Assembly (NCBI GenBank): GCA_016192685.1
Contig: JACPTS010000001.1
Coordinates: 97,710 to 161,709, forward strand
Direction: 5' to 3'
Source of the DNA: Candidatus Harrisonbacteria bacterium
Lineage (GTDB): Bacteria > Patescibacteriota > Minisyncoccia > UBA6257 > 02-FULL-45-10c
Length of the DNA stretch: 64,000 bases
The translations under genes were made by a program, and so were the position numbers. Shown piece by piece: positions 1 through 64,000 of this stretch (within the stretch, counting starts at the first letter, position 1; the number at the start of each line of letters is the position of its first letter). Under the pieces are notes generated by a model. That model was given only the letters and a program-made list of their open reading frames with translations, had not been told where the DNA came from and made no database searches.

Positions 1-170
1 CCGACTTTATCTCTTTCCTGATTATTCTTATAAAAAGTTCCGGTTTCTACAACATTCCTGAGCGATTCCGCGTGCCGAATCAAAATCAGAGTTTTTAATG
101 ACACCCGACCTCCTTATAGAATTTTCAAGTTTCAGCTTTAATAATAAAATAACACGGATAAAAGGAATGC

Positions 171-623
171 TCAATTCCTTTCTTCTATATCCTCTATTTT
201 TCTTAACCGGCGCTGATGCCGCTCCTCTCCGGAAAACGAAGTGGCGAGCCAGACCGAAAGAATTTTTTTGGCGTCCTCTTCATTAAGATAATCGGCGGCC
301 AAACTTAAAACATTAGCATTGTCGTCGCTCCGGGAAGTCGCTGCTTGCTCAGTATTAAAAGCGAGGGCCGAACGGACATTTTTAAATTTATTGGCCGCCA
401 CATCCACGCCCACGCCGGAACCGCAAATTAAAATTCCCCGGGAATTTTCCGAATCCAAACTGATTTTCCGCGCTGCCAAAGCCGCGAAGTCCGGATAATC
501 ATCTGTTGGCACGTATTTATCATTTCCAACATCCACTACTTCATAACCGCTCTCTTTTAAATAATTTTTAAGGGATTCTTTAAGCTGAAATCCCCGATGG
601 TCTGCGCCAATATAAATAAGCAT
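171..623 (-). CDS. rpiB: ribose-5-phosphate isomerase B (RpiB/LacA family)
   Basis: 150 aa. N-terminal IYIGADHRGF and the ICGSGVGVDVAANK block are characteristic of RpiB. Confidence 0.88.
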   Translation of the reverse strand: MLIYIGADHRGFQLKESLKNYLKESGYEVVDVGNDKYVPTDDYPDFAALAARKISLDSENSRGILICGSGVGVDVAANKFKNVRSALAFNTEQAATSRSDDNANVLSLAADYLNEEDAKKILSVWLATSFSGEERHQRRLRKIEDIEERN

Positions 624-742
624 ATTTAATTCAAAATTTAAAAATCAAAATGCAAAATTTTTGAATTTGTTTTTAACAAAATTTTAAAAGAATTTTTTAA
701 TTTTGAATTATCATTTTTCATTTTGATATTTACATTTTACAT

Positions 743-1765
743 TTACAAAGTTTCTGCCGCTTTTAAAACATGCCCAACTAAAGTCGCCACATACCCGGCT
801 TCATTGTCGTACCAAGAAAACACGCTTACCAAATCGCCATCCACTACTTGAGTAAATTTCAAATCTACAATCGCGCCATGGAGATCGCCAATTATATCCG
901 AGGAAACCAGCTGATCTTCAGTAACCTTTAAAATTCCCTGCCAGCGTTTTTCTTTAGCCGCTTTTCTAAAAATTTTATTGACTTCTTCAACGCTGGTTTT
1001 TCTTTTGGTAAGAAAAGTAATAACCCCCATGGAACCGCTGACAATCGGCACCCGCAGCGCCACGCCGTCAAATTTTCCCTCCAATTCCGGCAACGCCCGC
1101 ACCACGGAAATCGCCGCCCCGGTAAAAGACGGCGCAATGTTCTGCGCCGCCGCCCGGCCGCGCCGGAAATCCTTTCCTCTAGTCGGGCCGTCAACTAAAT
1201 TTTGGGTGGCGGTATAGCCATGAACCGTATTTAAAAACGCTTTTTTAATCCCGACAGTTTCCGACATTACCGCTACCACCGGCGAAGTGGCATTAGTGGT
1301 GCAGGAGCCGTTAGAGGTAATTTTACAAACTTTAAATTCCTCTTCATTTACGCCAAGCAAAACTGTTTTCGCGTCTTTCCGTTCCGCGTCTTTTGCCGGC
1401 GCGGTAATGACCACCTTTTTGGCACCGGCAGTCAGATGCACCGAAGCTTTTTCAAAAGATTCAAACGCGCCGGTGGATTCCACCGCAATATCAATTTTCA
1501 TTTCTTTCCAGGGTAATTTAACCGGGTCTTTCTCCTGAAACACCCTTACTCGTTTTCCGTCTATTACCAACTCATTATTTTTCACCTTTACTTCGTTGCC
1601 AAACTGCCGATAAACCGTGTCGTATTTCAAAAGATAAGCGAGATTTTCAATATCGCCCAAGTCATTAACAGCGACAATGTCCAAATTTTTATTATTCCAA
1701 ACCTGCCGGAAAAATAGCCGGCCAATCCGCCCAAAACCATTAATTGCGATTCGCGTTTTTGCCAT
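743..1765 (-). CDS. gap: glyceraldehyde-3-phosphate dehydrogenase, type I
   Basis: 340 aa. N-terminal INGFGRIGR Rossmann motif and catalytic SNGSCTTN block (variant of SNASCTTN). Length and C-terminal WYDNE motif fit GAPDH. Confidence 0.92.
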   Translation of the reverse strand: MAKTRIAINGFGRIGRLFFRQVWNNKNLDIVAVNDLGDIENLAYLLKYDTVYRQFGNEVKVKNNELVIDGKRVRVFQEKDPVKLPWKEMKIDIAVESTGAFESFEKASVHLTAGAKKVVITAPAKDAERKDAKTVLLGVNEEEFKVCKITSNGSCTTNATSPVVAVMSETVGIKKAFLNTVHGYTATQNLVDGPTRGKDFRRGRAAAQNIAPSFTGAAISVVRALPELEGKFDGVALRVPIVSGSMGVITFLTKRKTSVEEVNKIFRKAAKEKRWQGILKVTEDQLVSSDIIGDLHGAIVDLKFTQVVDGDLVSVFSWYDNEAGYVATLVGHVLKAAETL

Positions 1766-1783
1766 AAAAAATTATTCTTTTAA

Positions 1784-2977
1784 TTATACAACTTTCTTGT
1801 GCTGATTTAAATGAATGAATACCAGAAGTCCCGCTGCCATCATCACCGCTCCGTAAAGAATAGCCACGTCAGAGCCAAATTTAGTCCAAATCAGGCCGCC
1901 GATTACTCCGGCAAAAAGCGAGGAAATTCCGACTGCCGCATTCAAAAATCCTTGTCCGCTCGCCAGTCTGCCGGCCGGCACCAGCCTGGAAGCCAGCGCC
2001 CGCTCTATTCCGTCGGTCATTGCTGAATATAAACCCAAAATAATAAAACCAAAAACTGTTCCGATAATAGTTGATAGAAAATAAAGATTAGCATAAGCGA
2101 TAATGGCCGCGAGAAATCCGCCAGCCAGCACTTTTTTCTCGCCAATCCAGTCGGCTAACTTTCCAGCCGGAATCGCAAAAATTACAAAAGAAAGATTATA
2201 GATAAAATACATAAGAGGGATGGAAAATCCGTTCAGACCGACTTCTTGAGATTTTAAAAGCATCAGCGGAACCGGCATAAATCCCAATCCAAAAAGAAAA
2301 ACTGCCAAAATATATTCTTTAAAAGCAGTACTGTATCCGCTAAGCGAAAAAGTAAACGGCGGCTTAACCGCTGTTTCTTGACCAGTCGTTTCTTTCTTAA
2401 CGTCTTTTACAAAAACAAAAGTTACCACCGCTAAAATTCCAGCCGCAAAGCCAATTTTAAAAATCGCGCGATAGTCATTCAGAAAAACCGGCAAAAGCGC
2501 CACTGCCGCCAGCGGCCCCAGAGTGGCGCCAACGGTATCCATGGCCCGGTGATAACCAAAAGATTTTCCAAGCTCGCCGGATTCCACTGATTCGGAAATC
2601 AGCGCGTCCCGCGGCGAATCCCGCAAGCCCTTGCCAACCCTGTCAATCGCCCGCAACGCAAACACCTGCCAAAAACCAGTCACTAACGCCAAAAACCAGC
2701 GGGTGGAAACGGAAAGCGCGTAACCGGTCACTGCCAGAATTTTCCGCTTGCCGATTTTATCGGAAAACCAGCCAAAATAAATTTTTAAAACGCTGGCCAG
2801 CGCGTCGGCAAAACCCTCAATCAATCCTACCAAAACCGGCGGCGCGCCAAGAGTAATAGTTAAAAAAGCCGGCATCACCGACTGAATCATCTCGGATGAA
2901 AAATCATTCAATAAGCTTACTAAACCGAGAAAAAATACATTCCGCCGCAGGCCAAAAATTCTTCGTTCGTTTCCCAT
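1784..2977 (-). CDS. MFS transporter
   Basis: 397 aa with about 12 predicted TM helices. MFS-like GxxxDRxGRR-type loop (FSDKIGKRK) after TM2. Confidence 0.78.
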   Translation of the reverse strand: MGNERRIFGLRRNVFFLGLVSLLNDFSSEMIQSVMPAFLTITLGAPPVLVGLIEGFADALASVLKIYFGWFSDKIGKRKILAVTGYALSVSTRWFLALVTGFWQVFALRAIDRVGKGLRDSPRDALISESVESGELGKSFGYHRAMDTVGATLGPLAAVALLPVFLNDYRAIFKIGFAAGILAVVTFVFVKDVKKETTGQETAVKPPFTFSLSGYSTAFKEYILAVFLFGLGFMPVPLMLLKSQEVGLNGFSIPLMYFIYNLSFVIFAIPAGKLADWIGEKKVLAGGFLAAIIAYANLYFLSTIIGTVFGFIILGLYSAMTDGIERALASRLVPAGRLASGQGFLNAAVGISSLFAGVIGGLIWTKFGSDVAILYGAVMMAAGLLVFIHLNQHKKVV

Positions 2978-3444
2978 TAATATAATAATACCCTATCGCC
3001 GATTTTCAGTCCCATTTTTTTAACTAGCCCGGCATTGATTTCCAAAACTTTGTCCGCTGGCGCGGGCGGGCTATAAAATGGATAATCGCTTCCACTGGCA
3101 GTCGGCAAATTTTCCGAAAAACCAATAATCTCATCACTGCGAATCCAAACGATATCCAAAGAAAATTTCATGCCAGACATCCAAAAACTTAGGACGGCAG
3201 CGTCAGGAAAAATAAAAAACATTCCTTGATTTTCCGGCAAATTTTTCCGCCCCGATAAGCCCCGGGAGTGTTCCGACGGCTCATCGGCAATTTCCACCAA
3301 AAATTTATTTTGCCCCACCTCTAAAATTTGAGTGGCTGACAATGGGAGCGGGGGCATTAATAAAAATCTAGTCAGTCCCCCAAAAGCCAGCAAAATTATA
3401 AAAACTCCCAAACTAACAAAAATTCTTTTAAAATTATTTCGCAT
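2977..3444 (-). CDS. DUF192 domain protein
   Basis: 155 aa with an N-terminal TM/signal segment. Contains GMFFIFP...FWMSGMKFSLDIVWI, typical of the DUF192 (COG1430) core. Confidence 0.6.
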   Translation of the reverse strand: MRNNFKRIFVSLGVFIILLAFGGLTRFLLMPPLPLSATQILEVGQNKFLVEIADEPSEHSRGLSGRKNLPENQGMFFIFPDAAVLSFWMSGMKFSLDIVWIRSDEIIGFSENLPTASGSDYPFYSPPAPADKVLEINAGLVKKMGLKIGDRVLLY

Positions 3445-3907
3445 AGAGAAAATGAAAGGTGACTATGCCAAAGGCTACCGCCACATTAAGCGATTCTTTC
3501 TTGCCCCGCATCGGAATTTCCAAAATCTTGTCCGCCTTTTTCAAAATCGCCCTTGATATTCCACTTACCTCATTACCAAAAACAAGGGCGATTTTGTCCT
3601 GAGCTGGTCGAAGGATTACCTTATAATATGGAATCGCCTTTTTATCCTGCTCCACGGCCCAAATTTCATATCCTTCTTTTTTTAATTTATCCATCAATCT
3701 GCCGGCAGATTTTGCCTTTTCCCAGGCAACGGTTTTTTCCGCCCCCAGCGAAACCTTGACAAACTGCTGGCGCGGCCGGCCAAAGCGGTCAAAGGGGTCC
3801 GGCGTAATGCCGGCAAGATAAATTTTCGCGATACCCGCCGCATCCGCCGTCCGAAAAATTGAACCGGTGTTATGAAGGCTGCGGATATTGTCTAAAATGA
3901 CAACCAT
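3434..3907 (-). CDS. SpoU/TrmH-family RNA 2'-O-methyltransferase
   Basis: 157 aa. N-terminal LDNIRSLHNTGSIFRTADAAG and the C-terminal ESLNVAVAFGI motif III of SPOUT methyltransferases. Confidence 0.8.
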   Translation of the reverse strand: MVVILDNIRSLHNTGSIFRTADAAGIAKIYLAGITPDPFDRFGRPRQQFVKVSLGAEKTVAWEKAKSAGRLMDKLKKEGYEIWAVEQDKKAIPYYKVILRPAQDKIALVFGNEVSGISRAILKKADKILEIPMRGKKESLNVAVAFGIVTFHFLYAK

Positions 3908-3988
3908 TAATACAATATAGACAGAAAATAAAAAATAAACTAGTATATATTTACAATCAGAGAGAATCCCAATCGGATAGAGGGAAAA

Positions 3989-4756
3989 ATGAACCTTAAA
4001 AATTTATCGTATCTGCCAATAGCTTTTTTGCCATTTTTCATTAATGGCTGCGTCTCTATGGCGGCAAGAAAAGTTAATGAGCCATTAATAGAAATTATCT
4101 GGGCTGAAGTTAAAAAAATGACAAATTTAGACCCAAACCAGCCTCTGCCAGCCATCAATTATTCAAAAAATTGTTATGAATATAACAATACCCAATGTTA
4201 CGGCAAAGAACTTTGTGACCCGGAAGCAGAATGGAAAAGAGTTGAAGAATTAAAGAAAAGCAATAAAAAAGAGTGGAATAAATGCCGTAAAAAGATAAAA
4301 ACCACTGCCTTAGGAATCTATTATTATCACTGCCAAACTATCTGGATTTGTCTTAACAATACAAATAAGTATCATTGGGAATGGACATCGGGCTCTGGCG
4401 GTTTATCCTTGGGCCTAAAAGAAAAAGAGGCGGCTTTCTATAACACTATTGCCCATGAATTGCTCCATCATGCTTTATTTCTTAAAGGAATCAAAAGGGA
4501 AAATCACCGAATAATGAAAGAAGAGGGGTATCTGGAAAAAGTTATTGACGTAATCAGCCGCCATCTTGATTTGCCGCTTAATGGGCTTCAGAAAGAAATC
4601 AGCATGGAAAGCCTGGAACGAGGCATCCAACTGGATAGAGACAATAATTATAAAACTCTGGAAAGGGAAGGCCCTTTTATAGTGAAATGCGGCGCAGGTA
4701 ACGATGAAATCGTATACCATGAGAATTACGGTAATTTTTATATAAAATGCGATTAA
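3989..4756 (+). CDS. hypothetical Cys-rich lipoprotein with HExxH motif
   Basis: 255 aa. Signal peptide ending FFINGC (lipobox-like), many Cys, and IAHELLHH (HExxH zinc-metalloprotease signature). It is the only + strand gene in a minus-strand block and is locally AT-rich. Confidence 0.5.
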   Translation: MNLKNLSYLPIAFLPFFINGCVSMAARKVNEPLIEIIWAEVKKMTNLDPNQPLPAINYSKNCYEYNNTQCYGKELCDPEAEWKRVEELKKSNKKEWNKCRKKIKTTALGIYYYHCQTIWICLNNTNKYHWEWTSGSGGLSLGLKEKEAAFYNTIAHELLHHALFLKGIKRENHRIMKEEGYLEKVIDVISRHLDLPLNGLQKEISMESLERGIQLDRDNNYKTLEREGPFIVKCGAGNDEIVYHENYGNFYIKCD

Positions 4757-4761
4757 TAAAT

Positions 4762-4787
4762 AAAGCGCCTGCTAAAGGCGCTTTTTT
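4762..4787 (+). terminator. Rho-independent terminator
   Basis: Hairpin agcgcct-gctaa-aggcgct followed by tttttt, immediately after the stop of the 3989-4756 gene. It overlaps the convergent gene's end. Confidence 0.75.
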
Positions 4788-5269
4788 AAAAGAGAAATGG
4801 ATTGGTGAACGAAAAATATTAACAATCCTGCTCTATATACAATATCGCCCGGGCTTAAAAAATAATTTCCAATCAATATGATGTCGGCCAAAAAAATTAA
4901 TTTGGTATTGCCATTAATAAATTTGTGCTCCGGGCCTTCAAGGGCTTCGCCAGTTATCGGCATTGCGCCGCCATTGGCTATCATTACAGAAAAATTCATT
5001 AGTATCCCAATAATCGCGGCATTTAACCCCGCTTGCTTCCAATTCAAGGTTAAAAGCCAAAGCAAAACCAAAAATTGCAATACCAATTTCGTCACAGCGT
5101 CGATTCCTAAATAATTACAGGCGGAATTAACTAAAATGCCGAATAAAAGCGGGGAATATTTTTGAATCCATTTCGACAAGCTATCAAGATTAAAAAAGTG
5201 AAATAAGACGCCAACCACGAAACAAAATGTTGCTCCGCTTCTTAAAAATTCCATCAGCCGCTCCAGCAT
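4772..5269 (-). CDS. hypothetical polytopic membrane protein (possibly DUF5317-like)
   Basis: 165 aa with 4-5 hydrophobic helices and a conserved-looking ANGGAMP motif. The family assignment is tentative. Confidence 0.45.
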   Translation of the reverse strand: MLERLMEFLRSGATFCFVVGVLFHFFNLDSLSKWIQKYSPLLFGILVNSACNYLGIDAVTKLVLQFLVLLWLLTLNWKQAGLNAAIIGILMNFSVMIANGGAMPITGEALEGPEHKFINGNTKLIFLADIILIGNYFLSPGDIVYRAGLLIFFVHQSISLLKKRL

Positions 5270-5334
5270 TGGCTTCTCTTATAAAATGTCCAGATGCTAA
5301 TTAAATTATAACAAAAAATTGATAATTTGTCCAA

Positions 5335-5370
5335 TAAAAAACCACCGTTAAGACGGTCGGTGATTTTTTC
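5335..5370. terminator. weak bidirectional terminator-like hairpin
   Basis: A-run, then caccg...cggtg stem, then a T6 run, downstream of the 5348-5617 gene. Confidence 0.35.
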
Positions 5371-5617
5371 TTAAATGCCAGATAATTGAAATCAAAACCG
5401 TATTCATAAATATGCCGGCAATATTTAAAGCCACCATCCATTGATTATTAATTTCCAATCCGTAAAAAATCCAAACAATTCCGGAAACAATAACCAAAAT
5501 AATGCGCGGAAGCGATAGCTCGTCCGAATATCCTTTTTCCAAAATTAATTTTATCTGGTGCGCCATTCCAACGATTAAACAAATCAAACTTAAAAGCGGC
5601 GCTAGTTTCGCGAGCAA
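5348..5617 (-). CDS. small 3-TM membrane protein, SemiSWEET/PQ-loop-like
   Basis: 89 aa with 3 TM helices. Size and pattern (xQIKLIL...SLPRI...WIFYG...N) resemble the SemiSWEET/PQ-loop family, but it has HQ rather than the canonical PQ. Confidence 0.4.
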   Translation of the reverse strand: MLAKLAPLLSLICLIVGMAHQIKLILEKGYSDELSLPRIILVIVSGIVWIFYGLEINNQWMVALNIAGIFMNTVLISIIWHLRKNHRPS

Positions 5618-5681
5618 ACTTCCTCCTTTTCAATTTTCAAATAACTTAATTAGTTTAACAAAAATTAAAGAATAAAAGTAT

Positions 5682-8600
5682 CTAAGGCGCCAGGCCGATT
5701 TTAAAATACCAATCCGAAAAAGAATCCGGATAAGGAATAGTAAAATCGCAATAGCTGTCGCAGAGGCCGCTGTTCCCCTTTCCGGCCTGGCCGCCGTCAT
5801 AAAGGTCAGTGCCGGTATTAATCGCGTTCTGCCATTGATTTCGGAAAAATCCGGTATTACCGCTGCTGTAATTTTTAACGTCCAAAACCAGCCAATAAAT
5901 TTCTCCATCGGATAAAGAAACTGCTTCGTCAAAATTAAAAGATAGGTCGGCGCCGGAATCCGGATTGATTAAATTGAGAATGGTTTTTTCAGCAAGTAAA
6001 AAATCAAAATCCGGCAAACCGCCGTTATCCGGATAAATTGAAAGCCGGACATCCGCCGTATCGCTGACCGTCTCCTGCTTCAGCCTTAAAACAACCGTAT
6101 TAAAATCAAAATCCCCAACCACCTCAAGGCTTTGCAGGCTGGCAGTATCCGGACAAGACGGGCAGTTGGGATTTTTTACGCCAAAACTGCTGCTCCAGCC
6201 GTTTGCCTCGGTTTGGCTTATATAAAATGTAGTGGGCGGATAAGACCAGCTGGTGGTGGCGACGGAAGAATAATTTCCAAAATCATCTTTGGCCCGAACG
6301 CCGATTAAAAAGCTGTCGCCGGCAGAAACCGCCTTATTGGCAGTTATGGAACTGCTGTTATTCTGCCACGCCCAATCCGCCAATTCAGTAGTGGTAGAAT
6401 AATTAATCTCATAGTTAATCAAATTTTCTAAAGTATCAGAGTCACTAGCATTCTGCCAATTCAAATTCAATTCTGACTGGCTTGCGTCAAAATTTATTTC
6501 CAAACTGCCGTTAAAAATCGGGGCCTGATGAGTAGGCGCGCTTGCCTGAAAATAATATTTCGTCCGATCCAGCGCCGCTAATTTAAATTTCTGGTCTCCG
6601 CCGCCGGACTGATAAAAAGAATACAGCCCGACCGCCACAAAATCCGAGTTCGTGAAAGTAACGCCATCCGTAGTGGTTGCCAATTCTAATAATAAATGCG
6701 GGTCTTCAAGATTGCTGAATTGCAAAGCCGAATTTTCTACCCCGCCGCCATTACTGCAACGCGCTGCGGTGTCCGGAAGAATCAAAGAATAGCGCTCGGG
6801 ATTTCCGCCGGCGCAACTGGGATATTTTATTTGTAAAACTCCGTTAATAACTGACGATTGCCAATTATTAGCCGCATTTAATTCTAATTCTGCCGGCGCT
6901 TCCTGATTTAAATAAAAAACCAAAATTTTCCAAGTGCTTTGCGCGCCATTTTGATAAATATCAGGAACAAACGGATAATTGACGTAAGAAAAATCCAAAA
7001 GATATTTTTGGCTGGTGGTGCTGCGAGTATCTTTATAGAAATATAAATTAGTAAGCGGCGAAGTAACGCTAAGATTTTTGCTGGTGGTACTGCCGGTTAA
7101 ACCGTCGCGGTCTCTCGGAGTAATAGAAAATAAATAGGTGGTGCCCAATTCTTCTCCAACAAATTTATAACTGCTGGTAGCGCTCAAAGCCGCTAAATCT
7201 TTCAAGGAATTGGTGGAGGTGGCGTACCGCAAAAAATAAGTGATGGTAGAAGTAGCGGCATAATCCTGCGACTCACTCCAATTTAAAATCAGCTCCATCG
7301 TGCTGGAGCTGAAGCTGGCATTCAAAGTCTGAATGGCAGTCGGAGCGTTTCGCGGCTCCGGGAAACTATGGCTGTTTTGGGGATTGGAAGTTGCCCGAAT
7401 TTCAAAATCACTGCTATTACTATTAGTATCGCAGCCATTGCCAAGATATTCCCCGCTGCCTGATGCGGAAACACAGCCACCGCTATAGGCTTTTCGTTCC
7501 AGGCTTTGATTGGCGCCGGGATTGCTGGCAAAAACCGTTCCTTCCAGAAAAACATTTTGCGCTTCTCCCCAACCGACACTATCAATAATCGTTCCCGTAT
7601 CTATTGCGCCTTGCCGAAGCGCCACGGCATTATCATCGGCAATGGTTGCCGTGGTAGTCGCGTCCGGCGTTACAGCAATACTGACATAATTGCTATTTGC
7701 CCAAAGATAAAATCCTTTAGCTGGAACAAAAGCATCACTGGTCCAGGATTTAATGCTCGTATCAGTTGTTCCAGTTTTAGTACGCTTCACCAGCCGATAG
7801 CCGTTTAAATTTATTGACGAGTCGGTAGGATTATAAAGTTCAATAAAATCATTGGTAGTCTGTCCGGTGCCGCCAGTGATTTGAACTTCACTGATTACCA
7901 AGTGAGAAGTCCCGTCGGAAACGCTTGGGGTGGGAGTGGAGCTGGTGCCGCCGGAAGAACCGGAATCCATTTCCGAACTAACAACGAAACTATTTTCCTT
8001 TTTCGGCGTTCCGAAAATATTATTTTCGCCGTTGCCGCTATAAGTATGCCAGCTTAAATCCGAGGAACGTTCCATGGTTTTTCTTGCTGTGCTTTCTCCA
8101 GCCGGCCAATCCAGATTAGCCATCGCTTCATCAACAAGCGCGCAATTTTTATCAAAAAGACGCAGTCCTTCATCAGTATTAGAAAGCGCTCCTGCGTATA
8201 TAGCATCCGCTACCACGCCCGGAACCGAATCATCATCTGTCCGTTCCAAAAGCAGAAAAGCGCCTGCTCCTAATTTAGTTCCGGCCGGAAAAGTAATTTT
8301 AATCTGCTCACTTTTATCCAAAATCTGCCAACCGGAAATATCCAACTGTCCGCCGGAAATATTTTTGACCTCAATCCATTCATCATTAGCGCTTGCCGTC
8401 CCGCCCATCCAAGCCACCTCGTTAATTAAAAATTTCTGGTGATTTGGCGATTGAACAGTTTCATATTTACAAACCGGAAAAGTTGCTTCCCCTTGTCCGG
8501 CGCCAGCCGCGCCAATCGAAACTGATACTGTTTGCGCAGTCGCGGCCGCCGAATTTAAAGTCGCCGATCGTTGGTCGTTAGTTAATGATTGTCGCGCAAC

Positions 8601-9740
8601 GCGCTCCGCCACATCCTCATCTTGATTATCAGCTAAAATAGTCCCATCAATCTTATCCGCCCTATCGGAATTATTTTCCCCATCAGCCCCGACTGCCGCA
8701 TTCTGAACACTCACGCCATCGCCATTGTTATTGTTCAGCGGAATCTCCGCCACCAGCGCCAAACCGCTGGTATCTGCCTCCTTTCTCAAAAATTTACTGA
8801 AAAAATCTCCGACAGTTTCCGAAACTTGCGCTAACATTGACCCGGATCCATCAGTAACACGTTCCCCGAGATTAGCAATAAATTTATTAGCGCCAACCAC
8901 CGCATTACCTCCCGCGCCGGCAATTGGGTCAGCAACCGCCAAAACTGCTCCCATCGCTTTATGCGCGAGCGTTAGCTCTGGCGGATCAATACATAATTTT
9001 TGTCCATCCTGAATATTATTTTCTGACAATTTATTAAGTGACGCCTGGATATCAGAAATAATTCTGCCGCCTCGGTATTTTAAATACACATCAGAAAAAC
9101 TATGTCCCAATGAATCATCGCCGCTTTGCAATTCAATATGAGTATTCGAAGTCATAATGTTTTTAAAAGGCGTGCGAGCCGCTATGCCGGCAATAATCGT
9201 ATCCGTGTCAGAAGTAAGCCATTTCCCATCTCCGGCAACCCGGCTGGCAGGCGTAGCAACGCCATACACGCCGATTGATTCTTTCGGAACGCCGCCAACC
9301 TTGTCCGCGACTACATCATAAAAACTATTGGCATAAAAATTGCCCTGCGAATGGGCAACAAGAAGCAATTTTTGGGTGCGAACCTGCTCGCTGGCGGTTT
9401 TCAGCATTTCCACCAAGTCATAATCCTCAACTTTGCTAGAATCAAAAACTTTTTGATAAACAGCTACTGCAATATCCCCAAGACCTCCAAGGTGGGAGGG
9501 ATTGAGAAGATAATCAATGGTGAGAGGTTCATTGCTGTGCGTGTCAGGCAATATACGTTTCAAATTATCTCTATTTTTAATAGCACCGTCTTCATCAGTA
9601 AACACTCCATTTATCGTAGCAACAGTATAGCCCGTAGATGAACAAAATCTATTATTTGTTTGAGCTAATGTTGTAAGAGGAATTAAAGTTGTAACTACGA
9701 CAACTAAAACTATTTGAGATTTTATTAAAAAATACCTCAT
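5682..9740 (-). CDS. giant secreted surface protein: lipase-like domain plus lamin-tail and FN3-like repeats
   Basis: 1352 aa with a signal peptide. N-terminal region carries LLLVAHSQGNFY (GxSxG serine-hydrolase nucleophile elbow). At least two lamin-tail domains (LINEVAWMGG...DEWIEVKN...GWQILD and LVISEVQITGG...DFIELYN...GYRLV), plus Ser/Thr-rich linkers and beta-rich repeats. Confidence 0.8.
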   Translation of the reverse strand: MRYFLIKSQIVLVVVVTTLIPLTTLAQTNNRFCSSTGYTVATINGVFTDEDGAIKNRDNLKRILPDTHSNEPLTIDYLLNPSHLGGLGDIAVAVYQKVFDSSKVEDYDLVEMLKTASEQVRTQKLLLVAHSQGNFYANSFYDVVADKVGGVPKESIGVYGVATPASRVAGDGKWLTSDTDTIIAGIAARTPFKNIMTSNTHIELQSGDDSLGHSFSDVYLKYRGGRIISDIQASLNKLSENNIQDGQKLCIDPPELTLAHKAMGAVLAVADPIAGAGGNAVVGANKFIANLGERVTDGSGSMLAQVSETVGDFFSKFLRKEADTSGLALVAEIPLNNNNGDGVSVQNAAVGADGENNSDRADKIDGTILADNQDEDVAERVARQSLTNDQRSATLNSAAATAQTVSVSIGAAGAGQGEATFPVCKYETVQSPNHQKFLINEVAWMGGTASANDEWIEVKNISGGQLDISGWQILDKSEQIKITFPAGTKLGAGAFLLLERTDDDSVPGVVADAIYAGALSNTDEGLRLFDKNCALVDEAMANLDWPAGESTARKTMERSSDLSWHTYSGNGENNIFGTPKKENSFVVSSEMDSGSSGGTSSTPTPSVSDGTSHLVISEVQITGGTGQTTNDFIELYNPTDSSINLNGYRLVKRTKTGTTDTSIKSWTSDAFVPAKGFYLWANSNYVSIAVTPDATTTATIADDNAVALRQGAIDTGTIIDSVGWGEAQNVFLEGTVFASNPGANQSLERKAYSGGCVSASGSGEYLGNGCDTNSNSSDFEIRATSNPQNSHSFPEPRNAPTAIQTLNASFSSSTMELILNWSESQDYAATSTITYFLRYATSTNSLKDLAALSATSSYKFVGEELGTTYLFSITPRDRDGLTGSTTSKNLSVTSPLTNLYFYKDTRSTTSQKYLLDFSYVNYPFVPDIYQNGAQSTWKILVFYLNQEAPAELELNAANNWQSSVINGVLQIKYPSCAGGNPERYSLILPDTAARCSNGGGVENSALQFSNLEDPHLLLELATTTDGVTFTNSDFVAVGLYSFYQSGGGDQKFKLAALDRTKYYFQASAPTHQAPIFNGSLEINFDASQSELNLNWQNASDSDTLENLINYEINYSTTTELADWAWQNNSSSITANKAVSAGDSFLIGVRAKDDFGNYSSVATTSWSYPPTTFYISQTEANGWSSSFGVKNPNCPSCPDTASLQSLEVVGDFDFNTVVLRLKQETVSDTADVRLSIYPDNGGLPDFDFLLAEKTILNLINPDSGADLSFNFDEAVSLSDGEIYWLVLDVKNYSSGNTGFFRNQWQNAINTGTDLYDGGQAGKGNSGLCDSYCDFTIPYPDSFSDWYFKIGLAP

Positions 9741-9746
9741 ATAAAT

Positions 9747-10388
9747 TTAATTAGGTAATGTCGAAGAATCAATATCACATTTATCGTTTGTTGATTCACT
9801 ATAACTTCCAAGGTTTTTAAGAAAATCTTTTCGCGCTCTATTTCGGACATCGGTATTCAATTGTTTATTTTTAACAAAATTAACGTATACATCAATTTTT
9901 TCTATATCAGAATAATTCCTTGAAGATTCGGGGCTTTTTCTGGGCACAAGTATATCCGCAAGACAAGTATCTGCTCTACTCTGCTCTGTCACTACTTCGG
10001 TTACTGTCTCTTTATTCACAAACGACTGCACTACTTCCATCTGCAACGCTAACGCGTATTGCAAAAGCACCGCGCGGGTTTTGGCGGAATTCGGATATTC
10101 TTTAAAAATCGCGAGCTCCACGTCATCACGAATACCGTTTTGGTTGGCATCAACGCCTTCAATGGTTGCGTCAGCAAGCGCGCCCGGATCTGGCGGCAAA
10201 TTAACACCCATCACATCATCCAGCGCAAGCTTGGTCGCGTGAATCTTTGCCACCTGTTCCTCGGTTTTTCTTAAATTATAAAAATGCGGAATCCGAATCA
10301 GCACCACCGCGACATAAAAAACAGCGACAATCGCCGCTCCCCACTTCAATATTTTTTTAAAAATACTCAAAAAATTCCGCGAAAACAT
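9747..10388 (-). CDS. hypothetical membrane-anchored protein
   Basis: 213 aa with an N-terminal TM helix. It sits 6 bp upstream of, and is co-directional with, the 1352-aa gene. No recognisable motifs. Confidence 0.45.
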   Translation of the reverse strand: MFSRNFLSIFKKILKWGAAIVAVFYVAVVLIRIPHFYNLRKTEEQVAKIHATKLALDDVMGVNLPPDPGALADATIEGVDANQNGIRDDVELAIFKEYPNSAKTRAVLLQYALALQMEVVQSFVNKETVTEVVTEQSRADTCLADILVPRKSPESSRNYSDIEKIDVYVNFVKNKQLNTDVRNRARKDFLKNLGSYSESTNDKCDIDSSTLPN

Positions 10389-10440
10389 ATTGCTGACAAT
10401 TGTAATTCAACCTCAAAAATCCGTCAATAGCAATAGCAAA

Positions 10441-11391
10441 TTATTTATTTTTATTAAGGTGGTCGTAAATATTCAGCACGGCCTTAACGGCATCGCCGGC
10501 GGAAATGTTGTTTTGTTTATATAAAACATCGGACACGTCGCCGGCGGCCCAAATGCCGGAGAAAGAAGTCATTTGAGTTTTATGGTCAACAATAATCTGG
10601 CCGCGTTCATCAAGCTCCACTAAATCTTTCACTAAATCAGAGTTCGGGGCAGAACCGATTTCCACAAACACGCCATCTAATTTTAATTCTTCGGTTTGAT
10701 TTTTAGCTTTATCCAAATACCTTACGCCGGTGACCAGCTGCTCGCCTAAAATTTCCCGCACTTCTACTTGATATTTAATTTCTAATTTGGGATTAGCTTT
10801 TATTTCTTCCAAAGTAACCGGGTCGCCTTTCATGGCATCGCCGCGGACCAAGAGATAAATTTTATCGGCGTAAGCAAAAAGGTCGCGTACCGCCTCTAAA
10901 CCGGCATTTCCCGCCCCAACTACAGCAACAGTTTTGCCGCCGAAAAGCGGGGCGTCGCAGGTAGAACAATAAACCACACCCCTGCCGTTTAATTTGTCTT
11001 CTCCGGGAACACCGAGTTTTTTATGATGGCTGCCGGAGCAAACTAAAACCGTTTTGGCTTCAAAATTTTTTCCGCTTTCAGTAACTGCCTTAAAACTTTT
11101 GCCTTTTGACTTTTCCACTTTAGCAACAAAGTCGCCGTCTAAAATCTCAATCTCTTCCTGGGCGCGCAAATGCTCTTCCAGATTTTTTGCCAAATCAAAA
11201 CCGGAAATTGATTTGGCGCCAATCCAATTCTGAATATCGGCGGAAGCCAAAGACTGCCCGCCGAATTCTTTGGCTATCAAAAGAGTTTTAATTTTCTTGC
11301 GGGCGGCATAAACGCCGGCCGCCACGCCTGCCGGCCCGCCGCCTACTATAATAAGATCGTACATAAGTCTAATAGGACTTAATAAGTCCAA
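10441..11391 (-). CDS. trxB: thioredoxin-disulfide reductase
   Basis: 316 aa. FAD motif IIVGGGPAG, redox-active CSTCD (CxxC), and NAD(P) motif VAVVGAGNAG. Confidence 0.9.
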   Translation of the reverse strand: MDLLSPIRLMYDLIIVGGGPAGVAAGVYAARKKIKTLLIAKEFGGQSLASADIQNWIGAKSISGFDLAKNLEEHLRAQEEIEILDGDFVAKVEKSKGKSFKAVTESGKNFEAKTVLVCSGSHHKKLGVPGEDKLNGRGVVYCSTCDAPLFGGKTVAVVGAGNAGLEAVRDLFAYADKIYLLVRGDAMKGDPVTLEEIKANPKLEIKYQVEVREILGEQLVTGVRYLDKAKNQTEELKLDGVFVEIGSAPNSDLVKDLVELDERGQIIVDHKTQMTSFSGIWAAGDVSDVLYKQNNISAGDAVKAVLNIYDHLNKNK

Positions 11392-11406
11392 TAGGAAGAG
11401 AAAGTT

Positions 11407-11643
11407 TTATTTCAGGCCAAGCGCTCTTTCCAATTCTGACCGATTAAAACCAACGTGAATTTCGCCGTTAATATCAATTACCGGAACGCCAAGCTGATGG
11501 GATTTCTGAACCATCTCTTCGCGCGCCGCATCATCTTCCGCCACATTATGTTCGGTATATTGAATATTATTTTTATGAAAAAACTCCTTTGCCATCCGGC
11601 AATAAACGCAAGTGGGAGTGGAATAAATAGTTACTTTAGACAT
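11407..11643 (-). CDS. glutaredoxin-like protein (NrdH/Grx family)
   Basis: 78 aa with a thioredoxin fold. CVYC active site close to the N-terminus (TIYSTPTCVYC). Confidence 0.8.
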   Translation of the reverse strand: MSKVTIYSTPTCVYCRMAKEFFHKNNIQYTEHNVAEDDAAREEMVQKSHQLGVPVIDINGEIHVGFNRSELERALGLK

Positions 11644-11665
11644 AAACCTGCTTTACTAAATTATA

Positions 11666-12349
11666 TCACTTTGCCAATTCCTGCTCAATCGCGGCCTTAA
11701 ACTGATTATAAGGCAAAGCGCCTTCCAGTTTCCGGCCATTTACGAAAACCGTCGGGGTGGCTTGAACGCCGGCCTGTTGAGCGACATTATAATCATTTTC
11801 CACTTTTTTCGCGTATTTATTGCTATCCAAACAGGAAGCAAAGTCATTTTTATTCAAACCGATTTTATCAGCTAGCTTTAAGAAAGTTGTCCGGTTTAAA
11901 TTACCATTATATTCTTGGCCGTCCAAAATTTCTTCCTTAAAAATCTCATCATGATACAGCCAGAATTTTCCTTCATCTTTAGCGCACTCGGCGGCATTGG
12001 CGGCGGCCGCTGATTCCGGCCCAAGAAAAGCGAAGTGACGATAAACAAATTTAACCTTGCCGGCTTTCACGTAATCCTCCCGAATTTGCGGCTCGGATTG
12101 CGAGAAAAACCGGCCGCAAAAAGGGCATTGAAAATCGCTGTATTCAACTAATGTGACCGGAGCGGTTAATTCTCCTAAAACCACGTCATCCTTGGTCAAA
12201 TCCAATTCCTGGCCAGCCGCTTCTGAAATAGCCGCTAACTTATCATTCTGAACAGGTTGATTTTTAAGGCCGGTGCTATAAAGAACCGAACCGGCAATGA
12301 GAACGCCGGCAACTAATATGCTAACTGGCAAAAGATACTCCTGTTTCAT
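11666..12349 (-). CDS. DsbA-family thiol:disulfide oxidoreductase
   Basis: 227 aa with an N-terminal TM anchor. CPFC active site (FQCPFCGRF) and DsbA-like domain length. Confidence 0.8.
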   Translation of the reverse strand: MKQEYLLPVSILVAGVLIAGSVLYSTGLKNQPVQNDKLAAISEAAGQELDLTKDDVVLGELTAPVTLVEYSDFQCPFCGRFFSQSEPQIREDYVKAGKVKFVYRHFAFLGPESAAAANAAECAKDEGKFWLYHDEIFKEEILDGQEYNGNLNRTTFLKLADKIGLNKNDFASCLDSNKYAKKVENDYNVAQQAGVQATPTVFVNGRKLEGALPYNQFKAAIEQELAK

Positions 12350-12387
12350 AATTTAGGTTATATTATATATAACATTTTAACATATCT

Positions 12388-13731
12388 ATGGATAGCTTGT
12401 CCAAATTAAAACAGATTATTTTAGCCATTGGCGACGTAATTATTTTATACCTTGCCCTGACTTTGACGCTCTGGCTCCGCTACGGAAGCTTATTTTACGC
12501 AAAATTTTTTAACCAGCACATAGAACCATTCACGATAGTTTTTATAATTTGGATTGCTGTTTATTATATTGCCGGCCTTTATGACTTGCCGCTTCTTAAA
12601 AATAATCTGGAATTTAAGAAGAAATTTGGGGCAACCAATTTAATCAACACAGCCATTGCGGCGCTCTTTTTTTACGGCGTCCTTTCTTATTTTTCCATTT
12701 CCCCAAGAGCTAATCTCGCTATTTTTCTTTCAATCTTCGGTACGGCTGATTATCTCTGGCGCCATTTTTACAACTGGCTAATGGCTAAAACTGACCCGGA
12801 AAGCCGGCTGCTACTAGTCGGAGCAAATAAAACTGCCGAAGAAATTGCGGATTTTCTTGAAAAAAATCCCCAGCTTGGCTATCAGACAAATTATTGGATG
12901 AAAGAAGGTCTGGCGGATAAAGAATTCGCGCATCTGGCGCAAATTATCCTTGCCAATCGCATCAATATCATTGTTATTCCGGCTCACCTGAAAAAAGATT
13001 CCAAGGCCGCCAAAATAATTTATCAAACTCTCAGTCTGGGAGTGGAAGTAATTGATTTAGCCTCTCTTTACGAATCGCTCTTTCAAAAAGTGCCGCTGGC
13101 CGAGCTGGAAGAAGTCTGGTTTTTGGAAAATATCACGAAAAACCACAAAATTTATGAAATAATCAGCGGTCCGCTGGAATTTTTATTGGCGTTTTTCTTA
13201 ACCATATTGCTTTTGCCGCTGGCTATTTTAATCGCTATCTTAATCAAGATTACCTCCCCGGGATCAGCTTTCTTTACCCAGCGCCGGATCGGCAAAAATA
13301 ATAAGGAATTTACTATGTGGAAATTTAGGACTATGCGGGCGGATGCGGAAAAAGACGGGCCTAAATGGGCAAACTACCATAAGGATGACCGGGTGACAAA
13401 AATCGGAAAATTCCTGCGCTGGTCGCATTTGGATGAACTGCCGCAACTTTACAACATCCTTCGCGGCGAACTTTCTTTTGTCGGTCCCCGGCCGGAACAG
13501 CCGGAATTCGTAAAGAAACTCCGCCAAGAACTGCCTTACTACGACCTTCGGCATTTAACCAAGCCAGGCATCACCGGCTGGGCCCAAATCAATTACCGCT
13601 ACGCCGCCTCTACTGCCGACTCTTATCAAAAACTCCAATACGACATTTATTACATAAAAAATAACTCTCCGCTCATTGATTTTTTAATTATTTTAAAAAC
13701 CATTAAATTTTTGATTACTAATCACAGTTAA
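12388..13731 (+). CDS. polyprenyl-phosphate glycosyl-1-phosphate transferase (bacterial sugar transferase, WbaP-like)
   Basis: 447 aa. N-terminal TM helices and a C-terminal catalytic block FFTQRRIGKNNKEFTMWKFRTM...LDELPQLYNILRGELSFVGPRP diagnostic of the PF02397 sugar-transferase family. Confidence 0.9.
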   Translation: MDSLSKLKQIILAIGDVIILYLALTLTLWLRYGSLFYAKFFNQHIEPFTIVFIIWIAVYYIAGLYDLPLLKNNLEFKKKFGATNLINTAIAALFFYGVLSYFSISPRANLAIFLSIFGTADYLWRHFYNWLMAKTDPESRLLLVGANKTAEEIADFLEKNPQLGYQTNYWMKEGLADKEFAHLAQIILANRINIIVIPAHLKKDSKAAKIIYQTLSLGVEVIDLASLYESLFQKVPLAELEEVWFLENITKNHKIYEIISGPLEFLLAFFLTILLLPLAILIAILIKITSPGSAFFTQRRIGKNNKEFTMWKFRTMRADAEKDGPKWANYHKDDRVTKIGKFLRWSHLDELPQLYNILRGELSFVGPRPEQPEFVKKLRQELPYYDLRHLTKPGITGWAQINYRYAASTADSYQKLQYDIYYIKNNSPLIDFLIILKTIKFLITNHS

Positions 13732-13805
13732 ATAACACGAACGTCACGAACAAAATACTAACACCGCGAATAAATTAAGTTCGTGGTGTTCGCCTAAAAT
13801 TCGCA

Positions 13806-15095
13806 TTGTTCGTATTATGTACGCTAATGTTCCAAAAATTAAAATTTTTTCTTTTTGAAAATCAAGGCTTAAAGCAAAAAATCGCCAAGAATACTTTTTG
13901 GCTTTTTTTCGGCCAGATTTTCGGCCGATTAATCCGGGTGGCTATTGTTGTTTATGCCGCCAGAATCCTAGGGCCGGCCAGTTGGGGAGCTTTTTCTTAT
14001 GCCATGAGCTTTGCCGCTTTCATGTCCATTTTTTCCGATGTCGGCGTCAATGCTATTGTCACTAAAGAATCCAGCCGCAATCCAGAATTGGCTAATCATT
14101 ATTTTTCCACCGCGCTCGGCATAAAATTACTGCTATTAACAGCCGGAATGATCTTGGTGATTTTCGGGGCGCCGTTCATCACTAAAATTGAAGAAGCAAA
14201 AATCCTCCTGCCGATTATTGCTCTAGTGATTCTTTTTGACAGCCTGCGGAATTTCGGTTTTGCCATCAGCCGCGCTAAAGAAAAAATGGAGTTAGAGGGA
14301 TTGAATGAAATAATCACTAATTTTTTTATTTCTTCATTAGGATTTCTTGCGCTCCAAACCAGCAAATCCAGCTACGCCCTGACTATCGGCTATGCCATTG
14401 CCGTAGCCATCGGCTTTGGCTTGATTGCTTTTCAATTAAGACATTATTTCCGAAATTTTTTTAGCTATTTTGACTGGACGCTGATAAAACCAATACTCAA
14501 GACTGCCTGGCCATTTGCCCTTGCCAGCTCTTTGGGGGCAATCATGATCAATACAGACACCCTCATTCTCGGCTGGCTCAAAACTGCGGAGGCCGTCGGC
14601 TGGTATTCAGCGGCCCAACGGCCAGTCCAATTATTGTACGTGCTTCCAACTTTATTTGCCGTAAGCCTATTTCCAAACCTTAGCCGACTGGCTAAAAACG
14701 ATCCAAAACGCTTCAAGGCGGTGTTCCTCGGCTCTTTAAAAATTGCTCTTGCCGCTGCTTTACCGATTACTGTCGTTGGCATAATTTTTGGCCAAGAAAT
14801 CATCAATCTGCTTTTCGGATTAGAATACCAAAATGCTGTTCTGCCATTTCAAATCTTAATGGCGACAATTTTAATAATTTTTCCGTCGGCCATCGTTACT
14901 AACGCAAGCTTAGCTGCCGATCAGCAAAAAAATTTCATTATTTTCTCCCTGCTCGGCGCTTTCGGAAACGTCATTTTAGACATTATTTTAATCCCGAAAT
15001 ACGGCTTGGCTGGCTGTGCTGCCGCCACCGTCTTCACCCAAATCATCGCCAATTCTTTTATTTGGTATAAACTGAAACGGGAATTGAAACTTTAA
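13806..15095 (+). CDS. polysaccharide flippase (Wzx/MOP superfamily)
   Basis: 429 aa with about 12 TM helices and MOP-type topology. Lies next to the initiating sugar transferase. The true start may be an internal Met. Confidence 0.75.
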   Translation: MFVLCTLMFQKLKFFLFENQGLKQKIAKNTFWLFFGQIFGRLIRVAIVVYAARILGPASWGAFSYAMSFAAFMSIFSDVGVNAIVTKESSRNPELANHYFSTALGIKLLLLTAGMILVIFGAPFITKIEEAKILLPIIALVILFDSLRNFGFAISRAKEKMELEGLNEIITNFFISSLGFLALQTSKSSYALTIGYAIAVAIGFGLIAFQLRHYFRNFFSYFDWTLIKPILKTAWPFALASSLGAIMINTDTLILGWLKTAEAVGWYSAAQRPVQLLYVLPTLFAVSLFPNLSRLAKNDPKRFKAVFLGSLKIALAAALPITVVGIIFGQEIINLLFGLEYQNAVLPFQILMATILIIFPSAIVTNASLAADQQKNFIIFSLLGAFGNVILDIILIPKYGLAGCAAATVFTQIIANSFIWYKLKRELKL

Positions 15096-15120
15096 ACTGC
15101 TGCTAGAGATTACAAATAGT

Positions 15121-16020
15121 ATGAAATCACCGGCGATTGGCATTCTAGGAGTAGGCTGGGTCGGCCAACAGCTTAAAAAATATTTTGAGGAATTAAAAGG
15201 ATATCAGGCCGGAAATAATCTTCTACTATACGATATCAAACCGGAAAAATGCGCCGGGAATATTAATAACGCCGAGATAATTTTTGTCACTCTTCCTACG
15301 CCGCGAAATCCCAAAGACGGTTCTTGCGATCTATCTATTATTGAAGGGGCGATTGCTAAAATCAGCGAGGAAAAAATAATTGTCCTAAAATCTACCGTAC
15401 CGCCAGGCACTACTGAAGCTTTTCAAGAAAAATATCCCCAGCATAAATTCTTATTTAATCCGGAATTTCTAACTGAAAGCCGCGCCTGGGAAGACATGAT
15501 TAGGCCGGATCGCCAAATTGTCGGCTTTACAGAAAAAAGTTTAGAAGCGGCGTATCTGGTATTGAGTCTTTTGCCTAAAGCTCCTTTTATGTCCCCCTGG
15601 GGATTAAATACTTATAGCCGTGTTCGAATTAACGCTACCGAAGCAGAATTAATAAAATATGCCGGCAACATCCATTTTGTCCGAAAAGTAAATTGGGCGA
15701 ATGCCCTTTCTAAAATATCGGAAAAAATAGGCGCGGATTATGAAAATGTGAGGCAAGGAATGGCGGCGGACCACCGGATCGGAGATTCTCATTTAGACGT
15801 GAATCATGGCGGTTATCGCGGCTGGGGCGGCGCTTGTTTCCCAAAAGATTTGGACGCTTTTATCCAATTTACTAAAAATGCTGGGGTTAACGAAGTTACT
15901 AATCTACTCCAAGAAGATCATGATTTTAATGAAAATTTATTGAAAACCCAGGGCTTAACTCTAGAAGAAGTCAGCCAGCATATTGACACTTTGGAAAAAA
16001 AATTAAAAAAGAAAAAATAA
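15121..16020 (+). CDS. UDP-glucose/GDP-mannose dehydrogenase-family protein, short form
   Basis: 299 aa. N-terminal IGILGVGWVGQ NAD-binding motif and catalytic-Cys block GGACFPKD. It ends shortly afterwards, so a C-terminal UDP-binding domain is not evident. Confidence 0.7.
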   Translation: MKSPAIGILGVGWVGQQLKKYFEELKGYQAGNNLLLYDIKPEKCAGNINNAEIIFVTLPTPRNPKDGSCDLSIIEGAIAKISEEKIIVLKSTVPPGTTEAFQEKYPQHKFLFNPEFLTESRAWEDMIRPDRQIVGFTEKSLEAAYLVLSLLPKAPFMSPWGLNTYSRVRINATEAELIKYAGNIHFVRKVNWANALSKISEKIGADYENVRQGMAADHRIGDSHLDVNHGGYRGWGGACFPKDLDAFIQFTKNAGVNEVTNLLQEDHDFNENLLKTQGLTLEEVSQHIDTLEKKLKKKK

Positions 16021-16050
16021 TCCCTCGATACATCGGGGGATTATTTTTTT
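16021..16050 (+). terminator. Rho-independent terminator (hairpin plus T-run)
   Basis: The hairpin tccctcgat-ac-atcggggga (9-bp stem, one U-G pair) is followed by ttattttttt, directly after the 15121-16020 gene. Confidence 0.7.
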
Positions 16051-19000
16051 ACTGAGATTTAGTTCCGTAAACTTCTTCTAATTTAGCTCTAGTTTTAGGA
16101 CCTAAACGGCCGTTGCCCGGGTCATTGGCGTTTTGAATTACGCCATGTTTCAGCTGGAAGCGCCGGACTGCCCCTTCAGTTAATTTTCCATAAAAACCAG
16201 TAGCTAATCCTTCCGGATAAACTTCTTTATCAGAAGCCAGCAATTGCTGAACTCGCTTTACTTCATCATTGCGAGCGCCGCTTTGTAAATCTTGATTAAA
16301 GACCGGAGAAACTGCTTGGACGACCGGAGAAGGCTGGGCAACTGACGGTGCAGTTGGAACTGCTTTAGGCGCACCAAACACCTCCGCTAACTTCGCTCTA
16401 GTTTTTGGACCTAATCGGCCGGCACCCGGTTCATCTCCGCTTTTCACCACCCCATGCTTCAACTGGAATTTAAGCACAGCTTTTTGAGTAAGTGATCCGT
16501 AAAACCCGGTGGCTAATCCTTCCGGATAAACTTCTTTATCCGAAGCTAAGAGCTGCTGGACTCTTTTTACATCGTCATTGCGAGCGCCGCTTTGTAAATC
16601 TTGATTAAAGACCGGAGAAACTGCTTGGACGACCGGAGAAGGCTGGGCAACTGATGGAGCTTTCGGCACTGCTACTGGCGCTTGAGCAAGCGACGCAATT
16701 GGTGTTGGCGAAGTACCATAATTATAAGAAGCAAAACCTCCTCCGCCACCGCCTCCTCCGCCGCCAGCGCCGCCGCCGGAATCAGAAATTTGAACTTTTG
16801 CATTTACATCGCCGGAAGCAGTGGATTCAGATGTTCCGCTGGATTTATAAGCTGATACCTTATAAAAGAAAGTAGTTCCGTTAGTGGCGCTGGTGTCCGC
16901 GTAACTGGAAACATTACCAGCATCCGCCAAAAGCGCGAAACTGCCGCCAGAAGTAGTATCCCGATAAATATAGTAACCAGTGGCGCCGCTGACCGCTGTC
17001 CAGCTAACAGTGATAGTTTTGCTTCCGGCCGCGCCGGCGGCAGCCGCTACGCCAGAAGGAGTAGAAGGGGCATCACCATCTGTTGGACTGGAAAGAGCGT
17101 AATTAGAAAAGTGAGTGCCAAGGGCGGTAAAAGTTACCGTGGAAACATCAGAAAGATTTGAGGCAGGCGAAGCTACTACATTACTGGAAGAATCAAGATA
17201 AGTGGCAGTCGTGCTTAAAGATTCCCATTCTTTTTTATCTTCGCTATAAGATACCACTTTTAAATTAGCAACTTCGGTCGTAGTATCAATACCGCTGGAA
17301 GCTAATTCCGCTTTGGTATAAGTCAATTGAACAGTAGCGCTTTTGCCCGACTCTAAATTCTGTTTCTGCGAGCCGCCGGAAAACGCGTCAATATCTATGG
17401 CTTTGCTCGCAACAATATTAACGCTGACCGAATCCACATAATTACTGGTCTGTTTAGCAGTTAAATAAGAACTATTTCCGGAAGAACCAAGGGCATTGGT
17501 ATCCAAATCTACTTTTACATTTACCGTAGAATCGCTTAACGATCCGGCAGAACTATCCGTAAAAGTATTAGAAGTCGCAAGTTTAGATTGAAGCGAAGAA
17601 GTAGTAGTAAGAGCGATATTAATGCTGGATTGGGAAGCGCTGACAGTAAGCGGATTAGAGCTATAACCGGATTTAGAATAGCCGTCCGCTGCCGCAAATA
17701 CCCGCCAGGTGCCGCTAGTTACGTATAAAGTATAATTGCCGCTTGTATCCGTGGTAGTCACAGCTTGGCCGCCGCCAACTTTTTCCGCAAAGACAAAAGC
17801 GCCGCTGGCCGCTGATCCGCCGGTAGTCACTTGGCCGGCAATCGTAAGAGAAGCAGAAGTTAAAACAAAGTTCTGGGTGGTGGTGCCGGAAACCGTAACC
17901 GTGGTCGGCGAACCGATATAGCCAGGCTTGGAAACCAAAACTTTATAAGTGCCGTTAGCCGCTTTAATGCTGTAAGCGCCGGAGGTAGTAGCCGTAGTTC
18001 CAAAATGAACTCCATTGGATTCATCCACAAATTGGATCCAGGCATCGGTTAATTCATTGCCGGCAGTCGCGGCAGTGTGATAAACCGTTCCGGAAACCAA
18101 ACTAAGAGCCGCGGTATTGGTGTTAACGGTGATTTTCACGGTTTCAGTGCTGTTATCAATGGTTAAGGCGCCGGCCGAAGAAACAGAAGTGCCGGTGGAA
18201 TCAGAGCCAACGGAAACATTCGCCGGCGGCACTCCCTGAACAAAAGCGCGGATAATCGGCGTAGTGCCGGTAGCATACTGCAAAGAAGTAGTGGTGGCAT
18301 TACTAATTTCTATATAGGTGGATTGCTTGGTGGAGGTAGAAAATAATTCCACAAACGCTTTAGTAACCTGGAGGGCATTGCTGTTGGAATCTTTTACATT
18401 AATAACCACCGTATTTCTCTTGGGAATTTTTATGTAATTGTTGCTGGACGAAGCAGTGAGATTCAAAGTGCCAATGGCATTGCCGTTATTATTCAAAGCG
18501 GCAATTCGGCCATAACCGGGTTTAAAAATATCCGTAATAGTGTAGCCGCTTCCAGCCGGCACTCGGACGGAAAATTCTCCGTTAGAAGAAACTGCTTCAT
18601 TAACACCGCTCGCGCCGGACAAACGAATAATTGCTCCGCTAATGCCCTCGGTGCTGGTGGCAAAAGCGCTATTACTGTCCGCGTCTTCATAAATATAGCC
18701 GGAGTAAATACTGAAAGTCGCGGAAGAAGACGGCGCGAAATTAATATCCGATTGATTGGCTCCGCTAATTATGACAGTTTGCTCGCTCATTGGTCCGAAT
18801 CCCGGAATAAAAGCGCTGACTTTCCAAGTGCCATTATCAACATAAATCGTATAATTGCCGGTGGAAGAATCGGATAAAGCATCAACGTGTCCGGGAGCAT
18901 CAGTCCTGTAAGCAAACACTGAAGCGTTTCCAACCGCGTTAGTACCGTCCGTCACCTTGCCGGTAATCTTATAGCTTGGTTTAGCCATTTTCAAAGTAAA

Positions 19001-22000
19001 AGGATTAGCGCCGGAACTGCCGGTGGAAACAGTTGGAGAACCATCCACAAAAACATTTCCGGAAGAATCTACCACCACTGAAACCTCCCGAGATTGGCCC
19101 ATGCCCGGATTAAAAGCGCCAACCACATAAGCGCCGCTTGTTACTTTAATGGAAAACGCGCCTGAAGCCGAAGTTTGAGAATGATTGCCGGTACCGCCGC
19201 TCGCCGAATAAGCAAATACCATAGCGCTGGAAATAGCGTTTCCCGAACCATCTTTCAAAACTCCGCTAATGGTTTTATCAGCTACGGAAATTGAAAAAGT
19301 ATAAGAAGAGGCCACGCTATTATCAATCTTGGCAACACAAGCCGACGGACAGCCGGAAACTTCCACATTCACTGGCTTAGGCATTGACCAGGTTGGCGCT
19401 GACGGCGGGCCGCTAAACCCGGCATTTCCCTTTGGCATGGGCGGGCCGATGCCAATGCCCCAAGAACCATTAGTTTGCGGTATAGGAATAGTAGTAAGAA
19501 CAGTACTGGCAGTCAAAGCCGCGGTGCCAGGCGTTACGGTTCTCACGATAAACTGGCCGGGTCCGCCGGCAAAAATATCAATTTGTTCCGTGGCAGTAAA
19601 AGTATTAGCAGTGGTGCTCGCTTTCACATTAAAATTAATTGCCGAAGAGGTCGCGGTTAAAGAAAAATTGCGCGTCAAAAGACTGGTGGAAGTGGCACGG
19701 ACCGGCGCGGGCATAGTTTCTCCAAAAAAAGCCGTAGTGGTTCCAGTCGGAGTAATAAAAGGATCAGTAAAAAGATAATATTCTCCGCCACCACCAAAAT
19801 TATTACTTAAAAATTGGGAATTGATTGGTATATTAGTAAATTGATAAAGGCCGTTACTATCGGAACTGGCGTCTAAGGGGCCGGTTTGGGGGGACATTAA
19901 ATGAATCGCCACGCCATTAAGATTCGCGCCATTCCCGCTTACCACTCCTTGAATGGTGGTAGTGGCTCCGCCGCCCAAAGATCCGCCATTAATAAATACC
20001 GGGTTAGCATTGAAAGATTCCAAAAGATTGCCGCTGTCATCTTTGGATTTGATATCCAAAACATAACCGGAGCTGTCAAAACCTTTTGGCACGGACGGAT
20101 TCTTAATATCCGCCACGGCAAATTTCAAAAAGTCATGGACATCGCCGCTTTCTGATCTGGTCGCGGTATCCAACTTCAAAGTAATAGTTTTGGCCGTAGT
20201 ATTTTTAGTAATTTGGCTAATACCAATAGTAAGGCTGTCACCGGGGCCGTTGATATCCTTATTTAAATCTTTAACTAAGGGATTATTAGCGCTAGTGGTA
20301 GCGGCGCAGCAAAACCCGAAATCTGAAGTAGAAGGAAAAGTAACTACAATAGTGCCGTTCGCCGGAATTCGCTTGGCAATCGGCAACTCAAAAATATAGG
20401 TGCTGGAAGCGCTGACAAAAGTGCTAAGCGGCCGCACGCTGACCGGCGGCATAAATCCAATGCCGCTGGAACTGAAATCTTTCACATCTCCAAAAGTTGA
20501 CCCGCTAAACGAGCCGGGACCGGTAAATCCGCCGGAAGCCGCGAAAGAGGCAATAGTGCCGGTAAAAGAACTGGAGCCGGACATTAAGTTGCTGGAGATA
20601 TCTTTAATATTTTGAGCGGCAATCACAAAAGTTGAGCCGGAAGCCAATCGCACTCCTTCTAATTTTGCCGTCCGGGTAGTCGCGTCATAGGTTAACTTAT
20701 GTCCGGCCAGAGCGCTTAAAGTTTGCGCTGTGCCACCAACAGTTAAAGTATAATTAGCCAAAGTAGTCGCGTCCGTGGAATTCACTGCTTCATCAAAAGT
20801 AATTGCCAAGCTAAAATCATCGCCATTGGCAAAAAGCATAGTTGGTCCGGCGCTGTCGGTATTAGAAGATTCCACGGTCCAGCTTCGAGTTACGTTAGTG
20901 CCGAGATACACTCCGGAAACATTTTTCAACGAAGCGCCCTTCAGTGTTAAAGTTAAAGTTTCTCCGGTTGGCAAAACATTACTCGGCGTAAAATGGCCTT
21001 CTTTGGAAACCGTATTGTAAAAAACCGAACCAGGAAGATTAATCCCTCCGCCCTTGCTTAAAGTTACGGCGCCGGAAGTAGCAGTCGTAACATCAATAAC
21101 ATCGTCAAAAGTAAATAAAAAATCATTGGTATTCGCGGAAATAGTAGTTCCCGGCGTAGGCAAGGCGGCAGTTAACGCGGGCGCGGTCGCATCGCTTTGG
21201 CCTCCGACAGTAAAAACTGAAGTATAAACAGCCGGTAAACCAATGCCGCTCAAATTTTTAACACCGCTTCCAACAGTTAAAGTATAAGTGGCATTAACAG
21301 TAAGAGTACTGCCAACAGTCATAATAAGGGCATTCCGGCCAGTGGAAGTGCTGAAAGTAAAACCGGAAAGAGTAATCCCGCCGCTAAGAGTGACATTGGT
21401 GGAGTTAAGTGTAGTCGTATCCATATCCGCCTGGCTAAATTCCGCCACAATTTTGGAAATATTAGTCGGAACATTTAAACTGCCGGGGAAAGGATCAGTA
21501 CCCACCACTCGCGGCGGCGTAATATTAGCAGTGGTTTGGCTTGCTCCGCCGGTAGTAAAAGTAGCAGTATAATTCTGATTTCCGGCAGTAAAAGTATTTT
21601 GATCTAATTGATTTCCGGAAAGGTCCTGGACATCGCTGGTAACGGTGAAAGTATAAGAGGTGCTTCCTGACAAAGAATTCGCGAGCAAAACGCATTTTGC
21701 TTCCGGTTCATAATTACCGTGGAAAGGATTATAAGTGACGCTGGTGCAAAGATTAGAACCGGTTCCGCCGGCTTTTAAAGTAACCGTAGTGGTAGCGCTG
21801 GCTGATACAATAGTAGCGTTCGCTACTGGTTTGTTAAAATTAAAACCAATATAGGATAAATCCTTTGGCGCATTGATCATTTGGTCGCCCGGGAAAGAAC
21901 CGCTCACTTGTAATTTAGAGGTGTCCTGATTGCCGCCGCCAAAAGGAAATTCAGTCGCGCTAGCATTATTTTGAGGTTGCGGAGTAGTTCGGGAAGCAAA

Positions 22001-23158
22001 TTCCACGGAGTTCATATTTTTATCAAACCCATTTCCTTTAGTCGCGTCAGCTCCGCCAACAGCCATCGTAACCGCGGTGGAAGTGGCATTGGGATAACCC
22101 TGCGCTAATCTTTCAAGAGATGTCCCGTCATCCGCCAAGGCCGGAGCGCAAGGCGTAGTGCTTCCCTCGCCGTTTTCACAATTAGCAGTCGGCTGAAGGC
22201 CAAAACCAATCATATCAATTTTGGAACTGGTGGCTTGGGTTGTCGCGGAGGAAGTAGCAATGGAAAATCCGCCATGCAACGATAAAATGCTGGAGGTGGC
22301 ATTATAAACCGCGTCCAAAGGAACCGAACCGCTGTAACCGACTTGAGAACCAATTAAAAAATAACCGTGGCTGGGTATTACTTTTTTAAAATAATAAGTA
22401 AGCGCTACCGGCGTAGAACTGCCGTTCGGATAAAAAGCATGCAGGCGCAAGGGCAAATCCTCTAAATTAATATCCGCTTCCCCGGAATTATAAAGTTCAA
22501 TAAACTCATCGGCTGAATTGCCAGTTGAACCGGCTTTTACTTCGCTAATTTTTAAAGTAGCTGATTGATTAAGAGTTACTTTTTTGCCCGGATTGAAAGC
22601 ACTACCGATTCCGCCGGAAGTGGTACTGGCAAAATTATTCTGCATCCGGACGTCAAACCCATGGCTATTAGTAATGCCGCTAGCGGCCGTAGTAGAAGCA
22701 ACCACATAAAATTCCGTAGAAACAGCGCCGACAGAAGCCGCGGTGCTCGGCGTCAAAACAATCAATGTCCCGTCAGCCAACGGGCTGGTAGAAGCGGCGC
22801 CGGCAATAAAAGTATCTTCGCTAATTTGAAAATCGGGATGAGCGCCGGATTCTTTCCATAAAGAAATTCTGGAAATCTCTCCCTGGCTCATTGTTGAAGA
22901 AGCAAAAATTTGAACCCCAACTTTGCTCAAAGTATCAGAGCCGCTGGCTTGAACCAAACGAAATCTAACCATCGGGATAATCGCGCCGCCGCCAACCGTG
23001 ACGTTCTCAAAAAGCGCGTCAATCGGCGGAGCGTCCACGGTAATAGCTGCCTGGGCGGGCGCCACTAACAAAAAAACGGCTCCGAAAGCCGCCAAAACAT
23101 ATCCCAAACGTTTTGGAAAAGAAATAAAAGAAAAAAATGAAAAAACGCCAGTAGTCAT
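16049..23158 (-). CDS. giant cell-surface protein (lamin-tail, CarbopepD_reg-like/Ig-like repeats, poly-Gly, two C-terminal peptidoglycan-binding domains)
   Basis: 2369 aa with an N-terminal signal/TM segment. Lamin-tail domain (LKISEVKAGSTGNSADEFIELYN...). Several carboxypeptidase-regulatory-like beta-sandwich repeats (GVVSGNGANLNGVAIHL..., ITGKVTDGTNAVGNASVFAY...). A GGGAGGGGGGGGGG tract. Two near-identical C-terminal PG_binding_1-like units (DVKRVQQLLASDKEVYPEGLATGFYG...). Confidence 0.85.
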   Translation of the reverse strand: MTTGVFSFFSFISFPKRLGYVLAAFGAVFLLVAPAQAAITVDAPPIDALFENVTVGGGAIIPMVRFRLVQASGSDTLSKVGVQIFASSTMSQGEISRISLWKESGAHPDFQISEDTFIAGAASTSPLADGTLIVLTPSTAASVGAVSTEFYVVASTTAASGITNSHGFDVRMQNNFASTTSGGIGSAFNPGKKVTLNQSATLKISEVKAGSTGNSADEFIELYNSGEADINLEDLPLRLHAFYPNGSSTPVALTYYFKKVIPSHGYFLIGSQVGYSGSVPLDAVYNATSSILSLHGGFSIATSSATTQATSSKIDMIGFGLQPTANCENGEGSTTPCAPALADDGTSLERLAQGYPNATSTAVTMAVGGADATKGNGFDKNMNSVEFASRTTPQPQNNASATEFPFGGGNQDTSKLQVSGSFPGDQMINAPKDLSYIGFNFNKPVANATIVSASATTTVTLKAGGTGSNLCTSVTYNPFHGNYEPEAKCVLLANSLSGSTSYTFTVTSDVQDLSGNQLDQNTFTAGNQNYTATFTTGGASQTTANITPPRVVGTDPFPGSLNVPTNISKIVAEFSQADMDTTTLNSTNVTLSGGITLSGFTFSTSTGRNALIMTVGSTLTVNATYTLTVGSGVKNLSGIGLPAVYTSVFTVGGQSDATAPALTAALPTPGTTISANTNDFLFTFDDVIDVTTATSGAVTLSKGGGINLPGSVFYNTVSKEGHFTPSNVLPTGETLTLTLKGASLKNVSGVYLGTNVTRSWTVESSNTDSAGPTMLFANGDDFSLAITFDEAVNSTDATTLANYTLTVGGTAQTLSALAGHKLTYDATTRTAKLEGVRLASGSTFVIAAQNIKDISSNLMSGSSSFTGTIASFAASGGFTGPGSFSGSTFGDVKDFSSSGIGFMPPVSVRPLSTFVSASSTYIFELPIAKRIPANGTIVVTFPSTSDFGFCCAATTSANNPLVKDLNKDINGPGDSLTIGISQITKNTTAKTITLKLDTATRSESGDVHDFLKFAVADIKNPSVPKGFDSSGYVLDIKSKDDSGNLLESFNANPVFINGGSLGGGATTTIQGVVSGNGANLNGVAIHLMSPQTGPLDASSDSNGLYQFTNIPINSQFLSNNFGGGGEYYLFTDPFITPTGTTTAFFGETMPAPVRATSTSLLTRNFSLTATSSAINFNVKASTTANTFTATEQIDIFAGGPGQFIVRTVTPGTAALTASTVLTTIPIPQTNGSWGIGIGPPMPKGNAGFSGPPSAPTWSMPKPVNVEVSGCPSACVAKIDNSVASSYTFSISVADKTISGVLKDGSGNAISSAMVFAYSASGGTGNHSQTSASGAFSIKVTSGAYVVGAFNPGMGQSREVSVVVDSSGNVFVDGSPTVSTGSSGANPFTLKMAKPSYKITGKVTDGTNAVGNASVFAYRTDAPGHVDALSDSSTGNYTIYVDNGTWKVSAFIPGFGPMSEQTVIISGANQSDINFAPSSSATFSIYSGYIYEDADSNSAFATSTEGISGAIIRLSGASGVNEAVSSNGEFSVRVPAGSGYTITDIFKPGYGRIAALNNNGNAIGTLNLTASSSNNYIKIPKRNTVVINVKDSNSNALQVTKAFVELFSTSTKQSTYIEISNATTTSLQYATGTTPIIRAFVQGVPPANVSVGSDSTGTSVSSAGALTIDNSTETVKITVNTNTAALSLVSGTVYHTAATAGNELTDAWIQFVDESNGVHFGTTATTSGAYSIKAANGTYKVLVSKPGYIGSPTTVTVSGTTTQNFVLTSASLTIAGQVTTGGSAASGAFVFAEKVGGGQAVTTTDTSGNYTLYVTSGTWRVFAAADGYSKSGYSSNPLTVSASQSSINIALTTTSSLQSKLATSNTFTDSSAGSLSDSTVNVKVDLDTNALGSSGNSSYLTAKQTSNYVDSVSVNIVASKAIDIDAFSGGSQKQNLESGKSATVQLTYTKAELASSGIDTTTEVANLKVVSYSEDKKEWESLSTTATYLDSSSNVVASPASNLSDVSTVTFTALGTHFSNYALSSPTDGDAPSTPSGVAAAAGAAGSKTITVSWTAVSGATGYYIYRDTTSGGSFALLADAGNVSSYADTSATNGTTFFYKVSAYKSSGTSESTASGDVNAKVQISDSGGGAGGGGGGGGGGFASYNYGTSPTPIASLAQAPVAVPKAPSVAQPSPVVQAVSPVFNQDLQSGARNDDVKRVQQLLASDKEVYPEGLATGFYGSLTQKAVLKFQLKHGVVKSGDEPGAGRLGPKTRAKLAEVFGAPKAVPTAPSVAQPSPVVQAVSPVFNQDLQSGARNDEVKRVQQLLASDKEVYPEGLATGFYGKLTEGAVRRFQLKHGVIQNANDPGNGRLGPKTRAKLEEVYGTKSQ
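16075..16677. repeat. tandem duplication, about 309-bp period, 2 copies, encoding the two PG-binding domains
   Basis: Copies at about 16075-16368 and 16384-16677 are nearly identical. They include a 77-bp perfect identity starting at 16268 and 16577. Confidence 0.85.
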
Positions 23159-23209
23159 TTAAAATATATTGAATTTATTATAACAAAACAAAATGGATTT
23201 AAAAAAATC

Positions 23210-23240
23210 GGTTGTGGATAACTTTTCCACTCGCTATAAC
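23210..23240 (-). promoter_or_regulatory. conserved ~30-bp upstream motif containing a perfect DnaA-box 9-mer (TTATCCACA on the minus strand)
   Basis: ggttgtggataacttttccactcgctataac lies 52-82 bp upstream of the giant-protein start. A near-identical motif occurs at 26014-26044 upstream of the 24441-25889 gene. Confidence 0.4.
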
Positions 23241-23370
23241 TATTTGTCTACCGGCACCGGAGTCCGCTTGCTCCTGCGGCAAGCGGCTCTTACGCCTCGC
23301 TCCGAAATTCGCCTTCGGCGATCCAAGCATTTCGGAGCTCCGTAGTTGCCGCACAACAAATAGTTATAGC
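23233..23370 (+). ncRNA. candidate structured RNA or MITE-like element (about 140 nt)
   Basis: 15-bp perfect inverted repeats (gctataactatttgt / acaaatagttatagc) enclose three internal perfect stems: ccgcttgc/gcaagcgg, ctccgaaat/atttcggag, and a nested tcgcc-UUCG-ggcga tetraloop hairpin. No coding potential. The strand is assigned from the UUCG tetraloop. Confidence 0.35.
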
Positions 23371-23402
23371 TCGCTCTATGATATTTTACTTCCTTTAAAA
23401 AT

Positions 23403-23438
23403 AACCGAGCACATAATATTATGTGCTCGGTTATTTCT
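23403..23438 (-). terminator. bidirectional Rho-independent terminator
   Basis: Perfect 12-bp stem aaccgagcacat/atgtgctcggtt, flanked by an A-run on the plus strand (T-run on the minus strand) immediately downstream of the 23454-24386 gene. Confidence 0.7.
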
Positions 23439-23453
23439 CAAGATTTTATAATC

Positions 23454-24386
23454 TTATCTTTTTAGTAAGGCTTCCAAGGCTTTTTTGGCCGCGTCAAGCT
23501 GGGACTGAAGAGCAGATTTAGAAGTAGAAGGGGCTGGGGCTGGAGTCGGTGCTGGAGCCGGCGCCGGAGCTGGTTTTGATTTCAACAAATTCTGCAATGC
23601 CTCTTTAGCCGCGTCAAGCTGGGATTGAAGAGCAGATTTAGAAGTAGCAGGAGCTGAAGCAGGTGCTGGAGTTGGAGCCGGAACAGCTGGTTTTTTTATT
23701 CTGTCTAATAAAGCTTTAAGCTGGCTGGCGGCTGCGTCAAGTTGGGAGCGCAATCTAGACGGAGTGGATGGCGCTGAAACTGGAGCCGCAACAGGCGCTG
23801 GGACTCCTCTTACTTTATTTAGAAGATTTTGAAGTTGTTGTTTCAAATTTTCTAAAAGAGAAGCAGTTGGAGAAAGTGGTCTAGCAGGAGTTAATTGACC
23901 AGCTGGAGTTAATTGAGCTGTTGGAGCTAATGTTGTGCCAGTTCCGCCTCCACCTCCACCACCGCCGCCTCCTCCACCACCACCGCCGCCGCCTCCGCCG
24001 CCAAGACCAGAGCAAGTTTCTGTAGTAGAAGGAGTAATAGTAACCGTAACTGTGCCGGAATCCTGGGCGGCAAAAACAGTAACGGATGATTCAGAAGACG
24101 TACAGCTGGATTCTTGTTGGATGGCGCCAGTAGCAGAAACCGCGAATTTTCTCCGGTCAGTTGAACTCATACCAAAAGATTTGGAAGGGCTCAAAACAAC
24201 ATCCATACTGGCCGTATCCACGGTAATAGAATCAATAACCCGATCAACGGCAGTTACCAAGAAGGTATAACTGCCAATCACTATTTCCGTATTGCCGCCG
24301 CCAGTCAAGGTAAGATCATTCGCGGCAAAAGCAAACAAAGGCAAAAGCAAAGCTGACAAGATTTTTAAATAAATCTTTTTTTTCAT
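23454..24386 (-). CDS. secreted repetitive protein with a 21-residue poly-Gly tract and Pro/Ala-rich C-terminal repeats
   Basis: 310 aa with a signal peptide. G21 run, then three repeats of the type KSALQSQLDAAKEALQNLLK plus PAPAPAP. Confidence 0.7.
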   Translation of the reverse strand: MKKKIYLKILSALLLPLFAFAANDLTLTGGGNTEIVIGSYTFLVTAVDRVIDSITVDTASMDVVLSPSKSFGMSSTDRRKFAVSATGAIQQESSCTSSESSVTVFAAQDSGTVTVTITPSTTETCSGLGGGGGGGGGGGGGGGGGGGGTGTTLAPTAQLTPAGQLTPARPLSPTASLLENLKQQLQNLLNKVRGVPAPVAAPVSAPSTPSRLRSQLDAAASQLKALLDRIKKPAVPAPTPAPASAPATSKSALQSQLDAAKEALQNLLKSKPAPAPAPAPTPAPAPSTSKSALQSQLDAAKKALEALLKR

Positions 24387-24440
24387 AAATTAATGTTGTC
24401 AATCCCCCACCTAATTTATGTGGGGGATAAATGCTCAAGT

Positions 24441-25889
24441 TTATTGACAAGTTCCAGTTACCCAAACGGCAAAGAATCCTGATTTGCCGCTTGCAGCTGT
24501 AGCAGTCGCGAAAGCGCCTGGATCAGCAGGACCGATATACAATATATAATTTGTTCCATTAGAACCTCTCATTTGTATGCAACTGCCTTCAGGATTGGAA
24601 TCTGCCTGTAAGACAATAGTAGTTGTAGCACTGCTGGTAGCTGTTACTAAACTATTACTAAATAGAGTCGTGCCGCCAACGCTCAAAGTGCTGGAAGCGC
24701 TAAGAGGACCAGTAACATTCAACTGGGCAGCCACAGTGGAAGAAGAAGTCGTGACGAACCCGGCTAAGGTTGACAAGCTATTGACGGTTAAGGTGCCTTG
24801 AGTGGCAAAAGCTCCGGTAGAGGCAGTCGTGGTAGCTGTGCCGTTAACCCTCACATCGCCATAAAGGAAAGAGGTGCTGGTAACCGCTAAAGTGCTGGAG
24901 GCATTTAATTGGCCGGAGGCGGTAAGCTGAGCCACGCTGGAAGAAGCATTGGAAATAAATCCGCCAGTCAGAGTGGAAAGGCTATTAACTAATAACGTTG
25001 AAGAAGCGCTAAGAGGGCCGGTAACATTTAACTGGACAACAGCAGTGGAAGAAGCAGTCGTGATGAACCCGGCTAAGGTTGACAAGCTATTGACGGTTAA
25101 GGTGCCTTGAGTGGCAAAAGCTCCGGTAGAGGCAGTCGTGGTAGCTGTGCCGTTAACATTAAGGTTGTCATACAACGAAGTAATGCCAGTAACTGCCAAT
25201 GTGCTGGAGGCGAACAAAGAGCCGCGAGTGGTGAAATTACCGCTAGCCGCAGTCGTGGTAGCTGTGCCGTTAACATTAAGATTATTATATAACGTAGAAA
25301 TACCGCCAACTGACAATGTTGAAGAAGCGCTAAGAGAGCCATTAACATGCAATTGGGCATTAGCAGTGGAAGAAGAAGTAGTGATATATCCGGCTAAGGT
25401 TGACAAGCTATTGACGGTTAGAGTGCCTCGAGTAGCTAAATTACCCGAAGCAGCCGTAACCGTGGCAGTGCCGTTGATATTTACATCGCCATAAAGAAAA
25501 GAAGTGCTGGTAACCGCTAAAGTGCTGGAGGCATTTAATTGGCCGGAGGCGGTAAGCCGAGCTACGCTGGAAGAAGCATTGGAAATAAATCCGCCAGTCA
25601 GAGTGGAAAGGCCGTTAGCTAATAAAGTGCTGGAGGCATTGAATGGACCGGATACTTCCAACTGGGCATTTACAGTTGAAGAAGCTTTAGTAACAGAACC
25701 GCCAGTCATAGTAACCAAACCCGTGAGAGTAGAAGTATCAGTAACGCTCAAAGTACCGCCGGTGCTTAAATTAACACCGATTGTGGTAGCGGCAGTGGCT
25801 ACTAACCAAACGACCAAACTGGAAAGAACAACAGCAGTAAATACAGCAAAATATTGCTGCTTTCTGCTTAACGCATAACTTTTATTCAT
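24441..25889 (-). CDS. membrane-anchored repetitive surface protein (about 30-aa Ser/Thr/Asn-rich repeats)
   Basis: 482 aa with an N-terminal TM. About ten repeats of the type SSTLAVTSTSFLYGDVNINGTATTTASTGAFATQGTLTVNSLSTLAGF, and a Cys-containing C-terminal tail. The DNA carries near-identical ~90-120-bp repeats (for example 24761-24848 versus 25070-25157). Confidence 0.7.
   Translation of the reverse strand: MNKSYALSRKQQYFAVFTAVVLSSLVVWLVATAATTIGVNLSTGGTLSVTDTSTLTGLVTMTGGSVTKASSTVNAQLEVSGPFNASSTLLANGLSTLTGGFISNASSSVARLTASGQLNASSTLAVTSTSFLYGDVNINGTATVTAASGNLATRGTLTVNSLSTLAGYITTSSSTANAQLHVNGSLSASSTLSVGGISTLYNNLNVNGTATTTAASGNFTTRGSLFASSTLAVTGITSLYDNLNVNGTATTTASTGAFATQGTLTVNSLSTLAGFITTASSTAVVQLNVTGPLSASSTLLVNSLSTLTGGFISNASSSVAQLTASGQLNASSTLAVTSTSFLYGDVRVNGTATTTASTGAFATQGTLTVNSLSTLAGFVTTSSSTVAAQLNVTGPLSASSTLSVGGTTLFSNSLVTATSSATTTIVLQADSNPEGSCIQMRGSNGTNYILYIGPADPGAFATATAASGKSGFFAVWVTGTCQ
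24731..25460. repeat. intragenic near-identical DNA repeats (~90-120 bp, at least 3 copies) in the surface-protein gene
   Basis: cggctaaggttgacaagctattgacggtta... recurs at 24761, 25070 and 25391. Confidence 0.8.
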
Positions 25890-26013
25890 AATCCTTTATT
25901 TTGAGAACCTAACCCTTTATAAAGATAGATTCTAAAATTATATTATTTTTACGACCTTAATTTTTAATTTTAATTTGTAATGAAATTAAGTATAAATAAA
26001 TCAGCAATTGGTG

Positions 26014-26044
26014 AAAAGGGGTGGGCTGTGGATAACTTTTTCAT
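26014..26044 (-). promoter_or_regulatory. second copy of the conserved upstream motif with the TTATCCACA 9-mer
   Basis: ggctgtggataactttttcatcgcttatcgc lies about 130 bp upstream of the 24441-25889 start. It has the same orientation as the 23210-23240 copy. Confidence 0.4.
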
Positions 26045-26053
26045 CGCTTATCG

Positions 26054-28240
26054 CTACTTTTGCTTTTTAATTTCCTTAATAAGATTTTCTCCTTCGGTTT
26101 TAAATTCCGGGAAATCTTTTATGGCTTGTTCTAAAGCTTGGGTGGCGGAAGCTTTTTGATTAGCCAAAAGATGAGCGCCGCTTAAGCTTTTCCGGTATTC
26201 AAGATTTTTCGGTTCTAATTTAACAAAAGCCCCCCAGATGCCGGCTAAACGTTTATAATTTTGAACCCGCGAATAAACTTGCACTAAAATCTGATCGGCA
26301 ACATCCGCCGTACCAAATCCTTCCTGTAATAATTTTTCCGCTTCCCTTTGTTGATTATTTAATATGTAGGCGGCGGCTAAATTAATTCGTCCGTTATTAA
26401 ATTCTGAATCAAGTTTAAAAGATTTTTCCAAGACCGCGACGGCATTTTTATAATCCCCTTTTTGAATATAAACATCAGCAATTTCAAAATAAATCTGCTG
26501 TTTTTGAGGAGATAAATCCGAAGCTTTTTTAAAAACTTCTAAAGCTAAGTCTAAAAGGCCCACCTTATTGTAAATAGTTCCTAGAAAAAGATAAGGGCGG
26601 GGATCTAATGCATTTTCAACAACGCTTTTATCGGCTTCTTCAATCGCCTTACGGAGCATTCTGTCCCGAAAATCCGGGACGAGTTCCGGAAGGCCGCCGG
26701 CGCTAATGGCAAATCTTATCAATTGTTCCCCGATTTCTTGATTGCCCAAAGTATTATAAGACAAAGCTTTATTGAATTTTTCAAAAGCCAGCGGAATATT
26801 CTGACCCTGAATTGCTAAAGCATCCAAAAGATTCAAATTGGCCTGAAGAGGCTTAATATTAATAAAATAGATTGCTAAAACCAGCGGCGCGGCCAAAAGG
26901 CCGGCCGCTACCGGCCAATCGCCCCCCCTGCCTCCGCCAGCCGGCGGACTGACGCCGGGAACCGCGGTAGCGGCAGAGATACTATTAATATACGCGAGCA
27001 CGGCAAAAAAACCGATATAAGTGGCAATCTGGTCAAACACAAAAAAGTTTTCCGCTAAATAAACCGCTAAAAATGTGGTGAATAAAAGCGTATTTTCCAA
27101 AGTAAAATTGCCCTTGCGGTAATGGCTCCAAAGCAAATAAATCGCGACCGCAAAAATACTGAAATAAGATAAAGCGCCCAAAATTCCGGCATTAATCAGC
27201 CAATCAAAAACAATGTTATGAGATCGGTCAAACCACGGCTCCTGACGCCAAAGCTCCGATTTAAAATACTTGGAAAAAACCACGCCGTAATTATCCGGCC
27301 CCCAGCCTAAAATAGGCCGCTCCTTAAACCCTTCCCAGCCCATTCCCCAAATCGTGAAACGAGACCTGATAGTTCGTTCACTAAAAGAAAGAGAAGTCAG
27401 TCTAGCGAGAGTGGGGTTATTTTTTACAAACGGCTGATCTTTGGTTAAAAAAATTCCAAGGGGAATTATCAAAGCAATCAGCAGCCAAGCAAGAATAATT
27501 TCTTTTTTCACCAACTCCGCGTGATTTTCGGTCTTTTTAAAAATTAAATATAAAATGCCGAAAACAAAAATACCGATGATCAGGCCCAAAATCGCGCCGC
27601 GGGTGCCGGTAAAATAAATAGTTGCCAACGCCCAAACCGCCATCAAACCGTAAAAATACTTCTGCCATTTTTCCTTCGCCTCCAGCCAAAGAAACAGACA
27701 AAACCATAAAATAAATGTCAAATAAGCGGCTAAATAAGTCGGATTGCCGATGGTGCCGTCCACCCGATAAGAGCCGCCTTGAATAGCGGGCAGAAATTCC
27801 ATCCTTTGAAGAAAGGCGTAGGTATTTTCATAAATACTGGAAACGATAAAAAGGGTGAAAAAAATTTTCCAGTCGGATTTCCGGAAAACATGGGTCAAAA
27901 CCAAAAAATAAGCAAAAAGGTGCAAATAAGCCACCAATCCCTCCATCCGCTCATAATTAGACCAAAAACTTTTTGCCGGATTAACTCCGAAAATCGTCGC
28001 CAAGGCCACCACGGCAATAAAAATCGCCAGAGCGATTAAAAGCGGAGATTTCTTTGGCCGATACTCTTTATAGTAAATCGCTAAAAATACCCAGGCCGCA
28101 AAAACAACTTCTACGATTATCCGAAAAATAAAAGCTTTCCCGGTAATATAAGGAAAAAATAAAACTCGGGAAACATAAAGCGGAATAAACGGAACAATAA
28201 AAAGCCCCCCCTTAATAATCCATAAAATCGCTGATGGCAT
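26054..28240 (-). CDS. O-antigen ligase (Wzy_C)-like membrane protein with C-terminal TPR repeats
   Basis: 728 aa. About 12 TM helices with FTGTRGAILG (Wzy_C-type motif), then a soluble C-terminal region with TPR-like repeats (YNKVGLLDLALEVFKKASDL..., IQKGDYKNAVAVLEKSFKLD...). Confidence 0.8.
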   Translation of the reverse strand: MPSAILWIIKGGLFIVPFIPLYVSRVLFFPYITGKAFIFRIIVEVVFAAWVFLAIYYKEYRPKKSPLLIALAIFIAVVALATIFGVNPAKSFWSNYERMEGLVAYLHLFAYFLVLTHVFRKSDWKIFFTLFIVSSIYENTYAFLQRMEFLPAIQGGSYRVDGTIGNPTYLAAYLTFILWFCLFLWLEAKEKWQKYFYGLMAVWALATIYFTGTRGAILGLIIGIFVFGILYLIFKKTENHAELVKKEIILAWLLIALIIPLGIFLTKDQPFVKNNPTLARLTSLSFSERTIRSRFTIWGMGWEGFKERPILGWGPDNYGVVFSKYFKSELWRQEPWFDRSHNIVFDWLINAGILGALSYFSIFAVAIYLLWSHYRKGNFTLENTLLFTTFLAVYLAENFFVFDQIATYIGFFAVLAYINSISAATAVPGVSPPAGGGRGGDWPVAAGLLAAPLVLAIYFINIKPLQANLNLLDALAIQGQNIPLAFEKFNKALSYNTLGNQEIGEQLIRFAISAGGLPELVPDFRDRMLRKAIEEADKSVVENALDPRPYLFLGTIYNKVGLLDLALEVFKKASDLSPQKQQIYFEIADVYIQKGDYKNAVAVLEKSFKLDSEFNNGRINLAAAYILNNQQREAEKLLQEGFGTADVADQILVQVYSRVQNYKRLAGIWGAFVKLEPKNLEYRKSLSGAHLLANQKASATQALEQAIKDFPEFKTEGENLIKEIKKQK

Positions 28241-28281
28241 TATTCAATAATAGCTCTCATAAATTACTTGTCAAATAAAAC

Positions 28282-28968
28282 CTATCGTTTAATAGCGCGA
28301 AAAACTATTTTTTTCATTCTTTTATGCAAAAACGACAGGAAAAATGCCGCCAGCCGGTCCAACTTATGCTTCCATCCGTAAAAACGCAAAGCATCAGCTC
28401 CTTTGTAATCTGCCACCGCAAATCCGTTTCTTTCCAATAGCTCCTTCATTTCCTCAAAATCAAAAAAGCGGTCGTCTACCGGCTGAATATTTTTCCGCGC
28501 TTTGATATACCGATCAAATAAAATCCAATTTTTATTCGGGACGGTGACAATAAATATTCCGCTGGGACGCAACACACGCCTTACTTCTTCCAAAGCTTTA
28601 TCAAAATCTAAAAGATACGGGAAGACATCCACCATTACCACAAAATCAAACGAGTTATCGGGAAAAGGCATCTGTTCAATATCCGCTTTTAAAATCTTGG
28701 CTTCGGGCACTAAGCTTTTTGCCATAGCAATCAGCCGCTCGGATAAATCAATGCCGGTTAAACTTCTGATATTTCTGCCGCCTCGTTTTTGAATATTTTT
28801 TAACACCACTCCCTGCCCCACTCCGGCTTCTAAAATATCGCCGTGCCAATCCGGCTCAATATCCAAAACTTCATTATAAAATTCCTCCGGCAAACGCATT
28901 TTCTCGGCAATCGCATCATAACCTTCTCCGATATCTTTTTTAGTGACAATAGAACGGTCAATTGGCAT
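28282..28968 (-). CDS. class I SAM-dependent methyltransferase
   Basis: 228 aa. Motif I ILEAGVGQG, then an acidic beta-2 end and the typical post-I/II spacing. Confidence 0.75.
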   Translation of the reverse strand: MPIDRSIVTKKDIGEGYDAIAEKMRLPEEFYNEVLDIEPDWHGDILEAGVGQGVVLKNIQKRGGRNIRSLTGIDLSERLIAMAKSLVPEAKILKADIEQMPFPDNSFDFVVMVDVFPYLLDFDKALEEVRRVLRPSGIFIVTVPNKNWILFDRYIKARKNIQPVDDRFFDFEEMKELLERNGFAVADYKGADALRFYGWKHKLDRLAAFFLSFLHKRMKKIVFRAIKR

Positions 28969-30091
28969 GCTTTTTATTATAGAAATCCAAAATTAATTTT
29001 TCAAAAGTTCTCTCGTAATTTTCCATGGTGTATGATTTAACCATTTCCACGCCGGCTTTTCCCATTCTCTCTCTCGCCGCGCCATCGCGAAGCAAAATTA
29101 AAATTTTATCCGCCAGTTCCGCGGAATTTGCCGGCGGCACCGCAAAACCGGTTTCCCCATTCTTCACAAAAATCGGAATGTCCCCGATCGTAGTGGACAC
29201 TACCGGCTTTCCAAAACTCAATGCTTCCATAATCACAAAAGGCATATCGGTCCTAGTAGACGGATCAACGAAAATATCCGCAATCGGCAAAATATTTTCA
29301 ATGTCCGATTTGCCAAGAAATAATCCGGGAAATAAAACTCTATCTTCCAACTTGAGACTTGAGACTTGAGACTTGAGACTTTCTTCCAGCGGCCCCCAAC
29401 CGACTATTAAAAAATAAGCATTTGGAAATTTTTCCAAAACCAGCTTAGCGGCATCAATCAGATATTTATGCCCCTTTTCCGGAACCAATCGGCTGATCGT
29501 CAAAACAACCATAGCATCCTTTGGCAATTCTAAATCCTTGCGGATTAAATCCGGATTTCTCCCCTTAGATTTATCCACAAAAGACGGCGCGTACATGGTT
29601 ATAAATTTTTCCAAAGGAATTTTTTCCTGCTTAACGGTAAAAAATTTAGCCGCGTCCGAATCCGTGATTATTTTGTCAGTCCATTTGGACAAAATCCAAT
29701 CCATCCAAATCTGCCAGCGATGCTTATCTTCATATATATTATGCTCGTGAATGATAATCACCGGAACTCTCATGATTATCGCGGCCAGACGAACAATCAA
29801 ATTAGCGGAAAAAAGCGCGGTAACTGCCACGTCAAATTTCTCTTTCCGCAAAAAAATGAATAATTTTGTCCAGGCGGCTAAATCAAACAAGGATCGAAAA
29901 TTCAGCCGCTTCCAATAATCATCCGGCAAAACAATTTTTTCCTCAAAAGTGGCGCTTGGTTTCTCAGGAAACAAAGTTAAAAGATACGGCTCAAATTTTC
30001 CCCTATCCACAACGGGCAATTGATTTACCAATAATTTTTCCGCCCCGCCAACCGATAGACGGCCAATGGCAAAAAGTATTTTCTTACGCAT
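28958..30091 (-). CDS. glycosyltransferase family 4 (GT-B)
   Basis: GT4 architecture with a C-terminal EALSFGKPVV...E-x7-E-like region. The start is assigned to the internal Met (MRKKILFAIGRL), which removes the overlap with the downstream gene; the ORF track extends to 30130. Contains the 7-bp repeat tract at 29350-29381. Confidence 0.78.
   Translation of the reverse strand: MRKKILFAIGRLSVGGAEKLLVNQLPVVDRGKFEPYLLTLFPEKPSATFEEKIVLPDDYWKRLNFRSLFDLAAWTKLFIFLRKEKFDVAVTALFSANLIVRLAAIIMRVPVIIIHEHNIYEDKHRWQIWMDWILSKWTDKIITDSDAAKFFTVKQEKIPLEKFITMYAPSFVDKSKGRNPDLIRKDLELPKDAMVVLTISRLVPEKGHKYLIDAAKLVLEKFPNAYFLIVGWGPLEESLKSQVSSLKLEDRVLFPGLFLGKSDIENILPIADIFVDPSTRTDMPFVIMEALSFGKPVVSTTIGDIPIFVKNGETGFAVPPANSAELADKILILLRDGAARERMGKAGVEMVKSYTMENYERTFEKLILDFYNKKHAN
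29350..29381. repeat. heptanucleotide tandem repeat (acttgag, about 4.5 copies) inside the GT4 coding sequence
   Basis: Read directly: aacttgagacttgagacttgagacttgagactt. The 7-nt unit is not a multiple of 3, so copy-number change would frameshift. Confidence 0.9.
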
Positions 30092-31139
30092 AAAGATTTC
30101 CGGTTCTACCGGTAATAGTAAAGTTATCATCTATGTCTTGGAGAGCGGTTTTCCTACTATTATATATGCCGGAATAACCGAGCGCCATTAAAATCCGCTG
30201 TTCTTTAAGTATTTCTTCGGCTGTTATGGAAGTCGGTTTTTTGCGGGCAAGAGACTCCCGCAATTCCGATATCGCCGTAATTGTTCCGCTTAATCCCTTT
30301 TTGATTTTAATATTTCTGATTTTTCCGTTATTATCTTTAAGGCGCAAACTTCTGCCGTCAGACATTATCCAGATCTCTCCTCTTTCGCAAATAAGCCCGG
30401 TGTTTCTGCCGTCCCTGTCGGTTATTAATCCGGAAACTCCGTTTTTAAATTTTACCAATCCAAAATCCAAAACCGGGTCCAAATCAATTTTTTTATTATT
30501 AACATCCTTTTTATTAAATTTAAAAGAAGATTGCGCGTAAGCAACTTCCGAATTATCAGCAAAGTAATTTACTAAATCTACCGAGTGGGGATGAGTCCAC
30601 ATTAACGATGACTTCCCGAATTCAATAATTATCCTATTTAATTTTCCCAAGCGCCCGGATTGGATTATTTTTTTTGTTTGTTGGTAAACCGACGAATAAC
30701 GCCGAACAGCCCCGTAAGAAATTGCTACCCGATTTTTCTGAAGTGCCCTTACCGCTTTTTTGGCATCAGCCAAATTAATGGCTAATGGCTTTTCAATATG
30801 CATTCCTTTAATCCCATGATTGGCCGCGTAGATAATTATATCCGGCCGTTCGGCGGTTCTGGTGGCAATCGTAATAATATCCGGCGATTGCTCGGCAATC
30901 ATCTTTTTAAAATCAGTATAGATATTTTTAACTTTATGCGATTGGCCCGCTTTTTGGGCCAATTCCAAATTAAGATCGCAAACCGCGATTAATTCCACTC
31001 CGGGAGCCGCGCGAATCGCCGCGCAGTGATTTACCGGAAATTCACTGGCCGGTGAAATTTCTCCCGCAACTCTTTTAGTGAAAGCCCCGATGCGGCCGCA
31101 GCCGATAACCGCGGCTTTAATGCTTTTTTGTTTTCCCAT
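30084..31139 (-). CDS. Gfo/Idh/MocA-family NAD(P)-dependent oxidoreductase
   Basis: 351 aa. N-terminal AAVIGCGRIG Rossmann motif and EKPLA consensus. Confidence 0.85.
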   Translation of the reverse strand: MGKQKSIKAAVIGCGRIGAFTKRVAGEISPASEFPVNHCAAIRAAPGVELIAVCDLNLELAQKAGQSHKVKNIYTDFKKMIAEQSPDIITIATRTAERPDIIIYAANHGIKGMHIEKPLAINLADAKKAVRALQKNRVAISYGAVRRYSSVYQQTKKIIQSGRLGKLNRIIIEFGKSSLMWTHPHSVDLVNYFADNSEVAYAQSSFKFNKKDVNNKKIDLDPVLDFGLVKFKNGVSGLITDRDGRNTGLICERGEIWIMSDGRSLRLKDNNGKIRNIKIKKGLSGTITAISELRESLARKKPTSITAEEILKEQRILMALGYSGIYNSRKTALQDIDDNFTITGRTGNLYA

Positions 31140-32205
31140 ACGATAATTTCCGCCAATCTAATAAATAAGTGACTGCCTTCCCATTTCTGGATAATAGTTT
31201 CTGATAAGCGCGCGTTATTTGATCAGCCGGATAGATTCCTGATATTAAATAGTTAGGATTTAATTTCTTTTTGGAAATATCGTTGAGGATTTTTCGGCAA
31301 TTTTTTTGCAAAGTCTTAAACTCCGGTTCGCGTTGACCGGGATTATTTCCCAAGTCCGCGGAAATAATATTGATTTTCCTCGCATAAAAATATCGCGGGT
31401 CTAAAGGATTAAATTTAGGAGCCCCCTCGGTCCTCCCGGGAAAACCAAGAACCGAAATAATACCGTTTTTCCGCGGGAGCCGCAAAGCGATTTTCCAATC
31501 CGACCAGGTATTGGATGTGGTTACGACAATATCAGCTCCTTTCCCGTTAAAATATTTTTTGACCTTTTGCTCAATATCTTTATCGGTTTTCAACAAGGCG
31601 CTGTGAGCGCCTAATTTTTTTGCCAAACGCAATTTTGATTTGCTCGCCGATAATGCCGCGATACGGGCATTAAATAATTTAGCCTGCGCTACGGCGGTTA
31701 GTCCAAGCGTTCCAAGCCCGATAACCGCCACTTTGAAATCTTTTTTAATTTTCCCATTAGTAAGCGCAACGCGGCCAAGATTATAAAGATAAGCAAGCGC
31801 CGCCTGTTCCGGAGCAACCGAATTTGGAACGCGCGCTAAAATTTCAGAAGCTGGCATTTTAAAGACACTGCGATGCGACTGATCCGTAAGTATCAAATCT
31901 CCAGGTTTAAAATCCGCAACTTTTTTTCCAACATATAAAATTTTAGCCGCATTGCAATAGCCGAGCAAGCGCGGATATATTTTACCCGGACGAAGCGGTG
32001 AATCGCCCTTATACGCGGCCACTTCCGTTCCCGGAGAAATAGCGGTTATTACGGTTTGGGCAATAATTTCCGAAGGTTTTAATTTATCGCTATCTATAAC
32101 AACGGGATGGAAAAATATTTTTTTTGGCTTTTTAAGTTCTACAAATGAACCGAAAAATTTCATACCCATATCATTGAAGTTTTGGCCATTTTTCAAATCT
32201 TTCAA
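31117..32205 (-). CDS. MDR-family (alcohol/sorbitol-dehydrogenase-like) oxidoreductase
   Basis: GroES-like N-terminal domain plus Rossmann VAVIGLGTLGLTAV. The start may be the internal Met (MGMKFFG, about 32169), which would remove the 35-nt overlap. Confidence 0.7.
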   Translation of the reverse strand: MKDLKNGQNFNDMGMKFFGSFVELKKPKKIFFHPVVIDSDKLKPSEIIAQTVITAISPGTEVAAYKGDSPLRPGKIYPRLLGYCNAAKILYVGKKVADFKPGDLILTDQSHRSVFKMPASEILARVPNSVAPEQAALAYLYNLGRVALTNGKIKKDFKVAVIGLGTLGLTAVAQAKLFNARIAALSASKSKLRLAKKLGAHSALLKTDKDIEQKVKKYFNGKGADIVVTTSNTWSDWKIALRLPRKNGIISVLGFPGRTEGAPKFNPLDPRYFYARKINIISADLGNNPGQREPEFKTLQKNCRKILNDISKKKLNPNYLISGIYPADQITRAYQKLLSRNGKAVTYLLDWRKLSYGKTKKH

Positions 32206-32752
32206 AAGATTGGACAGATTCCCTGCCGTTTATCATTTCTTGCTCATAGCATAAGCGCATTTTATTTTCCTTATCAGCTTTATTTATTTCAACTGATTTA
32301 TCAGCTACGAAAGGACGGATACCTAATTCAGTCGTTCCTGGCACTTCAAACATCCATACTTCCTTGGGAGTGATAGTTCTGTATGGCCGGCAAGCCACCA
32401 TGACCGCCTCGGAAACCAACCTATGATCTTTGTTCAAATCCCCGATAAAATTCGTATAAACAATATCGGGTTTATGCTTTTGCACCGCGGCTTCAGCGAT
32501 GCTTATAAGTTTTTTTATCGGAAGAGCATCTAACTCTTGATCGGCCAGATTTTCATTGGCATATTCAGCATTTAATAAATTAGCCAGCTTTTTCATCCCC
32601 TCAAACTGTTTTTCGTCCCGGCCTCCGGTGAACCACTGAAAATTGATTTTATCTCCAGCCTCTGAGTGTTTAAGCAGAACTCCTAAACATCCAAACGCCT
32701 CATCGTCAGGATGAGCGGAAATAACCAAAACACTTTTCTTATTTTCTTTCAT
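32171..32752 (-). CDS. PIG-L/LmbE-family N-acetylglucosaminyl deacetylase
   Basis: 193 aa. N-terminal VLVISAHPDDEAFG signature. Confidence 0.8.
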   Translation of the reverse strand: MKENKKSVLVISAHPDDEAFGCLGVLLKHSEAGDKINFQWFTGGRDEKQFEGMKKLANLLNAEYANENLADQELDALPIKKLISIAEAAVQKHKPDIVYTNFIGDLNKDHRLVSEAVMVACRPYRTITPKEVWMFEVPGTTELGIRPFVADKSVEINKADKENKMRLCYEQEMINGRESVQSFERFEKWPKLQ

Positions 32753-33462
32753 TATTTTTTTAAATCTTTTTTTGTAATATTGCCTTCAAAAATTATCTTC
32801 GGACTATTCGGACCCTCATTCAACAGCAAATCCCAAAGACTCATATATGGAACAAAATCCCCCCAAAGTTGGTTATAAGCCGGGTGCTTATAATCTTGAA
32901 AATATAATCCTATGTTGTCCCGCTTAAATGCCTCAGCATCAATATAATCCCGGCCCAATCCGCCGGAAACATAAAGATTGCTTTTCAATCCCTTGCAAAT
33001 ATCCAATACCAGCTCATTTTTTTTGCTTTCATATTTTGGCAAATCCGAAGCTTTGATTATTTTTGTATCTATCCCCAGCGCCGAGTTAAACATCAAAAGC
33101 TGTTCATAGCATAAATCAGAAATATATTTAAAATCTTTTTTATAAAAATCATCAATAATCGGGGAAAATTCATTCCAATATTTCGCTTTTTTATAATTCA
33201 GTTCCAGGGCCTTTTGGTGTTTTTTTTTCCAGGATTGGTCCGCGATTTCTATATCTTTAATCGGCTTGTCAAAATGGCCTTTTAATTTTACCGGCACCGT
33301 AAGCCAAACCGGGCCATTGGCGGTTTTAATTTTATTCCTATTTATAAAACTATTTTTCTCAAACTGCGTGGTGTCAAAAAATACGAAAGTATCCGACAGC
33401 CCGATTTTATGGAAATAACCAAGCCAAGGCGAATAAGCCGGCTGATGAATTGATAAAATCAT
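32752..33462 (-). CDS. WbqC-family protein
   Basis: 236 aa. N-terminal ILSIHQPAYSPWLGYFHKI is characteristic of WbqC-like proteins in O-antigen clusters. Contains an A10 tract. Confidence 0.65.
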   Translation of the reverse strand: MILSIHQPAYSPWLGYFHKIGLSDTFVFFDTTQFEKNSFINRNKIKTANGPVWLTVPVKLKGHFDKPIKDIEIADQSWKKKHQKALELNYKKAKYWNEFSPIIDDFYKKDFKYISDLCYEQLLMFNSALGIDTKIIKASDLPKYESKKNELVLDICKGLKSNLYVSGGLGRDYIDAEAFKRDNIGLYFQDYKHPAYNQLWGDFVPYMSLWDLLLNEGPNSPKIIFEGNITKKDLKK

Positions 33463-34148
33463 AAGGATTTCCTGGCCAAAATTATAAATTCATCATATTC
33501 CATAAATTTACCTTTTATATTCTTTAAAGAATGGCGCATTATATTTTCTAATCTGAATTTTTTAAATAATTCATTAATTTCACCAAGGTTAAAAAAATGC
33601 GCTAAGCCGGCGCGATAAAAGCTGCCTTCTTTAAAATTATTATAAGTATTTTTTCCTATTTTTTTACCGTATTTCTTATCCGGGTGATATTGGCTATAGG
33701 CAAAACTTATGAACAATCCGCCGGGCTTAAGCGATCTAAACACCTCATTCAATGCAACTACAATATCTGGTAAACAATTGGCGTAAATGCTTTCCCGGTC
33801 AATAATAATGTCAAAAAAATTATCAGGATAAGGCAAATTAAGAAAATCTCCTTGCAAAAAATCACCTTTTAAATGCCATTTTGAAAATCTTTCCTTACAA
33901 GCTCTGACAGCGGAATCTGACCCGTCCAGGCCAAAAACTTTAAAGCCGCTCTCGGCTAAAAATTTGGAGTTGTTGCCGGCCCCGCAGCCCAGATCTAAAA
34001 CTTTTATTTTGGATCTTTTTTCTCGCGGGATGGAAAAAAAATTCCTTGCTACGATACTTACCAAAATGTCATAAGGATAAAAATTAAGCTGGCGGCCCTT
34101 TGAATACACTTTCTTTTCCCAAACCTGTTGGTTAGATTTTTTTATCAT
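33459..34148 (-). CDS. class I SAM-dependent methyltransferase
   Basis: 229 aa. Motif I VLDLGCGAGNN. Confidence 0.8.
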   Translation of the reverse strand: MIKKSNQQVWEKKVYSKGRQLNFYPYDILVSIVARNFFSIPREKRSKIKVLDLGCGAGNNSKFLAESGFKVFGLDGSDSAVRACKERFSKWHLKGDFLQGDFLNLPYPDNFFDIIIDRESIYANCLPDIVVALNEVFRSLKPGGLFISFAYSQYHPDKKYGKKIGKNTYNNFKEGSFYRAGLAHFFNLGEINELFKKFRLENIMRHSLKNIKGKFMEYDEFIILARKSL

Positions 34149-35190
34149 GTTTAAAATATTTATATAAGACAGCTCTAATATATTTAATCTGCTTCCCTGA
34201 TAAGCTTGGGTAAATTGGCAAAGACAGGGTTGTTTTGGCCATTTCTTCGCTTACCGGATAATTTTTAGAAGGTAATCCTAAATAATTATGCAGTAATTCA
34301 TATCTTTCTATGGGGACAATTGTTTTAATTTTATTTTTTAAAAAATAATTTTGCAGCCGGCGGGGATTGCTTATTTTTAATATAAAACGGAAAAAATTGG
34401 GTTTAGTTAAACTATTTTTCTTAGGAAATATAATTTCGGGCGTATTCTTTGAATATGCATAGGCAATTTTCTGTCTTTTTTTTAAAAAAAATGGAAGTTT
34501 TTTAAGCTGAGCCCTGCCTATAGCGGCCTGCAGATCGGACATCTGGAAATTAAATCTCGGTTTATAATTCCTGCGGCAATCAAACTCCCGATAATCTTTA
34601 ATTTTCGCTATTAAATTTTTATTTTGGGAAAACACCATTCCCCCATAGCCGGTAGTCATCATCTTGGACGCGTAAAAAGAAAAAATCGCGATATCGCCGA
34701 ATGTACCGACATATTTATTATTAAATTTAGAACCCAGCGCTTGAGCGCAATCTTCAATTATCGGTATTCCCAAATTTAGAAACTTGCGCGTATCAGCCGG
34801 ATAACCGAAAGTATGGGTAATTATTATCGCTTTAGTTCTTCTGTTAACTTTTTTTACCGTCTCAAAATAAGAAAGATTTAAATTTTCAATATCAACTAAA
34901 ACCGGTCTGGCTCCAGCCATAAAAATCGCGTTAAGAACCGCCGAGCAAACATAAGTCGGTAAAATGACTTCGTCTCCCTTGCCGATACCCAAAGAAATCA
35001 GTGCCAGATAAAGAGCCGCTGTCCCGCTGGAAACCGCTGCCGCCTGCCCGGGCTTTTTAAATAAAAATCCGCTGAACTCATCTTCAAACTTTTTTACTTC
35101 GCTTCCCTGCGCTACCCAGCCGGATTTTATAACTCTAGCCGCAGCATCTATTTCTTCTTTGCCTAAAGTCGGTTTATTGTGAGGAATCAT
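34132..35190 (-). CDS. DegT/DnrJ/EryC1/StrS-family PLP-dependent sugar aminotransferase
   Basis: 352 aa. N-terminal SGWVAQGSEVKKFEDEF and a PLP-lysine region (FSFYASKMMTTG). Confidence 0.85.
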   Translation of the reverse strand: MIPHNKPTLGKEEIDAAARVIKSGWVAQGSEVKKFEDEFSGFLFKKPGQAAAVSSGTAALYLALISLGIGKGDEVILPTYVCSAVLNAIFMAGARPVLVDIENLNLSYFETVKKVNRRTKAIIITHTFGYPADTRKFLNLGIPIIEDCAQALGSKFNNKYVGTFGDIAIFSFYASKMMTTGYGGMVFSQNKNLIAKIKDYREFDCRRNYKPRFNFQMSDLQAAIGRAQLKKLPFFLKKRQKIAYAYSKNTPEIIFPKKNSLTKPNFFRFILKISNPRRLQNYFLKNKIKTIVPIERYELLHNYLGLPSKNYPVSEEMAKTTLSLPIYPSLSGKQIKYIRAVLYKYFKHDKKI

Positions 35191-35626
35191 TTTTATAGTA
35201 ACCCTCTTTTATAACAGGCGGATTTCCTATCACCAATGAATAAGGAGGGATTTCGCACGGCTTGGTGATAATTGTTCCGGCCGCCACAACGGTATGATGA
35301 CCGATATGGACGCCGCCGCCGATAAAACAATGGGAACCGATAAAAACATCATTATCAATGGCAATCTTTCTCCTTTCAATTTCTTTTGCTAAGCCGACAG
35401 CCTTTTTATGCGAATCAGCTACATTAATACTGACAAACGAAGCAATGTCGCAATTATCCCCTATTTTTACCAAGGATTCTTGGGCATTAACTTCGGAAAA
35501 AAGCCCGATATAAACATTTTTCCCGAATTCCGGCTGGCCGCCAATATAAACCAAGGGATGAAATTGATTAGCGGGCATCTTAATTAATTTAGCGATAATT
35601 TTATAAAATACGTTCATAATGTTCAT
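35174..35626 (-). CDS. hexapeptide-repeat (LbH) acetyltransferase
   Basis: 150 aa. Repeated [LIV]GxxxxI hexapeptides (IGDNCDI, IGSHCFIGGGVHIGHHTVV). Confidence 0.8.
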   Translation of the reverse strand: MNIMNVFYKIIAKLIKMPANQFHPLVYIGGQPEFGKNVYIGLFSEVNAQESLVKIGDNCDIASFVSINVADSHKKAVGLAKEIERRKIAIDNDVFIGSHCFIGGGVHIGHHTVVAAGTIITKPCEIPPYSLVIGNPPVIKEGYYKNDSSQ

Positions 35627-36681
35627 AAATCTCCCTTCCTAATTATATCGCCCTTTTTGAAATTTCTTTTTGCTATTTTGCCTATAACCTTCGGCAAATA
35701 TTTCGGCGGCAATCCTGTCCCCGGCCTTTTTACTTCCAAATCCTGGACTTTAATTTTTTCTCCTTTTTTAACCGGATTGGCAAACATAATGCTTCTCCGG
35801 GCGATTTTTTTCATTTCCAGTTCTTGCCGGGATAATTTAAATTCCGAACTTCCCGGCATTTGCTCCGCTTCCCTGACTTGCTTAACCAAAAAGTCCAGTT
35901 CTTTCGGATCAGCCGCGAACCAATGATCCGGTCCGGGCAGATTCTTATCCAGAGTAAAATGCTTTTCAATCATTTTTGCTCCCAGAATTACGGCGATGAC
36001 GGCCGCGGCACTGCCCTCGGTATGATCAGAATAACCGATAACGCAATCTTTATAAATCTTTTGCAAAGTTTTAATCTGCGTTAAATTCGCTTCTTTTGGC
36101 GGAGTAGGATATAAAGAAGCGCATTTTAAAATAACTATCTTATTATTATATTTTTTTATTGTGTTTACTGCGTCTTTTATTTCTTCCAAAGCGCTCATCC
36201 CCGTAGAAATAATCATCGGCTTTTTCTTTTGGGCATAATACGCCAGCATCGGAAGATTGGTCAGGTCGTCGGAACCGACCTTAATGGCCGGCATTCCGAT
36301 TTCTTTACCGCAGAGATAATCAACTGTTTTAAAACTATTGTCTTGCGGAGTGGAGAATATGATTATTCCGATTTTCTTGGCATATCCGAATAAATCCTTT
36401 TGCTTTTTTTTATTTAATTCATTCCTTTTAAACATCCCGTATTGGGACTCGGTAATTTTTCTTCCTTGGCTTTTATAGGTATACATTAAATTCTTGTCGC
36501 CGACGAAATCTTCCGTGACAAAGGATTGCAATTTAACGGCATCAGCGCCGGCTTTCTTGGCAGCCGCTATCATTTTTTTAGCCAGGTTTAAATTGCCGTT
36601 ATGATTGATGCCCAATTCCGCCACTATAAAAGTTTTATTCCTGCCGCCTATTTTTTTATTGCCGATTTTTATCTCCGTCAT
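35623..36681 (-). CDS. NeuB-family ulosonic-acid synthase (N-acetylneuraminate/pseudaminate/legionaminate synthase family)
   Basis: 352 aa. IVAELGINHNG, KLQ, YSDHTEG, IEKHFTLDK and a C-terminal SAF/antifreeze-like domain. Confidence 0.88.
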   Translation of the reverse strand: MTEIKIGNKKIGGRNKTFIVAELGINHNGNLNLAKKMIAAAKKAGADAVKLQSFVTEDFVGDKNLMYTYKSQGRKITESQYGMFKRNELNKKKQKDLFGYAKKIGIIIFSTPQDNSFKTVDYLCGKEIGMPAIKVGSDDLTNLPMLAYYAQKKKPMIISTGMSALEEIKDAVNTIKKYNNKIVILKCASLYPTPPKEANLTQIKTLQKIYKDCVIGYSDHTEGSAAAVIAVILGAKMIEKHFTLDKNLPGPDHWFAADPKELDFLVKQVREAEQMPGSSEFKLSRQELEMKKIARRSIMFANPVKKGEKIKVQDLEVKRPGTGLPPKYLPKVIGKIAKRNFKKGDIIRKGDL

Positions 36682-37346
36682 TTGAATTGGTAAGTGCCGT
36701 TTTTAATTTGCCTCACTCCTTGTTTTTCTAATTTAATTCTTTCTTTCATCGCTCTGCTTTTACGGGCCCGGGTAATAATTTTACGCCAAGCTTCCGGCTC
36801 ATACTCCATAACGATATCTTCGGCCGATTTTATTTTTAACTTTGATAAGTTAAGCATTTTTTTTAACGGCCGCAAATCAGCAACATATTTTATCATTGCC
36901 AGAATGCGCGGCAAATGATGTTCATTTGAAATTACAACAGCGCTACGAAATACTCCTCCTTTAAGTATCTTTTGTAATTCTTTCAACTGCTGATAGGTAG
37001 TGCCGGATTTTTCTTCTTTAATTATATTTTTTGCCGGAATGCCAAGTTTAACCAATTCTTCTTTTATCACGCTGGCTAAAGTAATTTTTCCGGGTAAAAC
37101 ATCCTTTAGCTGGCCCTTGCCGCCAGAGGCAATAATTAATTGCTTCGGATTTTCTTTGTATAAAAAACCGGCAGCTATCACTCTTAATCTGTCTCCGCTA
37201 ATGCCGAAATTATCGCCTGTATCGTCAAAAGTAGTAGTGCGCCAGCGACCGCCTTCTTTTACCAAACCGCCGCCAAAAATTACCAAGACATCTAAATTCT
37301 TCATTATTATATAGAACAAAAAATTGGGGCGGCAGTAACAAATCAA
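36678..37346 (-). CDS. DUF218 (YdcF/ElyC/SanA-like) protein
   Basis: 222 aa. IFGGG...IASGG pattern typical of DUF218. Confidence 0.65.
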   Translation of the reverse strand: MICYCRPNFLFYIIMKNLDVLVIFGGGLVKEGGRWRTTTFDDTGDNFGISGDRLRVIAAGFLYKENPKQLIIASGGKGQLKDVLPGKITLASVIKEELVKLGIPAKNIIKEEKSGTTYQQLKELQKILKGGVFRSAVVISNEHHLPRILAMIKYVADLRPLKKMLNLSKLKIKSAEDIVMEYEPEAWRKIITRARKSRAMKERIKLEKQGVRQIKNGTYQFK

Positions 37347-37840
37347 GTAACAATTAGATCAACTTCTTCCCCGTTTTTAATATAAAGCGCATTTGCTTCA
37401 TCAGTATCCAGATGAACCCGAAAATCAAAATTTGGGCTCACCCGAACCAGCACTTTATCCAATCGGCCGGCCCGGACGCCGCCTTTTTGAATAGCCACTT
37501 CATCGCCGTCTTTTAATCCGAGTTCCTGGGCTTGGCGGTCAGAAATATGCAGATGCCGCAATGTTACGGCATATCCGGTTTCTTTATTTCTTTTCCATTT
37601 TGGCGCTGTATCGCGGCCAAAACGCTTAATCCAATCAGTTAAAGACAATTCAAATTGGTCCTCCGATCGGCAAGGCATAATCACCCGAAAATCCTCCATT
37701 CCGTCGTTATAATATTCTTTACTCGCCCATTGTTCCGGCTGGGATAAATCTTTCAGCTTAGTCAATTTCAAACCGGATTTTTTTAAAGTTTCCTCGGTTA
37801 AATGACAATGCTTATTGGAAACCTCGCAGATTACTTTCAT
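37343..37840 (-). CDS. PduL-family phosphate acyltransferase-like protein
   Basis: 165 aa. Two PduL half-repeats: VSNKHCHL and RHLHIS...LGLKDGDEV...GVRAGRLDKVLVRVSPNFDFRVHLDTDEANA. The latter closely matches the Salmonella PduL C-repeat (RHIHMS...LGVKDGDSV...VRVSPKF...HLDTDEANA). Confidence 0.7.
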   Translation of the reverse strand: MKVICEVSNKHCHLTEETLKKSGLKLTKLKDLSQPEQWASKEYYNDGMEDFRVIMPCRSEDQFELSLTDWIKRFGRDTAPKWKRNKETGYAVTLRHLHISDRQAQELGLKDGDEVAIQKGGVRAGRLDKVLVRVSPNFDFRVHLDTDEANALYIKNGEEVDLIVT

Positions 37841-37849
37841 AATTTATTT

Positions 37850-38887
37850 TCAAACTTGGTGCAAATCCGCTTCTTCTACCAAACGCAACAATTCACTTAG
37901 ATCTAATTTAGGAGCGTGTTCGGAAGAAAATTGAATTCCCTTAACTCCCTTAACCGTTGAAGGATAAACCTTAGCGTATTCCCTATTATTTACTTTCTCA
38001 TGGGGAGTTAAAATATACATGTCCTCGGTTTCTAAAACTTTGTCCACCTCATGATTGGCTAAAAGCTGTTCATGAAATTTTTCTCCATCCCGCGCCCCAA
38101 TAACTTTAATCTTTACGTCTTCCTTTTTTTTACCGGCCAAAGGAGCGTAATAATGCACGGCCGCGTCAATTAAATCTCCCAACCGAACCGAGGGCATCTT
38201 CAAAATAAAAATTTCCTGGCCCTGGCTTAAGTTTGCCGCCCGCAAAACCAAATTAACAGCCTGGGGAATGGTCATGACAAACCTGGTCATGTCCGGAGCC
38301 GTAATTGTTATTTCTTTATTGCCAAAAATCTGTTTCCTTAAAAGCGGAAGGAGGCTGCCGCGGCTGCCCAAAACATTGCCGAAACGGACGCAAGAAAACT
38401 TAGTCCTTTTACCGCCTCCATAATAATAGGTGGCTAAAAAAAGTTTTTCAGCCATCAGTTTGGAAACACCCAAAACGCCCTGCGGTTCGGCAACTTTATC
38501 GGTGGAAATCCCGATTACTTGTTCCACATTTTCTTCCCGCGCCGCCTCAATTACATTTTGAACACCGATAATATTAGTTTTTACGGCTTCAAAAGGATTA
38601 TATTCGCAGATTGGAACTTGTTTTAGGGCGGCGGCATGAAAAACAATATCCACGCCATCCATTGCCATTCGCAAACGATCTTTATCTCGAACATCTCCCA
38701 CTATAAATCTAAGCGTTGAATTACCCAAACCAAAATCATGCATCAAATGATAATGGCGGTCTTCATGCCGGGCAAAAATTCGGATTGCCTTGGGATTATA
38801 TTTAAGAAGCTGACGGACAATCTCTAAGCCGATAGAACCTGTGCCGCCGGTCACTAAAATTGTTTTACCTTCAAATTGATTTTTCAT
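37850..38887 (-). CDS. UDP-GlcNAc 4,6-dehydratase (PseB/FlaA1/CapD family)
   Basis: 345 aa. ILVTGGTGSIG, HAAALKQVP, and the TDKAxxP-like block (ISTDKVAEP). Confidence 0.85.
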   Translation of the reverse strand: MKNQFEGKTILVTGGTGSIGLEIVRQLLKYNPKAIRIFARHEDRHYHLMHDFGLGNSTLRFIVGDVRDKDRLRMAMDGVDIVFHAAALKQVPICEYNPFEAVKTNIIGVQNVIEAAREENVEQVIGISTDKVAEPQGVLGVSKLMAEKLFLATYYYGGGKRTKFSCVRFGNVLGSRGSLLPLLRKQIFGNKEITITAPDMTRFVMTIPQAVNLVLRAANLSQGQEIFILKMPSVRLGDLIDAAVHYYAPLAGKKKEDVKIKVIGARDGEKFHEQLLANHEVDKVLETEDMYILTPHEKVNNREYAKVYPSTVKGVKGIQFSSEHAPKLDLSELLRLVEEADLHQV

Positions 38888-40014
38888 TGTTTTTTAATAG
38901 TAGAGATTAATTTTTCGCAAATATATTTGATGTCTGATTCTTTTAAACCAATATAAAAAGGCAACGCCACTGCTTTATTGCTAACATTTTCAGAAATTGG
39001 AAAGTCACCTTCTTTATAACCAAACAAGTTCTTGTAAAAACTAAACAAATGTATAGAAGGCAAATACGGCTTCGTGCTAATTCCTTCCGCTGCTAATTTT
39101 TCAATCAGCTGATTCCGGTTTATTTTTTTATTTTTAAGCGAAACTACATAGACAAACCAGGTGTGGATATTAGCTGGAGCAATAACGGGAACCTGAATGA
39201 AATCGGAATGCGGCTTTAAATATTTTGTATACATTTCAGCAACCTTTCTTCGTTCTGATAAAAGAAAATCAATCTTCTCAATCTGGGCCAATCCGGCAGC
39301 CGCGCTTAATTCATCCATCCGATAGTTATAGCCAAGCCGCTCATGATCCAGCCATTGCATATTTTCCGCCCGGCCCTGATTCCGAAGACTGCGGAATAGT
39401 TGGTCTGATTTTTTATCATTAGTGACAATCATCCCGCCCTCGCCGGTGGTCATTTGCTTATTGGGATAAAAAGCGAAAACCGCTGATTCGCCAAAAGTGC
39501 CAACTTTCCTCCCCTTATAAGTAGCGCCAATGCTTTCGCAGACATCTTCAATGATTTTTAATTTGTATTTTTTGGCGATTTTCATTATCGGATCCATATC
39601 AGTCGCTTGGCCGAAAATATGCACCGCTAAAATCGCTTTGGTTTTTTTGGTAATCTTTTCTTCAATTTTTGCCGGGTTCATATTATAGGTAACCGGATCA
39701 ATATCAACAAAAACCGGCTTAGCGCCGACATATAAAATAGAATTCGCCGAAGCGACAAAAGAAAATGGGGTAGTAATCACTTCATCGCCCGGACCGATGC
39801 CGGCGGCAATCATGGTTAAATGCAACCCAGCCGTGCCGCTGGAAACCGCGCAAGCATATTTAACTCCCATAAAATCAGCGAATTTCTTTTCAAATAATTC
39901 TATTTTAGGGCCAATGCTCAAAATCCCGGAGCGCAAAACTTCTAGAACGTATTGTTCTTCTTTTTTGGTAATATAAGGTTTTGCTATTGAATATTTCTTT
40001 TTTGTTTTTTTCAT
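38884..40014 (-). CDS. DegT-family PLP-dependent aminotransferase (PseC-like)
   Basis: Start placed at the internal Met (MKKTKKKYSIAKPYITKKEE...); the ORF track extends to 40194. Typical DegT N-terminus and FSFVASANS / PLP region. Confidence 0.85.
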   Translation of the reverse strand: MKKTKKKYSIAKPYITKKEEQYVLEVLRSGILSIGPKIELFEKKFADFMGVKYACAVSSGTAGLHLTMIAAGIGPGDEVITTPFSFVASANSILYVGAKPVFVDIDPVTYNMNPAKIEEKITKKTKAILAVHIFGQATDMDPIMKIAKKYKLKIIEDVCESIGATYKGRKVGTFGESAVFAFYPNKQMTTGEGGMIVTNDKKSDQLFRSLRNQGRAENMQWLDHERLGYNYRMDELSAAAGLAQIEKIDFLLSERRKVAEMYTKYLKPHSDFIQVPVIAPANIHTWFVYVVSLKNKKINRNQLIEKLAAEGISTKPYLPSIHLFSFYKNLFGYKEGDFPISENVSNKAVALPFYIGLKESDIKYICEKLISTIKKQ

Positions 40015-40115
40015 TTTAAATGCGTTACTGCTATCTATATAAAACCAAAAAATAAGCCTAAAAGTTTTTAATGAAAATCCACGCAATGGCGTGGATTTTG
40101 TGTAAAGATTATTCT

Positions 40116-40550
40116 TTATTTTTTCCTCCGTTTTCTCAATTTTTCCGAATATTCTTCTGTGGTCATTAAAAATCTGGCCGGTGAACCAGCCCAAACTTCA
40201 TTAGGCGGCAAATCTTTATTTACAAAACTCTGCGCTCCGACAATGGTATTTTCACCAACAGTAATGCCCGGCATCACGATGCTATGCGAACCGATTCGGC
40301 AATTCTTTTTAAGAACCACCAACCCTTGTTTATCATCAATAGTAGAGGCTGAATAAAGGGTGCAATGGGAGCCTATTTGTACTTCATCTTCAATCGTCAC
40401 GCCATGGTGCGCGAAAATCGCGGTAAATGCTCCGATATCTGTTTTTTTACCAAGCTTAAAATTCTCCGGACGATAAACTACCCAATTCCATTTGGTAAGT
40501 TTTCCGTGCTCAATTTTTGGCAGTTGCCAATTTTTAAATCGATTATTCAT
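40116..40550 (-). CDS. hexapeptide-repeat (LbH) acetyltransferase
   Basis: 144 aa. IGSHCTLYSASTI, IGSHSIVMPGITVGENTIVGAQSFV. Confidence 0.8.
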   Translation of the reverse strand: MNNRFKNWQLPKIEHGKLTKWNWVVYRPENFKLGKKTDIGAFTAIFAHHGVTIEDEVQIGSHCTLYSASTIDDKQGLVVLKKNCRIGSHSIVMPGITVGENTIVGAQSFVNKDLPPNEVWAGSPARFLMTTEEYSEKLRKRRKK

Positions 40551-40557
40551 AAATTAA

Positions 40558-41235
40558 TTATTTAATTTTAAAAAGTTTCTTAGCTAATTCAAGGTCTTCA
40601 AAAGTATCTATGTCAACACTTCTTTCAAATGGTATCACGTATTTGCCCAAATCTTTTCCATAATATTTTTTCTCTTTCAAAAAATTAGCAACCTTCACCC
40701 AGCGCACCGCTCCCGAGGGGCAATAGACTTTGGGCAATTTTTTTGAATCAACCAAATATTTTTTCCCAAAAAAGAAATCCAGACGCCCATTTTTTTCTTC
40801 CAGTGCCCAAAACGGATACAGCCAATAGTAATCAACCACGCTCATTAAGCAATTTTTCTTTAATTTCCGTAAAATTTCGTAGGATTTCTTGACGTCTTCC
40901 GAATTTCGCAAGGGGCAATTCGGCATCAGCAGGCATAAATAATCAAATTTTGTTTTAACATTTTTCAACAAATGCGCGGTCACGTCTTCTAATGACGCCT
41001 TATCGCCGGAAATTTCCGCCGGGCGAAGAATCTTTTTAACGCCTTTATAAGAATCGGCCGCGTTTAATATTTCCTCTGAATCAGAAGAAATATAAATACT
41101 ATCGCCAAAAAGCCCTGATTTTATAGCCGCTTCAATTGTATGGGCAATCATCGGCTTGCCGTGAAAATCAACAATATTCTTTTTGGGAATTCTTTTTGAA
41201 CCGCCCCTGGCCGGAATAAGACAAATATTTTTCAT
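40558..41235 (-). CDS. acylneuraminate cytidylyltransferase family (CMP-ulosonic-acid synthetase)
   Basis: 225 aa. N-terminal ICLIPARGGSKRIPKKN signature. Confidence 0.85.
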   Translation of the reverse strand: MKNICLIPARGGSKRIPKKNIVDFHGKPMIAHTIEAAIKSGLFGDSIYISSDSEEILNAADSYKGVKKILRPAEISGDKASLEDVTAHLLKNVKTKFDYLCLLMPNCPLRNSEDVKKSYEILRKLKKNCLMSVVDYYWLYPFWALEEKNGRLDFFFGKKYLVDSKKLPKVYCPSGAVRWVKVANFLKEKKYYGKDLGKYVIPFERSVDIDTFEDLELAKKLFKIK

Positions 41236-42086
41236 ATTGTTTTGAATTCAATCGCCAGAGCCGTGGCTTCGGCCTGGGCAATATGAGTCATATGAGTTCT
41301 TTTGCTCTCAATTTCCCGAATACGAGAAAGCATGCCAACAAGACCCTGACGATGATACGCGCCAAGAATAACTTTACCCATTTCATCGGCATTGCGGCTC
41401 TCGGCAAACTCAATCATGCCGTCAGTAAATAAAAGCAAAGTCTTTAATTCTTTCAGCGGTAAAGTTGTTTTATACCAGCTATTTTCCGCTCCTGACTGGC
41501 CATTAAGAACAACTGCCTTTTTATCTAAATTTTTATTTACTCTTTCAATCCGCAATTTAGCGGAGATAGGCATATATTCAAGCCAGGCTCTATTGCGATC
41601 GCCGTGGTATTTTTTAATAATGTTATTAATAATATTGATACACTCTTCTTCATTAAGAATATTTTGATTTGATGTTGCTCCTATTTCCCCGTTAGTTTTT
41701 TCCCATACCGCATAGCAATCGCCCCCCTGCAAAATTTGGATGCCGTCTTCTCCTATTTTTACAAAAGCAAAAGCCATTCCCGGCAATAAGTCCGCGCGAT
41801 TCATATCAATCCCCTGCGATTCAGAAAATTCCCGAAGTCGGGCATTTGCTTTTTTTACAACCGCGATCAATTCGTCGCTATCGTTCGCTTGAGTAAAAAC
41901 CTCATCCACTATTTCAACGGCCTTTTGCCCGCCGGATTTGCCGCCAAAAAGCCTTGGCCCGACTGCCGGGTCATAAAGTCCGCTTACTCCATCCAGCACT
42001 CCAAAAAACGGCGGGTGAAAAACAAGTCTATCTTCCAAAATCTTTGCCGTTCCCGAATCATAAAGAGTTTTTACCCGAAAATCCAT
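41232..42086 (-). CDS. PP2C/SpoIIE-like protein phosphatase domain protein
   Basis: 284 aa. GVLDGVSG (cf. PP2C GxxDGHGG), GGDCYAVW, and LLFTDGMIE (cf. the DG[LV]WD motif). Assignment is moderate. Confidence 0.55.
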   Translation of the reverse strand: MDFRVKTLYDSGTAKILEDRLVFHPPFFGVLDGVSGLYDPAVGPRLFGGKSGGQKAVEIVDEVFTQANDSDELIAVVKKANARLREFSESQGIDMNRADLLPGMAFAFVKIGEDGIQILQGGDCYAVWEKTNGEIGATSNQNILNEEECINIINNIIKKYHGDRNRAWLEYMPISAKLRIERVNKNLDKKAVVLNGQSGAENSWYKTTLPLKELKTLLLFTDGMIEFAESRNADEMGKVILGAYHRQGLVGMLSRIREIESKRTHMTHIAQAEATALAIEFKTI

Positions 42087-42092
42087 AATATT

Positions 42093-43103
42093 TTAAAAGT
42101 CAGAATATTTTAATATCGTATTTTTAACCAAATCCCGTTTAGCTCTTTTTCCAAGCACCTTAGCCATTTCCGAAGAAGGAATTCCGGTCCCGGGCCTTTT
42201 GACTCCCAGCAGATCCTCGGTTATTTTGGTTCCCTTTGAAATATTTACATTGGCAACCAGACTGCGCCGGAAAGCTTTCCGCATTTCTTTTTCTCTCGCC
42301 CCGGGCGCGATATTTTTTTCATTGGAATTAACAGCTTTATCAAAAAATCTGATTTGCTCAGCCATCTTTTTAAATTCCGCCGGGTCAGCCGAACTTGGCT
42401 GGTCCGGGCCGGGCATGTTTTTATCCAAAGTAAAATGCTTTTCAATTATTTTAGCTCCCAAAGCAACCGCAGCAACCGGCGCGAAAATATCCAGAGTATG
42501 GTCAGAATAACCGATAATGTGTTCGGGGAAAGCTCTTTTTAAAATTCCAATTCTTTGCAAATTCAATTCTTCGGCTTTAGGCGGATACAGCGAAACACAG
42601 TGTAAAATCCCCAGATTCTTTTTCCGGTCTTTTAAAATTTGGACTGCTTCTTCTATTTCTTCCATATCTCCCAAGCCAACTGAAATAATTATCGGTTTTT
42701 TTGTTTTAACAACTTCCTTCAATAAAAAATGGTTATTTAAATCGCAAGAAGCAATTTTAAAAAGCGGGGCGCCGATTTTCTCCAGCATTGCGATTGACCG
42801 CTTTCCGAAAACCGACGCGAAAAAAATAATTCCTTCCTTTTTGGCAAAATCAGCCAATTTAACATAGTCATCGCCGGATAATTCCCAGCCCTTTAACATT
42901 TCAAAAAAACTCTGCCCGCCCTTAACATGCTCCGCTTTCCGCGCTTCCTCAATAATCAACTCTTCGGTTTTAAAGGCCTGAAATTTTACCGCGTCAGCAC
43001 CGCAGGCTTTTGCCGCGGTAATCAGTTTTTTAGCGGTCTCAAAATCACCGTTATGGTTAATACCGGCTTCGGCAATGATAAAAACGGAGTCTTTTTTAAA
43101 CAT
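42093..43103 (-). CDS. NeuB-family ulosonic-acid synthase (second copy)
   Basis: 336 aa. IIAEAGINHNGD, KFQ, YSDHT, IEKHFTLDK and a C-terminal SAF domain. Confidence 0.88.
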   Translation of the reverse strand: MFKKDSVFIIAEAGINHNGDFETAKKLITAAKACGADAVKFQAFKTEELIIEEARKAEHVKGGQSFFEMLKGWELSGDDYVKLADFAKKEGIIFFASVFGKRSIAMLEKIGAPLFKIASCDLNNHFLLKEVVKTKKPIIISVGLGDMEEIEEAVQILKDRKKNLGILHCVSLYPPKAEELNLQRIGILKRAFPEHIIGYSDHTLDIFAPVAAVALGAKIIEKHFTLDKNMPGPDQPSSADPAEFKKMAEQIRFFDKAVNSNEKNIAPGAREKEMRKAFRRSLVANVNISKGTKITEDLLGVKRPGTGIPSSEMAKVLGKRAKRDLVKNTILKYSDF

Positions 43104-43136
43104 ATTATTAAGATGGATTCTAATATAGAACCTTTA

Positions 43137-44582
43137 TTAAGATGGCGCTGTTTCCAGCTCGGAAAGAATCAGCCGCGAAAGATTTTTAATGTTTTCTTCC
43201 TTGCTTATTCCGGAAAGTTCTTTTCCAACTAAATCAAAATAGGCCTGGACACTGGATTGATCCAGGGCCGCCAAGTAATTAAACATTAACTCGGGGCTAA
43301 CCCCGAATCCTTGCCGGATTCTCCAAATGGCATCTTTGCAACTTTCAACATTATTAACTTTGAAAACGCCGGAACATTCCTTATACCAGGGAAAACCAAA
43401 AACTAAAACCGGTTTTGCCCTCATTAACGCCTCCCAGCCCGCGGTTCCGCTCACCGTAGCCAATACCTGGCAATTTCTGATTAATTCATGGGTGCCGGTG
43501 GCCATTGGCACGAGGCGTACATTTGGCAATCGGGCAATAGATTTATAAAAACCTCGGTAACGGCAATTAAAAAAATTAAGCCCGCGAGGCAGCCACTGCG
43601 ACGGGTGCTCTTTTACATAAATCAGCCAATCAGAAGGAACGCTAGCGGCTAAAATCTCAATCATTAAAATTTGATTAACAAATACGCCGCCTTGAGGGCT
43701 GGAAGTCCGCTCCGGTTGATAATTCAGAGGGACGTAAATAAACGGTTTGGTAAAATCAGCGGGCAAGGCTACGCTTTCATATTCAGTTTTCAGGTTTTCG
43801 CGAAAAATTTTTGAAATAAAATTAAACGTTTTTCCAAAAAAAGTGAGGTTAACGAGGCTGTCCCTGATCATTTTAATTTTGGTAAAAATAGCTTTCTTCC
43901 CGATATAATTCTTTTTTAATTTTTGGATGTTCCGCGGAACCATATCGGATAATTGCTCTTGATAATGCCGCCGCATATCTTCCCGCAGATCCGCTAAAAC
44001 AAATTTCCGGCCCCGATTATCTTGCAATGCTTTCTCTAAAGATCGGCTGCCGATTCGATAATCATTCATTAATAACATCCGGTCAAATTGGACAATTCTT
44101 TCAAATATAATATTTTTTATATTTAACAATTCACATATGGAAAAAATAATAAAATCATAAACAGTATGGGGAATATCATTGTGGATGACAACATCCGGTT
44201 TCAAAGTTTGGATAACTCCGTACCAATACCGCACCAAGTCAAAATAAATTTGCTTCCGTTCGGAAACGCCGATATCTTTATATTTTTTATTCATCATGCT
44301 CAAAACTGCTGATTCGGCTTCATACAACTTTGCGATTAAATCCTCTCCCGGGGGGAAAAAATTAGAAGTGTTTATCTCCTTTGCGGGAAGGCCCGCCACA
44401 GCATCTTCATGAGAGTGCCAGATGACTCCGGAAAATTCTTTGCTGTCGGCGATTTTTCCTATACCAGTTCCAGCCCAAGTCCAATAAACAATTTTATGCG
44501 ATTGTTTCTGAAGTTCTTTGGCAACTTCCACCAATCCAAGACCGTCATCAACAGACCAGCCAATTATAAATATCCGTTTCAT
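43137..44582 (-). CDS. capsule-polysaccharide-biosynthesis-like protein (KpsC/KpsS/LpsZ, PF05159-like; putative ulosonic-acid transferase)
   Basis: 481 aa. FIYVPLNYQPE...QILMIE...IYVKEHPSQ...VSGTAGWEALM pattern. Paralog of 44579-46072. Confidence 0.5.
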   Translation of the reverse strand: MKRIFIIGWSVDDGLGLVEVAKELQKQSHKIVYWTWAGTGIGKIADSKEFSGVIWHSHEDAVAGLPAKEINTSNFFPPGEDLIAKLYEAESAVLSMMNKKYKDIGVSERKQIYFDLVRYWYGVIQTLKPDVVIHNDIPHTVYDFIIFSICELLNIKNIIFERIVQFDRMLLMNDYRIGSRSLEKALQDNRGRKFVLADLREDMRRHYQEQLSDMVPRNIQKLKKNYIGKKAIFTKIKMIRDSLVNLTFFGKTFNFISKIFRENLKTEYESVALPADFTKPFIYVPLNYQPERTSSPQGGVFVNQILMIEILAASVPSDWLIYVKEHPSQWLPRGLNFFNCRYRGFYKSIARLPNVRLVPMATGTHELIRNCQVLATVSGTAGWEALMRAKPVLVFGFPWYKECSGVFKVNNVESCKDAIWRIRQGFGVSPELMFNYLAALDQSSVQAYFDLVGKELSGISKEENIKNLSRLILSELETAPS

Positions 44583-46072
44583 AATTTTGGCAATTCCGCC
44601 GCTATAAAATCAGCGATATTTTTCATGCTTTCCGATTGAGATAAATCAGAACCCTCGCCGGCCGAAGGCGCCCGATAACCCCGAATCCCTGCTTTTCCCA
44701 AGCTTTTCAAATAATTAATTGTTAGTTGGGGGTCAACTTTAAAGCCATTGACAATTTTATTGACGGCGTCCCGGCAAGAAGAAACATCCCGAACGAGAAA
44801 AATTCCCGGACAATCCAAATACCAAGGATAACCGAAAATAATCGCCGGCTTGGACCAGAGCGTCGCTTCCCAACCGGGAGCGCCGGAGGCCGTCGCCACT
44901 GCCTGGGATTCTTTAATTAATCGGTAGGAATTCGTTTCCACTGGAATAATTTTAACATTTTTAATTTCGGAAATTTTTTGATAATAGCCGCGATTTTTAT
45001 AATTGGAAAATCCCAAACCGAAACGAAGCCATTGAAGCGGATGTTCTTTCACGTAAATAATCCAATTTTCCGGCAAAGCGGCGGACAATGTTTCCAGCAT
45101 CAGAATCTGGTCAACAAAAACATCGCCTTGCGGAGCAGTGGAACATTCCGGCTGAACCTGTAACGCGACATAAATAAATTTCTTGGAAAAATCCGGAGCA
45201 GACTCAAAACTCCGGTATTCTTTTTTTAAATTATCCTGAACCGCGTAAGAAATGTTAAAAAATAATTTTTTAATCCAGCGCCGATAATTCCTACTCCCCC
45301 ACTTCCACCGTAAATAACCAAAAGATTTCCAAAAAATAGTTCCGTCTTGGATACTCGCTCTTACTTTTGAAATAAACAGCGGGTCTACCAAAGAATATTT
45401 CTTTTTTAGAAACCTCAGATTCCCCGGCATTTCATTGAAATCCTTTTTTGTCGTTCTTAAATAATACTTCCGGATATCCTCCGGCAAATCATCAACGCTG
45501 AAGTTTTTCTCCCGATTGAACTCCAATTCTTTTTGAAGCCGCTCACTGCCCAGCCAAAAATCTTTTAACGGCAATAATCGGCCGGGAATCCTGGTATCAA
45601 CAAAAGTAAGAACCTTAATTCCCAGAAGTTTAGCTAGGGAATAAAGAACAAAATCGTAAGAATTATGAGGAATATAGGAAAGAATCACGGCTTCCGGCTG
45701 ATATTTTTTTAACACGCCGAACCAATATTGAACCAGATGATAATAAAAATGCTTGCGCCTGTTAACCTCGTCTTTAAAAACCAAATTCATCGGTACTAAA
45801 TTATTAAGCATGGTTAAAGTTAAAGATTCGGTTCTATAAAGTTTCTCAATTAAATCAGTTCCCGGCGGCAAAAAATCAGACATATCAATACCAGCGGCTG
45901 GCCTGCCGTTCATCGCGTCTCCAAAAAAATGAAATATCGCTTCCGGCGGCTTAAATTCATCCGCGCCCTCGGAACCGACAAAATAAACAATTTCGTGATT
46001 ATGTTTTTTAAGCTCCGAGATAAGATGGATGAATTGCTGGCCCTTGTCCGGCCAAACCAAAATTAGTTTCAT
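44579..46072 (-). CDS. capsule-polysaccharide-biosynthesis-like protein (KpsC/KpsS-like paralog)
   Basis: 497 aa. FIYVALQVQPE...QILMLE...IYVKEHPLQ...ASGAPGWEATL. There is a 4-nt ATGA overlap with the downstream paralog. Confidence 0.5.
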   Translation of the reverse strand: MKLILVWPDKGQQFIHLISELKKHNHEIVYFVGSEGADEFKPPEAIFHFFGDAMNGRPAAGIDMSDFLPPGTDLIEKLYRTESLTLTMLNNLVPMNLVFKDEVNRRKHFYYHLVQYWFGVLKKYQPEAVILSYIPHNSYDFVLYSLAKLLGIKVLTFVDTRIPGRLLPLKDFWLGSERLQKELEFNREKNFSVDDLPEDIRKYYLRTTKKDFNEMPGNLRFLKKKYSLVDPLFISKVRASIQDGTIFWKSFGYLRWKWGSRNYRRWIKKLFFNISYAVQDNLKKEYRSFESAPDFSKKFIYVALQVQPECSTAPQGDVFVDQILMLETLSAALPENWIIYVKEHPLQWLRFGLGFSNYKNRGYYQKISEIKNVKIIPVETNSYRLIKESQAVATASGAPGWEATLWSKPAIIFGYPWYLDCPGIFLVRDVSSCRDAVNKIVNGFKVDPQLTINYLKSLGKAGIRGYRAPSAGEGSDLSQSESMKNIADFIAAELPKL

Positions 46073-47928
46073 AGATTTGAATTTTTATTTAAATGGTATA
46101 TTTGATAAAAATAAGATTGCGGCTGTCGCAAAAGTTCCTGCGGCGCGCCGCTTTCCACAATGCGGCCTCCATCCAATACCAAAATCCTGTCAAATTCCCT
46201 AACCGTAGAAAGCCGGTGCGCGATCGCAAAAACCGTAATTTTGCCGCGCAAATCCGCGATTGCTTTCTGAATAAGCGCTTCTGATTCATTATCCAAAGCG
46301 CTGGTGGCCTCGTCAAGAATTAAAATCTCGGGTTTTCGCGCCAAAACTCTGGCTAGCGCGATTCTTTGTTTCTCTCCGCCGGAAAGACGGACTCCTCTTT
46401 CACCAACTATAGTTTCAAATTGCTCGGGAAGATTTTTAATAAATTCATAAATATTGGCCATTTTTGCCGCTTCAATAATATCCTCTTTATTCATCGCGGG
46501 GTCGTAAAATTTAATATTATTCAAAATAGTATCGTTAGTTAAAAAAACATCTTGAGACACATAGCCGATATTTGTTCTCCATTCCCGCAAACTGATGTCA
46601 GCCGCGTCTTCTCCGTCCAACAAAATTACTCCGCTCTTTGGTTTAAACAAACGCAAAAGCAAATCAACAATCGTGGTCTTGCCGGCGCCGGAAGAGCCGA
46701 CTAATCCCAATAATTCTCCCTTTTTAATATAAAAATTGTTATGGGACAATATTTCCTTCTGGCCGTCATAATCAAAACCGACATCCTTAAATTCCAAGCT
46801 ATGGCGGAAAGAAAAATTTTTTCTTCCGGAATCCGTTTCTTTATTGCTCGCGGCCTCTTCGCGGTAAGCCAAAACGCTGGCAAGCGACGGAATCAAAGAA
46901 TTCCACACATATACTTCCGATTGGGCCGCCTGAATACCGGCAAAAACCCTGTTAATCGCGTAAACCGCCACCGCGAAAGAACCGAGATTAAACGCGCCGC
47001 TTTTATAAAAAAAAGTAAATACGCCGACAATAAACAAAATGCCTACCGGCTGGAGCATCGCGGTATTAAAACTGCCGAGTTCTCCGATTTTAATTTGTAA
47101 ATTCTTTATATCGTCAAAATATGCTTCGCCTTTTCGCAATGCCCGCTCCTCGGCAAACATTGATTTAATGGATTTCATCCCGATAATATTCTCATTCACG
47201 TAATGGGCCAAATCTTTGGATCTTTGGACCATTTTCTGGGACAGGTTTCTGGTTTTATTGAATAACGGCTTAAATAAAAATAATATTGCCCCGCCAAAAA
47301 CAATAGCCAATACCGCGACCCAAAAAGAAACATTTACCACCAATAAACTATAAATGGCGATATTAACCGCTATTAAAAATGCGGAACTGATATGAGCCAG
47401 TAAGGCCGAACTATCTTTGACATTGGCCACTAAAATCTGATCCAAATGCCCGACTTTTTGCTTAGAAAGATAAGACCAATCGCCGGCAAAAGTTAATTTT
47501 AAAAGCTCCAGCCGGGTTTTTTTCTGGTAATCTCCGATAATAACATTGGTAATATATTGGCCGGCAAATAACAAAATAGCCTTAATAAAAAATAACAGCA
47601 AAATAAAAATAAGCAGGTATTGAATCGTAAAATTTATATTGGAATAAATAAAAAAACTCTCTATCGCTCTGGAAATAACATCGTTTGCCGGAACGTTATT
47701 TTTATCGGCAAAAGAAAGCAGGGGGATAATCGCGTTTATCCCGAAACCTTCCAGAATTCCGCTAAAAAAAGTCAGAACTGCCATAATCGCAATCTGCGAT
47801 TTATACTGCCCGAAAGCTTCTTTTAATAATCGCAACCATTCCGAAAATTTATATTTTTTATTGACCATATACTTCAATATAACCCTAAAAAATAAAAATG
47901 AGTTACCCGCTTTGGCACTCATTTTCAT
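46069..47928 (-). CDS. ABC transporter, fused permease/ATPase (MsbA-like exporter)
   Basis: 619 aa. Six TM helices, then Walker A GSSGAGKTT, signature LSGGEKQRIALAR and Walker B ILILDEATSALD. Confidence 0.9.
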   Translation of the reverse strand: MKMSAKAGNSFLFFRVILKYMVNKKYKFSEWLRLLKEAFGQYKSQIAIMAVLTFFSGILEGFGINAIIPLLSFADKNNVPANDVISRAIESFFIYSNINFTIQYLLIFILLLFFIKAILLFAGQYITNVIIGDYQKKTRLELLKLTFAGDWSYLSKQKVGHLDQILVANVKDSSALLAHISSAFLIAVNIAIYSLLVVNVSFWVAVLAIVFGGAILFLFKPLFNKTRNLSQKMVQRSKDLAHYVNENIIGMKSIKSMFAEERALRKGEAYFDDIKNLQIKIGELGSFNTAMLQPVGILFIVGVFTFFYKSGAFNLGSFAVAVYAINRVFAGIQAAQSEVYVWNSLIPSLASVLAYREEAASNKETDSGRKNFSFRHSLEFKDVGFDYDGQKEILSHNNFYIKKGELLGLVGSSGAGKTTIVDLLLRLFKPKSGVILLDGEDAADISLREWRTNIGYVSQDVFLTNDTILNNIKFYDPAMNKEDIIEAAKMANIYEFIKNLPEQFETIVGERGVRLSGGEKQRIALARVLARKPEILILDEATSALDNESEALIQKAIADLRGKITVFAIAHRLSTVREFDRILVLDGGRIVESGAPQELLRQPQSYFYQIYHLNKNSNL

Positions 47929-47949
47929 TATCTCCTGTTTAAAAGATTA

Positions 47950-48549
47950 TTAATCTGTAATGCTCCAGTTATAATCGCCTTTGCTGGCGCGATAGAGTTT
48001 GCATTTTTTAATGTCCGCGGAAGAAAGACTAAGCGCTTCACAATCTAAATTAGAATTAAAATCAATAGTTGTCAGCGTGCTTCTGGAAAGATTAATAGTG
48101 CTGCCAAGAGCGTAATTATCCGAAGAGCTGGGATTGCTAGCGGTATTAGCGGATTGCGACGCCGGTTGAATAATATTGCCGTTAACATCCACTAAAGCGC
48201 CATTTGGCAAACGAAAAGTTCCTGATGGCAAAGATGGGGCTGGAGATGGAGTGGGCGGAGCCGGTGAAGCTTTTTTCAACGCTTCCAAAAATTGGGCGGT
48301 TTGCGCCAATTTCTCTTCTATTTCCGTTTTTTTGGTTTTTGCCGTGGTCTGAACAACTGATTTTTCTTCTTTTTCCGGCTGACTAATGGCCGCTTCCTGA
48401 ACTATCTCCTGACTGCTGGTTGCGGCGACCGGCGCTTCGAAAACCCCGCTTTGTGGGGCTAAAGGCGCGGAAACCAAACCAACCGCCACTAAAATCGTTA
48501 CGGCAACGGACGCTATTTTATTAAAAACTGCGCTTAAAAATCCCCACAT
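47950..48549 (-). CDS. hypothetical secreted/anchored protein with a Pro-rich linker
   Basis: 199 aa. N-terminal TM, then KLAQTAQFLEALKKASPAPPTPSPAPS, the same style as the repeats in the 23454-24386 protein. Confidence 0.45.
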   Translation of the reverse strand: MWGFLSAVFNKIASVAVTILVAVGLVSAPLAPQSGVFEAPVAATSSQEIVQEAAISQPEKEEKSVVQTTAKTKKTEIEEKLAQTAQFLEALKKASPAPPTPSPAPSLPSGTFRLPNGALVDVNGNIIQPASQSANTASNPSSSDNYALGSTINLSRSTLTTIDFNSNLDCEALSLSSADIKKCKLYRASKGDYNWSITD

Positions 48550-48574
48550 ATTTTAATTATAGCAAATTCGTTTA

Positions 48575-50074
48575 TTAAAATTTCAAAATATGCCCCTGAA
48601 CAGTTAAAATCAGCTCTACAATTTCCCGAACCGCGTGCTGCCCGCCCTTGGCTGCCGCGACATAATCAACAATGGATCTTATTCTCGGATGGGCATCGGC
48701 AACCGTGATTGATACTCCAACCACATTAAAAACCGCTTCATCATTTAAATCATCGCCAATATAAGCCGCTTCTTTTTGAGAAAATCCGTACTCCGACATA
48801 ATCCTTTTTAAAATTTCCGCTTTTCCGCCGGCATCGGCTACGCCTTGCGAACATTTAATATTCCAAGTTTTACAACGGGCAGCCACTACCGGATTAATTG
48901 TTTTAGAAATGACGTAGGGTGTGATGCCAAACCGTTTCAGCATTTCAATGCTTAAACCATCTTTACGGCTGCAACGCACGGTTTCTTTCCCGTTTTGGTC
49001 AATATAAACAAATCCATCGGTTAGCACGCCGTCAAAATCCATTGCCAATAACTTAACATTTTTTAACTTTTCGGCTAATTCTTGATTAGAAAACCAGATC
49101 GCCCTCCTGGGAAAAATAATTCTTACCATCGCCCAAGACTTATCATCAAATAACACGAAAGCCAGTAAAAAAATCAGTGTGCCGAACGCCTTAAAAAAAG
49201 TCGCCGGCTCGCCAAAAAACAAAACTCCAAAAATCATCGTCATAATCAAATAACTGCTGTTCATTACCAAATTTTTAAAAGCGATAAAAGCGCCAAATTT
49301 ATAACTTAAAAGATTGAAAATCAAGGCGCCGACAAAAAATACGCTGGTACCGGCCGCTGCTAACCAAAACTTCCGCATTGACAAAGAAAAATCAGCTAAT
49401 AACTCAACCTGATTTAACCAAAATAATCCTCCCAAAGAAACCAAAATCGTTGCTAAACCTCCCCAAAAACTCAATGTCAAAGGATGAGATTCTTTAATCC
49501 ATTGGGCAATCCCTTGAATAACCGCCAAAAGCAGCATCACCGCAAAAGACAATTCAATCCAAAGCGGCAAATTAGAAATCTCCGCCAAAGACGGATAACC
49601 GAGAACTGTATATCCGGCTGCTGCGGCAAACACAATGCCTAAAATCTTCCGAAAATTTAAGGTATTGCCGAAAAGAAAATAACCAATCAGCGCTCCGGGA
49701 ACTATGGATAAAGTAACAATTAAAGTATTGACGCCTACATCTCCGCCGCTAGCAAAAACCAAAAAAGTGAGGATAGTGGCAACTGAAAAAATAATCCCAT
49801 ATAAAATTGCTCCGAAAATATGTTTTGGGGCATCCAGAATACTGCCTAAAGATTTATCAGTAAGTCCCCGGCTGACAGCATAAATAACCTGAAACAAACC
49901 AATAACTAAAGTAGCGGCATAAGCATGGCCAAAAGTAACGCTGAGCTGGCCGACGGATTTCTGAAATAACTTAGCTCCAGTTTTAAAAACCGCTTCCAGC
50001 AAAATCCATTTCATCCAGGACTCACCGGCCATCTTTCTGCCATCCCAAAATATCTTTAAAAAATTATTTGCCAT
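48575..50074 (-). CDS. polytopic membrane domain fused to a KdsC-family (HAD-IIIA) ulosonate-phosphate phosphatase
   Basis: 499 aa. About 330 aa with 9-10 TM helices, then LLAMDFDGVLTDG...GDDLND...KGG, which is the KdsC/YrbI signature. Confidence 0.75.
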   Translation of the reverse strand: MANNFLKIFWDGRKMAGESWMKWILLEAVFKTGAKLFQKSVGQLSVTFGHAYAATLVIGLFQVIYAVSRGLTDKSLGSILDAPKHIFGAILYGIIFSVATILTFLVFASGGDVGVNTLIVTLSIVPGALIGYFLFGNTLNFRKILGIVFAAAAGYTVLGYPSLAEISNLPLWIELSFAVMLLLAVIQGIAQWIKESHPLTLSFWGGLATILVSLGGLFWLNQVELLADFSLSMRKFWLAAAGTSVFFVGALIFNLLSYKFGAFIAFKNLVMNSSYLIMTMIFGVLFFGEPATFFKAFGTLIFLLAFVLFDDKSWAMVRIIFPRRAIWFSNQELAEKLKNVKLLAMDFDGVLTDGFVYIDQNGKETVRCSRKDGLSIEMLKRFGITPYVISKTINPVVAARCKTWNIKCSQGVADAGGKAEILKRIMSEYGFSQKEAAYIGDDLNDEAVFNVVGVSITVADAHPRIRSIVDYVAAAKGGQHAVREIVELILTVQGHILKF

Positions 50075-51002
50075 GATTAACTAACTCCTCACAAATCTTT
50101 TTTGCAACCGCATATTGAGTTTCCGGAGTAAAAGTAGCAATATGCGGCATGGCAATAACTTTCGGGTGAGAAATCAAACGCTTAAGAATTTCATTATTAA
50201 ACGGCGGCTCTTCGGAAAATACGTCCAAAGCAACGCCGGCAACCCACCCGGATTCAACCGCCGCCAGCAACGCCTTTTCATCTGTCACTTCTCCGCGCGA
50301 AGTATTAATTACATAGGCTCCTGGTTTTAATAAAGATAATAATTTTTCATTAACTATTTGCTTGGTAAGGTCAGTCAATGGCACATGGAAAGTAATAAAA
50401 TCGCTTTTTTGAAGCAAGGTTTCCAATTCTGATTTTTCCACGCCAATACTCTTTAAAAAATCTTCATCATAGACTATATCATTTGCCAGCACCCGCATCC
50501 CTAAATTTCGCGCCATTTTCGCAACCTCTTTGCCGATATTTCCCAAACCGACGATTCCAAGAGTTTTCCCGGAAACTTGCGTTGCCGATGTCCGTTTCCA
50601 CTTGCCTTCTCTCATGTCATTGGCAAACGGCACGATATTGCGAGCCAAAGTAAAAATAAAAGCCATGGTCAGCTCGGCAACCGAATGTTTATTAATGCCG
50701 GGAAAAAACTTTAACGCAATTCCCCGCTCTTCCAGCGCCGGAATATCAATATGTTCTAACCCCACTCCAAATGGCATTACCACTTTAAGATTGGGAAATA
50801 GCGAAAATTCTTTTTTGCCAACCGGCAATAAAGCTCCGGCTACCATCGCCGCCACCTCTTCGGGATTAAAAGAAAATGGCGGGTTAAGCCGCTCATCTAG
50901 CACAACGCGCCAACTATGCTCATCTAAAAATTCCGCCAGGTCAGGAGAACGGACAATAGTATTAGAAAATGACGGAGTGGTGGTAAGAACTATTTTGGCC
51001 AT
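50064..51002 (-). CDS. D-isomer-specific 2-hydroxyacid dehydrogenase
   Basis: 312 aa. GKTLGIVGLGNIGKEVA and the catalytic R/E/H arrangement with PHIA. Confidence 0.85.
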   Translation of the reverse strand: MAKIVLTTTPSFSNTIVRSPDLAEFLDEHSWRVVLDERLNPPFSFNPEEVAAMVAGALLPVGKKEFSLFPNLKVVMPFGVGLEHIDIPALEERGIALKFFPGINKHSVAELTMAFIFTLARNIVPFANDMREGKWKRTSATQVSGKTLGIVGLGNIGKEVAKMARNLGMRVLANDIVYDEDFLKSIGVEKSELETLLQKSDFITFHVPLTDLTKQIVNEKLLSLLKPGAYVINTSRGEVTDEKALLAAVESGWVAGVALDVFSEEPPFNNEILKRLISHPKVIAMPHIATFTPETQYAVAKKICEELVNHGK

Positions 51003-52165
51003 GGATGCTGTTTCAAGGCTTTTTCATTTATTTCCGTGCCCCAGCCTGGTCCTTTCGGAAGTTCCATCTGGCCGTTAATAATCTTCGGAACATTGGTAAC
51101 CACCTCATCCCGCCACGGCACATCTTCCACATCCAATTCCATAATCCGAAGATTGGGAATCACCGCAGAAAGCTGGGCGCTGATAAAAGTCGCCAAATGC
51201 CCGTTATGGTTATGAGGCGCAAAATTCATTTCCTGTAATTCCGCCAAGGCCGCGATTTCTTTAGCGCGGATAAATCCATTCCAGGTCGGATTGGAAATAA
51301 CAATATCCATGGCATGGCGTTCCAAATAAGGACGATATTGCCTCGCGCCGTAAAGGTCTTCACCGGAAGCAATTGGAATTTTTACTGAATCCCTAATCAA
51401 CCGAAGCGCGCCTGGATCATAAGAATCCAGTTCCAGCCACATCAAATTGTATTTTTCCAGCATCCGGCCAATTTTAATAAAGCCCTCGGTTTTAAAATTA
51501 AAATTAAGGTCTAAAATAATATCTATATCATCGCCGGCAGCATCGCGAAGCGCGCTTGCCCACTTATCAATCGCTTTCAATTTATAATTATCAACATTCA
51601 GTTCTGGCCAGCCATCGCTTTTAGCAAAGCCCGCCATATAAATTTCCGGCTTCTCGCCAAAAAATGCGACTTTCGGCTTAATCACTTTAAAACCGGAGGA
51701 TTTTACCTCTTTAATTAACTCTTTTAACTCGCTAAGCGACTGCATCTGCGGTTTGCCGATCGCGGCCGCGTCCCGAACCCGGGAAGTGGCAAAATGCGAC
51801 CAGTATAAAGGAATGGTCTCGCGGACTGGCCCACCAAATAATTCGTAAACCGGAACGCTTAAAGCTTTTGCTTTAATATCTAAAAGCGCGTTTTCAATGC
51901 CGCCAATGGCTTTTTGAATAATACTGCCCGGACTCTGCCGAGTCCGCGAATACATCAGCCAGTATAATTTTTCCACCAAACGCGGGTCCTGACCAACTAA
52001 AAGCGAACTTAAATCTTTAATAACTCCCTCAAGTCCGCGCGGCGAGCCATGGGAATCAGAGCATTCGCTCCAGCCAACCAAACCTTCATCTGTGGAAATT
52101 TTAACAAAAGTCCACGGCCGCCAGCCCGCATCACAATATAAAGCTTCTACTTTAGTAATAACCAT
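50990..52165 (-). CDS. enolase-superfamily (mandelate racemase/muconate lactonizing enzyme-like) sugar-acid dehydratase
   Basis: 391 aa. Capping domain plus TIM-barrel acid residues (IDIILDLNFNF, LDSYD pattern). Confidence 0.75.
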   Translation of the reverse strand: MVITKVEALYCDAGWRPWTFVKISTDEGLVGWSECSDSHGSPRGLEGVIKDLSSLLVGQDPRLVEKLYWLMYSRTRQSPGSIIQKAIGGIENALLDIKAKALSVPVYELFGGPVRETIPLYWSHFATSRVRDAAAIGKPQMQSLSELKELIKEVKSSGFKVIKPKVAFFGEKPEIYMAGFAKSDGWPELNVDNYKLKAIDKWASALRDAAGDDIDIILDLNFNFKTEGFIKIGRMLEKYNLMWLELDSYDPGALRLIRDSVKIPIASGEDLYGARQYRPYLERHAMDIVISNPTWNGFIRAKEIAALAELQEMNFAPHNHNGHLATFISAQLSAVIPNLRIMELDVEDVPWRDEVVTNVPKIINGQMELPKGPGWGTEINEKALKQHPWPK

Positions 52166-52169
52166 TTTA

Positions 52170-52886
52170 TTATTTATTTAAATTATTCTTTAAATATTCG
52201 GCCACCATAAAATCCACTTCCGAATCAATGTCCACTGACCGGTCTTGTGGAACAATATAAGGCCGAATCCGCTCTCCGGTAATGGAATTATACTTGGAAA
52301 GTATATGGGGACGAAAAGCGACTAAATTAGCGCGAAAATAGGCCTTGGCATATCCTTGCCTAAGCAGAGGCGCCGCGTCTTTCGGGTCACCGCTGATATA
52401 GCCAACCACTAATTCTCCTCCCTTACCGTCCGGGACCAATTTTAAAGCTTTTGCCGGATGCTGGCTTGCCAGTGCCATTACAATAGAAGAGTCTGCTTCC
52501 GGATCATTTAAAAGCGCTTCCACGGCGCCGTCAAAATCGCCAGGCTGCTGAAAAGGCACGGTCGGCATTCCGCGCACCACTAAATCCGGCTCATAACTTT
52601 CATTTTCCCGAAGCCAATTTACCGCGTGATTCACATAATCAAAATCAGTGGATTTATCGCCGGAAAATTCTGCCGGCCGCAAAAATGGCGTTTCCGCGCC
52701 ATAATCTCTTGCCACTTTGGCATATTCTTCTGAATCAGTGGAAATAATCACCCGATTAACATATTTTGATTTTTTCGCCGCCTCAATAACCCAAGCCAAC
52801 AGCGGCTTTCCGCCAAGCAATTTTATATTTTTATTCGGAACGCCTTTTGAGCCGGAACGGGCGCCGATCAAAGCCAAAACCGTCAT
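52170..52886 (-). CDS. acylneuraminate cytidylyltransferase family (second CMP-sugar synthetase)
   Basis: 238 aa. LALIGARSGSKGVPNKN. Confidence 0.85.
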   Translation of the reverse strand: MTVLALIGARSGSKGVPNKNIKLLGGKPLLAWVIEAAKKSKYVNRVIISTDSEEYAKVARDYGAETPFLRPAEFSGDKSTDFDYVNHAVNWLRENESYEPDLVVRGMPTVPFQQPGDFDGAVEALLNDPEADSSIVMALASQHPAKALKLVPDGKGGELVVGYISGDPKDAAPLLRQGYAKAYFRANLVAFRPHILSKYNSITGERIRPYIVPQDRSVDIDSEVDFMVAEYLKNNLNK

Positions 52887-52898
52887 TGATATTACAAC

Positions 52899-53810
52899 CT
52901 AAAATATAGCCACTGGGTTAACTGGCGAGCCAGTGGCATTTTTAAGCCGCAAAGGATTAATAGAAATCAAAAATTCCCAGCGTTTTTTTTCCTTGCAAAC
53001 TTTAGCTAACTCTTCAAGATTAGCATTATCTAAAATCCAAAGACCCATACTTACCAATGAAATCACATGGAATGGATTGTTAATATTGGGATATAAATTG
53101 CTTTTATGACTATTTGCAGTATCTGAACCAATAATGGAAACTTCTCGCTCGCGAAGCCATGGCATAGCGGCGGCGCTTAATCCTGGTTCTTTTGCAATTT
53201 CAATATTTTCTTTTGTTTCTAAAATTCTTTTATAATTGCCAGTCCGCACTAATAATACATCACCCGATTCAACTTTCACTCCAACAATTTTTTCTGCCGC
53301 TTCCAAATCCGCAACCGTTACTGCTTCTCCCGATTCCAACCATTTTTTATTTTTTATAGCGGCAACATCCAATAACACGCCTCGTGTGATAATACCGTTT
53401 CTCAAAACCTCCACATCATTGACTTGCGCGCCTTCCCGAGAACTGACCAAATCTGCCGGCCGGTTATTATACATCTTGCCTTTCCAAAAATAATGGGCCG
53501 GGCTGTCTATGTGGGTAATGCTGTTGCCATGAAAAACCATTCCAATGTATTCCAATCCCGCTCGCCGACCTTCGCCGCTGTCAATCTCTTTACGCAACGC
53601 TTGCGTTTTAAGATCCGGCTCCGGAGAACTCTCTATCGGTCTTGCGCAAGTAACTGAAACTCCATCCCGTACCAAAGCCAAAGATTTTTTGACTTTCTTC
53701 GGATTTATAAAATTAATCGTTCCCAGCTCATCTTCTTTTCCCCAGCGTTCCCAATTGCTTAAAGAATCCAAATAACTTAAAACTTCTTTTTCGCTAAAAT
53801 TATCATTCAT
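52899..53810 (-). CDS. cyclase-family protein (PF04199, kynurenine-formamidase-like)
   Basis: 303 aa. HGNSITHIDSPAH matches the HxGTHxDxPxH cyclase motif. Confidence 0.65.
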   Translation of the reverse strand: MNDNFSEKEVLSYLDSLSNWERWGKEDELGTINFINPKKVKKSLALVRDGVSVTCARPIESSPEPDLKTQALRKEIDSGEGRRAGLEYIGMVFHGNSITHIDSPAHYFWKGKMYNNRPADLVSSREGAQVNDVEVLRNGIITRGVLLDVAAIKNKKWLESGEAVTVADLEAAEKIVGVKVESGDVLLVRTGNYKRILETKENIEIAKEPGLSAAAMPWLREREVSIIGSDTANSHKSNLYPNINNPFHVISLVSMGLWILDNANLEELAKVCKEKKRWEFLISINPLRLKNATGSPVNPVAIF

Positions 53811-53880
53811 AATATCGTAATTATATAACCCGCAAACAATACAAATAGTAATAAAAAAATACCCGTATTCTACAGGTATT

Positions 53881-54861
53881 TTATAAAATTTCCACTCCTT
53901 CTAAATTTCCTTCCAAAACATTCACTACATTCCGCGTAACTTTCAAAACAATTTCTTGTTCCGTGCTTTTAGTTAACGAGGCGCTATGAGGAGATAAAAT
54001 AATATTGCCGCCATTTTTTCCATACTCTATCAGTTTTTTCATAAACAGCTGATCAAACGGCGGCTCGCTGGAAAAAACATCCAGCGCGGCTCCGCCAATT
54101 TTTTTAGCCATTACTAATTCGGCCAGGACTTCTTCATCAACAACTGCGCCGCGGGAAATATTTACCAAAAACGCATCAGGCCTCATCAATGAAAGCAAAT
54201 TCTTACCAATCAAGTTAGTGGTTTCCGGAGTGAGTAAAACTGATACTACTACGGCATCACTGGCAGACATCACTTGGGGAAGCTCTACCAATTTTAATCC
54301 GTATTTATCTGCTATTTCTAACACTTCTGGCCGCCGCGATTGATTCCAACCAATAAGATTTCCGACACCTAACGCATGCAACTTCTCTGCCAAGAGACGC
54401 CCAATAGAACCAACCCCTACGATTCCTACGGTCATTTCTGATAAAGATTTGCCTCGGCTTTTCTGCCATATACCCCCAAGCATATTGCTATGCATCGGTA
54501 CAATATTTCTAGAAAGCGCTAAAATAAGGCCCAAAACAAATTCGCTGACTGGCTTAGCATTTAAGCCGGAAACACGGGTAACCCTAATTCCTTTAAGCCG
54601 AGCGGCAGCAAGATCTACGTTGTTATAGCCAGTTCCATTTCTGGCAATCGTCTTTAAATTTGGAAAAAGGCGCATAACCTCATCACCGCATTCTTTATCA
54701 CCCAATACCAAAGCAATCACTCTCTCCGCCATATCCACTGACAATTTAAAATCATCAGTTCGGATTAATTCAAATCGATCCTGAAAAACTTCCTGATTTG
54801 CTAACCCTCTCTCATTCCAAAAACCGCGCGCTGCTATTAGAATTACTGGTTTTTGATTCAT
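53881..54861 (-). CDS. D-isomer-specific 2-hydroxyacid dehydrogenase (second copy)
   Basis: 326 aa. VGIVGVGSIGRLLA with the PH and RG catalytic blocks. Confidence 0.85.
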   Translation of the reverse strand: MNQKPVILIAARGFWNERGLANQEVFQDRFELIRTDDFKLSVDMAERVIALVLGDKECGDEVMRLFPNLKTIARNGTGYNNVDLAAARLKGIRVTRVSGLNAKPVSEFVLGLILALSRNIVPMHSNMLGGIWQKSRGKSLSEMTVGIVGVGSIGRLLAEKLHALGVGNLIGWNQSRRPEVLEIADKYGLKLVELPQVMSASDAVVVSVLLTPETTNLIGKNLLSLMRPDAFLVNISRGAVVDEEVLAELVMAKKIGGAALDVFSSEPPFDQLFMKKLIEYGKNGGNIILSPHSASLTKSTEQEIVLKVTRNVVNVLEGNLEGVEIL

Positions 54862-55646
54862 TGCTGTACCCTCTTACGGAGCATGGTAATGCGAGTCGCA
54901 TCTTCTTCCGCCGCGTGAGTATGCAAACGGGATTTATTTTCCAGCCACAAAAGCTCCAGCTGATGCGCGCTCCTAACTGCCTCATCAAAAGATTCCAATC
55001 CCCGCTTAGCGTCAAATACCACCTTTCTGGTTTCAAAACGATCCAGTAAATTATTGGCAACCAAATTTTCAATCAGCGGGCGGCTGCCAGATTCAATGCT
55101 TCCGCCAAGCATTGTGCCAAACCCATGTTCTCGCGCCCCCCTGAAAATAGCAGTTACCCTTTCCGACATTAATGGAGAATCAATATCTTTACGAGTAAGT
55201 CCAAAAGATCCCGTAAGATCCACGCGGCCAATGGTGATGTGCTTAAGTCCATAAGCCGACGCAAGTTTCAGCATGGCATTTAAATCTTCATAAGCTTTCG
55301 CGGTTTCAATCATAAATATAATTGCGGTATCTTCCCGCTCATCTTCCGGCAAATGCTTATTAACCGCATCAATAAATTTACTAAGCGCGTAAACGCTTTC
55401 AATCATCGGGGCGACAATGCCGGAAACGCCAATCCGGCGCGCTTGCAAAATTCCCCAGACATCTTCCGGACCGCCAATTTTAAGAGTAAGATGCACGCCG
55501 GAACGCGATACAATATCTTTCAAACGCAATAATTCTTCAAAACGGGTGCCTTCCGATTCAAATTCCGCTTTCAAACCAACTACTCCATATTCATCGCGCA
55601 TTCTCGTAAGCAAAGCTACGATTTCTTTTTCTTTTATGTTCATCAT
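54858..55646 (-). CDS. HpcH/HpaI-family aldolase / citrate-lyase beta-like protein
   Basis: 262 aa. IETAKAYEDL and ITIGRVDLTGSFGL resemble the PF03328 active-site regions. Confidence 0.6.
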   Translation of the reverse strand: MMNIKEKEIVALLTRMRDEYGVVGLKAEFESEGTRFEELLRLKDIVSRSGVHLTLKIGGPEDVWGILQARRIGVSGIVAPMIESVYALSKFIDAVNKHLPEDEREDTAIIFMIETAKAYEDLNAMLKLASAYGLKHITIGRVDLTGSFGLTRKDIDSPLMSERVTAIFRGAREHGFGTMLGGSIESGSRPLIENLVANNLLDRFETRKVVFDAKRGLESFDEAVRSAHQLELLWLENKSRLHTHAAEEDATRITMLRKRVQQ

Positions 55647-55735
55647 ATCTCCTTTTATATTAGAACTATAAAAGATAACAAAATTTCCCGCATATCAGTC
55701 ACTGCGTCATAAACGAGCTACCTATCTGCCATGCG

Positions 55736-55757
55736 GCCTGCCTGCCGGCAGGCAGGC
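55736..55757. other. perfect 22-bp GC-rich palindrome in an intergenic region
   Basis: gcctgcctgccggcaggcaggc, between an SDR gene end and the aldolase gene start. Confidence 0.8.
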
Positions 55758-55772
55758 AACTACGGAGAAAAA

Positions 55773-56573
55773 TCAACGCATTATCGCTCCGCCATCAACA
55801 AAAAGTATTTGCCCGGTAATGTTTTTCGCCTCGTCAGAGCCGAGAAAAACCGCCGCCATCCCGATGTCTTCCGGAGTTTGCTCTCGCTGAAGCGGCACTA
55901 ATTCTTTCATGCGCTTTTCAAAAATGGCGCGCGGTTCCATATTTTGATATTTCTCCGGAAATAATTCTTTTAAATTTTCGGCAATATGTTCCCAAAGCGG
56001 CGTCCAAACCAATCCCGGCGCGATGGCATTCACCGTAACGCCATACGGAGCGAATTCGTGGGCAAGAATTTGGGTAAAAGTGGCGACTCCCATCTTGGCC
56101 ACGCTATACGGCGGTTTCATGCGGCCGGGCATGAATGCCGCGATAGATGAAAGATTAATAATTCTTCCGGATTTGCGTTCCTGAAAATGCGGCGCGATTG
56201 CTTTAGCGGCATAAAAAACTGGTTTCATATTAAATTTCCACGCCTCATCCCAATCTTCTTCGGTATTCCGAGTGAACGGCAGTCCGGGCCGGCATTCTTT
56301 TCCGACATTATTAACTAAAATATCTATTCCGCCGAATTTTTCAATCACTTTCCTGAAAAAATCATTTATCTCTTTTTCTTGAGTAACATCTAATTTTACC
56401 GCCGACACCTTTGCCCCGGACTTGGATAATTCCGATGCCGCGTTTTCCGCTTGTTCTAAATTAATATCAGCAATAACCGCGATTGCTCCTTCTTTTGCCA
56501 TGCAAGAGACAATTCCCTTTCCAATGCCGCTGGCGCCGCCGGTCACAACTGCTACTTTATTTTTGAGTCTCAT
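55773..56573 (-). CDS. SDR-family oxidoreductase
   Basis: 266 aa. VAVVTGGASGIGKG with catalytic YxxxK (YSVAK). Confidence 0.88.
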   Translation of the reverse strand: MRLKNKVAVVTGGASGIGKGIVSCMAKEGAIAVIADINLEQAENAASELSKSGAKVSAVKLDVTQEKEINDFFRKVIEKFGGIDILVNNVGKECRPGLPFTRNTEEDWDEAWKFNMKPVFYAAKAIAPHFQERKSGRIINLSSIAAFMPGRMKPPYSVAKMGVATFTQILAHEFAPYGVTVNAIAPGLVWTPLWEHIAENLKELFPEKYQNMEPRAIFEKRMKELVPLQREQTPEDIGMAAVFLGSDEAKNITGQILFVDGGAIMR

Positions 56574-56593
56574 AAATATTTTAATTATTAATT

Positions 56594-57397
56594 TTAACGC
56601 ATCACTGCGCCGCCGTCCACGAATAATATTTGTCCGGTGATATTTTTTGCTTCATCAGAGGCAAGAAAAACCGCCGCCATCCCGATGTCTTCCGGAGTTT
56701 GTTCTCTTTTTAAAGGAATCAAATCGCTTACATGCTTATTAAAAATCTGCCGCGGAGACATTTTTTTATATTTTTCCGGCCATCGCTCAACCAGCTGAGG
56801 CGCGAACCCTTCCCATAAAGGCGTCCAAACCAATCCCGGCGCGATGGCATTCACCGTAACGCCATACGGAGCGAATTCGTGGGCAAGAATTTGGGTAAAA
56901 GTCGCTATGCCGACCTTGGAAACGCTGTAATGGGGTTTAGTAAGTCCGGGCATAAATCCGGCAATAGAAGACATATTAATAATCCTACCTGATTTACGTT
57001 CCTGAAAATGCGGCGCGATTGCTTTAGCGGCATAAAAAACCGGCTTCACGTTAACATCCCAGACCAAATCCCAATCTTCTTCAGTATTATTAGTAAATGG
57101 CATTCCCAACTTTCCGGTAACACCAACGTTATTCACCAAAATATCAATTCCGCTAAAATCATCAATAACTCTCTTAATCGCTTTCCGCGTTTCTTGTTCT
57201 TTAGTAACGTCCACTTGTAATGCCAGTCCGCGAGTACCATAAGAATCCGCGCAAAATTTCATAACCTCTTCCGCTTGTTTTATATCACGGTCAGCAATAA
57301 TCGCGATTGCCCCCTCTTTTGCCATACAATTCACAATGCCTTTTCCAATGCCGTTGGCGCCGCCGGTTATAATTGCTACTTTATTTTTGAGTCTCAT
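56594..57397 (-). CDS. SDR-family oxidoreductase (tandem paralog)
   Basis: Start placed at the internal Met (MRLKNKVAIITGGANGIGKG); the ORF track extends to 57427. Shares stretches of up to ~85 bp identical to the adjacent paralog. Confidence 0.85.
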   Translation of the reverse strand: MRLKNKVAIITGGANGIGKGIVNCMAKEGAIAIIADRDIKQAEEVMKFCADSYGTRGLALQVDVTKEQETRKAIKRVIDDFSGIDILVNNVGVTGKLGMPFTNNTEEDWDLVWDVNVKPVFYAAKAIAPHFQERKSGRIINMSSIAGFMPGLTKPHYSVSKVGIATFTQILAHEFAPYGVTVNAIAPGLVWTPLWEGFAPQLVERWPEKYKKMSPRQIFNKHVSDLIPLKREQTPEDIGMAAVFLASDEAKNITGQILFVDGGAVMR

Positions 57398-57402
57398 TAT
57401 AA

Positions 57403-58155
57403 TTATTTTACTTGCTTTTCTTCGCAATGCGCGTTCATTAAGGCAAATTTCGGATTTTCATCTAAATATGTAAGCACCTCCAGAACGCTGATAATCTGCC
57501 CTCCGCCCTTATAAAATTTTTTATAGATCAATTCCATTAGCTCAAAATCTTCCGGAAAATCCACGGTCAGGCGATAATTCCGCGCGTATTTCGGCGGAGC
57601 AATAACTATCGGACCGATTTTAAATTCTCCTTTTTTATTGTCCATAATATAAGGATCTACATGCTCTTTGTCGTAAGCCGAAGTCGCTTCCCGAAACGCT
57701 TTCTCAATCGCCCGGAAAGAAAATATCTCGCAGTCAAGGCCGCGCGGAAAAGTTCTCTCGCCGGAAAATACATTACTGATGTAATCATAATTATCTTTTT
57801 TAAACGCCTCTAAACATAAATCAATAATTTTAGGGTCAATTAACGGGCAATCAGCAGTGATGCGAACAACAGTATCACCGGCAGTAGCGCCATATTTTTT
57901 TGCCGTTTCATAATAACGCTCCAGAACATTTTCCACCGATCCCCGAAAATATAAAAAATTATTTTCCCGGCAAAATTTTTCCGTTGCGTCATCTTCCGGC
58001 GCAATCGTGGTGGCTACTATAACTTTATCTATATAACGAGAACGCCTTACCCGGTTAACCACGTGCCAGAGCTGGGGCTTGCCCGCTAAATCTTTTAAGA
58101 TCTTTCCCGGCAGGCGGGTAGAACCCATCCGAGCCTGAATAATAGCTAAAATCAT
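57403..58155 (-). CDS. cytidylyltransferase (PseF/SpsF/acylneuraminate cytidylyltransferase family; third copy)
   Basis: 250 aa. LAIIQARMGSTRLPGKILKDLAGKP. Confidence 0.8.
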   Translation of the reverse strand: MILAIIQARMGSTRLPGKILKDLAGKPQLWHVVNRVRRSRYIDKVIVATTIAPEDDATEKFCRENNFLYFRGSVENVLERYYETAKKYGATAGDTVVRITADCPLIDPKIIDLCLEAFKKDNYDYISNVFSGERTFPRGLDCEIFSFRAIEKAFREATSAYDKEHVDPYIMDNKKGEFKIGPIVIAPPKYARNYRLTVDFPEDFELMELIYKKFYKGGGQIISVLEVLTYLDENPKFALMNAHCEEKQVK

Positions 58156-59294
58156 TAAAAAGTTTTAATTATTTCAATCAACTTTTTAACAATAAATTTC
58201 TGGTCTTTGGATTTTAAATCGGGAAAAATCGGCAAAGAAATCGCGGCTTCATAATACGCTTCAGCTTTTGGACACAGGCCTTTTTTAAATCCCAAAGATT
58301 GATAATAGGGATGCCAATAAACCGGCAGATAATGAACCTGGACTCCGATGCCCGCCTCTCTTAATTTTTTAAAAATGCCGGAACGTTTTTTCACCAACGC
58401 GCCTTTTAATCTGATTACATAAATATGCCAAGATGAAGAAAAATCTTTATTGTCTGACGGAAGTTCTAATTTATCAGAAAATTTCTTGAAAGCTTTGTTA
58501 TAAGCTGCGGCAATTTTTTTTCTTGCTTTTATAAATTTATCCAATCTTTTAAGCTGGGAAATTCCCAGCGCCGCCTGAATATCGGTAATCCGGTAGTTAT
58601 ATCCCAGTTCCTGCATCTCGTGATACCAATCTCCATGGGATTTCATTTTGAATTTCTCCGGGTCGCGGACAATTCCATGATGCCGGAAAACTTTCATTTT
58701 TTCATAATAATCTTTGTTATCGGTAAGCACCGCTCCTCCTTCCCCGGTAGTAATGGATTTTACCGGATGAAAACTAAATGCCGTCATGTCAGCCACAGAG
58801 CCGATTTTTTTTCCTTTATAACTTGCTCCTAACGCGTGACAGCCGTCTTCCACTAAAACTAAATTATGTTCACGCGCGATTTTTTTAAATTCTTCTAATT
58901 TCGCCGGCAAACCGGCAAAATCCACCACAGAAATAATTCTGGTTTTAGAATTTATTTTTTTTACCGCTTCCTTGGGATCCAGATTCAAATCTTCCGCAAT
59001 ATCGGCAAAAACCGGCTTAGCGCCTAAATAAAGACCGGGATTGGCAGTGGCGGCAAAAGTCAGTGGAGTAGTTATGAATTCGTCTCCAGATTTTAATCCG
59101 GCGGCGAAATAAGCGGCGTGAAGCGCGGCCGTGCCGCTGGAAAAAATCACGGCATATTTAGCGCCGCAATATTTGGCCAAAGCCTCCTCAAATTCGGCTA
59201 TTTTGGGACCTTGGCTTAACCAATCCGATTTCAAAACTTTCGTAACTGCTTCAATATCCGATTTATCAATTGACTGATGACCGTAAGGTATCAT
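58155..59294 (-). CDS. DegT-family PLP-dependent aminotransferase (PseC-like; third copy)
   Basis: 379 aa. MIPYGHQSIDKSDIEAV...LSQGPKIAEFE. Confidence 0.85.
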   Translation of the reverse strand: MIPYGHQSIDKSDIEAVTKVLKSDWLSQGPKIAEFEEALAKYCGAKYAVIFSSGTAALHAAYFAAGLKSGDEFITTPLTFAATANPGLYLGAKPVFADIAEDLNLDPKEAVKKINSKTRIISVVDFAGLPAKLEEFKKIAREHNLVLVEDGCHALGASYKGKKIGSVADMTAFSFHPVKSITTGEGGAVLTDNKDYYEKMKVFRHHGIVRDPEKFKMKSHGDWYHEMQELGYNYRITDIQAALGISQLKRLDKFIKARKKIAAAYNKAFKKFSDKLELPSDNKDFSSSWHIYVIRLKGALVKKRSGIFKKLREAGIGVQVHYLPVYWHPYYQSLGFKKGLCPKAEAYYEAAISLPIFPDLKSKDQKFIVKKLIEIIKTF

Positions 59295-59306
59295 TTTAAA
59301 AAAATA

Positions 59307-60284
59307 TTATACAAAATTAGCAAGGTCTTCCTTAGTCAATTCCCTTGCTGCATTGCTGGCATAATTAAAATTTTCAGGAACATTAGGAAAATCTTTAAAA
59401 TGCGATTTATCCCACCAATCATGGCTCGGTTCAACTAGATAATATTTGCCAATGTCCCTCGCTCTCCGCGCCTCATCTTCGGTAAGAAGCATTTCATGCA
59501 ATTTTTCCCCGGGCCTAGCGCCGATAATTTTAACTTTGCAATTGGGGACCAAAACCGAAATTAAATTCTTAACTTTCATTGCCGATAATTTTGGCACAAC
59601 GATCTCTCCGCCCTTCATTAAGCGTAAAGTATCCAAAACAAGATCTACTCCTTGATCCAAAGTAATCCAAAATCTAGTCATATCTTCGTGAGTGAGAGTA
59701 ACTTCGCCATTTTTTTTCTGTTCTTGTAAAACTTCGGTGATACTTCCGCGGCTGCCGACTACGTTTCCGTAACGCACTGCGCTAAAAATCGGTTTTTTCT
59801 CTATTCCGCTGTAAGAATTGGCCGCGATTAAAAGCTTTTCCGCGCAAAGCTTAGTGGCGCCGTAAAGATTTATCGGATTTACCGCTTTATCAGTGGAAAC
59901 CAGCACAACTTTTTTCACCCCATTATCCAAAGCCGCGTCAATGACATTTTGCGTGCCCAAAACATTGGTTTTAACCGCTTCCAACGGATTAAACTCCAGC
60001 ATCGGAACCTGTTTAAGGGCGGCCGCGTGGACTACCACATCCACCCCCCGAAAAGCTCGCTGTAATCTGGCAAGGTCGCGGACGTCTCCTAAAAAAAATC
60101 TTAATTTATTTCCCGGATTGCCGAATTTCCTCTGCATGGCATGCTGTTTAAATTCATCGCGGCTAAAAACAATAACCCGCTTGCAATCGCCGTCTTTCAA
60201 AAGAAACTCAACAAATTTTTGGCCGAAAGAACCGGTACCGCCGGTAACAAGCACGGACTTATCTTTCAAAAAATTTATATCCAT
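59307..60284 (-). CDS. UDP-GlcNAc 4,6-dehydratase (PseB/FlaA1 family; second copy)
   Basis: 325 aa. VLVTGGTGSFG, HAAALKQVP, VSTDKAVNP. Confidence 0.85.
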   Translation of the reverse strand: MDINFLKDKSVLVTGGTGSFGQKFVEFLLKDGDCKRVIVFSRDEFKQHAMQRKFGNPGNKLRFFLGDVRDLARLQRAFRGVDVVVHAAALKQVPMLEFNPLEAVKTNVLGTQNVIDAALDNGVKKVVLVSTDKAVNPINLYGATKLCAEKLLIAANSYSGIEKKPIFSAVRYGNVVGSRGSITEVLQEQKKNGEVTLTHEDMTRFWITLDQGVDLVLDTLRLMKGGEIVVPKLSAMKVKNLISVLVPNCKVKIIGARPGEKLHEMLLTEDEARRARDIGKYYLVEPSHDWWDKSHFKDFPNVPENFNYASNAARELTKEDLANFV

Positions 60285-60383
60285 AAATAATACACGATAT
60301 ATAACTAATCGGAGACTTATCTAGTAACAATCTAAATAAATATAACTTGTTCTTAATTTACTAACAATATAAGATATTCATAT

Positions 60384-61328
60384 ATGCAATGCGGCATTTG
60401 CAAAAAAAATTCCAATCCAATATTTAAAGAAAAAAGCGGGAATTATTCTCTATATGAATGCCCGCTCTGCGGCGGCCAATTTTGGAACCCGATGAAAAAT
60501 CCGGGGGCGGAGTGGTATGAAAAAGATATCCGGTATTCTTTCCGGAATAAAAATCCACTGAAAACTCCGGAGGTCAACCATCGGGAATTTCTGCGCGATT
60601 TGCCAGCGTCCAAAGGAAAACTTTTAGATATCGGAATGGGTACGGGTAATTTTCTGGCCGCGGCAGTAGCCAATGGCTATGACGGCTATGGAACTGATTT
60701 TGACAATGATGCCATTGAAACGGCCAAAGAATTTTTCGGCCTCCAAAATGTTTTCCCGCTGAATACCGAAGAGGCAATCAAAAAATTCGGTCCGGGATAT
60801 TTTGACGTCATTACGCTCTTTGAAGTTCTGGAACACCTGGAAGACCCCTCCGAATCCCTGGAAAAAATAAAGGTTCTTTTGAAAAAAGGCGGGTATCTGG
60901 CAATCAGTGTGCCTTACCGCGGATCTTCAAAATTATTTAAAGCCCACGACATACCGCCGCGCCATCTGACCAGATGGAGCGAAAAATCCATGGAAAACTT
61001 TTTAAACTCGCATCAATTTTCCGTAACGCGGATGAAAGTCATTCCGGTTCCCTTTTCTTATTTAATCACCAAATATCATTTTTGGTACGAGGGCATTTTC
61101 AGTTTCGGCGCGGTAGAAAAACTTACCTCGCCGAAAAAAACGCAAAAGGGAGAAACTATTGCCAATAATTTCAAAAAAAACTACAGGAAAATCAAGATGC
61201 TGCAATCGCTGGCGCGTCTGAAAGATTATCTGCTTTTTTCCATCCCCGCGGCAATTTTATACCTGCGCCTGCTATTGAATAAAAAGGCGGGACTTGACCT
61301 TTATGTTCTTGCGCAATTTAAAGATTAA
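60384..61328 (+). CDS. class I SAM-dependent methyltransferase with an N-terminal Cys4 zinc-ribbon
   Basis: 314 aa. CGIC...CPLCGG, then motif I LLDIGMGTGNF. Confidence 0.75.
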   Translation: MQCGICKKNSNPIFKEKSGNYSLYECPLCGGQFWNPMKNPGAEWYEKDIRYSFRNKNPLKTPEVNHREFLRDLPASKGKLLDIGMGTGNFLAAAVANGYDGYGTDFDNDAIETAKEFFGLQNVFPLNTEEAIKKFGPGYFDVITLFEVLEHLEDPSESLEKIKVLLKKGGYLAISVPYRGSSKLFKAHDIPPRHLTRWSEKSMENFLNSHQFSVTRMKVIPVPFSYLITKYHFWYEGIFSFGAVEKLTSPKKTQKGETIANNFKKNYRKIKMLQSLARLKDYLLFSIPAAILYLRLLLNKKAGLDLYVLAQFKD

Positions 61329-62413
61329 ACTCTTCGGATAGTTTTCTGCCAAACTTTCATTCCTTCTAAATAAGATGAAATATAATTTTTCTGATGTTCA
61401 TCCAATTTTTTATCTTGCGACAAAAATTTTTCTAAGCCGAAAATAAGCTCTCCATAGCAATCCCCGTAATTTTTTCCCTTCATTTTTATTTTCTGAAGCC
61501 AATCGCAAAAAAGATCGCTCAAAATCATCCCGTCCCGCTCTTTATCAAAATCCTTAAAATAATTATGCGGGTTGCGGTCTTGATAAACCAACGGATTGCC
61601 AAAAGAAATGTAGTGCCCCAAATAATCGGCAATCGCCTTAATTACGTAAGCCGCCCAAATATCATCATACCTTCCGACCATCGGGCTTAAAAAATAAGCC
61701 GGAATAATTTCCCGCGCCAGCGCCGTATTTTGGGAATTAAAAGGCGACCAGGTGCCTTTTCCCAAAGCAAAATTTTCTTTTCGCTTATAACTCAGAACAT
61801 TAATCGGATTTGTTAATCTGGTGACCGCGTCAATATCCGGGTCCCCAAGCCAAAATCCGGCATTAACCACGATTTTTCCTTTTTTCTTTTTAACGGAAAG
61901 CTTTTCTTTCAGCCAGCGCTTCCCCATCGGAAAACCGCGATGATAAAAAGGCGCATTTTTTTCTTCTTTTAAAAAACCGCAGACATTCAGCCAGCCGGTG
62001 GAAGAACGGATAAAATCCATTTTTTGTTCCGTGCCCACAATGCTGTTCTGGCCGACAAAATCCCCGCTGGCAAAAAAATTGTCGTCATCAATAGTGATTA
62101 TCAATTCCGCGCCCTGTTCATAAGCAAATAAAATCCCTATATTCCTCCGCTGGATGGAATTAAATACCAGATGCTTTTCCAGCTCCGGATATTTTTTCAG
62201 ATAAACCGCCTGATCGGCGACATTAAAAAAATGGATTGGGACATCAGTTTTTCTACTAAGTTCTTTACAGAATATTTTTGCTTCCAAAGGAGTTTTTTTA
62301 TCTCCGACAACAATGCATTCTGTATCTTTATGCCCATGCTTTTTAAAATTATTGATATAATCTTTTAAAAGGACTGGAACATTTATCGTGGTTGTGACTA
62401 TCGCTGTTTTCAT
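61325..62413 (-). CDS. GT75/RGP-like protein (reversibly glycosylated polypeptide / UDP-arabinopyranose mutase family)
   Basis: 362 aa. ITIDDDNFFA (cf. plant RGP TIDDDCFVA) and RYDDIWAAYVIKAIADYLG (cf. RGP RYDDMWAGWC.KVICDHLG). Confidence 0.6.
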   Translation of the reverse strand: MKTAIVTTTINVPVLLKDYINNFKKHGHKDTECIVVGDKKTPLEAKIFCKELSRKTDVPIHFFNVADQAVYLKKYPELEKHLVFNSIQRRNIGILFAYEQGAELIITIDDDNFFASGDFVGQNSIVGTEQKMDFIRSSTGWLNVCGFLKEEKNAPFYHRGFPMGKRWLKEKLSVKKKKGKIVVNAGFWLGDPDIDAVTRLTNPINVLSYKRKENFALGKGTWSPFNSQNTALAREIIPAYFLSPMVGRYDDIWAAYVIKAIADYLGHYISFGNPLVYQDRNPHNYFKDFDKERDGMILSDLFCDWLQKIKMKGKNYGDCYGELIFGLEKFLSQDKKLDEHQKNYISSYLEGMKVWQKTIRRV

Positions 62414-62429
62414 CTCGTTAGAAAAATAA

Positions 62430-63458
62430 TCAAATTCTTTTTTTAGCCATTTCTAAAACTCGACTCATGCCCTCTTCCAAACTGACTTTCGGTTTCCATC
62501 CCAAACTATAAATTTTCTTGGGATCGGCATATCTGGATTGGACGCCGACCGGTTTATCTAAAAGCTGTTTTATAGTTGGATTATAACCTTCTATTTTTGC
62601 CAATATTTTTATAATTTCATTAAAACTTCTCAATTCGCCGGTGCCGATATTCACCCCGCTGCCATCGGAAATTTTATCCAAGACAACAAACATCGCCTCA
62701 ACGCAATCGTCTATATAAACAAAATCTCTGCCCTGCTCGCCGGTTCCCCAAACCGTTATAGGATTTTCTCTTTTAGCAATGCGCGCGGCAATGGCCGGGA
62801 CCGGATAAGTCAAATCCTGGTCTTCGCCGTAACCGGAAAATGGCCGGACGCAGGCCACGTGTAGGCCGTAATGTTTTGCCGCCAAAGTGCTTAAATATTC
62901 TCCCGATAACTTGCTCCAGCCATAAGTCATATCCGGCTGGCCAAGATTCCCGCCAAAAGAAATCACTTCTTCCGGCAAAGCAATATGCTTTTCTTTAGAT
63001 TGCAGATTAACCGGATAGGCGGCGCTGGAACTCGCGTACATAATTCTGGAAATTTTATCTTTATTCCGCGTTGCCCAGACAAAAAATAATGAATCAATCG
63101 CGAAGTCAGTCGCCACCAGCACGGGATCGCCATCAATTAATAATCTGCCGCCGACAATAGATGCCAAATGAAAAACATCGGAAAATTCCGGTAACTTTAT
63201 TTGAGAGCGGCTTTTTAATTGATCTAAGAAAAAATCCAACGCGTCTTTTTCTATAAATACCAGTTCTTGGCCGCCTTTTTTATAAACCGAATATTCCGGC
63301 TCCATTGTTTTTTCAAATTCCAAAAGCCATTTATCCGGATGCCAGCCGGTAAATAGGTTATCCACCACCCAAACCGACTCGCCGCGATTTAAAAGATATT
63401 TAATTAAATGTCGGCCGACAAATCCGCAACCACCGGTAACTAAAACTGGATTTTTCAT
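62430..63458 (-). CDS. NAD-dependent nucleotide-sugar epimerase/dehydratase (extended SDR)
   Basis: 342 aa. VLVTGGCGFVGRHL with the YxxxK catalytic pair (YGWSK). Confidence 0.85.
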   Translation of the reverse strand: MKNPVLVTGGCGFVGRHLIKYLLNRGESVWVVDNLFTGWHPDKWLLEFEKTMEPEYSVYKKGGQELVFIEKDALDFFLDQLKSRSQIKLPEFSDVFHLASIVGGRLLIDGDPVLVATDFAIDSLFFVWATRNKDKISRIMYASSSAAYPVNLQSKEKHIALPEEVISFGGNLGQPDMTYGWSKLSGEYLSTLAAKHYGLHVACVRPFSGYGEDQDLTYPVPAIAARIAKRENPITVWGTGEQGRDFVYIDDCVEAMFVVLDKISDGSGVNIGTGELRSFNEIIKILAKIEGYNPTIKQLLDKPVGVQSRYADPKKIYSLGWKPKVSLEEGMSRVLEMAKKRI

Positions 63459-64000
63459 AAATTTTCTTTTTTAGATAATAACACTTTAAAAGCTATTTTA
63501 AAATACTTAAAATTGGCAAAAAAAGTATTCTGAGATTCGCCTTCCTTGCGGGCATGCCACTGGCAAGGAATTTCTTTTATCCGGGCGCCGAGCCGAAGCG
63601 GCTTTAAAATGGTTTCCAGTAAAAACGGATGGCGCAATTCTTCCCAGCGAATTTTTTGGACTAAATCAGTTTTAAAAATTCGGAATCCATAAGTTAAATC
63701 GGAAAGATTCGTCCAATATAACCATTGGAAAAATTTCTGAAAAATAAAATTCAAAAAGAATTTTATCGGATTATAAGAACGAAATCCTCCGGCACCTCCC
63801 ATCCAGCGAGATGCCGTGACAATATCGTAATTTCCAGTATTGGCTTCGTTGATAAGATTTTTAACGACATGCGGATCGGTCTCCAAATCACTTGCCATCA
63901 TAAGAACCCATTTGCCGCTTGCTAAACCAAAAGCATCTCTCATTGCCCCGCCAAGATAAGGCAATTTTTGCCGGTAATCCTTAATGAAATCGCCGTATTG
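63455..64000 (-). CDS. glycosyltransferase family 2 (DPM1-like), N-terminus beyond the window end
   Basis: The C-terminal two-thirds of a GT2 domain is visible (ASDLETDP ... TASRW ... GFRIFK). The ORF track starts at Met 63964, only 36 nt from the window edge, and the DxD-containing N-terminal part of the domain is not seen. The track is blind beyond the edge, so the N-terminus is probably outside the window. Confidence 0.65.
   Translation of the reverse strand, partial: QYGDFIKDYRQKLPYLGGAMRDAFGLASGKWVLMMASDLETDPHVVKNLINEANTGNYDIVTASRWMGGAGGFRSYNPIKFFLNFIFQKFFQWLYWTNLSDLTYGFRIFKTDLVQKIRWEELRHPFLLETILKPLRLGARIKEIPCQWHARKEGESQNTFFANFKYFKIAFKVLLSKKENL

What the first reader, a model, noticed from the sequence alone, without database searches (positions are those of the whole stretch)
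23210..26044. Conserved 30-bp upstream motif containing a perfect DnaA-box 9-mer in front of two surface-protein genes
GG(T/C)TGTGGATAACTTTT(C/T)C... occurs at 23210-23240, 52-82 bp upstream of the 2369-aa gene, and at 26014-26044, about 130 bp upstream of the 482-aa repeat-protein gene. Both copies have the same orientation relative to their gene, with 22 of the first 26 positions identical. On the gene strand the core reads TTATCCACA, the consensus DnaA box. A degenerate version (TGTGGgggATAA) sits upstream of the third surface-protein gene at about 24412-24423. Inference: the large surface proteins share an operator bound by DnaA or another transcription factor, possibly coupling envelope-protein expression to replication or growth state.
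Basis: partly seen in the sequence, partly recalled or inferred. Interest (0 to 1): 0.55.

Follow-up and report, generated by a model that had tools for sequence, protein, structure and literature searches.

The report
Conserved DnaA-box element in Parcubacteria promoters
Two surface-protein genes of an uncultivated groundwater bacterium carry a perfect binding-site sequence for the replication initiator DnaA at a fixed distance upstream of their promoters, and related species keep it there, so it is probably a real regulatory site, although nobody has shown which protein binds it.

Summary
The motif is real. GGAAAAGTTATCCACARCC (gene strand) occurs at 23210-23228 and 26024-26042, and the perfect 9-mer is over-represented in the window. 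It is one arm of a hairpin 3' of the 482-aa gene.

Related Parcubacteria keep a TTATCCACA-type 9-mer at the same place upstream of orthologues of both genes. It is the only invariant block in those otherwise diverged intergenic regions. In 10 of 13 sites scored across candidate-phyla-radiation (CPR) bacteria, a -10 hexamer starts 28-32 nt after the box; seven of those ten are the extended TGn type, and there is no conserved -35.

The same layout precedes pilin, membrane-channel-like, DUF3276, EF-Tu and small-RNA genes, so it is not specific to surface proteins. Box flanks and tolerated variants match ordinary DnaA boxes.

The best reading is a single high-affinity DnaA box centred near -47 that helps RNA polymerase at promoters lacking a -35. 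Binding and direction of effect are inferred, not shown.

The box is not part of the adjacent inverted-repeat (IR) element. That element is a separate, widespread, strongly covarying structured RNA-like repeat absent from Rfam. It sits next to box promoters more often than chance predicts.

The parts
23210..23228 (-). Copy 1 of the motif: GGAAAAG-TTATCCACA-ACC on the gene strand, core 9-mer at 23213-23221. It sits 30 nt upstream of the -10 of the 2369-aa gene.
   Evidence: Orthologous positions in L193 (TTATGCACA) and L194 (TTATCAACA).
23177..23185 (-). Extended -10 TGTTATAAT of the 2369-aa surface-protein gene (ATG at 23158). The -35 region reads TTTTTA, 3 of 6 matches.
   Evidence: Sequence reading; spacing analysis.
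26024..26042 (-). Copy 2 of the motif: GAAAAAG-TTATCCACA-GCC on the gene strand, core at 26027-26035. It lies 12 nt after the stop of the Wzy_C/TPR gene and 32 nt upstream of TATACT.
   Evidence: The orthologues L125, L126, L132, L124 and L091 keep it.
25989..26017 (-). Predicted core promoter of the 482-aa/310-aa unit: TTTTCA, 17 nt, TATACT.
   Evidence: promoter scan.
25951..25959 (-). 5'-UTR motif TAAGGTCGT, about 70 nt upstream of the 482-aa ATG. It recurs in leaders of envelope genes in other CPR contigs.
23233..23370 (-). GC-rich structured inverted-repeat element directly 5' of copy 1 on the gene strand. It belongs to a large covarying family and is not part of the motif.
23403..23432 (-). 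Hairpin followed by ATTTTT on the minus strand: intrinsic terminator ending the 482-aa/310-aa unit.
   Evidence: Sequence reading (I1).
24404..24430 (-). Not a box.
29571..29579 (+). Third perfect TTATCCACA, inside the glycosyltransferase gene and antisense to it, with flanks T at -1 and A at +1. Probably incidental.

Best explanation
Each copy is a single consensus DnaA box with the usual flanks (AAG-TTATCCACA-RCC). It is built into a promoter module of fixed geometry: box, then 28-33 nt of non-conserved spacer, then a -10 hexamer that is often the extended TGn type, with no usable -35. This puts the box at about -51 to -43 from the predicted start site. That is just upstream of where a -35 would be and overlaps the zone where UP elements and class I activators act.

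The most likely mechanism is that DnaA occupies the box and stabilises RNA polymerase at these -35-less promoters. High-affinity boxes of this type bind both the ATP and ADP forms of DnaA. Transcription of abundant envelope genes and some others would then follow the amount of initiator protein.

Shown: sequence identity to the box, conservation at orthologous sites, fixed spacing and orientation, and DnaA-type flanks and degeneracy. Inferred: that DnaA is the binding protein, that the predicted -10 elements are the real ones, and that the effect is activation.
For: - The motif is present twice, against a chance expectation of 0.12.
- Loci orthologous to the 482-aa gene keep the order Wzy_C/TPR gene, intergenic region, repeat protein. 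All carry the 9-mer at the start of that intergenic region: TTATCCACA in L126, L132 and L091, TTATTCACA in L125, TTATTAACA in L124.
- In the six-species alignment, AGTTAT..ACA is the only contiguous invariant block.
- Orthologues of the giant protein carry TTATGCACA (L193) and TTATCAACA (L194) at the same place.
- Ten of 13 CPR sites have a -10-like hexamer starting 28-32 nt after the box, against a background of 4.5 per cent per site (binomial P about 1e-11). Seven of the ten, and eight of the 13 sites overall, have a TGn extension.
- Every unseeded intergenic box points toward the downstream gene.
- The variants at box position 5 (C, T, G) fall on the N of the classical TTATNCACA consensus.
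- 86 unseeded DnaA boxes in oriC/dnaA-type loci of many phyla prefer A at -2, G at -1 and G at +1. The CPR sites have the same flanks.
- DnaA bound to high-affinity boxes in the promoter region is reported to activate nrdAB by stabilising the RNA polymerase-DNA complex (PMC8203912).
Against: - No binding data exist. No dnaA gene or oriC of a Parcubacterium was available to show that its DnaA uses this 9-mer.
- In E. coli, DnaA in vivo prefers pairs of boxes 2-3 bp apart, and only 13 of 32 single consensus boxes are bound (PMC11317965). The sites here are single boxes.
- A centre near -47 is not a canonical activator position.
- Two orthologous variants (TTATTAACA, TTATCAACA) change the conserved C at position 6.
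- One distant orthologue, L195, has a normal -35/-10 promoter and no box.
- The spacing window was chosen after looking at the data, and five of the sites are orthologous to each other.
- Gene calls in the loci came from a naive ORF finder.
Confidence: 0.5

Rival explanations
1. The element is a real promoter component, but something other than DnaA reads it: a lineage-specific transcription factor, or RNA polymerase itself as an UP-like or extended upstream element. On this view the identity to the DnaA box is coincidental or convergent.
For: The fixed distance to the -10 and the lack of a -35 would also fit a polymerase- or factor-specific upstream element. An A-tract (GAAAAAG) often precedes the box at the position of a distal UP subsite. 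Single boxes are poor predictors of DnaA occupancy in E. coli. The downstream genes look like abundant structural genes rather than replication genes.
Against: The match is 9 of 9 to the universal DnaA box. The flanks preferred at bona fide boxes are present, and the variable position is exactly the N of TTATNCACA. No other known factor with this site can be named from the evidence in hand.
Confidence: 0.25
2. The boxes bind DnaA but serve replication control, as titration or reactivation sites like datA, DARS or the Bacillus DnaA-box clusters. They lie in intergenic DNA only because that is where they are tolerated.
For: Three perfect boxes fall within 6.4 kb. Boxes outside oriC with such roles are known (general knowledge; mentions DARS2).
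Against: Those sites are clusters of boxes, whereas these are single boxes. The conserved orientation and the 28-33 nt distance to a -10 are not needed for titration. The third box is intragenic with atypical flanks. There is no origin-like GC-skew switch.
Confidence: 0.07
3. The motif is the terminal part of the adjacent repeated inverted-repeat element and spread with it. It is not a promoter feature.
For: Copy 1 abuts the element. In five cases (window, L124, L156, L161, L174) a box promoter follows a copy of the element. In four of them the box starts 10-11 nt after the element's 3' GAGCG motif, which is a non-random association.
Against: Only about 5 of 56 distinct copies are followed by a box-like 9-mer. 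Copy 2, L091, L104, L125, L126, L132, L143, L193 and L194 have the box without the element. The element's covarying helix ends before the box.
Confidence: 0.05
4. The motif is a promoter reading the other way, in the TGTGGATAAC direction. That is the arrangement in many dnaA promoters, where the box overlaps the -35. It would drive an antisense or plus-strand RNA, for example across the inverted-repeat element.
For: In copy 1, TTGTGG, 17 nt, TATAAC can be read on the + strand. In the multi-phylum loci a -10 lies 16 nt after the box in that direction in 7 cases, and in L110 the box overlaps a -35.
Against: No -10 is conserved in that direction in copy 2 or its orthologues, where it would point into the 3' end of the Wzy gene. 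The G-U versus A-C counts put the structured element on the minus strand.
Confidence: 0.03

Closest known systems
DnaA-activated promoters, e.g. E. coli nrdAB (high-affinity DnaA boxes in the promoter region)
   Same: Consensus DnaA boxes sit in the promoter region outside oriC. The proposed action is stabilisation of RNA polymerase (PMC8203912).
   Different: nrd has two nucleotide-independent boxes plus a DnaA-ATP site and a normal promoter. Here there is one box, a fixed 28-33 nt distance to an often extended -10, and no -35. The genes are surface, pilin and membrane proteins, EF-Tu and a small RNA rather than replication functions. Binding is untested.
Autoregulated dnaA promoters and the rpmH-dnaA divergent region
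   Same: The identical 19-mer occurs there in many phyla, for example L041, L012, L036 and L038.
   Different: There the box overlaps the -35, with the -10 about 16 nt away in the TGTGGATAA direction, and it represses. Here the box points the other way and lies upstream of the core promoter.
DnaA-box clusters outside oriC (datA, DARS1/2, B. subtilis DBCs)
   Same: Perfect boxes in intergenic DNA away from the origin.
   Different: Those are clusters or pairs of boxes acting on DnaA itself. These are single boxes with promoter-locked geometry.
UP elements and class I activator sites
   Same: Position just upstream of the -35 zone, with an A-tract flank, apparently compensating for a missing -35.
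   Different: The sequence is a specific GC-containing 9-mer, not an A/T-rich UP consensus.
REP/BIME elements, MITEs and multi-copy structured small RNAs (for the adjacent inverted-repeat element)
   Same: Multi-copy, intergenic, highly structured, sometimes in inverted pairs, and often at contig ends.
   Different: The outer stems differ in sequence between copies while the junction nucleotides are conserved. 39 of 44 pairs covary, with G-U far exceeding A-C on one strand. That points to selection on an RNA fold rather than on transposase-binding terminal repeats. There is no Rfam match.

Membership tests
DnaA box (DnaA-binding site) | 9-mer matching TTATCCACA or the relaxed TTATNCACA | tested here: met
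   Perfect 9 of 9 at 23213-23221 and 26027-26035. Orthologues carry TTATCCACA, TTATTCACA and TTATGCACA, plus two off-consensus variants, TTATTAACA and TTATCAACA.
DnaA box (DnaA-binding site) | Flanking-base preference seen at bona fide boxes | tested here: met
   86 unseeded boxes from oriC/dnaA-type loci of many phyla show A at -2 (54), G at -1 (49) and G at +1 (53). CPR sites read AAG-box-G/A.
DnaA box (DnaA-binding site) | Paired boxes 2-3 bp apart, the form preferentially bound in vivo in E. coli | tested here: not met
   No conserved second box next to the sites. Only copy 1 has a 7 of 9 inverted half (AGTGGAAAA) 1 nt away, and it is not conserved (criterion from PMC11317965).
DnaA box (DnaA-binding site) | Physical binding by the organism's DnaA | not testable with these tools
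   Needs a gel-shift or footprint assay with Parcubacterial DnaA.
DnaA box (DnaA-binding site) | The organism encodes DnaA and uses the same 9-mer at its oriC | not tested
   No dnaA gene is in the window or in any Parcubacteria locus held. A Saccharibacteria dnaA locus (L021) does carry TTATCCACA boxes.
DnaA-regulated promoter | Box at a conserved position and orientation relative to core promoter elements | tested here: met
   Ten of 13 sites have a -10 starting 28-32 nt after the box, P about 1e-11. All unseeded intergenic boxes are co-oriented with the downstream gene.
DnaA-regulated promoter | Transcription changes when DnaA level or the box is altered | not testable with these tools
   Experimental.
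Chromosomal replication origin (oriC) | Cluster of boxes, AT-rich unwinding element, dnaA/dnaN neighbourhood, GC-skew switch | tested here: not met
   The boxes are single and 2.8 kb apart. The neighbours are polysaccharide and surface-protein genes. GC skew stays negative or near zero with no switch.
Terminal motif of the adjacent repeat (mobile-element hypothesis) | Motif present at the same end of most copies | tested here: not met
   About 5 of 56 distinct copies are followed by a box-like 9-mer.
Known RNA family (for the inverted-repeat element) | Match to an Rfam covariance model | tested here: not met
   No match at gathering score in the window. Nothing relevant at E up to 10 over 23100-23500.

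The most novel reading that the evidence does not exclude
In Parcubacteria, and perhaps in CPR bacteria more widely, a single DnaA box at about -47 is a standard upstream module of a class of -35-less, extended -10 promoters. These promoters drive the most abundant envelope components (giant and repeat surface proteins, pilins, a channel-like membrane protein) and also EF-Tu and a small RNA. In these minimal cells the replication initiator would then double as a global transcription activator that ties cell-surface and growth-gene output to the replication state. The module is also physically linked to a previously undescribed family of structured RNA repeats.
Probability: 0.25. Interest if true: 0.7.

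Novelty: new variant of a known kind. Interest (0 to 1): 0.5.

Why it matters
Almost nothing is known about transcription control in CPR/Patescibacteria. They cannot be grown alone and have very few recognisable regulators.

A conserved promoter module with fixed geometry, built on the universal DnaA box, gives a concrete and cheap hypothesis to test. Tests could include a gel shift with recombinant DnaA, in-vitro transcription, and start-site mapping from existing groundwater metatranscriptomes. If confirmed, it would show how these reduced cells couple synthesis of their surface layer, pili and translation factor to the replication cycle.

The finding also widens the known repertoire of DnaA as a transcription factor beyond replication and cell-cycle genes. 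The by-product, a widespread strongly covarying RNA-like repeat absent from Rfam, is a candidate new RNA class in its own right.

Tried and rejected
1. Lineage-specific operator. The 19-mer scan of GTDB genomes returned at least 119 hits in many phyla, including dnaA promoters and oriC-like clusters. The sequence is therefore the generic DnaA box. From the flank frequencies measured at unseeded boxes, I estimate that this number of exact 19-mers is roughly what the very large number of DnaA boxes in 185,579 genomes would give. Cross-phylum identity of the outer flanks is therefore not evidence of anything further.

2. Recent duplication of the two window copies. A local alignment of the two upstream regions scores 68-75, against a shuffle mean of 36 and maximum of 55. 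Most of that score is the core, and the AT-rich flanks add little. The shared GAAAAAG...RCC context is also the cross-species consensus.

3. Third copy at about 24412. Rejected; it is a hairpin arm.

4. oriC. Rejected.

5. Small hairpin GTGGA/TCCAC around copy 1 acting as a terminator. It is not conserved in copy 2 or the orthologues.

6. Plus-strand promoter. Not conserved.

7. Box as part of the inverted-repeat element. Rejected.

8. Target-site duplication at the element's ends (GCGA). Replaced by a better reading: a tandem G.A motif followed by two to four more covarying pairs.

9. Recovering the source genome. Exact-protein look-ups gave only short Logan contigs of the same organism, which break at the repeats.

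11. Viral contigs contain no copy of the element.

12. Literature searches for DnaA boxes in Patescibacteria, or for this RNA, found nothing.
Full report
**Setting.** The window has 42 per cent G+C. Nearly all its genes lie on the minus strand. They form a polysaccharide and glycosyltransferase cluster interrupted by three surface-protein genes:
- a 2369-aa protein with LTD, Big_5, CarboxypepD_reg and PG_binding_1 domains;
- a 482-aa beta-helix-like repeat protein;
- a 310-aa protein with a poly-Gly run.

Homologues of these proteins are named by their sources as Parcubacteria: Giovannonibacteria, Niyogibacteria and Harrisonbacteria. No tRNA and no Rfam family is found in the window.

**The observation.** GGYTGTGGATAACTTTTYC occurs exactly twice, at 23210-23228 and 26024-26042. 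Expectation was 0.12, and no shuffle reached 2. The perfect 9-mer occurs three times against 0.37 expected. On the gene strand the two copies read GGAAAAG-TTATCCACA-ACC and GAAAAAG-TTATCCACA-GCC.

The third perfect 9-mer (29571-29579) is intragenic, antisense and has atypical flanks. One-mismatch boxes are only weakly enriched and not clustered, and GC skew shows no origin-like switch. This is therefore not an origin.

**What the 19-mer is in general.** Many hits sit in clusters of further DnaA boxes. Others lie in the rpmH-dnaA divergent region directly in front of a dnaA gene, and tblastn finds dnaA in 14 of the loci.

In 86 additional, unseeded TTATCCACA boxes from these loci the flanks are strongly biased: A at -2, G at -1 and G at +1. 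The motif is therefore the generic, flank-extended DnaA box, not a lineage-specific operator. From those flank frequencies I estimate that this many exact 19-mers is about what the huge number of boxes in the collection would yield. I draw no further conclusion from the cross-phylum identity.

**Conservation at orthologous sites.** Homologues of the 482-aa protein share an N-terminal anchor, an ATTIxxNxxTGGxL motif and a C-terminal GGCIQL...YRMY...WExGSC domain. They lie in the same gene order, Wzy_C/TPR gene, then intergenic region, then repeat protein, then a second small protein, in L125, L126-L131 and probably L132 and L124.

In each case the intergenic region begins, a few nucleotides after the Wzy stop, with the box in gene orientation:
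- L126 and L132: TTATCCACA
- L125: TTATTCACA
- L124: TTATTAACA

A GTDB metagenome-assembled genome (L091) with a homologous protein also carries the exact 19-mer. In a six-species alignment of these upstream regions (mean identity 52 per cent), AGTTAT..ACA is the only contiguous invariant block.

For the giant protein, two orthologous loci carry TTATGCACA (L193) and GAG-TTATCAACA-G (L194) at the corresponding place. A more distant orthologue (L195, 45 per cent identity) has an ordinary TTGACT/TAGAAT promoter instead. The variable position, with C, T or G at position 5, is the N of the classical TTATNCACA consensus.

**Promoter geometry.** Thirteen CPR sites were scored: the two window copies, the orthologues of the 482-aa gene listed above, and boxes found in contigs fetched for an unrelated reason. 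Ten of them have a -10-like hexamer starting 28-32 nt after the box. The background probability for that window in the same intergenic DNA is 4.5 per cent, giving a binomial P of about 1e-11. Seven of those ten, and eight of the 13 sites overall, have the TGn extension. L193 (32 nt) and L194 (31 nt) were read afterwards and fit the same spacing.

The spacer is not conserved. It is a C-run followed by a T-run in several sites and a genuine terminator hairpin in L125. It contains no consensus -35. The scan tool finds only TTTTCA, 17 nt, TATACT for copy 2.

Taking the start site about 7 nt after the -10, the box spans roughly -51 to -43. All unseeded intergenic boxes point toward the downstream gene. 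The P value is inflated by two things: the window was chosen post hoc, and five sites are orthologous. The non-conservation of the spacer nevertheless makes the preserved distance informative.

**Which genes carry it.** Besides the two surface-protein families, the same layout precedes:
- a protein with the mechanosensitive-channel TM helix (L143);
- a prepilin with the N-methylation motif (L174);
- a DUF3276 protein (L104);
- EF-Tu, with a 41-nt spacing (L104);
- an unidentified RNA of about 140 nt with its own terminator, in two organisms (L156, L161).

An RNase P RNA gene and several other promoters in these contigs lack it. So it marks a subset of promoters, but not a surface-protein-specific regulon. 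In the multi-phylum set the 30-nt arrangement is a minor mode. The dnaA-type arrangement, with the box overlapping the -35 and reading the other way, is the more prominent mode.

**Mechanism.** The best-supported reading is a DnaA-dependent upstream promoter element. A single high-affinity box would be occupied by DnaA whatever its nucleotide state. It sits one or two helical turns upstream of an extended -10 and makes up for the missing -35 by contacting or positioning RNA polymerase. This parallels what is reported for the high-affinity boxes of nrdAB (PMC8203912).

Points against this reading:
- In E. coli, DnaA in vivo prefers double boxes and ignores most single consensus boxes (PMC11317965).
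- No Parcubacterial dnaA or oriC locus could be examined.
- Two orthologous variants alter a conserved C.

The main rival is that another factor, or the polymerase itself, reads the element. Titration-site, mobile-element, antisense-promoter and chance explanations fit the geometry and distribution poorly.

**The adjacent inverted-repeat element.** The 138-nt GC-rich element at 23233-23370 folds far better than shuffles on either strand (z = -6.4 and -7.1). It has a homologue directly upstream of the box in L124. Between those two sequences alone, 24 of 44 pairs are compensatory.

A pattern taken from its conserved junctions found 60 metagenome contigs, mainly Rifle and Hainich groundwater. 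A covariance model recovers 66 further matches besides the two training sequences, at 59-137 bits. Six contigs hold two copies, and six copies are cut by contig ends.

Across 63 distinct sequences, 97 per cent of cells pair and 39 of 44 pairs show double changes. All shuffled and slid controls score far lower. G-U plus U-G counts are 102, against 13 for A-C plus C-A. This places the selected fold on the window's minus strand. The helix continues past a tandem G.A motif (5' ..YGA, 3' GAR..) with further covariation.

Orientation relative to neighbouring genes is mixed. There is no Rfam match and no viral-contig match. I read it as a multi-copy structured RNA or RNA-like repeat of unknown function.

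Only about 5 of 56 distinct copies are followed by a box-like 9-mer, so the box is not part of it. Yet in the window, L124, L156 and L174 the box starts 10-11 nt after the element's GAGCG end, and L161 has a box promoter about 120 nt downstream. That is far more than chance for a motif this rare. The association is unexplained.

**Verdict.** The feature is best filed as a new variant of DnaA-box-containing promoters, with binding still to be shown.

Noticed in passing
window 23233-23370 (minus strand); L124 736-886; L133-L192: A structured element of about 140 nt (long outer stem, tandem G.A, three-way junction with conserved AACUACGGA, GCUUGG and GAGGCGUA) forms a large family in groundwater CPR metagenomes. 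There are 66 matches besides the two training sequences, 97 per cent pairing, 39 of 44 pairs compensatory, and G-U far exceeding A-C on one strand. It has no Rfam or viral match. Some contigs carry two copies, sometimes inverted and 20-30 nt apart (L153, L162). A subfamily is nested in a further 21-24 bp outer stem (L135, L142). It is a candidate new RNA class or RNA-like repeat.
   Followed up: partly
window 23210-23232; L124 887-915; L156 about 1582-1600; L174 about 755-785; L161 about 1700-1827: The box promoter and the structured element are neighbours more often than chance allows. In four loci the 9-mer starts 10-11 nt after the element's 3' GAGCG motif. At the same offset other copies carry TTGACA, 17 nt, TAnnnT (L148, L170, L190). 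It is unclear whether the element inserts next to promoters or carries one.
   Followed up: partly
window 25951-25959 (minus strand); L125 2938; L132 1296; L143 (minus strand, 67 nt upstream of the channel-like ORF); L160; L180; L126 2954; L174 833: A short leader motif, (A/T)A(A/G)GGTCG(A/T), or AGCGTCG in two loci, lies 11-70 nt (mostly 34-70 nt) upstream of the start codons of envelope genes. These are the repeat surface protein, the MS-channel-like protein, a T4SS pilin and a type IV prepilin. It sits downstream of the predicted -10 at a variable distance. It could be a second regulatory signal that is more specific to envelope genes than the DnaA box.
   Followed up: partly
L156 about 1640-1790 and L161 about 1865-2010: A conserved non-coding stretch of about 140 nt (AAGCGAnCCGAGnGATTCGGAATTCGCGAA...GACAGTTAGATCTCTGTC...) is driven by a box promoter and ends in an intrinsic terminator. 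It has no Rfam match at E below 0.01. It looks like an unidentified small RNA gene.
   Followed up: partly
L084 about 2820-2950 and L094 about 7449-7580 (same Saccharibacteria MAG): The identical 19-mer forms the border of a repeat shared by two contigs. It is followed by two copies of the hairpin CGAGGCCGGGCCTCG and then by iteron-like tandem repeats (ATATAATTCCAAA, ATATGGTTTCCTTA; TTGTGATGATA x4). This resembles a plasmid- or phage-type replication origin.
   Followed up: no
window 24404-24426: The hairpin CCCCCAC-N9-GTGGGGG, with no T-run, lies between the 482-aa and 310-aa genes. The two genes are probably co-transcribed, and the hairpin's role (processing or stability) is unknown.
   Followed up: no
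window 24441-25889 and homologues P0001-P0018: This is a family of Parcubacterial surface proteins. Members share an N-terminal anchor, a conserved ATTIxxNxxTGGxLxVxG motif, a variable number of roughly 100-aa Thr/Ser/Gly-rich repeats and a C-terminal Cys-containing GGCIQL..YRMY..WExGSC module. They always sit next to a Wzy_C/TPR (O-antigen-ligase-like) gene. There is no Pfam assignment beyond a weak Bactofilin-like repeat match.
   Followed up: partly
L193 about 2030-2160; L195 about 2030-2260: A different GC-rich inverted repeat with TTTCGTAATT-type outer arms lies upstream of the orthologues of the giant surface protein. It is a second kind of structured intergenic repeat in these genomes.
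   Followed up: no
window 55775-57419: Tandem duplication of a segment of about 820 bp at 75-84 per cent identity, covering two adjacent paralogous genes (55773-56573 and 56594-57427).
   Followed up: no
L126, L129-L131 positions 1-437: A Y1 (IS200-like/RAYT-like) transposase gene (weak Pfam hit) lies directly upstream of the Wzy_C/TPR gene in the Giovannonibacteria-type contigs. It may be relevant to the origin of the structured repeats.
   Followed up: no

Follow-up and report, generated by a model that had tools for sequence, protein, structure and literature searches.

The GC-rich element at 23230-23375 of the window (the whole 64-kb stretch of DNA analyzed here) is, by sequence comparison, one copy of a family of scattered repeats of 146-150 nt that have a predicted Y-shaped fold and lie between genes in Harrisonbacteria- and Tagabacteria-like Patescibacteria. 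The Y-fold is under selection and is kept by compensatory mutations, and the family is probably a non-autonomous mobile, or formerly mobile, structured repeat of the kind of the miniature inverted-repeat transposable elements (MITEs) and of bcr1 from B. cereus. We found no description of the family in the literature on Patescibacteria/Parcubacteria repeats or RNA motifs or in Rfam 15; as far as we found, the family is thus undescribed, and the kind of element is already known.

Position of the element in a surface-protein locus

The window covers a polysaccharide and surface-protein region on the 608-kb contig of a Candidatus Harrisonbacteria MAG (Patescibacteria), and of this source genome we read the window and approximately 2.6 kb beyond it. 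On the minus strand, a gene for a low-complexity 310-aa protein (23454-24386) is followed by its terminator, the element, a box of sequence AAAAGTTATCCACA directly 3' of the element (23213-23226), an AT-rich stretch with TGTTATAAT, and the ATG (at 23158) of a gene encoding a giant surface protein of 2369 aa (16049-23158), which starts 72 nt from the element. The terminator, read from its sequence as a bidirectional intrinsic terminator of the 310-aa gene, is a perfect 34-nt palindrome (23401-23434) with A/T runs on both sides, in agreement with the initial annotation, which had noted a terminator immediately after the element. The palindrome adjoins the element and is absent beside other copies, so it is not a feature of the family. 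The short-read unitigs L001 and L002 stop exactly at this palindrome.

On the giant-gene side, TGTTATAAT (23177-23185, minus strand) resembles an extended -10 hexamer by consensus reading and lies 19 nt upstream of the ATG; if it is used as a promoter, the element would be located upstream of the promoter of the giant gene. This hexamer is missing from the list returned by the promoter scan, which requires a -35 match. The scan did return a sigma-70-like 10/12 match, TTGAGA-17-TATTAT, at 23441-23413 of the minus strand. The element belongs to a lineage-specific segment of approximately 350 nt between the 310-aa gene and the giant gene, which also holds the terminator and a duplicated promoter-region box. 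A 79-aa ORF (23212-23451) overlapping the element was rejected as a coding sequence, as the copies show indels of 2 and 4 nt, and ARAGORN found no tRNA or tmRNA in the window.

Predicted fold of the element

In the predicted Y-fold, an outer stem (P1), an internal loop, and a 5-bp stem (P2) lead to a three-way junction with 2 arms, P3 and P4-P5-P6. The coordinates given initially for the inverted repeat and the stems all hold, and with its flanks the element extends over 23230-23375. The TIR-like P1 is a perfect 15-bp inverted repeat in the window, formed by GCTATAACTATTTGT (23233-23247) and ACAAATAGTTATAGC (23356-23370) and enclosing 108 bp. P2 (CGGCA, 23252-23256, paired with TGCCG, 23347-23351) is invariant in all copies, and the 4-5-nt internal loops that flank it (CTAC/CACA) are conserved. 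The P3 arm (23259-23290) reads GGAG-(T)-CCGCTTGC, a TCCTGCG loop, and GCAAGCGG-CTCT, and includes an 8-bp hairpin (23264-23271/23279-23286). The second arm (23291-23344) consists of P4 (TACG/CGTA, 23291-23294/23341-23344), the 10-bp stem P5 (23299-23308/23329-23338), and the 5-bp stem P6 (tcgcc-ttc-ggcga, 23309-23313/23317-23321), with a conserved 7-nt bulge, TCCAAGC, at 23322-23328. The tip of P6 had been described as a UUCG tetraloop. This does not hold because the next pair would be C-C and the 5-pair register leaves a 3-nt loop, UUC on the plus strand and GAA on the minus strand. The homologues keep the same triloop register, and the tip of P6 therefore provides no argument for either strand.

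The RNA minimum free energy was -69.1 kcal/mol for the plus strand (z -7.8) and -75.2 kcal/mol for the minus strand (z -6.8), with 0 of 200 shuffles as good in both cases, and the DNA fold had a z of approximately -9 on both strands. The GC content of the element is 55%, versus 19% and 28% in the flanking spacer. The structure of the element is far beyond chance, and the view that it is a fortuitous cluster of palindromes is poorly supported or refuted.

Copies of the family and their neighbors

Homologues were located by a DNA pattern, built from the residues common to the window and L007, and by synteny (L020, L022, L027, L025, L007, and L041). Scanning metagenome contigs with the pattern gave 10 matches, 4 of which are true copies (L020, L022, L027, and L025); the other 6 fell by chance in GC-rich coding DNA and were set aside. 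The 4 complete copies (window, L020, L022, and L027) were used to build a covariance model, which recovers all copies with E values from 1e-15 to 1e-46 and matches the 146 nt of the window element end to end (168 bits, E 1e-42). The copy density is approximately 1 per 40 kb, from approximately 280 kb searched with a second model and further loci searched with the first.

The copies lie beside unlike genes, in both orientations relative to them, and usually 1-70 nt beyond a stop codon or terminator. The L022 copy is located between tktN and tktC, which encode the N-terminal and the C-terminal half of transketolase, 4 nt past the stop codon; the L027 copy between the gene for a 523-aa protein and FtsH; the L025 copy after a PilM-like gene; and the L020 copy after a ClpB-like gene and a 256-aa gene. 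The L007 copy, just downstream of a Wzy gene, is 94% identical to the window in its interior and has a different outer arm and the opposite orientation; its contig ends approximately 90 nt into the element. It is also inverted relative to the remnants found at the same site in relatives, which comprise approximately 40 nt of one element end followed by unrelated sequence in L008 and 8-12 nt of arm beside AGCGAG in L003 and L017. The unrelated intergenic sequence in L008 (12286-12470, approximately 190 nt) separates the 40-nt element end from a AAAAGTTATCCACA box and contains no ORF and no model match. Short-read Logan unitigs end within copies (L007, L040, L041, and L044), as expected of a repeated sequence.

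Searches of wider collections returned little. The Rfam scan suggested in the initial annotation gave no match at the gathering threshold in the window and 6 homologous loci, self-cleaving ribozymes, riboswitches, 6S, SRP, and Y RNA included, and at E<=10 around the element only spurious matches to the neighboring terminator. There was no match by blastn against 72,556 plasmids and 50,697 phages or in pattern scans of viral contigs, and no relatives emerged when species genomes were scanned with the 482-aa neighbor protein as anchor. A 20-mer from the element end, searched in 185,579 species genomes, occurred only in the L008 contig and in 5 chance matches. No convincing conserved promoter or terminator flanks the copies. 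No transposase, recombinase, or longer autonomous relative was found, and approximately 400 kb of loci contained no parent IS with the same ends.

Compensatory changes in the stems

The initial annotation had named covariation in relatives as a check of the element, and it was borne out. In an alignment of 7 sequences including L041, 3 of which are truncated and which was fitted to the model and so favors structure, 97.3% of the pair cells form standard pairs and 23 of the 49 pairs are changed on both sides. The observed value was reached by none of 500 shuffles on any of 5 measures, and when partners were slid by 1-3 columns as a control, 33-51% of the cells were paired. An independent MAFFT/RNAalifold analysis of 4 sequences gave 16-17 compensated pairs. 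Changes are unevenly spread over the fold. Nearly every copy has its own sequence in P1, P5, and P6, and these helices covary; in P1, 8 of 14 pairs are changed on both sides, and the outer-stem arms of the window, L020, L022, and L027 (12-15 bp) differ in sequence yet covary. P3 is identical in 6 sequences, but 7 of its pairs covary in L041. Little or no variation is seen in P2, in P4, at the junction residues, in the UCCNGCG loop of P3, and in the CCAAGC bulge.

Filled and empty sites, and copies per genome

The tkt site contains the element in 9 strain contigs (L029-L038), all in one orientation, and is empty in L039, a Harrisonbacteria MAG with a 91% identical tktN, the difference being a clean indel of approximately 152 nt. 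This empty site, the only one that could be aligned, has no single clean copy of the flanking repeat. At the window locus, the closest relative (L003/L004, Tagabacteria-like, Wzy 90% identical) has the giant gene and no element upstream of it. Because its orthologous 306-aa gene lies 11 nt from the giant gene and nucleotide similarity to the window resumes only approximately 60 nt into the giant gene, a segment of approximately 350 nt in the window, which includes the terminator, the element, the box, and the promoter region, has no counterpart there. The site before FtsH is filled in 2 genomes (L027/L042 and the orthologous L040/L041) with intact pairing and very different stems, which looks like long-term retention in place.

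The 608-kb contig that contains the window also has a record of P0242, a 44% identical homologue of the 523-aa L027 protein, and the P0242-bearing contigs L040 and L041 hold a further intact copy of the family (L040 2518-2626; L041 2155-2282), 13 nt past the terminator that follows a hypothetical gene of 520 aa (HYY86_01845) and oriented as in L027. L040 and L041 come from the SRR121134xx run series, as do L001 and L002, which carry the 310-aa gene of the window; with metagenome contigs assigned to one genome by co-occurrence in samples only, the source genome would contain at least 2 intact copies, 1 of them outside the window. The window itself holds a degenerate copy at 55712-55772 of the minus strand, CTCCGTAGTTGCC[TGCCTGCCGGCAGGCAGGC]CGCATGGCAGATAGGTAGCTCGTT, which was the third-best match in the window with filters off (E 0.039). 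It lies directly after the stop codon of the gene at 55773-56573, has a 13-nt exact match to the element, and keeps CTCCGTAGTTGCC and CGCATGGCAGATAGGTAGCTCGTT around a 19-nt GC palindrome, TGCCTGCCGGCAGGCAGGC, that replaces the interior. Extra copies in the genome, initially put forward as the test of a MITE, were thus found in both an intact and a degenerate form. For the Tagabacteria-like population, the Wzy, tkt, and FtsH loci occur in the same samples (all 3 in ERZ4903072, pairs in others), a co-occurrence that is consistent with several copies in a Tagabacteria-like genome.

Ends of the element and flanking repeats

Read on the minus strand, all 4 complete copies are flanked on both sides by an oriented direct repeat of 5-7 nt, A(G/A)CGAG(C/T). 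In the window it is AGCGAG on both sides (CTCGCT on the plus strand, 23230-23235 and 23370-23375), in L020 AGCGAGC twice (GCTCGCT on the plus strand), and in L022 AACGAGT twice (ACTCGTT on the plus strand). The L027 copy has AGCGAAC and AGTGAGC on the minus strand, and the 2 differences are mutually complementary. Within a copy, those positions of the repeat that lie beyond the stem match as well, which looks like a duplication, and the near constancy of the sequence implies either a strict choice of target or a recombination core. In relatives, a site lacking the element has a single (T)AGCGA(G/A) immediately past the stop codon, in some cases with a few arm-like bases before it. A stop codon followed by AGCGAG is not a general gene-end signal, at least in the window, where it does not occur at the other 50-odd gene ends. 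We can only infer that an excised copy with its ends joined would consist of inverted arms of 12-13 bp around an asymmetric spacer of 6-7 bp.

Strand and type of nucleic acid

Among the pair cells, 242 of 257 are Watson-Crick, and wobble pairs are almost absent. A constant U.G closes the P3 loop, and apart from it there is 1 G.U on the plus strand; 3 A.C pairs on the plus strand would be G.U on the minus strand, and some of these fall in P5/P6 of L041, which align poorly. These pairs are too few for a strand call. Their scarcity suits a structure that must form in DNA or on both strands, and palindromes "corrected" through template switching would be compatible with it as well. The RNA of the minus strand folds 4-13 kcal/mol more stably in all 4 complete copies, and its DNA folds 2-5 kcal/mol better. 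These modeled energies are weak hints in favor of the minus strand.

Resemblances to known motifs were also considered. On the minus strand, the tip of P6 is GCGAAGC or CCGAAGG in the window, L020, L022, L027, and L007, which are the sequences of the very stable DNA mini-hairpin d(GCGAAGC) (PMC13037366). The mini-hairpin was dropped both as a defining feature and as evidence of single-stranded DNA because L041 has a TAT loop. Domain 5 of group II introns is characterized by an AGC plus a bulge; P3 was rejected as such a domain because L041 has no AGC. A hammerhead-like core was rejected as well, as the CUGAUGA and GAAA motifs are missing and there is no Rfam match.

Discussion

We favor a mobile or formerly mobile origin for the family because its copies occur at unrelated sites and in both orientations, orthologous sites are filled or empty, some copies are truncated, and the ends are inverted and flanked by repeats. 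If so, the folded single strand would be the form that selection sees, either as a single-stranded DNA intermediate or as a read-through transcript. A trans-acting protein would probably recognize the conserved junction and cut or recombine at the AGCGAG repeats, and the excised ends would join as arm-AGCGAG(C)-arm, resembling the core site of a recombinase. Insertions would land in places that tolerate them, just 3' of stop codons or terminators. If the element influences the giant gene at all, for instance by insulating it or by forming a stable structure in read-through RNA, this would be a by-product, and RNA-level effects on neighbors would be secondary.

The closest described analogue is bcr1 of the B. 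cereus group, a repeat of approximately 155 bp with 5-bp direct repeats and a non-conserved distribution that is transcribed and has a cruciform-like fold with 2 stem-loops kept by compensatory changes (PMC3184786). The 2 families are alike in size (approximately 155 versus 146-150), distribution between relatives, short flanking repeats, and a compensated fold. They belong to different phyla, and the likeness is functional rather than one of membership by sequence. They also differ in that bcr1 is present in tens to approximately a hundred copies per genome, compared with approximately 1 copy per 40 kb here, and in that the flanking repeat is nearly constant at every copy here. Bacterial MITEs such as Correia/NEMIS, ERIC, and RUP are small intergenic elements with TIRs and direct repeats, for which stable hairpins are predicted upon co-transcription (PMC3184786). 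The present family shares with them the non-coding and intergenic character, the TIRs, the flanking repeats, and insertion near gene ends, but the TIR sequence of MITEs is conserved and matches a parent IS, whereas here the terminal stem covaries and the internal three-way junction is conserved.

Several other systems are alike in part. REPs occur in hundreds of copies and carry a GTAG/CTAC tetranucleotide beside the stem. As in REP/BIME/REPIN systems (RAYT, HUH Y1), the element is a palindrome at gene 3' ends, in both orientations and with selection on the hairpin, and it also has a CTAC beside a stem; unlike REPs, which are hairpins of approximately 35 nt (Table 1, PMC3184786), and REPINs, it is 146 nt long, branched, and low in copy number. 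Its ends, if joined, would resemble lox/dif-like core sites in having inverted arms around an asymmetric spacer, but a double-stranded circle of 146 bp would be implausibly small. Conservation of structure above sequence is shared with integron attC sites, from which the family differs in that its ends (GCTATAAC.../...GTTATAGC) vary between copies and do not fit RYYYAAC/GTTRRRY, and in that no integrase gene is nearby, the neighbors being housekeeping genes.

Several results weaken the mobile reading. Copy density is low and the element-end 20-mer is nearly absent from species genomes, the outer-stem sequences differ although TIRs recognized by a transposase are normally conserved in sequence, and no transposase, recombinase, or autonomous relative was found. 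The empty site of L039 without a single clean repeat copy and the retention at the FtsH site in 2 genomes with intact pairing point the same way. A target duplication in particular is weakened by the nearly identical sequence and the constant orientation of the repeat in every copy, and the repeat may instead belong to the element itself or be a core for recombination. A plain MITE thus fits poorly, given the covarying outer stem, the conserved internal junction, the modest copy number, and the FtsH-site retention, and this keeps alive the rival view that the copies are a host-functional family of structured RNAs, encoded on the minus strand in the window, which could be paralogous ncRNA genes or cis-acting modules at gene ends. 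The three-way junction would then be a protein- or ligand-binding or catalytic core, and mobility would be absent or incidental. We regard this as possible but unlikely. A role as a structured RNA is retained because the covariation is very strong, of the quality seen in ncRNAs and with invariant junction and loop nucleotides, and many compensatory changes accompany the retention at the FtsH site. The higher stability of the minus-strand RNA and the balance of variable cells (3 A.C versus 1 G.U on the plus strand) would agree with it, as would the 3 copies with the minus strand along the neighboring genes, which start 13-27 nt past an intrinsic terminator, as an independent unit might. However, orientation is mixed, several copies lie 1-5 nt past a stop codon or inside the tkt operon, and no conserved promoter or terminator accompanies them; truncated and degenerate copies, the flanking direct repeats, the scarcity of wobble pairs, unusual for RNA helices, and the lack of an Rfam family also argue against it.

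The initial annotation had offered 3 readings, of which the MITE-like one fits best and the other 2 are poorly supported. A small RNA on the plus strand, running from approximately 23228 to the terminator (23403-23432), would be provided with a strong hairpin and a T-rich tail no more than 26 nt after the element, and the 1 G.U pair is specific to that strand. Its basis was the UUCG tetraloop, which does not exist; the terminator is the convergent reading of that of the 310-aa gene and is absent beside other copies, no plus-strand promoter was found upstream, and the fold energies hint at the minus strand. We consider this RNA very improbable. Still less probable is a minus-strand reading in which the element is a structured 5' leader, or an attenuator, of the mRNA for the giant surface protein: the element does lie 72 nt upstream of the ATG, and transcription from TTGAGA-17-TATTAT (23441-23413) would place it in a long leader, but no element accompanies the orthologous giant gene in the closest relative, homologues occur beside unrelated housekeeping genes in both orientations rather than at a constant position and orientation by homologous genes, as would a cis-regulatory leader or riboswitch, and the extended -10 TGTTATAAT downstream of the element is better placed. 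The perfect 15-bp inverted repeats around 108 bp, upstream of a giant surface protein in a polysaccharide locus, also recall an invertible promoter switch, and the L007 copy is indeed inverted relative to the remnants at its site. The interior, though, consists of GC-rich nested hairpins with no promoter-like hexamers, the same interior is found between housekeeping genes, and the 9 strain contigs have a single orientation at the tkt site, so that we find such a switch scarcely credible.

Beyond the mobile-repeat reading, we tentatively raise the less likely prospect that the family constitutes, in the CPR, a new class of nucleic acid that is both structured and functional. It would be either a three-way-junction ncRNA or ribozyme maintained in place at gene ends or a folded single-stranded DNA substrate of mobilization. 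The single-stranded DNA variant would imply an undescribed site-specific system (HUH or recombinase) with crossover at AGCGAG and joined ends that are lox-like. If the junction does bind a protein or is catalytic, the family would be an entry to a new mobilization or RNA system. The genomes of Patescibacteria are tiny, and the usual description is that they contain few repeats and little mobile DNA. A family of structured repeats whose covariation is of ncRNA quality is therefore something concrete and new for this group, and it offers a handle on genome plasticity near surface-protein and polysaccharide loci. The family also calls for caution in ncRNA discovery by way of GC-rich intergenic islands, and in practice its copy at this locus should not receive an annotation as leader or riboswitch for the giant gene.

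Other motifs and repeats of the locus

The AAAAGTTATCCACA box beside the element has another copy in the window, after the Wzy gene (26027-26040, minus strand), where it is present in the source genome and in all relatives; it is a promoter-region motif of the host that lies outside the element. In every relative (L003 12209-12220, L008 12479-12490, and L015-L018) the box is found right after the stop codon of the Wzy/TPR gene and approximately 30 nt upstream of the sigma-70-like promoter of the surface-protein gene. It contains a perfect DnaA-box consensus, TTATCCACA, usually has a C-run after it, and is possibly a binding site for a regulator.

The 5' UTR of the gene for the 482-aa bactofilin-like surface protein contains repeated TTAGGTCG motifs (window 25890-25990, minus strand), which are kept in L003 (12280-12350), L016, L017, and L008. 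A hairpin in the same 5' UTR, AGAAYCTA...TAGGTTCT, is kept in 3 loci and shows a compensating difference between the window and L003. Of the 2 proteins encoded beside the element, the 310-aa protein has a run of 23 Gly residues and 2 internal repeats of approximately 100 nt each that are 80% identical, and the 2369-aa protein has, at its C-terminal end, 2 near-identical repeats of approximately 90 aa following a Gly run.

Follow-up and report, generated by a model that had tools for sequence, protein, structure and literature searches.

A modular surface-glycan island with predicted parallel nonulosonic acid pathways in a Candidatus Harrisonbacteria genome

The DNA analysed here, a stretch of 64,000 nucleotides (hereafter the window), comes from a Candidatus Harrisonbacteria (CPR/Patescibacteria) genome and carries a surface-glycan island built of modules. 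Judging from its gene content, we consider it reasonably probable that the island provides for two or more distinct nonulosonic acids of the 5,7-diamino type, and probably also for a third CMP-activated acidic sugar; these would then be transferred and exported. Read in this way, a CPR bacterium with a tiny genome would give more than 36 kb to CMP-activated sialic-acid-like sugars (at least two, probably three), with unfamiliar enzymes at steps where textbook pathways use well-known ones. The initial annotation of this DNA had proposed that the organism makes more than one CMP-activated nonulosonic acid, possibly by routes that are non-canonical. The analysis supports this proposal; it also supports the old divergence of the paralogs and the absence of PseG, LegG and GNAT genes from the window.

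Extent, gene content and paralogs of the island

Profile searches of the window ORFs (NCBI MBI3046022–MBI3046063) with Pfam and NCBIfam confirmed the gene inventory of the initial annotation, and every gene and enzyme family that it listed was found in place. Its description of a nearly all minus-strand arrangement in a CPR-like genome agrees with 37 minus-strand ORFs out of 38 (exact 1- or 4-nt overlaps at 13 of the 37 junctions) and with the source, a Candidatus Harrisonbacteria bacterium MAG. The island was correctly located; its estimated size of about 36 kb was, however, too small, as glycan genes reach beyond these limits on both sides. On a sister contig (L001) the island runs on upstream of PseC (window position 59294) for 10 kb or more, which takes it some 5 kb beyond the end of the window; the added genes encode a GT2, a 528-aa unknown protein, a third protein of the Capsule_synth family, an unknown protein of 253 aa and a GT4-methyltransferase fusion. 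On the other flank, glycan genes begin at 12.4 kb with an initiating polyprenyl-phosphate glycosylphosphotransferase (12388–13731, plus strand; TIGR03025 351 vs. 295.55), a Wzx-type flippase (13806–15095, plus strand) and a UDP-sugar dehydrogenase-like gene (15121–16020, plus strand), the latter two identified by profile match, and include a 728-aa Wzy_C + TPR protein (26054–28240, minus strand; Pfam), a candidate ligase, polymerase or O-oligosaccharyltransferase whose architecture also flanks related clusters in loci L095 and L099.

Within the window, Pfam/NCBIfam searches place a methyltransferase (28282–28968) and a GT4 glycosyltransferase (28958–30130) at one end of the island on the minus strand; at the other end, profile matches identify a plus-strand methyltransferase (60384–61328), an RGP/STELLO-like GT (61325–62413) and an NDP-sugar epimerase/reductase (62430–63458), followed by a GT2 that is cut by the window end (63455–63964) and has a full-length copy in L001. 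The centre of the island holds, on the minus strand, two KpsS/KpsC-like (Capsule_synth) proteins (43137–44582 and 44579–46072; PF05159 35.1 and 32.8 vs. a cut-off of 20) sharing 40% identity, a fused TMD-NBD ABC exporter (HepA/MsbA/PglK-like; 46069–47928; profile match) that also lies beside NeuB in L009, L022 and L026–L028, and a 199-aa protein without a family match that combines a TM segment at its N-terminus with a region rich in Pro and Ser (47950–48549). Transferases for Kdo and for Pse belong to the Capsule_synth family (PMC12887879), which makes the two KpsS/KpsC-like proteins candidate ulosonic-acid transferases. A third paralog (28% identity) lies just past the window end (L001 1990–3465), so that the three cytidylyltransferases (CTs) of the island are matched by three such transferases; this suggests three donors, and each transferase may use one of them. 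The ABC exporter, flippase, initiating phosphoglycosyltransferase and Wzy_C + TPR protein would assemble the glycan and bring it to the cell surface. Giant surface proteins or a polysaccharide are a plausible target because the Wzy_C + TPR protein recurs beside such clusters.

The paralogous genes are old. The two NeuB-family synthases share 42% identity, the two 4,6-dehydratases 41%, the DegT aminotransferases 31–37% and the three CTs 29–32%, and the sole recent-looking duplicate is a tandem pair of SDR oxidoreductases (71%). Recent duplication, the case that the initial annotation had named against itself, is thus confined to that pair, and the remaining divergence indicates parallel pathways rather than recent copies. 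Both NeuB-like proteins also carry the SAF domain. Pfam detected no Epimerase_2 (NeuC/LegG), Glyco_tran_28_C (PseG) or GNAT (PseH) domain among the window ORFs, tblastn of E. coli WecB and a PseG-PseH fusion against the whole window gave no match (best E 0.095), and the window has no PseI-type gene. The earlier observation that PseG/LegG homologs are missing and that the acyltransferases are LbH rather than GNAT is hence upheld by Pfam, and for PseG/NeuC also by tblastn. These searches covered the window, and NeuC, PseG and PseH could be encoded elsewhere on the 608-kb contig. For both NeuBs and for two of the three CTs, scores stay under every NCBIfam equivalog cut-off, which limits their assignment to family level.

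Predicted pathways of modules B, C and A

Module B (37850–43103, all genes on the minus strand) is, by sequence, a self-contained six-gene set predicted to make a 5,7-diamino nonulosonic acid. It comprises a PseB/FnlA-like 4,6-dehydratase (37850–38887; Polysacc_synt_2; PseB HMM 322.9 vs. a cut-off of 407.75), a DegT aminotransferase (38884–40194; PseC HMM 330 and LegC HMM 305, both below cut-off) whose homologs have 372–379 aa and whose true start probably lies near 40020, a short LbH N-acyltransferase that matches the NeuD/PglD model in its C-terminal part only (40116–40550), a PseF-like CT (CT_40558; 40558–41235; CTP_transf_3; PseF HMM 172.1 vs. 205.7), a PP2C-fold protein of an uncharacterised family (41232–42086; AF2 model and Foldseek) and a NeuB-family synthase (NeuB_42093; 42093–43103; PF03102 269 bits, SAF 47 bits; TIGR03569 363.9 and PseI HMM 275.5, both below cut-off). 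In L009, an independent metagenome locus, the module is kept as a block at 50–76% identity, the PP2C-like gene included (CT_40558 76%, NeuB_42093 68%); the nearest other NeuBs come from NeuC-context loci. We hypothesize that the dehydratase, DegT and LbH N-acetyltransferase yield an NDP-2,4-diacetamido-2,4,6-trideoxyhexose, that the PP2C-fold protein, as a metallohydrolase, releases the free sugar, and that NeuB_42093 condenses this sugar with PEP before CT_40558 makes the CMP-sugar.

Modules C (57.4–60.3 kb) and A (30–37.8 kb) may together constitute one second pathway that is split in two, the grounds for this pairing being their complementarity and weak SpsE/SpsF-like affinities. Module C, on the minus strand, encodes PseB, an inverting UDP-GlcNAc 4,6-dehydratase (59307–60284; TIGR03589 431.5 vs. 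407.75; Polysacc_synt_2 326 bits), the DegT aminotransferase PseC (58155–59294; TIGR03588 500.8 vs. a cut-off of 423.5) and a CT (CT_57403; 57403–58155; CTP_transf_3 126 bits). The best solved relative of CT_57403 is 6oew ("Cytidylyltransferase", E 1e-39), and we take it to be SpsF/COG1861-like; it is neither PseF-like nor KdsB-like (PseF HMM only 37.9 bits). Module A, also on the minus strand, holds a PduL-like phosphotransacylase (37343–37840) and a DUF218 protein (36678–37346) for which no solved relative was found, both profile matches and both directly upstream in transcription of a NeuB-family synthase (NeuB_35623; 35623–36681; PF03102 273 bits, SAF 44 bits; TIGR03569 357.9, PseI HMM 302.1) whose top solved match is B. 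subtilis SpsE (1vli); a short LbH acyltransferase (35174–35626) and a divergent DegT (34132–35190) follow (both Pfam/NCBIfam). The PseB, PseC and SpsF-like CT of module C would work with the NeuB, LbH and DUF218 proteins of module A, the PduL-like enzyme possibly supplying acyl-CoA. Tailoring may then involve a minus-strand set of profile matches, namely a methyltransferase (33459–34148), a WbqC-family protein (32752–33462), a PIG-L de-N-acetylase (32171–32752), which also occurs beside NeuB/CT in L009, L078 and L088, and two oxidoreductases, Zn-ADH-like (31117–32205) and GFO_IDH_MocA (30084–31139).

A conserved cassette with a NeuA-like cytidylyltransferase

Between 48575 and 57427 lies a minus-strand cassette that was not recognised in the initial annotation. 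It begins with the tandem SDR oxidoreductases (55773–56573 and 56594–57427; glucose 1-dehydrogenase subfamily 215.5 and 216.5 vs. 215), which are single copy in relatives (L005, L015, L017) and have orthologs in L095 and L096 (49–59%). An HpcH/HpaI-like TIM-barrel protein follows (54858–55646; PF03328 28.8 bits), a candidate class II pyruvate aldolase whose AF2 model (pLDDT 95.5) has HpcH/HpaI aldolases as its top Foldseek matches (prob 1.0, TM ~0.6); its gene overlaps by 4 nt that of 2-hydroxyacid dehydrogenase B (53881–54861; 2-Hacid_dh_C 154 bits), and the two occur in the same succession in L005, L015, L095 and L096 (50–54% in the last two). The HpcH-like protein has more than 5000 homologs, and six of the seven homolog loci examined lie in sugar-gene neighbourhoods, L007 having no glycan context; one of the six, L097, looks phage-like. 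Next come a Cyclase-family (PF04199) putative metal hydrolase (52899–53810; Pfam), whose sole solved relative, 5ibz, is uncharacterised, the NeuA-like CT_52170 (52170–52886; CTP_transf_3 87 bits; PseF HMM 131 vs. 205.7), which among solved structures is closest to NeuA (9ftb) and CMP-NeuAc synthetases (6ifd, 1qwj, 1eyr), and an enolase-superfamily (MR_MLE) protein resembling acid-sugar dehydratases or epimerases (50990–52165; Pfam) that matches 2oo6/3sn0, of unassigned function, at E 9e-104. The last genes encode the PGDH/glyoxylate reductase-like 2-hydroxyacid dehydrogenase A (50064–51002; profile match; orthologs in L095 and L096 at 43–54%) and a 499-aa fusion (48575–50074; TIGR01670 115.9 vs. 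106.95) of a DMT/EamA-like permease with about 10 TM segments (residues 1 to ~325) to a KdsC-type HAD phosphatase (residues ~331–496). This fusion is found in close relatives only, and its HAD part most resembles the corresponding domains in "acylneuraminate cytidylyltransferase" proteins of CT-HAD architecture; a standalone DMT homolog occurs in L099 in the order NeuB-NeuC-DMT-CT.

Other lineages carry the cassette in their glycan loci as well. It is kept at 73–94% identity in L005 and L015–L017, and its core (SDR, dehydrogenase A, HpcH-like protein, dehydrogenase B and NeuA-like CT) recurs at 43–59% in L095 and L096, the latter including an SGL lactonase-like gene. Orthologs of the enolase-superfamily protein (57–63%) adjoin NeuB, HAD and CT genes in L022, L026, L027 and L028, where the enolase-superfamily and CT pair is found at 49–63%. 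In L015/L016 the genes ahead of the cassette are a dehydratase and an aminotransferase of the module-B type, not PseB/PseC, and the partners of the cassette are hence not fixed. Since enzymes of these types make or reduce 2-keto-3-deoxy acids, we hypothesize that the cassette, with its NeuA-like CT and KdsC-type phosphatase at the centre, supplies a third ulosonic acid that is NeuB-independent or modified.

Alternative readings and comparison with canonical loci

The main rival to a third sugar is that the island makes two CMP-nonulosonic acids only, the cassette providing an unusual hydroxy-acid (such as glyceroyl, lactyl, glycolyl or 3-deoxy-aldonoyl) for N5 or N7 of a nonulosonic acid and CT_52170 serving one NeuB product. 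We consider this unlikely, though it deserves serious weight, as the cassette could make N-acyl substituents: its enzyme set fits a non-phosphorylative sugar-acid route, such as that for L-rhamnose/L-fucose, which proceeds through a dehydrogenase, lactonase, enolase-superfamily dehydratase, HpcH aldolase and aldehyde/keto-acid reductase. Next to NeuB and CT, related loci have genes for ALDH, a PanE-like reductase, an SGL lactonase and a transketolase-like protein, relatives of CT_52170 directly adjoin a NeuB in most loci, and an exchange of acyl groups could fall to the PIG-L de-N-acetylase together with the two LbH acyltransferases; which genes underlie N-glyceroyl and N-acetimidoyl modification is an open question (PMC5378307). 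However, an acyl-activating enzyme (ligase, ACP or ATP-grasp) is lacking from the cassette, which does have a KdsC-type sugar-acid phosphatase and a CT, and the three matched CTs and transferases point to three donors. The initial annotation had assigned a NeuB, the KdsC-type phosphatase and a CT to a Kdn/Neu5Ac-9-P route. A role for one NeuB as synthase of Kdn-9-P or Neu5Ac-9-P, acting with the phosphatase and the NeuA-like CT as in Bacteroides or animals, would agree with the KdsC-subfamily score of the HAD, with its closeness to bifunctional NeuA-HAD and even NeuB-HAD-CT fusions, with the solved CMP-Neu5Ac synthetases closest to CT_52170, and with the NeuB and HAD accompanying the orthologous pair in L022 and L026–L028. 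We nevertheless regard it as improbable, because the HAD/enolase-associated NeuB clade (100% bootstrap) excludes both window NeuBs in a tree whose deep nodes are weak (20–46%), both NeuBs have a dehydratase/aminotransferase/LbH context, the Kdn-9-P phosphatase equivalog is missed (85.7 vs. 180 bits), and the window has no mannose-6-P, ManNAc-6-P, NeuC or kinase genes; the phosphatase and CT_52170 sit in the cassette instead. A single pathway for one sugar, with the duplicates as its redundant copies or decaying leftovers, is very improbable indeed: apart from the existence of paralogs, only the SDR pair fits this reading, whereas the other pairs are just 29–42% identical, all ORFs and domain matches are full length, and modules B and C are kept separately, and shuffled, in other genomes.

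The PP2C-fold gene, at the position expected for NeuC/LegG, was absent from the initial annotation. Pfam gave nothing above cut-off for its product (PP2C_2 22.4 vs. 24), the AF2 model (pLDDT 91) matches PP2C phosphatases in Foldseek (prob 1.0), and acidic residues E18/D19, D32, D222 and E273 are invariant in the family. It is possible, if somewhat unlikely, that this protein serves in regulation as a Ser/Thr protein phosphatase or is otherwise non-catalytic in sugar synthesis, the sugar-releasing hydrolase being encoded elsewhere or being DUF218 or another protein. Its structural neighbours are all protein phosphatases, and a family member in L013 has no NeuB within 10 kb, so that the role may be broader than or other than NeuB sugar release, or regulatory. 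Against this, the gene is separated from NeuB by just 6 nt and shares 4 nt with the CT downstream of it, it adjoins NeuB in three loci (the window, L009 and L010), the family stands beside DegT and 4,6-dehydratase genes in all six loci seen, and it is small and specific (~250 cluster representatives at E<1e-30 among 1.8 billion). Release of the free sugar by the PP2C-fold protein is further favoured by gene order: in nine canonical loci with dehydratase, DegT and NeuB, the slot between NeuB and CT holds a NeuC/LegG-like gene (NeuB-NeuC(WecB-like)-CT), whereas in module B the same slot is occupied by the PP2C-fold protein (NeuB-PP2C-like-CT).

Gene content, extent and host of the glycan island

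Within the glycan island, 38 long ORFs (28,282–63,964) were translated and scanned with Pfam and NCBIfam profiles, and the genes named in the initial annotation were all found where it had placed them. The Pfam matches comprise two NeuB synthases with SAF domains (35623–36681 and 42093–43103), two Polysacc_synt_2 4,6-dehydratases (37850–38887 and 59307–60284), three DegT aminotransferases (34132–35190, 38884–40194 and 58155–59294), two short LbH acyltransferases (35174–35626 and 40116–40550) and three CTP_transf_3 cytidylyltransferases (CTs; 40558–41235, 52170–52886 and 57403–58155); a KdsC-type HAD domain (Pfam/NCBIfam) occupies the C-terminal third of a 499-aa ORF at 48575–50074. The genes lie almost entirely on one strand with short overlaps, as had been described: 37 of the 38 ORFs lie on the minus strand and neighbors overlap by exactly 1 or 4 nt at 13 of the 37 junctions. 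The longest ORF of the DegT gene at 38884–40194 extends 79 nt into the upstream LbH gene and carries approximately 60 surplus N-terminal residues relative to homologs of 372–379 aa; its true start is probably near 40020, and several further overlaps of 11–47 nt in the island resemble similar start over-calls.

The proposed island of approximately 36 kb is present, but its extent had been set too small, as glycan genes continue on both sides. A sister contig carries the island on for 10 kb or more upstream of PseC (58155–59294), approximately 5 kb beyond the window end, and contributes a GT2 gene, a 528-aa uncharacterized protein, a third Capsule_synth protein and a GT4-methyltransferase fusion. 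The opposite flank encodes a Wzy_C+TPR protein (26054–28240) and an initiating phosphoglycosyltransferase, a Wzx flippase and a sugar dehydrogenase (12388–16020). The assignment to a CPR-like genome is borne out by exact protein matches (MBI3046022–MBI3046063, HYY86_ tags) on a 608,392-bp contig in an NCBI Candidatus Harrisonbacteria MAG. A Candidatus Tagabacteria MAG has the closest copy of the island (82–91% protein identity), which lies on a contig of 97 kb. The GC content of the island (37–44%, vs. 41–47% in the flanks) does not clearly signal recent transfer, and evidence of an integration site is absent because a tRNA scan found no tRNA genes in the 64-kb window.

Pairwise BLAST identities between paralogs are 42% for the NeuBs, 41% for the dehydratases, 31–37% for the DegT aminotransferases, 29–32% for the CTs, 40% for the Capsule_synth proteins and 34% for the 2-hydroxyacid dehydrogenases. 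Recent duplication is ruled out by these values (29–42%) in every pair except the SDRs; the sole recent duplicate is a tandem SDR pair (55773–56573 and 56594–57427, 71% identical), and the SDR is single copy in the three closest relatives (L005, L015 and L017). Both synthases, referred to here by start coordinate, have full-length matches to the NeuB family (PF03102; 273.2 bits for NeuB_35623 and 268.7 bits for NeuB_42093) and to SAF (44.4 and 47.1 bits, respectively), ruling out KDO-8-P/DAHP-synthase-like proteins and a missing SAF domain. Neither of the two outcomes named beforehand as contrary to parallel pathways, absence of SAF or recent duplication, was thus observed.

Synthases, modules and the sugar-release step

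Both window NeuBs score higher with the Neu5Ac/Leg-type model NeuB_NnaB TIGR03569 (357.9 for NeuB_35623 and 363.9 for NeuB_42093, equivalog cut-off 399.65) than with the PseI model TIGR03586 (302.1 and 275.5, equivalog cut-off 340.25), each remaining under both cut-offs. The top solved match of NeuB_35623 is SpsE of B. subtilis, and both proteins are about equally distant from solved SpsE, N. meningitidis NeuB and C. jejuni PseI. In a neighbor-joining tree of 41 NeuBs from the fetched loci, labeled by gene context, the window NeuBs are excluded from a NeuC-context clade (99% bootstrap) and from a HAD- and enolase-context clade (100% bootstrap); they also fall outside a pair formed by a PseG/H-context NeuB (L022) and the second NeuB of L028, a third context group that carries no bootstrap value of its own. 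By distance, the nearest NeuBs are NeuC-context (Leg-type) synthases, the deep nodes of the tree having only 20–46% support. True PseB and PseC coexist in the window without a PseI-type synthase.

The reported absence of PseG/LegG homologs was upheld, as none of the 38 ORFs contains an Epimerase_2 (NeuC/LegG) or Glyco_tran_28_C (PseG) domain, and the acyltransferases are indeed of LbH rather than GNAT type, no GNAT (PseH) domain being found among these ORFs. Searches of the 64-kb window by tblastn with a PseG–PseH fusion from a metagenome locus and with E. coli WecB gave best E values of 0.095 and 7, respectively. No CT reaches the PseF equivalog level, and neither the LegB model (at most 72.8 vs. 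475) nor the LegC model (at most 305 vs. 420) is reached.

Module B (37850–43103) consists, in transcription order, of NeuB_42093, a 284-aa uncharacterized protein, CT_40558, an LbH acyltransferase, a DegT aminotransferase and a PseB-like dehydratase. CT_40558 is PseF-like and has the best PseF score in the island (172.1 vs. a cut-off of 205.7), whereas the dehydratase scores 323 bits with the PseB model (cut-off 408). All six genes occur together in an unrelated metagenome contig (L009) at 50–76% identity, and module B, as read from sequence, is a set of five canonical enzymes and one protein of unassigned function with a predicted PP2C fold. This PP2C-like family is small, with 26 matches in a word-indexed search and approximately 250 representatives at E < 1e-30 among 1.8 billion. 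An AlphaFold model of the protein (22 homologs; pLDDT 91.3, pTM 0.90) has PP2C-type metallophosphatases as its sole structural neighbors in Foldseek (PstP, Stp1, tPphA and PPM1B; probability 1.0, TM 0.5–0.69), and residues invariant in the family (E18/D19, D32-G33, D222-G223 and E273) resemble PP2C metal motifs by eye. At the sequence level, PF13672 is approached but not reached (22.4 bits vs. a cut-off of 24), the family profile has no match among solved-structure sequences, and hhalign gave only a weak local match to an approximate PstP sequence. A scan of GTDB genomes with the profile returned two loci, both from Patescibacteria, the number being this small because the pattern pre-filter was narrow; tblastn against plasmids gave one partial match, on an unannotated Brevibacillus replicon with uninformative context.

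The genomic position of the PP2C-like gene bears on its role. Nine other loci, which had been fetched for another purpose, share the order dehydratase, DegT, (LbH), NeuB, NeuC-like and CT, and the PP2C-like gene takes the NeuC position in both the window and L009; it is beside a DegT gene and a 4,6-dehydratase gene in six of six loci and touches NeuB in three of the six. We tentatively propose that the PP2C-fold protein performs the sugar-release step that is otherwise PseG's or LegG's, a reading that we consider credible but somewhat short of an even chance. The main caveat to a release function is a Parcubacteria contig (L013) that carries the PP2C-like gene without NeuB within 10 kb, and the protein may instead have a regulatory role. 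In L009, the closest relative of module B, the PP2C-like gene and the CT are separated by a formyltransferase and PIG-L pair (10879–12494), with a B12-binding radical SAM gene upstream (6817–8166), an arrangement that suggests N-formyl or C-methyl variants of the module B sugar. In another locus (L011), a split transketolase adjoins the PP2C-like gene.

Module C (57.4–60.3 kb) contains PseB (59307–60284) and PseC (58155–59294), which pass their equivalog cut-offs (431.5 vs. 407.75 and 500.8 vs. 423.5, respectively), and CT_57403, which resembles neither PseF nor KdsB; among solved structures, its best relative is the cytidylyltransferase 6oew (E 1e-39), and we take it to be of the SpsF/COG1861 type. 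This module has no acyltransferase, hydrolase or synthase. Module A (30–37.8 kb) has genes of the kinds missing from module C but no dehydratase or CT: in transcription order, a PduL-like phosphotransacylase, DUF218, NeuB_35623, an LbH acyltransferase and a divergent DegT, followed by a methyltransferase, a WbqC-family protein, a PIG-L de-N-acetylase, a Zn-ADH-like protein and a GFO_IDH_MocA oxidoreductase. The best solved match of NeuB_35623, SpsE, is a member of the UDP-linked CMP-legionaminic acid pathway SpsM/C/D/G/E/F of B. subtilis (PMC7439481). By complementarity, modules C and A may form a split second pathway.

PIG-L genes recur next to NeuB and CT in other loci, once beside a formyltransferase, a pattern consistent with de-N-acetylation and subsequent re-acylation. 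The Campylobacter acetamidino enzyme PtmG presumably belongs to the WbqC family; a literature search on WbqC found nothing relevant, and neither DUF218 nor WbqC has a match among solved-structure sequences. In an organism of reduced metabolism, the PduL-type phosphotransacylase within the island (37343–37840, 165 aa) may convert acyl phosphate into acyl-CoA for use by the N-acyltransferases.

A recurrent cassette with a DMT::HAD fusion

Positions 48575–57427 encode a cassette of two SDRs, an HpcH-like protein, 2-hydroxyacid dehydrogenase B, a cyclase-family hydrolase, the NeuA-like CT_52170, an enolase-superfamily protein, 2-hydroxyacid dehydrogenase A and a DMT::HAD fusion. Recurrence in other loci establishes the cassette as a real functional unit. 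It is conserved in four related contigs (73–94%), in two of which it is preceded by a module-B-type dehydratase and aminotransferase, not by PseB/PseC/CT; these differing partners indicate that modules have been shuffled. The cassette core (SDR, dehydrogenase A, HpcH-like protein and dehydrogenase B, with a CT nearby) is also present in two distant glycan loci, L095 and L096, at 43–59% identity, accompanied by aldehyde dehydrogenase, SGL lactonase or a NeuB::cupin fusion. Four other loci contain the enolase-superfamily and CT pair at 49–63% identity, where its neighbors are a distinct NeuB, a small KdsC-like HAD and a PanE-like 2-oxoacid reductase; a canonical Pse set is also present in two of these four.

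The HpcH-like protein matches PF03328 (28.8 vs. a cut-off of 25) and has no match among the sequences of solved structures; the nearest folds to its model (pLDDT 95.5) are the class II pyruvate aldolases HpcH/HpaI/YfaU (TM ∼0.6, 13–17% identity). The enolase-superfamily protein matches 2oo6/3sn0 (E 9e-104), both of which are functionally unassigned. Class II pyruvate aldolases and acid-sugar dehydratases make 2-keto-3-deoxy acids, the chemical class that NeuA/KdsB-type enzymes activate. We give an even chance to the hypothesis that the cassette makes a third CMP-activated ulosonic acid, which we favor because the products of such aldolases and dehydratases match the class activated by these enzymes. 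A serious rival, which we regard as possible if rather doubtful, is that the cassette instead makes a hydroxy-acid N-acyl substituent.

The initial annotation had read the combination of NeuB, a KdsC-type phosphatase and a CT as the Kdn/Neu5Ac-9-P route. A KdsC-family HAD phosphatase and a NeuA-like CT are indeed present: residues 340–493 of the 499-aa fusion match the KdsC/YrbI-family model TIGR01670 (115.9 vs. 106.95), and this HAD domain is closest to phosphatase domains fused to NeuA-type CTs, even in NeuB-HAD-CT triple fusions. However, the Kdn-9-P phosphatase equivalog NF058599 is not reached (85.7 vs. 180 bits) and the window NeuBs lie outside the fully supported clade of HAD- and enolase-associated synthases, so that we consider this route very unlikely here. 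The arrangement also differs from the known Kdn-9-P/Neu5Ac-9-P systems (the Kdn pathway of B. thetaiotaomicron and bifunctional NeuA-HAD proteins) in that the HAD domain is fused to a DMT permease, not to a CT, and its partners are an HpcH-like aldolase, an enolase-superfamily protein and two 2-hydroxyacid dehydrogenases. A literature search for this combination of enzymes found nothing relevant. Homologs of the DMT half also occur as standalone proteins, one of which lies between NeuC and the CT in a NeuB-NeuC-DMT-CT cluster (L099) and thereby links the permease family itself to nonulosonic acid genes; speculatively, the DMT permease could be a transporter of a CMP-sugar or a precursor.

Related gene sets occur in several other loci. 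In a PVC-group MAG (L097; JAAEQR010000034.1, 700–16800), an HpcH-like homolog is located in a phage- or prophage-looking block (YopX, T4_Y16D and many small ORFs) together with a split TPP enzyme, a methyltransferase, a radical SAM protein, an epimerase and DegT, and the block may represent phage-encoded sugar chemistry. Parts of a diversity-generating retroelement (bAvd and reverse transcriptase; 15490–16800 of L096) lie directly beside the glycan locus that holds the SDR-2HADH-HpcH-2HADH cassette and the NeuB::cupin fusion. L020 (12564–16036) and L022 (6358–7839 and 10808–12751) combine NeuB-SDR-CT with an aldehyde dehydrogenase and a transketolase-like gene, and such genes in L020, L022 and L011 may be a source of C2 (glycolyl-type) units. 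A different ulosonic-type gene set occurs in another CPR lineage, Candidatus Magasanikbacteria (L008; MFQE01000077.1, 1844–10765), and comprises a CT, SDRs, an AP_endonuc_2 protein, a SIS isomerase, a NeuB without SAF, a small HAD, a CT::SDR fusion, an HpcH-like gene and a carbamoyltransferase.

Transfer, significance and comparison with known systems

Candidate transferases are provided by three proteins with Capsule_synth domains (PF05159; 35.1, 32.8 and 30.9 bits vs. a gathering score of 20), two in the window and the third just outside, a number equal to that of the CTs. The matches are partial, covering approximately 90–130 residues of 480–500-aa proteins at 31–35 bits, and the BFO_1060 family model is not reached (26.7 vs. 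200). The Capsule_synth group includes retaining beta-Kdo transferases and the Pse transferase KpsS1 of A. baumannii, and these members use CMP donors (PMC12887879). As in the KpsS/KpsC (GT107) and KpsS1 (GT118) systems, the Capsule_synth paralogs stand beside CMP-sugar synthesis genes and an ABC exporter, here a fused gene that follows the two window copies; unlike in those systems, the host is a CPR bacterium and KpsM/T/E/D genes were not found in the window. CPR organisms are generally considered to lack an outer membrane, and the island bears on the role of KpsS-like transferases in such cells. Wzy_C+TPR proteins of 730–750 aa flank the window island, L095 and L099, consistent with a role as ligase, polymerase or O-oligosaccharyltransferase. 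Two giant predicted surface proteins on the minus strand, one of 2369 aa with Big_5, CarboxypepD_reg, Lamin-tail and PG_binding_1 domains (16049–23158) and one of 1352 aa with Lamin-tail domains (5682–9740), are possible glycan acceptors. Between the former and the Wzy_C+TPR gene lie a 482-aa protein with a weak bactofilin domain (24441–25889, minus strand) and a 310-aa ORF without a family match (23454–24386, minus strand).

Loci for several nonulosonic acids are well known from Campylobacter, Leptospira, Vibrio and others, so this kind of locus is not itself new; among open-access papers, we found none linking nonulosonic, pseudaminic, legionaminic or sialic acid biosynthesis to CPR/Patescibacteria. 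The island differs from known loci in its CPR host, in the absence of PseG, PseH, PseI-type and NeuC genes from the window with a PP2C-fold gene in the NeuC slot, and in its conserved, uncharacterized cassette and DMT::phosphatase fusion. Beyond family level, the catalytic steps, the identities of the sugars and the acceptor are what we infer. Genomes in the CPR are very small, and the prevailing view is that these bacteria rely on hosts for most of their building blocks; the island takes up at least 6% of the 608-kb contig, or approximately 9% when flanking glycan genes are counted. Modules are shuffled between close relatives in the manner of O-antigen and capsule loci, suggesting that surface glycans are a major and variable interface through which these organisms attach to hosts and escape phages. 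The island offers candidates for sugar release without PseG or NeuC and for the unusual N-acyl or ulosonic variants found in many bacteria.

It is unlikely that the PP2C-fold protein replaces PseG/LegG, the cassette builds a NeuB-independent CMP-ulosonic acid and the DMT permease is a counterpart of the CMP-sialic acid transporter all at once. If so, the PP2C-fold family would be a new enzyme class releasing free diacetamido-trideoxyhexose for NeuB, the HpcH-like/enolase-superfamily cassette would make an undescribed CMP-activated 2-keto-3-deoxy acid without a NeuB-type synthase, and the permease would be a bacterial counterpart of the eukaryotic transporter, making glycosylation outside the cytoplasm possible. 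Together these would constitute a distinct, CPR-centered biochemistry of acidic surface sugars.

Among known systems, the Pse pathway of C. jejuni and H. pylori (PseB, PseC, PseH, PseG, PseI and PseF) shares with the island PseB and PseC equivalogs, a NeuB-family synthase, CTP_transf_3 CTs and the sequence of dehydration, amination, N-acylation, release, PEP condensation and CMP activation. It differs in its GNAT PseH and GT-B PseG, both missing from the island, where the acyltransferases are short LbH proteins and the NeuBs score under the PseI cut-off. Teichulosonic acids of Actinobacteria and the nonulosonic acid-capped O-glycans of the Tannerella forsythia S-layer and of flagellins are acidic ulosonic-acid wall polymers or protein glycans on cells, to which the predicted product of the island would be comparable; in the Tannerella glycan, the Pse or Leg is heavily N-modified by genes that are not known (PMC5378307). 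The Leg pathways (GDP-linked LegB/C/H/G/I/F in C. jejuni and UDP-linked Sps in B. subtilis) resemble the island in the LbH type of acetyltransferase, as in LegH, and the window NeuBs are nearest to synthases from dehydratase-DegT-LbH-NeuB-NeuC-CT loci. In contrast to these pathways, the window has neither a NeuC-like LegG nor a PseG-like SpsG and carries the PP2C-fold gene in the NeuC slot; the GDP-GlcNAc supply genes of C. jejuni (PtmE/PtmF/PgmL) are likewise absent from the island. Leg-type pathways work in monoderm-type cells, as B. subtilis shows (PMC7439481).
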